Source: Asterionella formosa
Taxonomy: Eukaryota
Assembly (NCBI GenBank): GCA_002256025.1
Contig: NKIB01015057.1
Span: forward strand, 1-38,531
Length of the DNA: 38,531 nt
Direction: 5' to 3'
Positions within the stretch are counted from its first letter, which is position 1. Each line of letters starts with the position of its first letter. A program made the translations under genes and the position numbers. Below the pieces are notes generated by a model. The model had not been told where the DNA came from. It did not search any database and saw only the letters and a program-made list of their open reading frames with translations. Shown here in pieces: positions 1 through 38,531 of the stretch.

Positions 1-1075
1 AACATGTGATTTAAGGAGTTCGCTCTTGGTGATTGGCTTAATTACCGAAGAGAGCAGCAAAGGGTGGTCGATTCAACCAATGCGACGATTATCCTCTTCC
101 ACATGGGTAAAACTCTTGATTTTTTGATTTTTTATGTAAGACTTCTTTGCGAAACGGTAGCTCGTCTATGAAATAAATTTCTGCGTATATATATATATAC
201 CGGTATACACCACCAAGCAAACTTGATTTCCACCGGATTTACGGTACTAGCAACAGGTATTCCCTGGTAGGGAATGCCAGGTACCTGGCACCTTGTATGG
301 AGTACCAGGTAGGATGAAAACATTCGCACCCTGTAGATATAAACAATGATATACCGGTATTGATACATATGTACCAGTACGGTCGTGTTGCGATATTCTT
401 GGAAGAAACACGTGGATTCTATGCTACCGGTATACAATCTGAGAATACCGGTAGACAAGATCATTGTGTGTTCGAACATGGACATCATACCGTTGTATTA
501 TTACCGCTATATCGGTCGTAGCTACGCATGTAGGTAAGACTATTACAGTACCTGTTACGGGTAGACGAAACTACGGATGGTATCGGTACCAGCAAGTTGC
601 AGTAATTTTGCTGAAACTAAAGATTTAGTTATCTTTATCCCAGATTAAAATGATAGTTCAAGCAAAATGACTGCAACTTGCAGATCCAATACAGTTTAAA
701 GTTGAAACAGATAAGTCAAATGAATCTTGTTTGTATCCATAATCAGCCCAGTCATGATCTTTTGAGTCTAGTAATGGACATGGAGCAATCTTTACTCATA
801 TATGAATCAATCTTTGAGTCTTGTTGTGAACATGAGTTGATTTACTCATTTATGAGTTAATTTTGTTTGTTTGGTTTGCTAAAAATTTCTATAAGCTCAC
901 TTTGTTTGGAAATACCAATAGAGTAGAATCTATCTACTACCAACAGTTGCCTAAATTCACCGTGATCCTTCAATCTGCTGCCCACTAGCACCTAAGTTTC
1001 TGAGTATATCAATATATTTACAATTTTCCAATAAGTCAAACTCCTTTCAGGTTAATCTACAACTTCTCTTCTAAA

Positions 1076-1096
1076 TGGTTATGAGCCCAAGCGCTT
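1076..1096 (+). promoter_or_regulatory. Copia-type primer-binding site complementary to the 5' half of initiator tRNA-Met
   Basis: TGGTTATGAGCCCAAGCGCTT. Its reverse complement AAGCGCTTGGGCTCATAACC follows the iMet D-arm/anticodon-arm layout (compare the Drosophila copia PBS GGTTATGGGCCCAG). It lies upstream of copia gag/integrase fragments. Confidence 0.65.
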
Positions 1097-1543
1097 ATAC
1101 CTGTCCATTCTTCACTTGGGTTCTCCTGCTCCTTTGCTCCCAGAGCCATTTCCTAAAACCAGTCCATTTTCTTGTCCCAGAAACAGAATGCACAATTAAG
1201 AGGAAATGCTAAAGGTATCATAGTCCAACTATTCCACTCACACATTCTATCTTTCCCGGTTATACAGCCAGAATCAGAGAAATAGAAAGTTATGTATACT
1301 ACAACATCATGAATCAATACTTGATCTTATTTCGTTATTTCGGTTGCAATGCTTAGGATCAAAGGGCTTCAATGGAATACAACGGCATTGGATTGAAGGG
1401 TAGGAACAAAGAACACAAATGTATCAATAATAAAATAAAGATTGCAATTTAAAGCGTAAACAACAATATGATAGAATAATCATTTCAATCATTCCACTCG
1501 TCATCGCTAGTATTTCATCATTGTTGCAGAAATTGGAGTGAGG

Positions 1544-2990
1544 ATGACTGAAGAAGATGATAAGCCAAAGTACATTACTTTGGCCAGTACATTATCCTAC
1601 CAAGAAATTTAAATACAGGAACCTAATAGAAACAATACATATAATTATTAAATATACGTAGCCAAAAGCGTTACTATTTAATTTACGATGGCATTTATCA
1701 TACTTATTAGACAATATATCAAAAAATTATGATCCGATGATCATAATCCTAGTATGATGGATCATAGGAATATGATGGTTTTTATTTGCAGACGAAGATT
1801 TGACAAAAGAATAGATGGAGTTGGTGAGACAAGATGATGAAGCAAAGCATTGTCTTATTATGTCGTGCAGATGCAACGCTTTTGCAATCATTGAATCATA
1901 TGAAATTGCCTACCAAATGTTTCAAGCTGCCTCTTAAAGACCGATACGACTTAAAGAAGACAAAAGATTTGTTAAAAGCAACAACCAAACTTTTTGAATT
2001 TTTTTAAATGATATCAAGATAAAGATGAGGAAATCCCTACCTTTGGATTGTCGAAATGGAACGATTGAACAGAGAAGTGGAAAAGTGCGAAAATGGGTCA
2101 AGACACAGCGAAGAGCCAATGCAAGCGACCATATTACTAGCAAGACTACCAAAACGGAGGTATGAATCAGTGATAATATCTCTAAATGGGAAGATTGTTA
2201 CAAAAGGACTTGACAATAAGGATTTCATTGCTGAGATCATTGGCCATTTTGAGATAGTTGTGGAGCCATTCAAAAAGCATCTAAATCGCGAAAATCAAGA
2301 TCAAAGAGAGAACAAGGAAAAGGGAAATATTTGGCTCTTAATACAATAAGTGGAAAAGGTGATGGAGAGCCTTTAAAGGTGAATGCGACAAGTGGGGAAG
2401 ACAAGGCCATGGAGCAAGAGAGTGCAGAAGCAATGGCAACAGGAATAACAGTGGAGAAAGCAAAAGAAACGGAAAAACCGAAGGTGAAGTGCTACAGCTG
2501 CGTCGGATTTGTACACATTGCAAGAGAATGTCCAAAGAAGGAAGAGTCTGATATGTTTGTTGGTATGACAATCCATGGAGCTGATATCCGGGAGGATGGC
2601 CAATATTAGGAGACAGTAATGGGGTCACTTTATTGATTTAAATTTGTCAACGACAAATCAAGGAAGAAGTCATGGGATTTTTATGGAGCATGAAAATATG
2701 GCATAACAAAGGTACTGAAAGACATTTTGGACAAGTTAAAGACTGCTGGGAATCCAGTAAAATATCTACGGTGTGACAATGTGGGTGAGCATATGTTTGA
2801 ACTACGAAAAATATGTGAAGGGGAATATGGAATTGAGTTTGATTACACAGCTCCCAACACAACACAGCACAATGGAAGCGTGGAAAGGATGTTTTCAAGT
2901 GACGCAAAGCGTGCGCTGCTGGCAATGATGATGATATCTGCTGGGTGGGCAAAAGAGATGCAAGCTAGAACCAAGAATAAAGCTGCCGCA
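1544..2990 (+). mobile_element. Degenerate, internally deleted Ty1/copia remnant (gag, zinc knuckle, integrase core)
   Basis: Gag-like fragments at 1787-2349. CCHC knuckle CYSCVGFVHIARECPK in ORF 2331-2609. rve integrase motifs YLRCDNVGEH and EFDYTAPNTTQHNGSVER in ORF 2727-3128. Frameshifts and stops present; no RT seen. Confidence 0.8.
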
Positions 2991-3044
2991 ATTTTTTTTA
3001 AACTACTTCCACACGAGGAAGTGACTACCAACCAACCCTTTCCA

Positions 3045-3135
3045 CCGCCCCACCTTATATGGGCCATGGAGCGCAATGACAAAAACTCTAGAAATAGAAT
3101 ACTAAGAATGCGCTATAAAAATGATTAATATATAT
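3045..3135 (+). repeat. Dispersed repeat, homologous to 33818-33905
   Basis: CCCCACCTTATATGGGCCATGGAGCGCAATGAC...GAAATAGA...ATGCGCTATAAAAATGAT versus CCCCACCTCACATGGGCCATGGAGCACAATGAA...GAAATAGA...ATGCGCAATAAAAATGAT. Confidence 0.8.
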
Positions 3136-4654
3136 GAATAGGATCTAAGTATACGGATATACATCACCATAATATGATTTGTGATATGGATTGATGCATA
3201 TCACATACCAGTACTATCCTCCACAACCAGCCATCAAATTTATCGTTGTGTCGTTTTTCCTTGTTATATATTTATACTCTGTATATGTATGATAAAATTT
3301 TATGATCATATGATGTACACATGAAGAACTCCCCCCCCCCCCAAAAAGGGGCTTAAATAATTAGCTACCAAAATCCTTGTGTATAAATAATGATACAAAT
3401 GGGTTGTGACTTACACCAATTGAATGGTCTGAATAATTAGTTCCAACACATGTAGAAAATATTGATGCAGAAAATTTTCAGAAACAGAACCGGTACACGA
3501 AGTCGTGGAAAACAATTGACATATCGTGCATTGCATATTTTCGAATTATGTATATGCAAGTATGATCATCTTAACAATACCATACGTGCTGATTTGAGAG
3601 TGTCTTTGAATTTTATAAATGTACAACAGTTGATATATTTATATATTTACAAATTTTATAAATATATACATGGCAAATATAATTGAAATCGTTCTGTCAT
3701 GTTAACAAACAATGCCTGCTTCGTGAAAAGACATGACAAGGAAAGTTTATGCAATAACGAAAAACATTGTGGCTTCGACACATTGTGCCTTCGAAGGATG
3801 GATTATGTTTAAGGTAATGAAGCCATCAATGTGGTACTTGGATGACAATCGTTGGGAGGCAGGACAACAAATTGTAAACTAAACGCACATTTTCTTTCTT
3901 CTCAGTTGATTCAAGTAAAGTGGTTGAAACAAGAGATATTCATGCTAGGGCAGACATGATATCCAATGCTGCCAACGATATCAGATTGACCCTGAGTGCA
4001 ATTTATGATCCTGACTTGAGTTTGTAGGTTTCAGAACCTCCAGAAGTTATTGAAGAACCTGATGACAGTCCTCCTGTCCATACAATCCTCATTTATGAGG
4101 ATGAAGTGGCAGAGTCCACAGCAAACCTGGACTTTCCATTGTCTGGAGCAGGGAGGATGATGTAGGATGCACAATAAATAAATTGATGAGTCGAATTTGA
4201 GGATGCAGACAGACAACAGTGATGATGATGACTTACCATTATTAACCTCATTTATTACTCAAGTGTTGTTAGTAGGGTAGCCTGCATGGGGCTTCCTGGC
4301 TGGCATTGACAGCCTAGGTTATATATAATTCTTAACCTACCCAGTATCAACCCAACAAATGTGGTGACTTTAGGCGTTGAGAGTCGAGGGAATTATGTGT
4401 GCTGTAAATGCCATATTTTGGCACAGGTGAGTTAATCTATCACCACATCTTAATGACTGTGGAGAAGGCAGATGGCTTGGTTTGATCTTTTAATGAGGCA
4501 TTTATTTGCCTTGCCTTTTGTGGTATTTGTGGCAGACTCTGATAATATTGTGCAGATTTAGGATCTGTTTGGATCAATATGAAATGTGGTGACATGATCA
4601 TCATGACTCTTCTTGAATGAATAATGCATCTTATTCCAGCCAATTTTTTCAAGA

Positions 4655-4888
4655 TCCTTGAGTTTCTTGTTGTTTCTGTTGATTCTTTCATGTGTTTGTA
4701 GCTCATTGAGTATGCTGTAGTTATTGTGTAGCTCACCAAAGCGCCAGTGCAGACCCGCTTCTGATGCCAGGACATCAAAAAATGCGCTCTTCAATTGAAT
4801 GATGCGTGTTGTGGTTGCATTCCATTCATTTTGGTCAAGCTCCTTGAGTTTCTTGTTGTTTCTGTTGATTTTTTCATGTGTTTGTAGG
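4655..4888. repeat. Local ~47-bp direct duplication (4655-4701 and 4840-4887)
   Basis: TCCTTGAGTTTCTTGTTGTTTCTGTTGATT(C/T)TTTCATGTGTTTGTAG occurs twice. Confidence 0.85.
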
Positions 4889-5308
4889 GAATGGCTTAGT
4901 GGTTAGTCCATCCTCTGCAGTGGCAGGTTTGATTCCTGTATTCTCCACCTGTCTTTTTCATGTACCGGTAGTCCCTAGGGTTCCGGAGCGGTGTGTGGCT
5001 GAAGAATAGACAGGTCCTATTGTACTGTGTGTACGCATGAACAAAACCAGATGATCCGACAGAACTATCAGCCATTTTCCCCAAAAATCAGCACTGCAAA
5101 CAAAAATATAAATGCATTGATTTTGTCGTCGCTGATGGTTATATTTCATTGCAAAATCGATCGATCGAGGTGCAAGCCTCATCAATTCATATTTGCCTTG
5201 TGTACGTAGAAGTTGCGTCAGTCTGTCTTATATTAGTACTACACGTAATAGTATCATACCTGGCTTTTGATATTTCATGCAAACTTCACACGCTGTGCAT
5301 TGTGAGAA

Positions 5309-6499
5309 ATGCTTCGAAAAGTCCTGAAGACTCGATGTTCCATTCGCCCACGACACCAATTGAGGTCCAGCTATCATGAAGTCTCCTTTGCTACATCAGG
5401 AGAACTTATCGAAGTGTTGGAATATCTTGAAGTAGCCACAGAGGATGACATGCCGTATCCAGGTCACTCCCCGTCAGTTCGAGTTGAAATGTGGGAAACG
5501 CCATGGAATCCTGCCGACGTCAACACTGTTCAGGGAAAGTATGCATCGCCTTATCCAGATAAAAGTATGACGAGGGAATTATTACGCATGAGTCGGTACT
5601 TTCAGGGAAGAACAGTTGCCGGCTCGGAAGGATGGGGACGCGTGACAGATATTTGCGGCACAGCGTCGCATCTAAACGTTGGAGACGTCGTGACGGTAGG
5701 CCTTCCTGGGCTTGGTACATTACGGTCGAGTCTTTGGGTTCCACCTGCTTCTTTGATTCCTATTACTCGAGGATTGGAGCTGTCAACCAGGATTGGTCCG
5801 CAAGCAGCTCTCCTACCACAGCTCGGAGGGACCGCAATTCGCATGTTGAGAGATTTTTGTCACCTTCAACCGGGGGACACTGTCATTCAAAATGCCGGAA
5901 ACTCAGGGGTTGGCCTCATGGTTAGTCAACTTGCCCGGCAGCTTCATGGAGTGCAAGTAGTTAGCATGGTGAGACGTGGTACTAAGAACGAAACGGAATG
6001 GGCAGAGCTTGTGCAGCATCTGACTCAAACAGGAAAGGCTGCGATAGTTGTTGCCGAAGAAGATATTGCTGATCGCGACGCCTTGAAAGATTTCATACTT
6101 AACCTACAACAACTTTCCATGTCAAAGAAGCTTCCATCTTTAGCTTTGAATGCAGTGGGAGGAGACAGTTCTTCTACACTATTAAGCTGTTTGGACCAAG
6201 GTGGAACATTGGTCACTTATGGAGGCATGTCGCTGAAGCCAGTCACAGTAAGGACTCCTCAACTCATATTTGGAGATATTCGCCTAGCCGGTTACTGGCA
6301 TAGCCGCTGGATGGTACAGTGCAATGACAAGGACAAGCAGTGTATGGTCGACGAATTGGTCGATACAGTACTGGACAAGGAAGTTCAGTGCCCTCCAGTC
6401 AACCTGTTGCCGCTACGAGAAATTCTCACAGGTCTCCACTTGGATACAAATCAAACTGGAATACGAAAAAAGTTATTGTTGTCATGTCGCGAACGATAA
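5309..6499 (+). CDS. MECR: Mitochondrial-type trans-2-enoyl-CoA/ACP reductase (MDR family, ETR1/MECR-like)
   Basis: 396-aa ORF with PWNPADVNTVQGKY, VIQNAGNSGVG, LALNAVGG and GTLVTYGGMS motifs. The basic, Arg-rich N-terminus resembles a mitochondrial transit peptide. Confidence 0.9.
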   Translation: MLRKVLKTRCSIRPRHQLRSSYHEVSFATSGELIEVLEYLEVATEDDMPYPGHSPSVRVEMWETPWNPADVNTVQGKYASPYPDKSMTRELLRMSRYFQGRTVAGSEGWGRVTDICGTASHLNVGDVVTVGLPGLGTLRSSLWVPPASLIPITRGLELSTRIGPQAALLPQLGGTAIRMLRDFCHLQPGDTVIQNAGNSGVGLMVSQLARQLHGVQVVSMVRRGTKNETEWAELVQHLTQTGKAAIVVAEEDIADRDALKDFILNLQQLSMSKKLPSLALNAVGGDSSSTLLSCLDQGGTLVTYGGMSLKPVTVRTPQLIFGDIRLAGYWHSRWMVQCNDKDKQCMVDELVDTVLDKEVQCPPVNLLPLREILTGLHLDTNQTGIRKKLLLSCRER

Positions 6500-7145
6500 A
6501 TTGAGGCTTACTCTATACAACATGCTGCAACCAATCTCTTGTTTGTTAATCACAATGCAGGTTGCCTCACACCATTTTCCTAGAAACGAATGATCATATA
6601 CAAGGTCCTAGGTGTCCAATCTGTAATCATACATATATATAATATATATAGACCAATATAACATATTCTTATAGGAATATGTCTGTAAATATCGTACACC
6701 AGCTGATGTAAGTTGCAAGACTATATTGCCAGTAGCAGTCGGATGGTAAAATTGCTTGAGATTATTGCTACCACAATATGTTTTTTTACCGGTGCTTTGT
6801 TTGTTACTCGATTGAGATGCACTCATCTAATTATGAATCTGACTGTAGTTTGATTTGGAACATGCAGGCTCATGCATGTTTCAAAGTAGATGAGTTCTTT
6901 GGAGGTAGGATTCATTTGTGTTTCCAACTTCATATGGTACTTGTAAGTTACAACCTGCTCTTCCTGCCTAATTACACTTTGTCCCTCTTGACCTCATTGA
7001 CCGTTAGGCCTAGATGTTCTGTGCTAAATATTTCTCACAGAAATGATCCTAGTAATCAACACTAGATCATATCTTATTTGTCCTTGACTGTACCTTGATG
7101 TCTTGGACATGTCTCTTTTACTCTAGGCAATCAATATTGGCCCCT

Positions 7146-7528
7146 NNNNNNNNNNNNNNNNNNNNNNNNNNNNNNNNNNNNNNNNNNNNNNNNNNNNNNN
7201 NNNNNNNNNNNNNNNNNNNNNNNNNNNNNNNNNNNNNNNNNNNNNNNNNNNNNNNNNNNNNNNNNNNNNNNNNNNNNNNNNNNNNNNNNNNNNNNNNNNN
7301 NNNNNNNNNNNNNNNNNNNNNNNNNNNNNNNNNNNNNNNNNNNNNNNNNNNNNNNNNNNNNNNNNNNNNNNNNNNNNNNNNNNNNNNNNNNNNNNNNNNN
7401 NNNNNNNNNNNNNNNNNNNNNNNNNNNNNNNNNNNNNNNNNNNNNNNNNNNNNNNNNNNNNNNNNNNNNNNNNNNNNNNNNNNNNNNNNNNNNNNNNNNN
7501 NNNNNNNNNNNNNNNNNNNNNNNNNNNN
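7146..7528. other. Assembly gap (383 N)
   Basis: Run of n characters. Confidence 1.
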
Positions 7529-8769
7529 CAGAATATACTATTATTTGCCAAATTTTTGCTGAGCTTGAACAAGCATATACATGTTTGGCTGCTAGATTGA
7601 GAAAAAGGGCTCATTCAACATCCTGATGGCAATAACTTTTGATCATACCCAACATGTAGACAGTCTCAAGATTGCCGGCCCATGCTAAAAGACATCAATG
7701 CAGCAGCTGCAATGACAGCAGTATCGTGCTCTTGAATATTACGAGATGCAGTGCCCAACAACTTTGTCTGGAATCATTCGTAGCAGACTACTTTTGAGCT
7801 GAATCTTGAGTGGCACTACAACTATATTAGGCAATGAAACAGGTACAGCATTGTTAGGATCACCACAAAGTTTCTTCCAACAAGGCAGCTTGTCAACATG
7901 TTGTGAAAATACCAATGTTGGATTTCTGTTAACTGAACTTTAATGTAGTAATTCTCTGAATCGTTTCTTTGCAGAATTCAATGAGGCACTCTTCAGAGAC
8001 TTTATAGCGATGGGTGGAATCGATTTTAGAAAAAACTTGTAAAATAATTGGATTACACACAATTACATTGCTAGTATCATTTCAATGTTTCCATTTTAAA
8101 CTTGAGATAGAAAATAGTTTAATAACATTAGTAGACTTGCCAACCTTGGATCTTCCATAGACTTAGTTTTACATTCTCACTTATTTCTTGATAAAGCATC
8201 TTAGGGCAATTGTAGACGTGATCATTATCTGATGATGAGTCATCGATATCATCGTTCATTTTTTCATTTTATATTCATAAACTACCGGTATGTATGGTAC
8301 CCATCATACAAACAATGATACATGCACACGTAACTACACTCTACTGTGAGTCTATTTCTATTCACTGATAATTTGGGCGTGAGATATGAAAAATTTAGGA
8401 TTTGGTCGATGCAGACAGGAAACATATGAAAATTTCAGCTATTGATTTCTTGACCAAGAATAAGTGACTTGTTTTGATATTTTCAACTGCAATCGTCTTT
8501 GGTCTTTGGTCGATGCGGTGGAGATGCTCTAACATAGCAGATTCTTTCCTACTCATTATGATGATTTCAATCTCTCTTTGAGACTCAATTTGAAAACCTT
8601 ATTGTTACTTTTATATTATTTTATATACATTGTTGGTTAGTTCGTCTTTCTCTCCTGAATAAAAAAGCTATACATGTTGAAGACAAAAAATTGGAATTTG
8701 AACTTCAAACATTTCGTCATGTGCCAGTCACAGCATGAAAAATTCTGTAGACACAGATCAGTCTGGACT

Positions 8770-9011
8770 GGAAGGACTCAATACTGCTTCGATGAAATGA
8801 TGTAAACAACACCAATCAACCCATCAAAGCACGCCCATGGAGCATACACAACATGTCCAAGTCATCATTTTCCAGGCTACATATGTACTTTGGAGGAGGG
8901 AGCTGTCAGTATCCACAACCTTTGTCCAGAAATTTTGTGTGCCTTTGGGTAGCCCAAAAACTCTGTGCTCAGCATTTTGGGTCAATCTTGATGACCATCT
9001 TCGCAATTTAT
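8770..9011 (-). mobile_element. 3' part (Cys-rich C-terminus) of a piggyBac-like transposase remnant
   Basis: When one copy of the 18-bp TSD is removed, this joins 16315-16390 in frame: MLGFRKFFAEVLVYNSYYKEKEDKLRRWSSRLTQNAEHRVFGLPK...TWTCCVCSMGV. Confidence 0.6.
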
Positions 9012-9154
9012 GGAATAATAAAATTTTAAGTACGCATTAAAAGCACGACTAAAGTGGAGATTGGAGGGTCGCACTAGGGCGCGATACGCCCCTCAGACGC
9101 AGATCAGGATCAGATAGTTTCTGGTGGGCAACGAGGTTGAGTGCGTTGTAATAG

Positions 9155-9352
9155 TGAGCAATTAAGGTTGGCGCGAAGTACGTTGCGATACGTAGCAGTA
9201 CGGTACAGCAGTGACTAGTCGTTATATCACGCAGACATTGGCAATAGAGTGGAAGTGTCTGTTAGTTAGCGATAGCGAAAACAATTAAACCTTTTAATAC
9301 ATCTTTACCTAAGTAAGTCACTATGTCGGACTTCACACAGCGATTATGATTT
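9155..9352 (+). repeat. 5' LTR (198 bp) of the CoDi-type copia
   Basis: Aligns to 15208-15441 with about 13 substitutions and one 36-bp indel. Confidence 0.92.
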
Positions 9353-9658
9353 AGTTTATAAGACCCATTGTAAAAAGCGAGAGCGATGCTAGCGGAAAGA
9401 GGATAAAGCAAGCGAAAAAAGGAATCGAATAGTGAATGCGATCTTGTCAAAGTGTCGATATTTCCAGATACACCAGCGACGGCTGGATGCGGGCTCTGGA
9501 AGCACAGCATGACAACCGCATAGAGGAAGGTAATCCTTCTCAATCCCTATTAGCGCAGCGAGCGGCCAAAGTGAGACTGATCATCTCATCAGGCATTAGC
9601 GAAACATGAAGCCCCTCATGTACTAACATTTTATTCATGTACAGAACAGAACAACAAG

Positions 9659-11088
9659 ATGGCCGAAGTGGCAGTTGCTCCGATTGTGAATGAAGGTTCA
9701 CCAATGATGTTGATAGGCGTTGACAAAGTACTTCAGGTGGTTGGATTTGAATGCAGGCAGGGTTGGGCTGATTCGAAGATTTCCGTTTCCTTGTGGAGAA
9801 GGATATCCGTGATATGGCAGATGAGTTTGGCAAGTGTACCCAGGCAAATGGACGGATTGTCTTTGGACTAGGACGCACTAAGAAGCTGACTGGTGTTATG
9901 CATTGGATTCAGGACTGTCATAGAGCAAGCGACATTCCAAACCATGAAAATTTTGATGAAGAAACGATGTATGCAGCCCTCAGTTTGGCTCAAATTCGTT
10001 AATCCGACATTGAATTGGTTACCACCAACTCAAAGGCAGCTGATCCAGGAAAATTCAAGGATAAACATAAATGGCCTGAATGGGATAAGGCGTTCATTAA
10101 CTTCCTATCGGTCATCCCTGGGGTAAATGGCATTCCATTGTCATATGTTGTGCAAGAGCTAGAGAACCCCACCCCAGGAACAGAGTATGCTACATTCAAC
10201 GAAAGGATGATAAATCGAGCATTGCTTAATGGGCATGATTACATAGCCGATACAAGGCGAGTGCACAATCTTATTATTGGGTTCTTGCAAGGAGAAAACA
10301 CTTAGAACTGGATACGCAACATTGCCAAGTACCAAGATGGCAGGCGTGACATGATTGCTTTGCGTTGTCACTATGCTGGTGAAGGAAACTCCACTAGGAG
10401 AATAGCTGATGCGAAGCGGATCCAAAATGCCTTGCACTACAAAACTGAACAAGCCATACCATTCAACAAGTTCCTAGATTCGTTACAGCGGATGTTTACC
10501 ATTTTTGAGGAAGAAAATGAACCATTAACTGAGAGAGCCAAAGTCGATGAGCTTCTTACCAAAGTGCAGAACTCTGCATTAGCGGCAGCAGTGGCACAAC
10601 TAAGGTATCAGTTGAATACAGATGGGATCACTTTTACTGTTGCTGCTAACCATTTAAACTCCGAGATTGCTTAGACCCCGGATTATCAATTGTCTTGAAA
10701 AATTAGTGCAGATACTACTGGTGGTCATGGCGGGCGAAACAGTGGACGAGGAGGAAGAGGAAATGGACAAGGACGACACAGGCGAGGCGGACGCAGTAGT
10801 CAAGAGAAAACCAGTACTGGATATTAGTCTACAGCGGAATGGGAGAAGCTATCTTTTGATGAGCGTGACAAGATTCGCAAAGAAAGCGACAAGAAGGGAG
10901 AACAATGTGGAAGCAAGCAAACCATATCTGAATTGACTACAAAGCAGCTAACAACGGCAATCATTAGTTCAATTCAGAAGGCAAATGCAGACAATGGTGC
11001 AGAGGATACACCAAAGAAGTCAAATGCTAGTCAAGCAGGAAATGCATTTGGAGGGAAGGAAAGCGCAAAACGAAGTAAAACAGAATGA
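9659..11088 (+). pseudogene. Copia gag (frameshift near 9750-9790, several in-frame stops)
   Basis: DPGKFKDKHKWPEW, GVNGIPLSYVV, LRCHYAGEGN, an RGG-rich tail, and an end at GNAFGG...KTE-TGA. Confidence 0.85.
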
Positions 11089-14000
11089 CTTGCGGCTATG
11101 TCTTTTGCGTTGGCAGCATATCAATCAACAATGAGACGGGCTGCACCTACTATTCATCGAACTATCTTGTCTCTTCATCGCATTTATATCCAGACAGCTC
11201 GTTGTGAACTTGATTCCCATGCGGACACATGCGCACTTGGATCAAATTTCGTACTGCTCCACTACACTGGTTGGGTATGTGATGTGGCCCCATACAATTC
11301 CGAAGTGTATAACCCTGAACGTGACATACCAATTGTACCTGCAGCAACATCTTACACGACGGATCAGCAAGATGGCCAAGTTTATATTCTGGTCATTCAT
11401 GAAGGTCTATGCTTTGGTGACAAACTCACACACTCATTGATCAACCCAAATCAGTTGCGATATGCCGGTATCACAGTTCAGGACAACCCATTTGAGAGAG
11501 ACCCACCCGTTTCCATTATAACTAACCATGTGACAATCCACTTAATCACCAGCGGAACTAAGATCTTCCTTGAATCGTCCACTCCCTCTGAAACTGAACT
11601 TGATAAGTGTCCTCTTGTACATCTTACACTTGACACCGAGTGGAACCCACACACTGTGCAATAAGCATCTACACAACGCATGAAGGCAGAATGTGATTAC
11701 AGTGATACTGAACCAGGACTACTGCAAATATCGTCAATTTATTGCTTGCACGAAAAATGACTAAATCACTAATGAGCCAGCGAAATAGTGAGGCAGTTGC
11801 CGTTCAAGAAAGGAAAACGTTCATATCGAACAAAAGACACACATCAATAACTAGTGATCAGCTAGGTGAGAGATGGAACATTGGTATGAAGCAGGCCCAA
11901 CAAACCTTAAGGATAACAACCCAGCGAGGCGTGCGATCAGTGATATTGCCCCTAAGCTGAAGGGTAAGCCCCTAAGCTGAAGGTAAAGGACTGACAGGAT
12001 GCTCATTCAGAAGAAACTAAGGAATCAGAAGTTCTACACAGATACTTTATTTGGACGATGTAAATCTATTTCCAGTAACACCTGTGCACAGATATTTGCA
12101 AACAAGTCATACTTTGTGAAGGCATATCCAATGGACCAAAAGTCGATGGCTGGACAGGCTTTGCGACAATTTGTACGCAATTACGGAGTTCCTGAACAGC
12201 TGACATCTGATGGCGCAAGCGAACAAACTGAGCCTAAAGCTGAATTTATACAGATTGTAAGGAAATAGTATGGCATTGAACACCATGTCAGCGAACCACA
12301 TCACCCACAACAGAACAGAGCTGAAGCGGTAATTAGAGAAGTAAAACGAAAATGGTTCCGACAAATGACAAAGCGGAGAGTACCAAAACGTCCGTGGGAC
12401 TATGGTACAGTATGGGTGTGTGAGACGATGTCATTAACAGCAAACTCATCATTTCAACTTGAAGGTCGCACACCTCTTGAACAGGTAACAGGCGAGACTC
12501 CCAACATTTCAGAGTATCTCGATTTTAGTTTCTATGATTGGGTTCAGTATCGCGATAATGCAGGGGTTGGTGACAATATGTTTGGACATTGGCTGGGCGT
12601 ATCACACCACATTGGCAACCTAATGTCATACTGGATACTGACATCAAATGGAAGAGTTATTTCAAGAACCACAGTGCAGCATGTCACAAACCTGGAGTTA
12701 GGGACACATGAGGTAAAACAGCGATGTATGGAGTATGACAAGCAACTTGCTGACATCATGAAAGATGATAATCACACCATGAGAGAGCAGCAAGATGAGC
12801 GTCAGTTACAGGATTGGGATGACTACACCGAAGAGAACCATACAGAATTTGCAGCACACTTCAATGGAGTCATATCCGATTCAAGTATCTCAGAAGTGGA
12901 TGAAACCTTTACTCCTGACACCTTTCATGATACATACCTCAATATGGAAGTACTATTGACAAGGGGAGTGAATGACAATTGCGATGCGCAATTTTGTAAA
13001 GTTACAAAGCGGCGCCGTGATGCAGAAGGACGACCGATTGATTGATGAAGAAGGGAATAGGCATATTCTCCTGAAAGATATCATTGACCATCGGCGAAGT
13101 AATAGCGCTATTGACAAAGACGACGCCTTTATAATGATGAAGAATGGCGTTAAAAGGAGGCGCAAGACAACACAAGGATGGTACATGTTGTGTCAGTGGA
13201 AAGACGGTAGCACCAATTGGGTTGCTCTGAAGTCCTAGTTGCAGAGTACGCAACTGCCAACCAAATAGATGAGGAACCAGCTTTTGCTTGGTGGGTTGGA
13301 AATTTATTAAGGAAGCGCAATAGGATCCTATCCAAAATTAAATCTAAGTACTGGCAGGGAACGCATAAGTTTGGAATTCGTATTCCAAAATCAGTGGAAC
13401 AAGCGATTGCAATTGAAAAACAGAATGGCAATAGTCTCTGGTGGGATGCAATTTGCACAGAGATGAAAAACGTGAGGCCAGCATTTGAGATGTGGGAACA
13501 GGATGAAAAGGAACTGCCTCCAGGGTACCAGAGAATCAAGTGTCATTTTACATTTGACATTCAGATGGGCGAGAATTTCAGACGAAAGGCAAGATTAGTT
13601 GCCAATGGGAATGAAACAGAAGCCCCAGCAGCACTGACATACTCCTCAGTGGTTTCGAGGGATTCAGTGAGGATCTCCCTCTTAATTGCATCTATCAATG
13701 ACCTTGAATTACTGGCATGTGACATCCAAAATGCATACTTGACTGCTGACTGCCGTGAGAGAATTTACACTATTTCACCAGGACCAGAATTCGGATCAGA
13801 AGCTGGAGGTGTGATGGTCATTCGAAAAGCATTGTATGGATTAAAGTCTAGTGGTGCGGCCTTCCAAGCACATTTGGCTGAGGCCCTGTATGATTTGAGC
13901 TATATGCCAACAAAAGCGGATCCAGATGTATGGATTCGACCAGCAACCAAACCCAATGGGTTTGAGTACTATGAAATGATGCTTATTTATGTTGACGATA

Positions 14001-15060
14001 TCTTATGTATATCCCATGATCCACATGCAACTATGAAGGGTATCCAAGCAACATTTAAATTGAAAGACAACAAGATTGAAAAACCAGAAAATTATCTTGG
14101 CTGGGGCAGAGCTCACACAAAAGATCATTAATGGAATGGAATGCTGGACAATGTCATCGGAGCAATACGTTAAAGCATCCATAGCAAATGTCGAAGCAGC
14201 ATTGAAGTCAATCGGTCAGAGATTACCATCCAGATGCACCACACCGATTCAAGCCAATTATCGACCGGAGCTGGACACAGCAGCGGAGCTAAAATTAGAA
14301 GGCATCCGCTATTATCAAGAGATGATTGGAGTCTTGCGGTGGGCGATAGAACTCGGTAGGATTGATATTGCAATGGAAGTGTCAATGCTGTCTTCTCACC
14401 TCGCGTTAAGTCAAGAAGGACATCTTCAACAGGTTTATCATATCTTCGGATTCTTGAAAGCAAGACCTAAGCAAACGTTGGCATTTGATCCCCATCACCC
14501 TGATATTGATGAATCGAGATTTGTGAAGTGTGATTGGCATGATTTTTATCGAGGGGCAAAAGAGCCAATTCCAAAGGACATGCCAGAAGCCTGTGGAAAT
14601 GTGGTGTCAACACATTGTTTTGTTGATGCTGATCATGCAGGCACTTGTATAACAAGACGCTCAAAAACCGGTATCCTACTCTTTGTTAACAGGGCACCAG
14701 TAGTGTGGTACAGCAAACGCCAAAATACGGTTGAGACATCGACATTTGGAAGCGAGTTTGTTGCCATGAGGATCTCTGTGGAGTTAGTGGAGGCTCTGCG
14801 CTACAAACTGAGAATGTTTGGAATACCAATAGAAGGGCCAACCAACGTCTTTTGTGACAACGAAGCAGTTACCAAGAATAATATCTTCCCGGAATATACG
14901 CTTAAGAAGAAACACAATTCAATTGCTTATCATTGTTCAAGAGAGGCAGTAGCAGCAGGCACAATCAGAGTGACAAAAGAGGATGGAAAGACAAACTTGG
15001 CTGATGTGCTGACTAAGCCACTGGCACAAGCAACCAAAGATTTTTATGTGACTGATTCAT
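11089..15060 (+). pseudogene. Copia pol (PR-IN-RT-RNase H), disrupted
   Basis: ORF pieces 11098-11664, 11742-11960, 11999-12268, 12365-13045, 12972-13238, 13217-14131 and 14076-15167 carry consecutive pol motifs. A 20-bp tandem duplication at 11948-11986 breaks the frame. Confidence 0.92.
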
Positions 15061-15207
15061 GTATTGATATTGAACACTGCCTAGGTTCATCAAGCATCAT
15101 AAGATGCTTCGTTACCTCCTGGACCTGCAAGACATGTGGCTTTGAAAACCAGGTCATAGATTTGTGACAAGCAACATCTTGGTCACCTCCATATTACTCG
15201 AGGGGAC

Positions 15208-15441
15208 TGAACAATTAAGGTTGGCGCGAAGTACATAGCAATATGTAGCAGTACGGCACAGCAGTGACTAGTCGTTATATCATACAGACATTGGCGATAG
15301 AGTGGAAGTGTCTGTTAGTTAGCGATAGCGAAAGCAAGAAGGGAGTGCTCGATCTTGCTCACTCTTTTTACAATTAATCCGTTTAATACATCTTTACCTA
15401 AGTAAGTCTTTATGTCGGACTTCACACAGCGATTATGATTT
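15208..15441 (+). repeat. 3' LTR (234 bp) of the CoDi-type copia
   Basis: Direct repeat of 9155-9352, preceded by the PPT, with an extra 36 bp at 15334-15369. Confidence 0.92.
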
Positions 15442-16314
15442 AATAGAAACTGGGTGATGGTGGTGCCCTGCTGGCGTCTTTTGTTGCGTTTAATGAGACC
15501 GCGCAGACAAGCCTGGGCTGGCTGATACATCGTAATCCAGTGATAGCAGCTATAGGAGCACGGATCGTTTTGAATTTGTTGGCTTGAACTGTAGCCACAT
15601 GGACAAAGTAGTTTCTGTCCTGCCACACCTGCGTGGAGTAATTGCGGAGGCTTGGACAGGAAAGAACATGATCATGCATTTCTGAGATGGTGGTGCATCT
15701 TCTTGGGCACAGGTGTGTAGGTTGTTGTTTGCAGCGGAATAGTTTTTTGTAAATGGGCCACTGGCCATTCGCGAGTTTAAACATAGCAAGTTTCCTGCCA
15801 TAAGATAGCTTGTGTAGATCCCGAGAGTAGGAAAGCCAATCGACGGTTGAAAATATCTCAGGAGTCCACCAATGGGTGGTTTGAAAGTACTTTAGCTGTA
15901 GTGGGGTGTAATAATGGAAGAGAGTGATTTCCTGCAGGTTAGAAGTGACTTGAAGAAGATTGAGAGTGAGAGTGGCTGATATCTCAGGGGACTGAGGAGG
16001 AGTGGTAGGGGGAGAGCAGTGAGTGAAGGCAGTGTGAGTTAGTGCATCTGCCTGGATATTCAATTTGTCTGGGAGCGGAAGTTTAAGGTAAGGTACTGGG
16101 CCGGAGTCCTGATGACTTTCAACATGGACTACCTGGAGTGAGACCGGAAGGGTGGCTAGAACCTTCTGGGCAGTGTGTAGAAGGTCCCAGTCTGGAAGAA
16201 GGCAGGTTAAGTATAACTCCCTTATTATCAATGTGTGCACGGGCAGTGATATGAGGATGAACATCTATTTCTTTATGAAACTTGAGAAAGGCATGAACCA
16301 TCTTCGCAATTTAT

Positions 16315-16880
16315 CTTCTTTTTCCTTGTAATAAGAATTATATACCAATACCTCCGCAAAGAACTTGCGAAAACCGAGCATGCCATCAACCTCCCTCCTT
16401 AGAGAAGTGTTTATTTGCAAGCATGGCATCTTCTGCCGTGTATGAAAGGAGCAATGCTGACACTCTATTTAGCCACCATTTTGTTGCCCATATCACCTCC
16501 AAACTTATTTGGGAGGCCTCTTTGCGTCGCGGACATTCAACAGCATGTAAAAAGTTATAGTGGCTATAGAAAACCACTGTATAGCTATGTTATCTGTTCT
16601 TGATATTCATGATTTGTGCACCCTTTCCCCCCATCATGTTAATTGCACCATTTTATCAATCCATCTAAGTAGCTCACCAGGGGTTACAGGTTTACCCTCT
16701 GGCTTCCCCCACTCATTATCAAAAAATTGTATACAAAAATAATGGTGACAAGCAAAATTTGCAGAGGATGGGGCATTGTCAACACCAATATCAGTAAACC
16801 CAGCTGGAATGGCAACAATGTCAGAGTCATGAACTGTGCAAGTACACTTGACAAGTTTGCGAAGTTTTGAAGGCATCATT
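16315..16880 (-). mobile_element. 5'/central part of the piggyBac-like (DDE_Tnp_1_7-type) transposase remnant, internally deleted
   Basis: PVTPGELLRWI (N-terminal motif) and VFYSHYNFLHAV...ISLEVIWATKWWLNRV (C-terminal motif) resemble diatom piggyBac-like transposases as I recall them. Termini not identified. Confidence 0.6.
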
Positions 16881-17531
16881 TAACCTTATGCTGACTCCTC
16901 AAATACATAATCGCCGTCATCATAGTAAAATTTTTCTGAAATCATCATCAGAAATGATCTTGAATTGATTTTTCAAGGGTATACAGCTCTGCTGTCTCAG
17001 CATCATCCACAGTCCTGGGCGCTGTTGTGGTGACGACAACAATCACCATCACCCCTTTACCTCTGATTTTCTTGAGCTCCCTTTGCAGCACTGTCATTCC
17101 TTAAAGTCTTACCATGATAATTTCGGACCCACAGTGATGGGTGAATGTACTTGGAAAGGCATGAAATGATGGCACCTTTGCCCATTTTCAATTTTCCTAT
17201 TTGCACCATGAGCCTGCACAGATATTTTTGAGATCATTTCGGCAGGCAGACTTTCTCATGTATTTGAAATGTTTAAACCTATAAGCTTATTGCTGTGCAT
17301 ATCTCCAGAAGCCTACAGTTCAGTAGATTGAGATTAACTTTTCAGAAATGAAATATGCATTGAATTGATTGAGCTAGGGGCAAGGGATTGAAAACCCAGA
17401 CTGAATCCAGACAATGAAGACTGAAATCAGCCTAGCCGGAAAGAATCCGAAAGTGTATGATTAATATATGCATAGAATATTTAATATTAATCATGAAGGA
17501 AAAAGCAATCTTACGAATAGCTCTCTTCACC

Positions 17532-19028
17532 ATGTCCGAGCAGACACTGGCGCTCTCGATTGTTTTGTTATCATTTGTTGTTCTATTACGGATACTAGTA
17601 GGATTTCAGCCTCATTCAGGCCAAGACAACTTTCATGGCGCGCGAAATGCCTATGGGGGCGACTTTGAGGCGCAACGCCATTGGCTAGAATTGACGATGC
17701 ACTTGTCGCTTGGGGACTGGTACTGGCATGATTTGGAGTATTGGGGTCTAGACTATCCACCCCTCACTGCTTACATATCTTGGATTTTGGGGGCTTTATC
17801 TTATTGGATTATTGGGCCCGAGAGTGTGGCTTTATATGAGTCAAGGGGAATTGAAGATCCAAATGTCAAGGCATACATGCGAGCGACTGTGCTTGTCCTT
17901 GATCTCCTCATCTTCTTCCCGATAATTTTGATCGCGACAAGGAAGTCAACTTGGATGAGACTCTTGGCTCTGGTAGAACCTGCTATCATATTGATTGATC
18001 ATGGACACTTTCAGTACAACTCGGTTTCCCTGGGATTCGCCCTCTGGAGTTTCTGGTTCGTTACCAAGAAAGGGTTTGCCAACTGCCTTCTAGGGTCCGT
18101 CTTGTTTTGCTTCGCGCTTAATTTCAAGCAAATGACGCTTTATTATGCACCTGCTATTTTTTCATATTTGTTGGGGCGTTGCTTCCACGAGTCAAGGTTT
18201 GCGCTGCAGAGATTTTGTATGTTGGGAGCAACTGTCGTAATTGTGTTTTCGTGTCTTTGGTGGCCCTTTGTCTACTACCCACCTTCTGGAGATGCAACAA
18301 TCACTCCTCTTCAAAGGTTTATACATGTGTTGCATCGACTCTTTCCGTTCCAACGAGGGCTTTTTGAAGGGAAAGTTTCCAATCTCTGGTGTGCCCTTTC
18401 CACTAAACCAATATCAATCCGGAATCGCATACCAGAGGATTTGCAACCCCTACTCGCACTTGGACTGACCCTAATATTGACGCTGCCGGCTTGTTGCAAG
18501 TTATTTGCGGTGGGAAAGTCTGCTCGACAAGACTCTTGGCAGATGCTGCTGTGGGGTGCGACAAGCACAGCCTTGGCCTTCTTTCTGGCGAGTTTTCAGG
18601 TGCATGAAAAGAGTATTTTGCTGGCGGTCGCTCCGCTTTCCTTGCTTTGGTTGGAAGACTCCACGTTTGTGAATTGGTTTTCGATAGTTGCCGTTTGGAC
18701 CTTGTGGCCTTTGATACAAGTAGATCGCCTGGAAATTGCGTACATCGGCATAATTGCCATTTATCTTGGATTGATGTGGCTCTGGGCAGAAAACAAAAAG
18801 GAATCACCTTCATTTTTCAGCCAGAACGCCCTCGTGAAGCTGCTACCAATAGTACCATTGTCTGTAATTGGCATGGTTGGCCTTCATGTGCTAGAAATGG
18901 TCGTACCTGTGCCCCAAAATCTACCTGATCTATTTCCGGTGCTATGGAGTATTGCCGGTTGTGGCATGTTTTGTTTATCATGGATTGTTACATGCTGGCA
19001 TCTCTATCGCAAGGAGAAATCAATTTAA
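17532..19028 (+). CDS. ALG6: Dolichyl pyrophosphate Man9GlcNAc2 alpha-1,3-glucosyltransferase
   Basis: GDFEAQRHW, YWGLDYPPLTAY, IDHGHFQYN, NFKQMTLYYAP, RLFPFQRGLFEGKV and FQVHEKSILL motifs. Many TM segments and a C-terminal KxKxx ER signal. The ORF is open from 17457; the ATG at 17532 is the likelier start. Confidence 0.95.
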   Translation: MSEQTLALSIVLLSFVVLLRILVGFQPHSGQDNFHGARNAYGGDFEAQRHWLELTMHLSLGDWYWHDLEYWGLDYPPLTAYISWILGALSYWIIGPESVALYESRGIEDPNVKAYMRATVLVLDLLIFFPIILIATRKSTWMRLLALVEPAIILIDHGHFQYNSVSLGFALWSFWFVTKKGFANCLLGSVLFCFALNFKQMTLYYAPAIFSYLLGRCFHESRFALQRFCMLGATVVIVFSCLWWPFVYYPPSGDATITPLQRFIHVLHRLFPFQRGLFEGKVSNLWCALSTKPISIRNRIPEDLQPLLALGLTLILTLPACCKLFAVGKSARQDSWQMLLWGATSTALAFFLASFQVHEKSILLAVAPLSLLWLEDSTFVNWFSIVAVWTLWPLIQVDRLEIAYIGIIAIYLGLMWLWAENKKESPSFFSQNALVKLLPIVPLSVIGMVGLHVLEMVVPVPQNLPDLFPVLWSIAGCGMFCLSWIVTCWHLYRKEKSI

Positions 19029-19284
19029 ATTGAACCATTGATGCTAATTACTCACTGCAAGTGAAGTTGACGGAGTTTTGCATTTTTGTCATCAGCTCCT
19101 TGTATTCACTACTCTCTCTGGTTTGCTAGAGTTTAATTGCTACTAAATGTTTTGTTATCGAAGTATCTTATATTGATCTTCGCATCACCAGGAGGCCTAC
19201 TAAAAGCAAATCTGCTCCATCTGCAATTCACCTGTTTTTACCGGCATGATATATATATATATGAATAGCTGATGAGGATAGGAG

Positions 19285-21215
19285 TGAAGTATCTAACTAG
19301 AAGCAGTAGTATTTGTTGAATATATGAGCTTATTAGTTAATCCTTGTGTGCAACTCGATCTCCTAGGTTGACACTAAAGTATTCAAATCGGCATTAGTCG
19401 AGTTCTGTCCTGATAGAGTTCTGATATACCTATATAAACCTAATCTTATAGGAATATCTGTAGTTGAGCAACATGGCTCACTCTCCCACATCAAGGGAAA
19501 ACCTTTCACCTATGAAAAGGTTTGATATGACAAATATTAATTCATTCAGCAGTAGGTATAGTTCAGTGATATCATGCATGGGATACATAAATCCTGCTAT
19601 GCAACTGGATATCCTGCATTACAAAAAAAGGGCGGTCGTATCCAGACCATAATTATTCTTTAAATAACAAATCATATCCAGGTGATGACTGACATGATAC
19701 ATATTCAAAGTTTTGTCGTGTATATATAATAATAGGATTGCTATTGTTGCACATATGTAATCTGTTCAGCATTCAGCTGTTTTATGTTAGGCACATAGGC
19801 CACTAGCTGACCAACAGGAGGGTTTATGACCATTAAAACTTCCTGGGCAGATTCATAAAAGTCGGCAGGTATGGCCTTCGGCAAAGTACCCTAACAAGAC
19901 ATTGTCATAGGGGAAACCCATGGATTTGTAGAAAAAATGCACGCAAGACAGAAAACATGAATAGGTTTAGCTGTGTCAGTATGATAATTTGCTCTGCAAA
20001 GAATTTCCACGCAAGAGGAATGGTAAGTTGGTGAGCAGTGTAAGTAGTGTTAGTACTAAGATAACTTGAGGGGCCTTATGTTTAGCCATTGGTTCACAAC
20101 TGCATGCATGGCTGGCTGCAATCATGATTGCATTTGCACTGGCACAACCGCTCCATGTAAAAATATTGTGTACAATTTTTTATTTTTTCACACACTTGTT
20201 TTCTTGAAAAAATACAATTTTTCACGCTTGGTTTCTTGATGCATTATATGTTTGCCTTCAACTTCAACTACATAAAGACAATTTCGTGTTTAAAAATTGA
20301 CACCAGTCCCGCTTGGTTTCTTGATGCATCAACATGATTGCCTTCAACTTTAACTATATAAAGACAATTAGTCGAAACCGAGCAAATCGATTGGTCTTTG
20401 TTGCTTTCTTTTTACAATTCAAACTGTTGCTGCCACACATCGATCATAGAGCAAATTGCAATCACCATCAAATTTTCCTTGGTCAAAAATCTCTTGATTT
20501 TTGATGATACACGAGCTTGAGAAGTCTATTTCTGGTTTTGAGACAGTATCCGAAAGTCCATTAAAAAATGCTGAATGGTACTATTGTCAAATATCAGAGC
20601 ATGCACTGATGCTTACACTGAAAAGCTATCCTAAAGAACAAGAAAAATTTGCACATCCAACCATATCACCATGGCATCATCAAAACTGTTATCAGGCTGA
20701 TAATCTGGGAGTAATTCAACATTCATCCATTCAGACAAGGCGATTTCTGTAAGGCACTTTTGGAATAGAAAGAATGTATTTCTTGCTGGAGGTTAGACAA
20801 ACACTGTCATGGAATTAGCTCACAGCAATCAACAAAGCTTCCACGGAGTTCCATGAACCTCATCTTGCTTGCTAGGAAGACTCAAGGTGTCTAACTGATA
20901 TTAATGAATGAAAGGTGCTATTCTTGATGTTTAGTAGGTTGAGATCCTGGATCAATGGGACCACTGGGGCTTGAGAATGCATCAACATTTTTAACTCTAA
21001 TTTGACTCTTTTTGAATTCAAAGTGAAGTATCTAACTAGAAGTAGTAGTATTTGTTGAATATATGATCTTATTAGTTAATCCTTGTGTGCAACTCGATCT
21101 CCTAGGGCGACACTAAAGTATTCAAATAGGTGTTAGTCGAGTTCTCTCTTGATAGAGTATATCTATATATTAAGCTAACCTTATAGGTATATCTGTTGTT
21201 GAGCAAGATTGCTCG
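19285..21215 (-). mobile_element. Internally deleted Ty3/Gypsy element, copy 1 (LTRs 19285-19480 and 21024-21215)
   Basis: ~195-bp direct repeats, TSD AGGAG (19280-19284 and 21216-21220), minus-strand PPT (plus-strand CTCTCCCAC at 19481), and a decayed integrase tail next to it. Confidence 0.88.
20225..20369. repeat. ~60-bp direct repeat pair, period ~85 bp, inside Gypsy copy 1
   Basis: CGCTTGGTTTCTTGATGCAT...TTGCCTTCAACTT(C/T)AACTA(C/T)ATAAAGACAATT occurs twice. Confidence 0.85.
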
Positions 21216-21672
21216 AGGAGTATCATCAGTGTACCTGATACTGGTATAGACTACCAGTTACCCAGCATGTATATCACTGTATGATATGTATGAGTGCAGT
21301 GCATCATGTGTAGTCATCATAGTATATGTTAAACAGTTAGAGCAGCCTGAATACCGGTAATCAGTCTTGCTAGCAAGCTTCTTGATATTTGAAACGCACC
21401 AGTTGATTCATTGGACTATAATTGAGTACACAATTCTTATGACTCATAATAACCATGAATACTATCACACATTGTTAAAGTACTATTTAGTTCACATTAA
21501 TAGCTGCAAGCTTACTCGTTCAACTATTTGTAGTGCTAGCTTCAATGATAACTTGACTTGTCTTACATTTTAAGACTCCAAACTAAAGTTGAAAACAGAT
21601 TTCACACTTGAGTTGTTGTTAGGAGCTAAAACGAAAACTCCAAAGATGAACTTTTCTCAAATTGTTGTCCAT

Positions 21673-23986
21673 TGCAACAACTGATAATTCCCGAATATGA
21701 TCTGTTTCCCTGCCATGATTACTCCAATGTCTTGGTTGCTCACACTTTACAATAAGTGAATTGAAGTCACTTTTCAAACTCAAGATCCATTCCATTTAAT
21801 TATTATGTGCCATCGTTCATTCAAATATAATCATATTGTCATTTGATCGAATTGATCAAGTCACATAAAACAGAATCCACGATTCGATATTTTGTCACCC
21901 TCTCTTATCTCGATCCCAGCAATCCATGAAGCCGTTCATGATTTGAAAGGCATGCGCATCATGAACTTTTTGTGTCACATTTTTAGACAACAATAATTCT
22001 GCGGGATTCTTTAATGTATTGACGTGCATATGAAACTTTAATTGTCCCTGCTTTAACTTTCTCTCAAATAAAGTGACAACGGAAATCAATATGGTTGTTT
22101 CTCGAACTAGCCTGTGGATTTTTAGATAGAAAAATCGCCCCTGTATTATCTTCAAACAGAAGACTTGGCATTATCACATTGGTCACCTCGGCAAGTAGAT
22201 TTGTAATAAACGTTGTTTCTTTAGATCCATCAGATAAAGCCACACATTCAGCTTCAGTGCTTGATACTGTCACAATTGGTTGACCTTTTGAAATCCAATT
22301 AATCAAAGCAGAACCACCGATTGTTCCCATGTAGGGCTTCCGAGTATCAGGGGTCACCGAATGAACTATCCACAATATTTTGAACTCGCATTGCTCGAGG
22401 TGGTCTCATTTTCAATTTGCGATGACATAAATCCATTGAAATAAATCCAAGCAACCTTTCCACAGAGATCCATTGCGGTTCTCTCGGATTTTCCAAGTGT
22501 TGTGATAGTTCTCGACATGCAGTTGCACATACTGGGCCAATCTTCTTCACAAATATGGCAGCTTCGCAACCATGGAACGATATTCTTTGTGTAGAATAGT
22601 ATTCCCATCATTATTTCTCAAGATAGTACCTGGAAGAGCCGGAGTCATTGCCGTGCATGGTATTTTCTTAAGCGATGTTTTGAAGTCTTCAATCGTAACT
22701 GTCACAAAATCTTCCACGCTCGCTTCTAAATATCGATCTGTTGTATCTTCACCCCACTTGTACCACACACCCAAATATTTATGTAGAATGCTGAGATACT
22801 TAATGTAAAATATATGTTGATCGAAGATTTGAACCACTGACCCCCCCCTTGCCTGCAATAGCGCAATTGTCAACATAAGTGCCAATAATCAGTATCATTT
22901 CACCCTGTTTCTTCATGAAAAACACACATCGGTCCATTTTGCTTTGTTCCAAAGCAATGAGAGTAATTTTCTCGACCAACTTCTTGAAGAGTGCTAATGC
23001 AGCCTGCACCGTACCATACATTGCTTTCTCAAGTATGATGCATGTGTTTTCGACAGTGTCAACAGATTCAAAACCGTAATCTAAGATTCCATGAGGCCAT
23101 TCAATGTAGTAAATGCTTTCGTCGGTCATCACGTGTGAAATTCAAAACATTAGAACAACCCTTTTCTTGATTATCAATAACATTCCTCGCATTTCCACAT
23201 CGTATTGCCCTTGCTGAACAAATTTACCAGTGCTGACAATATTATTATGAAATTAGAGTGGCATAAAGTACATGTTTGAGGCATAATACTTCCTTATTGT
23301 CATCGTTCTACATATGAATATCGCCTCCTTTGTTACATGTAACTTCCTTGCCATCTCCCACAATCACTTTCACGTTGACTTTCTGGACATTAGCCATAAA
23401 TTTGTTGCACGTAGTAATATGGCTCGTAGCCCCAGTATCAGCCAACCACATTTCGGATTCCGTATGCGTAGCACAAAACTCATCATGTGTGTGCACCATA
23501 TTTTCATGCATCATCGTTGCATTATTTTCCGTATTCTCATTTTCGATGCTTTCAAAAGTTCCATCGCTTTCATTTTCATCCTCATGATTTTCTTTCATGT
23601 GTGAATCATCAATTATGTCCCATGCATCATCAGACCACATCTCTTCAACCATTCCGACAAATTTCAAATTTGCCAGTGTCCTTTTCTTTTGTTTCGCCTG
23701 ACTTCTTGATTTTCTTTCCTTTTGGACAATCTCTTGCCTCATGGCCTGCGTATTTCTTGCAACGACTGTTCAATCCCAAACAAAATCTGTTTCCCCGCCA
23801 TGATTACTCCAATGTCTTGGTTCCTCACACTTTACAATTAGTGAATTGACGTCCCATGCTAAAATCAAGATTCATTCCATTGAATTATTATGCGCAATCG
23901 TTCATTCAAATATAATCAAATTGTCATTTGATCAAATTGATCAAGTCACAATAAACAAATAGAATCCACGATTCGATATTTTGTCA
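21673..23986 (-). mobile_element. Internally deleted Ty1/copia (LTR homology about 21673-21897 and 23757-23986)
   Basis: Diverged direct repeats both ending GATTCGATATTTTGTCA, with a PPT (CCCTCTCTT) at 21898. Partial knuckle CKKYAGHEARDC, protease WLADTGATSH, RT KAMYGTVQAA and YVDN, RNase H SSTEAE and EDNTGAI. Integrase and most of gag are missing. Confidence 0.9.
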
Positions 23987-24479
23987 ATACATATAGTATA
24001 TTCTGGACACAGCTATACTACCGGTATTTGACATTACAGAAAAGGACGGAAGCAATGGGGCCATGCCACGCGAGCCCTGGTACCAGGTCCTACTGTCTGT
24101 AGGTACCAGGTACCAGTACTGGTAAGTACTACAAATAAACACTCAATCGAATCGAAGGAGTCGAAGCTAAGGCATTAATATAGCTACAACGCTACTATTA
24201 AGTTCTAGCTTTTAGAGTTGAATCGAACAACCAAGAATCGGCAGCTAAGACAAGGCGAGAAGACAGCAACCACGCGAGGTTATTCTCAGTAGAGGAATGC
24301 AAGGGGTGAAGGGCACAATTCTTTGAAGCAAATTCAGAGAAGCAGTCCAAATAAGCATCACCAAGCCTTTCGCAATTTATGGTCTAAATCATCCACCCTA
24401 AGTCCCTCCCACGGCTAAGCGCAACTCGCCTGCCACAGAACCGGACCGAACCCGGAGTTTGGGGACAGGACGCACACAT

Positions 24480-25112
24480 TACTTTGCCAACCTGAGGCGA
24501 AAGGACCATTGGGCTTCAAACAACAGGAAATTCGAACCGTTGCACTGTGTTGTTAGGGGTGATAATGAGTGGTGAGAAGTTGCCACCATTCATTGTACTT
24601 ACAGGAACAAGGGATGGACATATTGCCAGGCAACTGGAATTACTAGACAACAATCAACAACTTTTCCCGGTCGGTATTAAATATGCTTGTCAACCCAAAG
24701 CTTGGGATGATACAGACATATCTTTACAATGGATCGAAAAAGTTTGGCAACCATTTGCGTTGGGAAAAGACGGTGAGCCTATTCACCTCCTTCTTGTGGA
24801 TGATTTTACTGTCCACAAGGTAGGACGTTGTGTTGATGCAATTAAAAATTCGGCACTGAGGTTGACTTTGTCCTCCCAAGCTACACATCTAGACTTCAAG
24901 TGTTGGATGTAGGAGTTAAAAAGCCCTTCAAGGACTACATGAGAGGATATTGGGAAGAATACATGGTTGCCAATGTGGATAATTCCAAGGTGCAAAGGCA
25001 CCACATTGCACAATGGGGGTAGAAATGGCATGGGCTAGGCAGAGTCTCAATTGAAACAATCACCAATACCTGGAAGAGCATTGGATTTGAGGGCTTTGCT
25101 GCTGTTAACTAG
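24480..25112 (+). pseudogene. pogo/Tc5-like DDE_1 transposase, C-terminal fragment
   Basis: RCTVLLGV..SGEKLPPFIV, QPKAW and LLLVDDF..H, then after a frameshift TSRLQVLDVGVKKPFK. 5' end missing. Confidence 0.85.
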
Positions 25113-25374
25113 TCAAGTAGGATCGGATTATTTGATTATCTATTAACACATTTAATTTTAGTGAAACAATCATTATCGTCAATTAAATTCAGGATGGCAA
25201 ACCCTAATAGGCAAATAAATTAAGCTGATGACTACAAAAAACCCAAAACGAAGTGATTCTTATGTTGAAAATGCTAATTTCTAATATGATTATTAATATT
25301 CTAGTGTAGATTGGATGAAGGACTTGAAAACTTGTCCAGTTTTTGTAACATCTATTCCTGAATCTGGATATCCT

Positions 25375-25766
25375 CAAGAAGCCGGAATGAACAAACTCCA
25401 AGGTGGTTGTGACTTTTTGCCCTTTTGGTAGCATTTTCACCAAAGTCATTGCGCTCAATAAGTTGAGCAAACTTGTTGACAAACTTGTCACTTTTTTTTC
25501 TTCAAAGCTGCAATATTCTTGCCAAGGAAACCAACTGTGCACAGCAGTTCTGTCCCATTAAGGATCAGAACAGCCTTGATACCTGCCTGATCAACTCCAT
25601 CAATTGGGACCACCACTGCCTTGAACCGAACACAATCATTTGGCCTCACAATTGCCTTACAGCAGGCATGCTGCTCACAGCTTCTTCCATTGGTGGTACT
25701 TCTGAGGCCAAGGAATTCGCCATCATGACTGTCTTCCGCAATTCTCATGTTGCGCATATGTGACAA
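25375..25766 (-). pseudogene. Accessory ORF convergent with the pogo transposase (GRSCxxH motif protein), frameshifted
   Basis: GEFLGLRSTTNGRSCEQHACC...VRFK...CTVGFL. It lies between the transposase and a putative TIR. Family resemblance is from memory of stramenopile hypothetical proteins. Confidence 0.5.
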
Positions 25767-25910
25767 TATTTTACAGGTGATGATACTTTACAGGGAACAG
25801 TAGGGTACCTGTAATATACGAAAATACATACCAATAAATAGAATACGTTTATGTTGTGTTATTTTTTCTGTACACAGGAAATATTTGCGAGTGTTGTGCC
25901 AGATGTACAA

Positions 25911-25965
25911 GGGGGGGGGGGGGGGGTGGGGGGGGGGGGGGGGGGGCAACCCACTTTTTACGGTA
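25911..25965 (-). repeat. Poly-G tract (25911-25946) abutting a putative pogo/Tc2-type terminus
   Basis: The minus strand reads TA|CCGTAAAAAGTGGGTTGCCCCC. TA followed by CCGTA is typical of Tc2/pogo ends. No partner TIR was found. Confidence 0.45.
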
Positions 25966-27113
25966 TTCTAGTATACTACGGTTCATATTAGCTCTATACC
26001 TAAAGAATCCTTATGACCTTATACTCGGTCTACAGATGGAGAAAGACGAAACGGACGAAACAGTAATTTTGTCAAAGTTAGTTCGATAGCATTATGGTAG
26101 TCCATATCATTTTATCAGTCATTGTCTAAAGCGGAGAAATATTACAATGTACCTCTGGTAGTCATTCAATGGTGAACAGGCATAGTATGGTGGCAATGTG
26201 TATGTTGAACCTATGGATTTATAGCAGACAGCCAACTGCTGCAACCAGCAGTAAAACCAACAGGGTAGTCTATGGAATTAATTTATAGAGCACAGATTAC
26301 ATAATAGAATCAGACATTTGGTAAACATTTTTTGTCTCTGTGTCCAGCGACAATTGAGTTCATTGTGATTTGCAGTGCAGTTGTTCATAAAGAGGTTTCG
26401 TTATCCTTTACTACTTTACATGAGTTGTTGCAATGGACTTTGCATGGTATGTAAAGCATCAGTCTTTAAACTTCCTTGCAAAACAAAAAGGCTTGTAGCA
26501 TTTATGAATACAAAGTTGAAAAGTCTCCTGACAGCCTAAATACTGGTAGTTTTGAAAAGTGACCAAAGACGGAGGGGAAAGAGCTATGAATGACTCTGGA
26601 CTTGCTTACCCAGTAGACTACGCTGGGAACAATTGATTCCATGGCTGAGGGTAAAGTACTGGTGATGACTTAGTATATAAGCAATAGTTTGCTTCTGGTG
26701 TGGAACTGCCGGAACCCAGTACCAGGTACGACGATCTCTAGAAGCTACCACGCAGTAGCAGAGAACCAGCAATTTTTTAAACTACTCCATCAGAAAGCGG
26801 CTCATACCTAAGCGAGTAGCTGTAATGTGTCAACTGTTTCCTGCCATGCTCACCCCACGGAACGAGAAAACTGAGTAGAAATAATAGTTCATGTAACGGT
26901 CGCGATCATCTAAAGAAAATTAAATTAAATTGTTATCAATGCCAGAGGGCGAGGAGACCCAGTGGCTTTGTTTGGATTGTGGGTGCACTCCCCTATCAAC
27001 TGTGTACAATACGACGTCGCCAATAGAGTAGGCATTCCATCGTTAGGAGCAATAATCAATGTAACAAGTACTACTAAAATTGGCGAGAAAATTGCATTTC
27101 GTGCATTTTTCGC

Positions 27114-27488
27114 CTACTTTTTGCTCTTACTCAAACCAGCATCGAGCAAATCATCGAGCCCGGCCACCACCTTCTTTTTCTTTGGCTTGACTGGTTCACT
27201 AGCAGCGGCGACTGGTGCCGTCTTTGGTGCATTGGGATCGAACCCGGCCAGAGATGAAAAGCATTCCGTAGGATCGGTACAAGTTGGATGCTTGGCGGTA
27301 ACGTGGAGTAGAAGAGTGGGAGGTTTGACATTGACCATGAATGTCGTCCTACAGAGAGTGCACATGAACGCGGAACTGTCCTTGGCTGCCTTCGCGGACG
27401 CCGCTTTCCTTTCTTCATCCGTTTTACCCACTTTCTTTTGATTCCTCTCTCTTGCCGCCGCGGATTTCTGTGCGTTTCCTCCTCCCAT
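27114..27488 (-). CDS. Small zinc-binding protein, At2g23090/ZNF706 (4F5, zf-met2)-like
   Basis: MGGGNAQKSAAARERN N-terminus, CTLC...H...KHP zinc finger, and a Lys-rich tail; 124 aa. Confidence 0.88.
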   Translation of the reverse strand: MGGGNAQKSAAARERNQKKVGKTDEERKAASAKAAKDSSAFMCTLCRTTFMVNVKPPTLLLHVTAKHPTCTDPTECFSSLAGFDPNAPKTAPVAAASEPVKPKKKKVVAGLDDLLDAGLSKSKK

Positions 27489-27785
27489 CTTTGCAAATTT
27501 CCGTTCGTCTCTTTTCGATTCGCAAATGTGCTTTGGAAGTATTCAAGTATTACTCCAAGTAATATATTTTATGTAGCGAAATCAAAGAATCATGCGAGAT
27601 TCGACCAGAAAAATAACCAAATGACATTTCAAACGACGAGACTTATTATCCAACGGACGTGTGGCCACAATGGCACGATTGGAAATACGGACGGCTTACA
27701 TACCGAATGCAAAATGCAAGAAGAAGAGAAGCAACTAATGGCACTGGTACTCCGTACCATTGTACCAGGTACCAGGGTACGCCAT

Positions 27786-29404
27786 GCTTATTTGTCAATC
27801 CTTGTGTGTAACTCGTTCTCTAAGTCGACACCAAAGTACACAATAAGGGTTAGTCAAGTTCTCTCATTGTTGAGTTCTGATATATATGATATAACACTAA
27901 CCCTATATTCATCTGTATTGATGCGCAAGATTGCTTACTCTCCCACACCAAGGGAAAACCTTTTACCTTTGAAAAGGTTTGATGCAATGAATATTAATTC
28001 GTTAGGTTTGTTGAAAAGTAACTGTACCATTGGCATATACTTGAATAATAGAATAAGGACCTCGTCCACAGTCATCCAAGGTAGTAAGTAGGATTATCCA
28101 ATAGGATTAAAATCTCATCACCAACTTTGTAATCACAAGAACGATGATGAAAACTATCACAACATAGACATTTGTCAATTATCACTTATCGACATTGATA
28201 TCCCAATATCAATTGCATATCTGTAATCAAAGGAATATTTAATATCATATCATATTGGAAAACCCAACCATATTCTTGGTGAAATAGTAGGCAATGTGCT
28301 AGAATTAGTAGTTCGAGCTGCATATGATGCAGCAAAAAATTTTGTACGTTTTGACATGCTTCACATATGCTTGCAATATGTTCCACTTTTGCTTTTAATT
28401 GAGTGTAATAGAAATGTGTAGAAACTGTAGCATTTCATCTTGTCATACCCACATGAACTAATATCTGATGATACCAATTAATAATAGGATCCAATAGTGA
28501 TGTATGAATAGCAATATGCCAAGTCTCTCCTGGATTCTTCACAAAACATATTAAATGTATATAATAAAATTGAAAGAGGGAAATTTTAACGATGTGGCTG
28601 TTTGTTGATTGAGAATCTTCTTTGGCGGAGACCTCTTGATCTTCTGGATGAGGTATTATGAGTTTCAGGAACTTCTTTAAGGTTTTGAGACAGGCAGCGA
28701 AGTCGATCATAAACATGTTGAAATGTTTTATTGAGTATTTGAAATGTTTTATTGAGTATAATCATGGCATCCACTGATGCTGACTGTCAGAGATATCATG
28801 AAGAAGGTAATCTTCCAGCCACATCACCATGACTTTTTGTTGAGACTGTTATGAGACTGAGCATCTGGGTGTATTGCAACGCTCATCCAGTCAGACAAGA
28901 CGATATCTGTGAGTCACCTTTTGTAGCAGTAGGTGAACAAGCAAGGAATCTGCTGGACTGAAGGTATATGTGTTAGCAATATCACAGCATTTACTGAAAT
29001 CATTCAACAAGCTTCCACTGAGTGTTCACTGATCATATCTTCGTTGAAAGACTCCAAACATCGACCTGGTAGGGATACACAAAGAGGTCTGAATCTTGAT
29101 GTTTAGGTGTTGTAACCCTTCATCCTTCATCAATGGGACCACTGGAACTTGAGAGGACAGTGTATCAACATGATTATAAATTCTAATAAGACTCTTTTTG
29201 AATTCAAAGTGAAGTATCTAACTAGAAGTAGTAGTATTTGTTGAATATATGAGCTTATTTGTTAATCCTTGTGTGTAACTCGTTCTCTAAGTCGACACCA
29301 AAGTATACAATAAGGGTTAGTCAAGTTCTCTCATTATTGAGTTCTGATATATACGATAAAACACTAACCCTATATACTTCTGTATTGATGCGCAAGATCG
29401 CTCA
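27786..29404 (-). mobile_element. Internally deleted Ty3/Gypsy element, copy 2 (LTRs 27786-27937 truncated, and 29210-29404)
   Basis: LTR pair homologous to copy 1. Integrase zinc domain WYHQILVHVGMTR...CEACQ and GPY motif GPYSIIQVYANGTV...RINI..IKPF on the minus strand. PPT at 27938. Confidence 0.88.
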
Positions 29405-29428
29405 CCAGGTACCCTGTACCCTGGTACA

Positions 29429-30041
29429 GGAAAATTCCCGTAGCGCACGTTTTATGTGCACCTTTTCAGCTTTGACGCACTCCCTATGAATCATCTCATG
29501 CCTGCCGGACGAGATAGGCCAGCTTTTGATGAAAATTAAATTCCTTAATTAATTTAGGAAAACGTTCTTTATTGACTGATGACAATTTGCAGTGTCCGTC
29601 TCTGAACACAGCTCGGATTTGCTGACTGATGAATGGGTTCAAGAAACCGTCGTCTTGCTTTGGAATAAACACAGGAATCGTACTACCTTACTACATTTAG
29701 AGCTTTCTGACAATGACTAGAATTCGCTGACAATTACAAAAATTTGCTGACTATGACAAGAAACTGCTGACTACGACTAGAAGTTCTTACTGATTGGTGA
29801 ATTCCATTGGCAAACCATCATCCAGTTGCTGAATACCATTAACAGCAGTATTAGTTGAACATGATTTCGATGATCAGAACACGACTTGGATTTAATGAAT
29901 GATAATTTATCATTGAAGAAAGTTCTTAAGATAGTTTGGAATGAAAAGCCAGTCTATCTCGTCTGGCAGGCATGAGATGATCCATTGGGAGTGCATCGAA
30001 ACTGAAAAGGTGCGAAAAAACGTGCGCTACCGGAAGTTCCC
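29429..30041. mobile_element. Non-autonomous DNA transposon/MITE with ~100-bp imperfect TIRs (MULE-like layout)
   Basis: 29429-29530 (GGAAAATTCCCGTAGCGCACGTTTT...ATCATCTCATGCCTGCC) is the approximate reverse complement of 29940-30041. Internal 20-bp repeats at 29705-29785. No TSD visible. Confidence 0.8.
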
Positions 30042-30484
30042 GGTGACTATGGCATACTTCTTGATGTATGTGTTTTTGGAACACCTTGGGAGGAAATGCT
30101 TTGTATTCCTCGTGTTGCATGCTGGAGTAGTGAGGCTCCACCATCCTCATGTGTTTGCCCTCTGCAACGTCATACTTTAGCAGAATCTGCACTTCAGTCT
30201 CGTCCTTCGAGGGTAGGGGAAGAATCGAATTAGATTGCGGACAATTGGATTTACTTGCCTGTCATAGGAAAATGCTGCACTTTCCTCAACAGCAAAATCA
30301 ATTTGCTTTGCAACAGCATTCCGTAGTTTATTACCACTAAGGTTCGTACAAAAGTATTGTAAGACACCATTGAGCATTCCACTTGCATGCTGTACACTTC
30401 ACTTGGTTTCATTGTTGGCAGCACCTTTAATGCCAGAATATCATTTATCAGGAGTGGTTTTGCAATCTCCCAAAGTGTTGACAT
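30042..30484 (-). pseudogene. Decayed two-repeat helical protein ORF, probably transposon-associated
   Basis: Two similar modules, WEIAKPLLINDI...MKPSEVY...YNTF and ILLKYDVAEGKH...EEYKAFPPKVFQKHIHQEV. Frameshifted and cut by the MITE. Confidence 0.5.
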
Positions 30485-30577
30485 GATTGATTGTTGTGTC
30501 TTTCTAATCCTTCCTCGCTCTGTTTCAGGTTTTTAAAATAGTCAATCATGTGTTGAAAAAATTCATTGTTTCTGTTG

Positions 30578-30837
30578 CCCATGTCCATAGAATGAACTTT
30601 CCAGTTTCAAGACAGTCATCCATACCAAAATCCGAAAATAGCTAGTATGCATCGCAAACAAAAACGGCAAGAGACAGAAATCAGGCGACTCAATCATTCC
30701 ATTTCTCATGGCCATGCGCATAGAATGCACTTTCCAGTTGTGTCAAGACAGGTAGCCAGTCGCGCCAAAATACGAAAATAGTGATGCATCGCAAAAAAAC
30801 GGCAGAAAACAGAAATCAGGCAACTCAATGATTTCAT
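30578..30837. repeat. Tandem pair of ~130-bp units
   Basis: CCATG..CATAGAATG.ACTTTCCAGTT...CAAGACAG...CCAAAAT.CGAAAATAG...ATGCATCGCAAA...ACAGAAATCAGGC.ACTCAAT at 30578-30702 and 30711-30837. Confidence 0.88.
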
Positions 30838-32981
30838 AGCAACATAAAAGATGGATTTCACAAATCTGGCCGAAACAAACAAATCAAGCAACAATGTAAA
30901 CCTGCGAACACTTATTCCAGAAAAACTGACAAGACCATCTGCTTTGGTAAAGGTTATTTCTTAGTACCGGTACTAATCAGATTTAAATATTTACCGGTCT
31001 TTATTGGAGATAAGAGCTAGATTTGCTACCATAAACTTCGTCTGTAAATAAAAAGTATCATATTTACAAGATCACAGGTATCATACGCTAACTTGCACGG
31101 TGTTTTCGCCACATGATACTTCTTCCGTTATGTGTATGATAATTGTATAGATATGTATATGATCATGTCAAGCATACTAATAATACACAGTACACTATAT
31201 AATCATCAAAACAATATCCTATGATGTACATTCGTTCATCATATATCTATCTTAACATAGTAATCGTAATTCTAATCAAAGTGAATGTTCAAAATATGGT
31301 GAAATAAATTGTAATTTTACTATGATTAGAAATAATTTCTATCATTAAACCTGCTAACCGCCATTTCGGCCGCCATCTTTAAACTATGCCAGCGTCATTG
31401 CTTGTACTTTGATTCCTGCAACATGATGGCAATACATCTGTTTGACTGAGCCTTGCCCTTGCTTCCAACACTTCTCACGTCAACTGCAGACAAATCAATT
31501 GCCCTCACTGTCATTCAACTTCAAAAGGAATTGTTTGCCAATCACTCATCTACGTTGTTCTGATTTCCCCTCGTATCACTGTTTGCTCATTTTTCCTCAT
31601 GTGTCTTACTTCGGTGTACATTTGATTGCCCGTTTGCTCTTTTCCATAGATCCTACCGAAATGAGATGCTGGTTCATTTACAATTCATTTTGATATCCTA
31701 ATCAAAGTGACAATGAGAAGCAGAAAGTTGCTAGTTATGTATTACTTGTTTACACCACAACAAATGCTTCCCATTTTGGATTGACTTACCAATTATTGAT
31801 GTATTTTCTAACATTTCTGAATAATAAAAATGTGTCAGTCCAGTATCGCATAAGTGCACATCAGCAAATCGTTCCGGCGATGCCATTTATAACTTGCAAC
31901 AAATAATGTTTGATTACAATTATCCTGGAAGATAAAAACCAGCCACTGCTCATGAGTCAGCATGCAAGCACTTATCAATTTTTTGTCCACATTGGTGGTT
32001 TCCCACCAAATGCAAAACGAGCAATTGAATCCTTCGAGAACGAAAAAACAATTTAGTCTTTCTGAACCCAACAATCGTTCATCATGGCATGTTCCCTCGA
32101 CGTACCATAGCTGAATTCCATTCCTTCCTATTAAATTTTCAATCCCTCTAAGCCGCAATATGTCATATCATTGTGTTGTAGCATCACTTCAGTTTCCCTT
32201 TGATGTGGCTGATGTGCTCTTTCATGCCAGGATGTGTACCGGTATGCATGACAAGTAACTAGATGCGATAAACATGATTTCAAATGTATTAGTCATTTAT
32301 ACATTGATAAAAAGTTGTAATGCATAAATATATATACTTTTGAACACTTTCATAGTTCAAAGACACAATTCATATCGCACATCATGTGTATGCTTCTATC
32401 AGTTAGCTAAGCTAGTTCATAATTCAAATACATACAATGCATGAGAATATTATTATTTTCCACGAGCTGATTTACTGTTTTTGAATTATTCCTGCATCAA
32501 TTCTTGTACCTACAAGTCAGTGATTCAATTAAGCCCCTCAATTAGCGGGATTCATACAAAAAATTTATTTGTTACAAATCATTTAATATTTAGATTATTC
32601 ATTTTCTCATATCATTGACACCGTTTATCATATGATAAATATGCTTTGTTCAAATGTGTAGGATACACTTATCAAACTTTATGAATAACAGATCATACTT
32701 TCTGGTTAGAAAAGATTGCCAATAAATTAGATCACTGAAAACACTATTTAGCTCATTTGATCTTACTTTTAAGATCATGATATCCTAGTTCTTAAAATTA
32801 ATTTTGATGATTATTTTCTCATATCAATGGCATCTTTTATCATATGATCAATATGCGCGCATTTCTCGAACAAATAGGATATAGAGATCAAACTTAACAG
32901 ATAGTACTTTTTGGTCCTCGTAAATGATGCATGCTTGCCAGTAAATATCGGCACTAATGGCGGGCTGCTTTTATAAGACCG

Positions 32982-33176
32982 TGTTATTGCATACCCTCCA
33001 TACCCTATAGATACCAATGTTAGGTTGCTTGTATCATGAGAACATGTTATTGAGGCATACCCTCCATCATCTATAGATACCAATGTTAGGTTGTTGTTTG
33101 TACAAAACCATGTTATCGCATACCCTCCATTACCTATAGATACAATGTTAGGTTGTTTGTAAAAGACTGCGTTATT
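32982..33176 (-). repeat. Tandem ~60-66-bp repeat (3 units) within ORF 32811-33203
   Basis: Core GCATACCCTCCAT-N4-CTATAGATAC(C)AATGTTAGGTTG, translated on the minus strand as (NLTL)VSIxxGGYA(S)IT three times. Confidence 0.85.
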
Positions 33177-34131
33177 GGTGTTCCATGTCAATGTTGTCAT
33201 CACATCATTGGTAGTCCGGCAATGGCTTCTTCCATGTGTATGTTATTGTCACATCATCTCTGTTTTTACCGATTTTCATTTGTGTTGAGTTCATGAATTA
33301 TCATGACAACGAGCTTTTTGAGCATCAAAGCGACAAGGAATGGAATGCACAGAGGTTGTGCAGGCCCTGCACAACCTCTCAATTGTTGCTGAGATGGGTC
33401 GCCGACTCCTGTATTTCCAAAGAACAGTAATGTCTTTTATTTCCTGGACAAAGATGTTTCAAAGCGATTTTTAGAGGGTGCAAGGAGGCACTGACAAGGA
33501 ACAGGCAATGATGTGCGTGATGAATGAAGTGTCAAAACGAATTGATTCGATTTGTTCACAAGGAAAAGGACAATAAAAGTTGGACATGACAACAGTATCT
33601 AGAATCTTGCTATCATTGTTGAAACATCCTCCACATTGATGAACCATGGACGATGAAATTGAAGGCTTGCATACAATATAGCAGAACAAATCACTTCACT
33701 ACAATGCGGTCCACAATGGGGAACTACAAAGTGGGGAAAAATGTCTCTCCAGTTTGGCTAGATTATCTGTCTCATCTTCTTAAAAACTTGGGCCAACAAT
33801 TTAATCTTTGTTTTGCACCCCACCTCACATGGGCCATGGAGCACAATGAAGATGAACCTAGAAATAGACCAGTACTAATGCGCAATAAAAATGATGAATA
33901 TATAGTAGAGTGCATTTCATGCTGACATTTTCGAGATACTGGAACTACAACAAATGATGTGTCAATTTGATGACAAAATTGATGTTCTAGATAATGCATC
34001 CAACTTATACGCTTGTTTACCTATTCGATAAGTGATCAGGGAATTCCAAGCAGCAACCTGATGGATTGAATTCGTTTACTATGAATGAATAGAAGCTGTG
34101 GTGACAAGTATTTCATGATCCACTCAACCAT

Positions 34132-34189
34132 CCTTGAACAGGGACCTTGAACAGGGACCTTGAACAGAGACCTTGAACAGGGACCTTGA
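34132..34189. repeat. 13-bp minisatellite (CCTTGAACAGGGA) x4.5
   Basis: Four full units, one with a G>A change, plus a partial unit. Confidence 0.95.
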
Positions 34190-34825
34190 TTTCCCAGGAT
34201 ATATAACCCACAACTGCAAGATTGAATTTAGTCACTGCCTTACAATTAACTCACCGCTATTTGACATGTGAATATGTGTGTGAAACTTGATACGATTTTA
34301 TGATTTGAAGCGAGTAAAAGTGTAATAGAGTAAGGCGGGGAACCATTATAACTTGGCTCCCATGTTCTAGATGGCAACAGATGGAGATATGAGAGGTCAA
34401 TCTATTAAATAAATTCACATTAAATGTTTAATGAATTGGTTCTCGAATAAACACTAAACCCAAGCTAGAATGTAGTCAGCGCAAATCGTTGCTGTGTGAA
34501 TATCTTAACAATCGATGAAGCAATGAGGGAACAACAGCTCCCTCATCTCGATGCCATGAATCGGCTACGAAGTTAAGGAGCGCTTCGCGTCGCTTCACTT
34601 TAGTGGATACTCGATGCAGCTTTCGTCGTAGTTGAAATCGAAAATACTAGATTCCTGCACAATGTCATGACGCAATAATACAAGAATATGATGCATTGGT
34701 ATAGGTGCTCCATGATTTACTGTGAATCCCGCATAAAGAATGGAGGAAGCAATAATATAACTGCTCGCTTTGCAAAAAGCAGATTGGGAACCTTATGTTT
34801 ATGCCAACATTCCCTCGGTAGAACG

Positions 34826-35323
34826 TCATACTCCTTCCCTCGACACAAATGCAATGATAGCTGGGGGGTTTGCGCAAACTAACCCTTGCAGTGGCCCAAA
34901 GAGCTTTGGACTACCCTTCACCTGAATCGCCTTCAACTCTTCCCACGTAAACGACTCCCATCCTTCGCACTTGTTTGGCTCCATATTTTTTGGTCGTTTC
35001 TCATGCAAGGTACAGTCGCCCATCATAAATATTGTAACATAGTGCTTATCTTCTGATTCCATGATATCATTGGTGACGTGTCCAAGCTTGAGATGAGTTA
35101 TAGAAATTCCCATTTCTTCTTGTACTTCTCGTTTCGCACACTCCTCCCATGACTCCATCCATTCCAGATGCCCACCAGGGAGAGCCAACGATCCTGCACC
35201 ATGGGAACCCTTGCGGATACCAGCAAAGAATTTGCCTGGATCTTGGGGATCTTTGACAATGACGCCGACGCCAACGCGAACATGTTTCTTGGACGGTTGA
35301 GACGATAAATCAGAGGCAGGCAT
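34826..35323 (-). CDS. Nudix hydrolase, NUDT15/MTH2 (plant NUDT1)-like
   Basis: RVGVGVIV, RKGSHGAG, Nudix box GGHLEWMESWEECAKREVQEEMGI, KHYVTIFM and NMEPNKCEGW motifs; 165 aa. Confidence 0.92.
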   Translation of the reverse strand: MPASDLSSQPSKKHVRVGVGVIVKDPQDPGKFFAGIRKGSHGAGSLALPGGHLEWMESWEECAKREVQEEMGISITHLKLGHVTNDIMESEDKHYVTIFMMGDCTLHEKRPKNMEPNKCEGWESFTWEELKAIQVKGSPKLFGPLQGLVCANPPAIIAFVSREGV

Positions 35324-36172
35324 GATGCTTGGGTTGTTCTGTTAAGAATGCAATACTAATCTAGTAATAAGGATAATTATAAATGTGGTATACCAGTCCT
35401 TGGCTGCTTCGAGCTATTACTATGGTGCCAGGGTAGAAATATCAAAAGTACCGGTATTACAATTTAGCCTGCCGTTGATACTGGCGAGTACTAAGCTAAA
35501 GCTTCGTTTCTCTCATACTCAGATATCGCTTTCTCTACTCTTATTAGGCAATTTCTACTAGTCTAGTACGAATTACCGTAGTGCTCTATACTTTTGTCAC
35601 GCGTGTACAAGCGTTAGGATTGAAGACAATGCATGTGAATTCGATTGCGAGACGACCAATTCGAACCAAATGTACTACCGGTACAGGTGTACGAACATAC
35701 TTTTGTTAGTCGACCGGATGTCCGGAGTCGTGATCGAGCATTGCTGGAGCAATACCCTTCTCGGTGGCTACACACACATGTACGAGGCTGGGATGGCACT
35801 CGTAGGGTGACCTTCTCGCAGCGCCGGATACTCGCAGGCATGAGACCACCTCGTGCGGGTATTGCCTTCAGCAATACCGGTAGCTCAGGTCGGCTTAACC
35901 CTAGTTTGGAGAATATATCGCTAGGGTTGTAAAAACGGCGTGGAACAGAGAGTTTCCTACTATGAATCCCCATGATTCAAGTGTCCATTTGAATATTTGA
36001 ATTAAAAAGGAATCGGTGCCAGACTGATAGAATTCCATTTGAAAAAAAATGATATTTAAACATTAATACTATATCTCCATTGCTGAATGTAGACACTCAT
36101 AATTCCTAAACTTGGAATTGCTTGTCTATATAGCCTAAAAAACAAAAACAAAAACAAACCACACGAAGCACC

Positions 36173-38127
36173 ATGATGCTTCAACCAGCCAATCAGCTCG
36201 TTGCCACAGCCCCCGCCACCAGCAACCACCAAAACCCAATGCACAAATGTTACCAGACGCTCCACAACTTGTTTCACACATCCAACCTCACTGCAGCTCA
36301 AAAAGCTACCCTACAAACAAGTCTTGTCAATGCATCCTACCAACCAAACGAGACTACACCAAGACACCCTGATGGAACCTACAACCTGGACCACCCTTTT
36401 GCATCTTTTTTCCAAGCTCCAACACTTGAAGAAAAAACCGAATTCCTTCGTCATGCCAAAGCCATCCTTGTCATCACCCATGACAACAACTACTGTCTCC
36501 TCCGCAAACCCATCCTCTCTCCTGATGGACTAAGTGGAGTAGGAACTTGTGGCCACATTGACACAGTTGACACACAAGTCACATACACTTTCCAAGTCAT
36601 TGACCTCATTTCCAATGTCATTGCCCTAGCCCCAGGAGCCTTGTCTTTGCTCATGCAACCACACCATGTCGATGAAGGCTCAGCTTTTGATGGTCACATC
36701 CCAAAGGGTACAAAATTCAAACTACAGAAATCACCAACCAGCCCTCCAACCCCAATGGTTGGCCAGGATACCAATCTGCCTCTGATACCCCTGATGCAGT
36801 AGAACTCCATGATCTTGAAGGCTTGTTTGGTTCTATTCCAACCATAGCCATTTTAGATGCTCCACCTACATTCCCACCTGAAGGAACACTAGATGATGAC
36901 GATTTCATCTCTAACCTTGATGGCCAACACCCTTTCCTCCACTATCTTGTGGCAGCCTGGCGTTACCTCCATGAACATACCAAGGGGACCTCCCTGCACA
37001 TCGAGAACCCTATCCTTCCTGTAAAACACAAGTATGTGAAATGGTCCCAACAAAACCCCAACAAACCTCCAGCCTCCACACAAACGAAACCGCCCCCTCT
37101 GTCCTTCATACCACAGCAAAAACAAAATGGCTCACTCTTCTCTGCCAAACCATGGCAGACTGGATCGGCAAATCCGCTTCTACCCGACAAGCCATCTAAG
37201 AGAGCACATTTGACAACATTTCCAACGACCCTTTGGTGGAATTCTACCCCAGCACCAAAACAACCAACACAGACAATCTCAATGAAACAGGAGCTGGAGA
37301 GGATACACCCCATCCACCAACCACCACACCAACAATGTTGCCACTCCTCACACTACCAATCCCAAGAAAAAAGATTCTCATTCTACCTCCACTGCCACAT
37401 CTCGCACCCCCCCCCCAACCAGTCCACATTCCAAACTGACACATCAGATTCCGTAATTTCTGACCCGGAGGACGATATTGTGGAATACACTGGTCACAAC
37501 CCAGCACCGGTTGACCCATATTCATTCCAACAGACCTACCAAACACCAGCAACCCCAACCCAAAAATTGGTGCAGGAAGATCCACCTTTTCAACACAGAG
37601 GATTCCCGTACTACCCAACATCCTATCCAACAGCACCTCCCCCAACAGTCACTCCAACACATCAACTTCACCCTTCCAACCACGTCTCCCAGCAATGAAA
37701 CTACCCACAACCATTACATTACACCGAGACCAACACCAACAACTACCACCAACCAGCCCCGAGGCTCTCTGGAATACCCATCCCCCTCAATCCCCAAGTC
37801 AACAATGCTTCTTATCATACCGCAAACCATGATGACCACCATAAAATAGCGTACCAGCAAGCCTTGGAAAACCTCCACTACCAGTTTGGAGTCCCATACC
37901 AGCTGGCAGATACTCCACAACAACTACTATTCCACCCGAATCACACCCCTATGCCAAACAGCGCCCCCATGACTAACCCCGTCCCTACTGAAGCTCTTTT
38001 TGGCCAGCAATACCAAAATCAACCAGCAAACATCCAAAACCAACTGGACAGGCTTGCAACATATAATGTCTTCGCATTCCGCCGAGCAGACAACCAACCT
38101 TGTAACCCAAACAATCGAGGGTACATC
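36173..38127 (+). pseudogene. Frameshifted long ORF with C/A-rich strand bias and a P/Q/T-rich tail, possibly the ORF1 of a retroelement
   Basis: Successive ORF pieces 36173-36802, 36823-37698 and 37864-38130 share a strong compositional skew like the LINE coding strand. No recognisable domain. Confidence 0.4.
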
Positions 38128-38149
38128 TAAGACGCCGTTTACGGCACTT

Positions 38150-38312
38150 TTTCAAATTTATGTCTAAAGTGACGTATTTATGCTACTTTTCTAAAATATT
38201 ATGCTACTTTTTTGGGAATTTATTTGGGTCAAACCAAAATTTATGTGTTCTAAAACAAAATTTATTCTACTTATCTAAAAATTATGTGATCAAACCAATA
38301 ATTATGTGAGTT
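38150..38312. repeat. Degenerate 20-21-bp periodic array (AAATTTATG core)
   Basis: TTAT cores at about 38158, 38178, 38199, 38220, 38241, 38262, 38282 and 38302. Confidence 0.7.
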
Positions 38313-38531
38313 CGCAACAATTTTTTTTTCCAACTAGCCCTCATAACGGTATAATGGCGAAATTACGCCACTTCACGGCAATATTATGTCGGTCTCACCA
38401 CATGATTAAGTAAAGAGTACCTAATTTCGATTCAATTATTATTATTTCCTCTATCACATTTTCCCTTGATATCGACTCCCAAAGAACAAACAGCACAAGC
38501 AGTTGTTGGCGCCGATATCCGCATCCACAAA

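Follow-up and report, generated by a model that had tools for sequence, protein, structure and literature searches.

The palindromic octamer HIP1 of cyanobacteria occurs far above expectation and is spread over coding and non-coding DNA alike. Over-represented palindromes in intergenic DNA are usually read as regulatory sites or, in bacteria, as signatures of repair or methylation. According to the available sections of two reports, footprints of Tc1/mariner transposons consist of 2–4 nt from the start or end of the element, enclosed by TA dinucleotides (PMC6943129); the Tc1 footprint is taCATGta, i.e. TACATGTA (PMC3520976), and Sleeping Beauty leaves TACAGTA or TACTGTA (PMC6943129, PMC3520976). 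Octamers of this kind are also known from oomycetes, which we compared by their published descriptions. As given in the accessible parts of these papers, the ‘high-confidence’ promoter motif M94 of Phytophthora infestans is TACCGGTA (PMC3597505), motif-9 of Seidl et al. is the same octamer and lies upstream of 1,284 genes (PMC3520976), streme-5 of Plasmopara halstedii is ATACCGGTAT (PMC10031896), and M93 of P. infestans is TACATGTA, which equals Seidl motif-1 (PMC3597505, PMC3520976). The same excerpts describe the octamer as a promoter motif whose occurrence correlates with expression, and the oomycete octamers as enriched close to genes for RXLR and other effectors (PMC3597505, PMC3520976, PMC10031896); the footprint idea was weighed for TACATGTA and then set aside by Seidl et al. 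(PMC3520976, sections available).

Here, we analyzed a 38.5-kb stretch of eukaryotic DNA (the window), in which the octamer TACCGGTA is present in 13 exact copies. The host genes in the window encode an enoyl-reductase-like protein, ALG6/ALG8, a zf-met2 protein and a Nudix protein. The stretch occurs in sequencing runs whose labels are algae, freshwater or lake metagenomes; the three best Atlas clusters of the ALG6-like protein comprise one that is mostly Bacillariophyta and two that are mostly Ascomycota. The 13 copies, none assigned to a strand, are as follows; P0005 is a diverged homolog compared at the level of protein translation.

198–205: TACCGGTA, putative scar in a (TA)n microsatellite; residues unchanged and ungapped in P0005
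352–359: TACCGGTA, putative scar; P0005 has N-N-G-I, a point variant with no gap
425–432: TACCGGTA, putative scar with 6-nt variation; P0005 shorter by two residues (LYT--IES)
446–453: TACCGGTA, putative scar; S-T-G-I conserved ungapped in P0005
4963–4970: TACCGGTA, putative scar; 346 nt upstream of the first ATG of the enoyl-reductase-like ORF
8283–8290: TACCGGTA, putative scar; intergenic DNA
21352–21359: TACCGGTA, putative scar; ~100 nt from the TA/CCWGG-rich stretch 21232–21262, depth bin ~8x single copy
24019–24026: TACCGGTA, putative scar; lies 55 nt to the left of a pair of abutting TA-flanked element ends
30965–30972: TACCGGTA, putative scar; low-copy intergenic DNA, approximately single copy
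32237–32244: TACCGGTA, putative scar; exact match
35449–35456: TACCGGTA, putative scar; 126 nt upstream of the Nudix ATG, in approximately single-copy DNA
35676–35683: TACCGGTA, putative scar; three independent empty-site (TA) homologs
35875–35882: TACCGGTA, putative scar; empty-site (TA) homolog

A first-pass annotation of this DNA had listed 13 copies with their coordinates, and all 13 were recovered as exact matches, as were the longer palindromes that it had described around the octamer at 196–207 and 30961–30976. The excess that it had claimed over base composition (~0.5 copies expected) holds: dinucleotide-preserving shuffling yielded a mean of 0.14 copies and a maximum of 1 (100 shuffles), while a third-order Markov model predicted 0.64. 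TACCGGTA is the top enriched 8-mer of the window when G and C homopolymers are left aside, and ranks first among all TA...TA words (P = 2.5e-13). All of these figures derive from a single 38.5-kb window, in which the octamer occurs approximately once per 3 kb. Each of the 13 copies can be written as TA-CCGG-TA, i.e. a short insert with TA on both sides.

Like HIP1, TACCGGTA is a palindromic octamer far above Markov expectation (13 copies versus 0.14–0.64), and the first-pass annotation had put HIP1-like behaviour in its headline. In such a scenario, a methyltransferase specific for the CCGG core would be coupled to biased mismatch repair or gene conversion, and sequences would be pushed toward the palindrome, consistent with the excess of a CpG-centred palindrome and with the presence of 13 intact copies in non-coding blocks whose CpG observed/expected ratio is 0.42–0.67. 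However, a substitution sink should enrich the one-step neighbours of the octamer, and background levels were found for 11 of the 12 one-mismatch classes (together 12 seen versus 8.9 expected). Moreover, HIP1 is also found in coding sequence, whereas TACCGGTA is confined to non-coding DNA of a eukaryote: as claimed before, there are no copies in the four host CDSs (5306–6499, 17436–19028, 27117–27542 and 34829–35341) or in the copia element at 9155–15442. Under uniform placement, the chance of finding none in these 3.7 kb of host CDS and 6.3 kb of copia is 0.019, a comparison of low power. Since the octamer also appears to originate by a 6-bp insertion and not by substitution (see below), we regard the HIP1-like scenario as very improbable.

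The single raised one-mismatch class is TACCAGTA/TACTGGTA (6 seen versus 1.74 expected), and the 9-mer TACCAGGTA is likewise raised (4 versus 0.36). The variants reported earlier near the octamer are thus present in excess, but CpG decay, to which the TACCAGTA/TACTGGTA class had been attributed, is not needed as their cause, because scars with four end-bases between two TAs would account for TACCAGTA/TACTGGTA equally well. Most TACCAGGTA 9-mers represent either longer scars or ends of elements, in which CCAGG... comes after TA. The scarcity of one-off variants of TACCGGTA could reflect selection instead of youth.

The mode of origin of the octamer was assessed from homologs in other samples, using protein translations and the best-supported rows of one read-alignment table. 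At two sites, a plain TA replaces TACCGGTA, in three independent cases at 35676 and in one clean case at 35875. The ENA protein P0001 matches a spurious ORF (35617–35976, minus strand) with 94–97% identity over 99% of its length and lacks exactly the two residue pairs that these sites encode (YTCST versus YTCTGST in the window at 35676; ELLL versus ELPVLL at 35875). The more distant JGI homolog P0006 also lacks the residue pair at 35676 (EPTLL--QVYEH), and an RNA contig of run X17 leaves out 6 nt there at a depth of 609/609. At 35875, RNA contigs of two studies pass from ..GCAATA directly into the bases following the site. The octamer at 35676 is kept in DNA contigs of runs X2 and X3, and the copy at 35449 is also present in X2, since an X2 DNA contig spans 34610–35504 with 0 gaps. 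In total, homologs could be compared at six sites: two show the clean TA state, one (425) shows a 6-nt difference in P0005 that departs from the clean TA form, and three are ungapped in the diverged P0005, with 198 and 446 conserved and 352 a point variant. No usable homolog was found for the ORF spanning 4963.

Because homologs carry a plain TA and the copy at 198 breaks a pure (TA)n run, which becomes unbroken when 6 bp are removed, the comparisons indicate that TACCGGTA arises as a precise 6-bp insertion at TA. Within the TA repeat, the octamer at 198 would be reached in one step by a 6-bp insertion versus four by substitution. Parsimony points to the empty TA as the ancestral state: 35676 is empty in the near and the distant homolog as well as in the RNA paralog, which favours a gain in the window copy (one gain versus two or three losses). 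This origin next to a duplicated TA is a further difference from HIP1.

The octamer could also be part of ordinary repeats, such as solitary inverted-repeat ends, MITE remnants or a repeat consensus, and could have been copied with them. Five sites (21352, 24019, 32237, 35676 and 35875) are indeed located in depth bins of 4–100x single copy, the copy at 35676 is kept in X3 at approximately four times single-copy depth, and real element ends in the window are marked by TACCAGG words. However, the copies do not appear to derive from one ordinary repeat family, an outcome that, according to the first-pass annotation, would have refuted its claim: the 13 flanks are unrelated beyond 2 nt, and none of 39 non-self BLAST matches within the window provides a paralog over any site. 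The octamer is missing from copies of the repeat bearing 35676 and 35875, and it is absent from the 17.8 kb of eight related metagenome loci that match the window solely in repeats (0 copies in 23,048 nt across all 10 metagenome loci). In addition, 30965 and 35449 lie in approximately single-copy DNA. We therefore judge transport within ordinary repeats to be improbable.

Elements that could have provided the insertions were identified in the window, along with stretches rich in pieces of their ends:

236–600, no strand: GGTA/TACC-rich stretch around the four-site cluster, 8–9 words per 120 nt versus 0.86 expected
303–311, no strand: TACCAGGTA, longer scar or solitary element end
24070–24084, minus strand: terminal sequence (GGTACCAGGG..CGC) of a second TA-flanked family; it meets the DDE_1 element at a common TA
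24083–25811, plus strand: degenerate pogo-like DDE_1 cut-and-paste element with TA on both sides (24081–82 and 25812–13)
24104–24124, no strand: run of TA-separated CCAGG, CCAG and CTGG pieces
26720–26728, no strand: TACCAGGTA, longer scar or solitary element end
27763–29426, plus strand: high-copy non-autonomous element, from CCAGG... to ...CCTGG with TA outside both ends, 17 of 24 end positions complementary

TA-flanked CCAGG ends thus exist, one of them on the DDE_1 element. This element was recognized by Pfam DDE_1 matches at 24496–24909 (E = 3.2e-9) and 24846–25022 (E = 2.8e-5), coincides with a block of ~20-fold depth (23868–25868, ~20 copies), and a diverged copy of it is found in a polyA RNA library. 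Its ends start with CCAGGT (left) and CAGGT (right, reverse complement), and their alignment score of 36 is marginal when compared with shuffles (23.6 +/- 4.6, largest 37). Since the right end starts with CAGG, one C short, this copy alone predicts a slightly different scar. TA-CCWGG ends also occur on two families besides the DDE_1 element, both non-autonomous. One is represented by the GGTACCAGGG..CGC end, which has two matches in the window versus 0.19 expected, the second match being at 27768–27782 on the plus strand. The element at 27763–29426 reaches a depth of 100–400x single copy, and the metagenome loci L005 and L009 carry the same end with TA but different flanks. When the window is cut at TA, the clusters resolve into CCAGG-prefix and CCTGG-suffix pieces. 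The window contains no intact element whose inverted ends are long and clean, and no autonomous copy was seen intact. Among the best-supported rows of the read alignment, none of the 13 sites was occupied by a transposon in any allele or copy.

We propose that each TACCGGTA is probably the excision footprint of a TA-targeting cut-and-paste transposon. A transposon of the IS630/Tc1/mariner/pogo superfamily with CCAGG...CCTGG ends would insert at TA and thereby duplicate the TA. On excision, the transposase would cleave the non-transferred strands at a position two bases into the element, so that the flanks would retain TA plus CC on one side and GG plus TA on the other, and end-joining would give TA-CC-GG-TA, a net insertion of 6 bp at the former TA. 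With recurring rounds of insertion and excision, preferentially close by and at TAs provided by earlier scars, scars would pile up in non-coding DNA and longer TA/CCWGG-rich stretches would form as well. In this scheme, excision rather than another insertion process is the presumed maker of the scars, the 2-base stagger of the cut is likewise presumed, and the element family would have been active often enough to leave approximately one scar per 3 kb.

The resulting structure resembles described Tc1/mariner/pogo footprints, in which, as far as the consulted sections state, a duplicated TA surrounds a few bases from either end of the element as a small fixed insertion at the former TA, with longer or shorter forms beside the canonical one (PMC6943129, PMC3520976). 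In contrast to these, the inner bases are CC and GG, from CCAGG-type ends, the density of approximately one per 3 kb makes the octamer the top non-homopolymer 8-mer, and the scars are known from sequence alone. The 6-bp presence or absence at TA, the polarity at 35676, the site within the TA repeat, the TA architecture, the DDE_1 element and two further families as sources, the few variant classes, the clustering of sites (four within 248 nt, P = 0.0007–0.0018), the avoidance of CDS and copia, and the absence from the metagenome loci make excision scars the most likely explanation. Against it, we counted that no filled allele and no clean intact element were seen, that the DDE_1 ends are marginal, that three of six sites are ungapped in homologs, and that the octamer is a promoter motif in oomycetes; with these points considered, it stays a probable explanation and not a certain one. 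The first-pass annotation had named a binding factor, a methylation/repair sink and transposon footprints as candidates; the third of these is favoured by the 6-bp indels at TA and the CCAGG ends, and its HIP1-like headline is not.

The oomycete data raise the alternative that TACCGGTA, as the same element as M94/motif-9 and streme-5, is bound by a dimeric transcription or chromatin factor and maintained by selection. In favour of this, TACCGGTA is a palindrome of very sharp specificity, with 13 exact copies next to background levels in all but one of the one-mismatch classes, and, in the parts of the oomycete papers at hand, the same octamer is over-represented upstream of genes (PMC3597505, PMC3520976, PMC10031896). 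Upstream copies are found at two of the four host genes (4963 at 346 nt, 35449 at 126 nt), a flank bias exists (T at position -1 in just 1 of 26, P = 0.006), and three of the four cluster sites are ungapped in P0005, 352 as a point variant. However, the 500 nt upstream of the four host genes contain just 2 of the 13 copies, in a window too small to decide on promoter enrichment, and the others lie amid transposon debris. One copy sits within a TA microsatellite, and the octamer appears to be gained or lost as an exact 6-bp unit at TA, not via substitution. The available sections of the oomycete motif literature name no binding factor for the octamer and do not list M94 among functionally tested motifs, and ‘CCGG’ is absent from the text of a Phytophthora protein-binding-array paper. 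A selected factor site thus seems unlikely as the origin of the octamer, but scars might have been co-opted as factor-binding sites.

The oomycete octamer is identical to that of the window and likewise an abundant intergenic inverted repeat; M94 and M93 both have the TA-NN-N'N'-TA form of a footprint. By the published descriptions at hand, these motifs were presented as transcription-factor sites, whereas the 6-bp indels mark the octamer in the window as insertional. We tentatively suggest that TACCGGTA (M94/motif-9) and TACATGTA (M93/motif-1) of oomycetes and the octamer of this alga may be one phenomenon, namely fixed excision scars of TA transposons at HIP1-like density, with elements having CC...GG or CA...TG ends saturating intergenic DNA. 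If so, the link of the oomycete motifs to effectors and expression would reflect transposon-rich neighbourhoods or later co-option and not an ancestral regulatory code, and two promoter motifs that rank among the most abundant ones published for Phytophthora would need re-examination. Taken together, the data suggest that TACCGGTA is a by-product of the mechanics of transposition, for which 6-bp presence or absence at TA offers a simple diagnostic that is applicable to other genomes. Such scars would constitute a countable fossil record of cut-and-paste activity where no element remains, and element counts alone would underestimate the impact of transposons.

An exact-word count found the CpG-centred palindromic octamer TACCGGTA, of the form TA-CCGG-TA, 13 times in the window, at every position at which the first-pass annotation had placed it. 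The over-representation claimed there was borne out as well, since 100 dinucleotide shuffles predict only 0.14 copies (largest count 1) and a third-order Markov model predicts 0.64. Homopolymers excepted, TACCGGTA is the top-enriched 8-mer of the window, and it is the single outlier among words with TA at both start and end (P = 2.5e-13). The copies are clustered, with four sites lying within 248 nt (P about 0.001). Their flanks are unrelated and none of 39 non-self matches in an in-window BLAST covers a site; hence the copies do not make up one repeat family, a case that the first-pass annotation had itself raised. That TACCGGTA is a repeat-borne motif, ranked third among the readings, we regard as improbable. 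As that annotation had also stated, the octamer is missing from the coding sequences of the four host genes and from the copia element at 9155-15442 (0 copies, P = 0.019). The window is eukaryotic and, besides several unclassified repeats, contains the following features:

5306-6499, host gene for an enoyl-reductase-like protein
9155-15442, copia element of 6.3 kb, RVT_2
17436-19028, host gene, ALG6/ALG8
~21672-23986 (-), second copia-type element, decayed, with RVT_2 and Pol_BBD fragments
24083-25811, pogo-like DDE_1 remnant with DDE_1 reading frames at 24496-24909 and 24846-25022
27117-27542 (-), host gene, zf-met2
34829-35341 (-), host gene, Nudix

The decayed copia is flanked by direct repeats (21672-21897 and 23757-23986) that are 87% identical. 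The copia reverse transcriptase had no match among viral contigs, and no Rfam family was detected across the window at gathering scores. Directly beyond the right LTR of the 6.3-kb copia lies a 274-aa open frame (15443-16264, minus strand), whose sole match is to Pfam Hormone_recep below threshold (21 bits, cut-off 23.5). The assembly has a gap of 383 N at 7146-7528. Depth was assessed by aligning contigs of four runs to 18532-38531; the runs that contain the window stretch are labelled as algae, freshwater or lake metagenomes. Single-copy depth is about 30 over host genes (run X3), and repeat blocks in which depth rises 20- to 400-fold occupy 19199-21199, 23868-25868, 27870-30537, 35207-36540 and 37875-38531. 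RNA contigs are present over the Nudix and zf-met2 genes. Contigs of the aligned runs break at a G run of ~37 nt (25911-25947). On the plus strand, 36134-38130 carries long P/T/Q-rich open frames that match no Pfam family; this DNA reaches 6-100 times single-copy depth, is overlain by a metatranscriptome contig and probably belongs to an unclassified mobile element.

Comparison with related sequences revealed sites at which exactly the inner six bases of the octamer are missing. In run X17, an RNA contig (depth 609 of 609) lacks six bases at site 35676 and has TA in place of TACCGGTA; the site is kept in the covering DNA contigs of runs X2 and X3. At site 35875, RNA contigs from two studies join ..GCAATA directly to the bases 3' of the site. 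Further homologs were compared as protein, by translating spurious ORFs that span sites and searching them against a large protein set made of gene calls from many assemblies. The spurious ORF 35617-35976(-), which spans sites 35676 and 35875, is matched over 99% of its length with 94-97% identity by an ENA homolog, P0001, which lacks exactly two residue pairs (ELPVLL to ELLL and YTCTGST to YTCST), namely those for which the six inner bases at sites 35875 and 35676 code. A more distant JGI homolog, P0006 (76% identity over 37 residues), also lacks the residue pair at 35676. Since the RNA paralog and both protein homologs, near and distant, are empty at this site, parsimony favours a single gain in the window's copy over repeated losses. 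Site 198 lies within a pure TA microsatellite, and removal of its six bases restores an uninterrupted TA run. For the four-site cluster the sole homolog found, P0005 (ENA, 582-nt contig), is more diverged; its residues at sites 446 and 198 are unchanged and ungapped, site 352 shows a point variant, and at 425 there is a two-residue gap that does not match the simple TA form. Thus, six sites were comparable: two are clean empty/filled pairs, one shows an unclear 6-nt difference and three are common to the diverged homolog. A representative-protein search with an ORF across site 4963 returned weak unrelated matches only.

Several observations concern the same region. A paralog of 35461-35754 is abundant in a polyA RNA library, where its contigs have depths of 423-609 and those of ALG6 and Nudix 36-60; it is likewise abundant in a metatranscriptome. 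The paralog has no Rfam match and no convincing ORF. Relative to this RNA, the window copy has an extra 128 nt (35755-35882), which are TA-bounded. No Rfam family was found in 35300-36200 at E up to 1, and the RNA fold of 35457-35900 is unremarkable (z = -1.47). Elsewhere, DNA contigs of X2 (record 20, over 29985-31301) and X3 (record 27, over 26213-27786) are near-identical to the window, each with 2 other letters and exactly 6 nt longer; the extra bases could be further scars in other strains.

The first-pass annotation had likened the octamer to cyanobacterial HIP1. A substitution-driven sink of this kind should raise the one-step neighbours of the word, and no such raise was seen: one of 12 one-mismatch classes is elevated (TACCAGTA/TACTGGTA, 6 copies against 1.74 expected), while the remaining 11 total 12 against 8.9. 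TACCAGGTA occurs four times (0.36 expected). As the neighbours are not raised and the word arises instead by insertion, the HIP1 analogy is not supported. Repair or methylation bias as the source of TACCGGTA ranks fourth and is very improbable.

Cut-and-paste elements of the Tc1/mariner/pogo type insert at TA, which is thereby duplicated. Upon excision, 2-4 bases from the start or end of the element stay between the two TAs, as described in a passage of PMC6943129, which gives TACAGTA or TACTGTA as the Sleeping Beauty footprint; the Tc1 footprint quoted in PMC3520976 is taCATGta. TACCGGTA has the same architecture, for an element with CC...GG ends. The mechanism of scar formation itself is textbook, and that the TACCGGTA copies are transposon excision scars is the best-supported reading, which we consider probable. 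If elements were inserted and excised again and again at TAs left by earlier scars, stretches of CCAGG prefixes and CCTGG suffixes would result. The GGTA/TACC-rich stretches of the window, when split at TA, read as such prefixes and suffixes. In a footprint-family statistic covering 1,024 5-mer ends and inserts of at least 5 nt, CCAGT ranked 9th and CCAGG 11th, behind TA-microsatellite families, which is moderately supportive but not clean.

A candidate source is the DDE_1 element at 24083-25811, which is flanked by TA at either end; its ends start with CCAGGT and, on the opposite strand, with CAGGT. Its end-to-end alignment score is 36, against 23.6 +/- 4.6 for shuffles (largest 37), so that the match of the ends is suggestive, not strong. 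Its extent agrees with the ~20-fold depth block 23868-25868, and a polyA RNA library contains a diverged copy of it; scanning 23900-26400 for inverted repeats brought up no long, clean inverted ends. A second end family (GGTACCAGGG..CGC) is found at 24070-24084(-) and 27768-27782(+), two matches against 0.19 expected. A third, TA followed by CCWGGTGAGCG..., lies at 29405-29426; metagenome loci L005 and L009 also carry it, with flanks that differ beyond the TA. The lone candidate for an intact TA-CC...GG-TA element with complementary ends, 27763-29426, was no better than control anchors. No intact autonomous element was found within the window, and none of the sequences compared, whether copy or allele, retains an element at a scar site. 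A metagenome scan with a repeat-core pattern yielded 10 loci, eight related to the window through repeats only and two on unrelated GC-rich contigs; the eight (17.8 kb, with element ends and no new intergenic DNA) contain no TACCGGTA site. The very high-copy repeat at 27786-29405 also occurs at 19283-19563, 21022-21214 and in loci L001 and L003-L009, has a unit of ~1,467 nt and reaches 100-400 times single-copy depth. In four metagenome loci its two halves stand in reverse order relative to the window, an arrangement suggestive of tandem or circularly permuted copies. Metagenome contigs from JGI and from ENA ('marine') contain relatives that are 86-96% identical.

The same octamer has been described in oomycetes. 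It is M94 in Phytophthora infestans, whose sibling M93 (TACATGTA) is listed with 4,150 occurrences in promoters (passages of PMC3597505), and it is motif-9, reported from the upstream regions of 1,284 genes, with a three-fold enrichment at genes for RXLR effectors (PMC3520976, in part); an excerpt of PMC10031896 gives ATACCGGTAT as the Plasmopara halstedii counterpart. Such promoter occurrences would fit a factor-binding site under selection, perhaps one co-opted from a scar, a reading that ranks second and that we deem unlikely for the window. In the relevant section of PMC3520976, Seidl et al. weighed a Tc1-footprint origin for TACATGTA and set it aside for the motif's abundance and conservation. 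'CCGG' is absent from the text of a P. infestans protein-binding-array survey, and thus no factor was seen assigned to the octamer. Our literature search did not link TACCGGTA to diatoms, its sole co-mention being a Phytophthora paper, and returned nothing relevant on ACCGGT enrichment in diatoms; among the matches listed (primers, constructs), none presented TACCGGTA by title as a transposon footprint. Both oomycete octamers, TACCGGTA and TACATGTA, have the form TA-NN-N'N'-TA found in footprints, which makes the scar reading worth testing in oomycetes. The finding merits follow-up for its scar density in the window, about one per 3 kb, and because the octamer is identical to published 'promoter motifs'.
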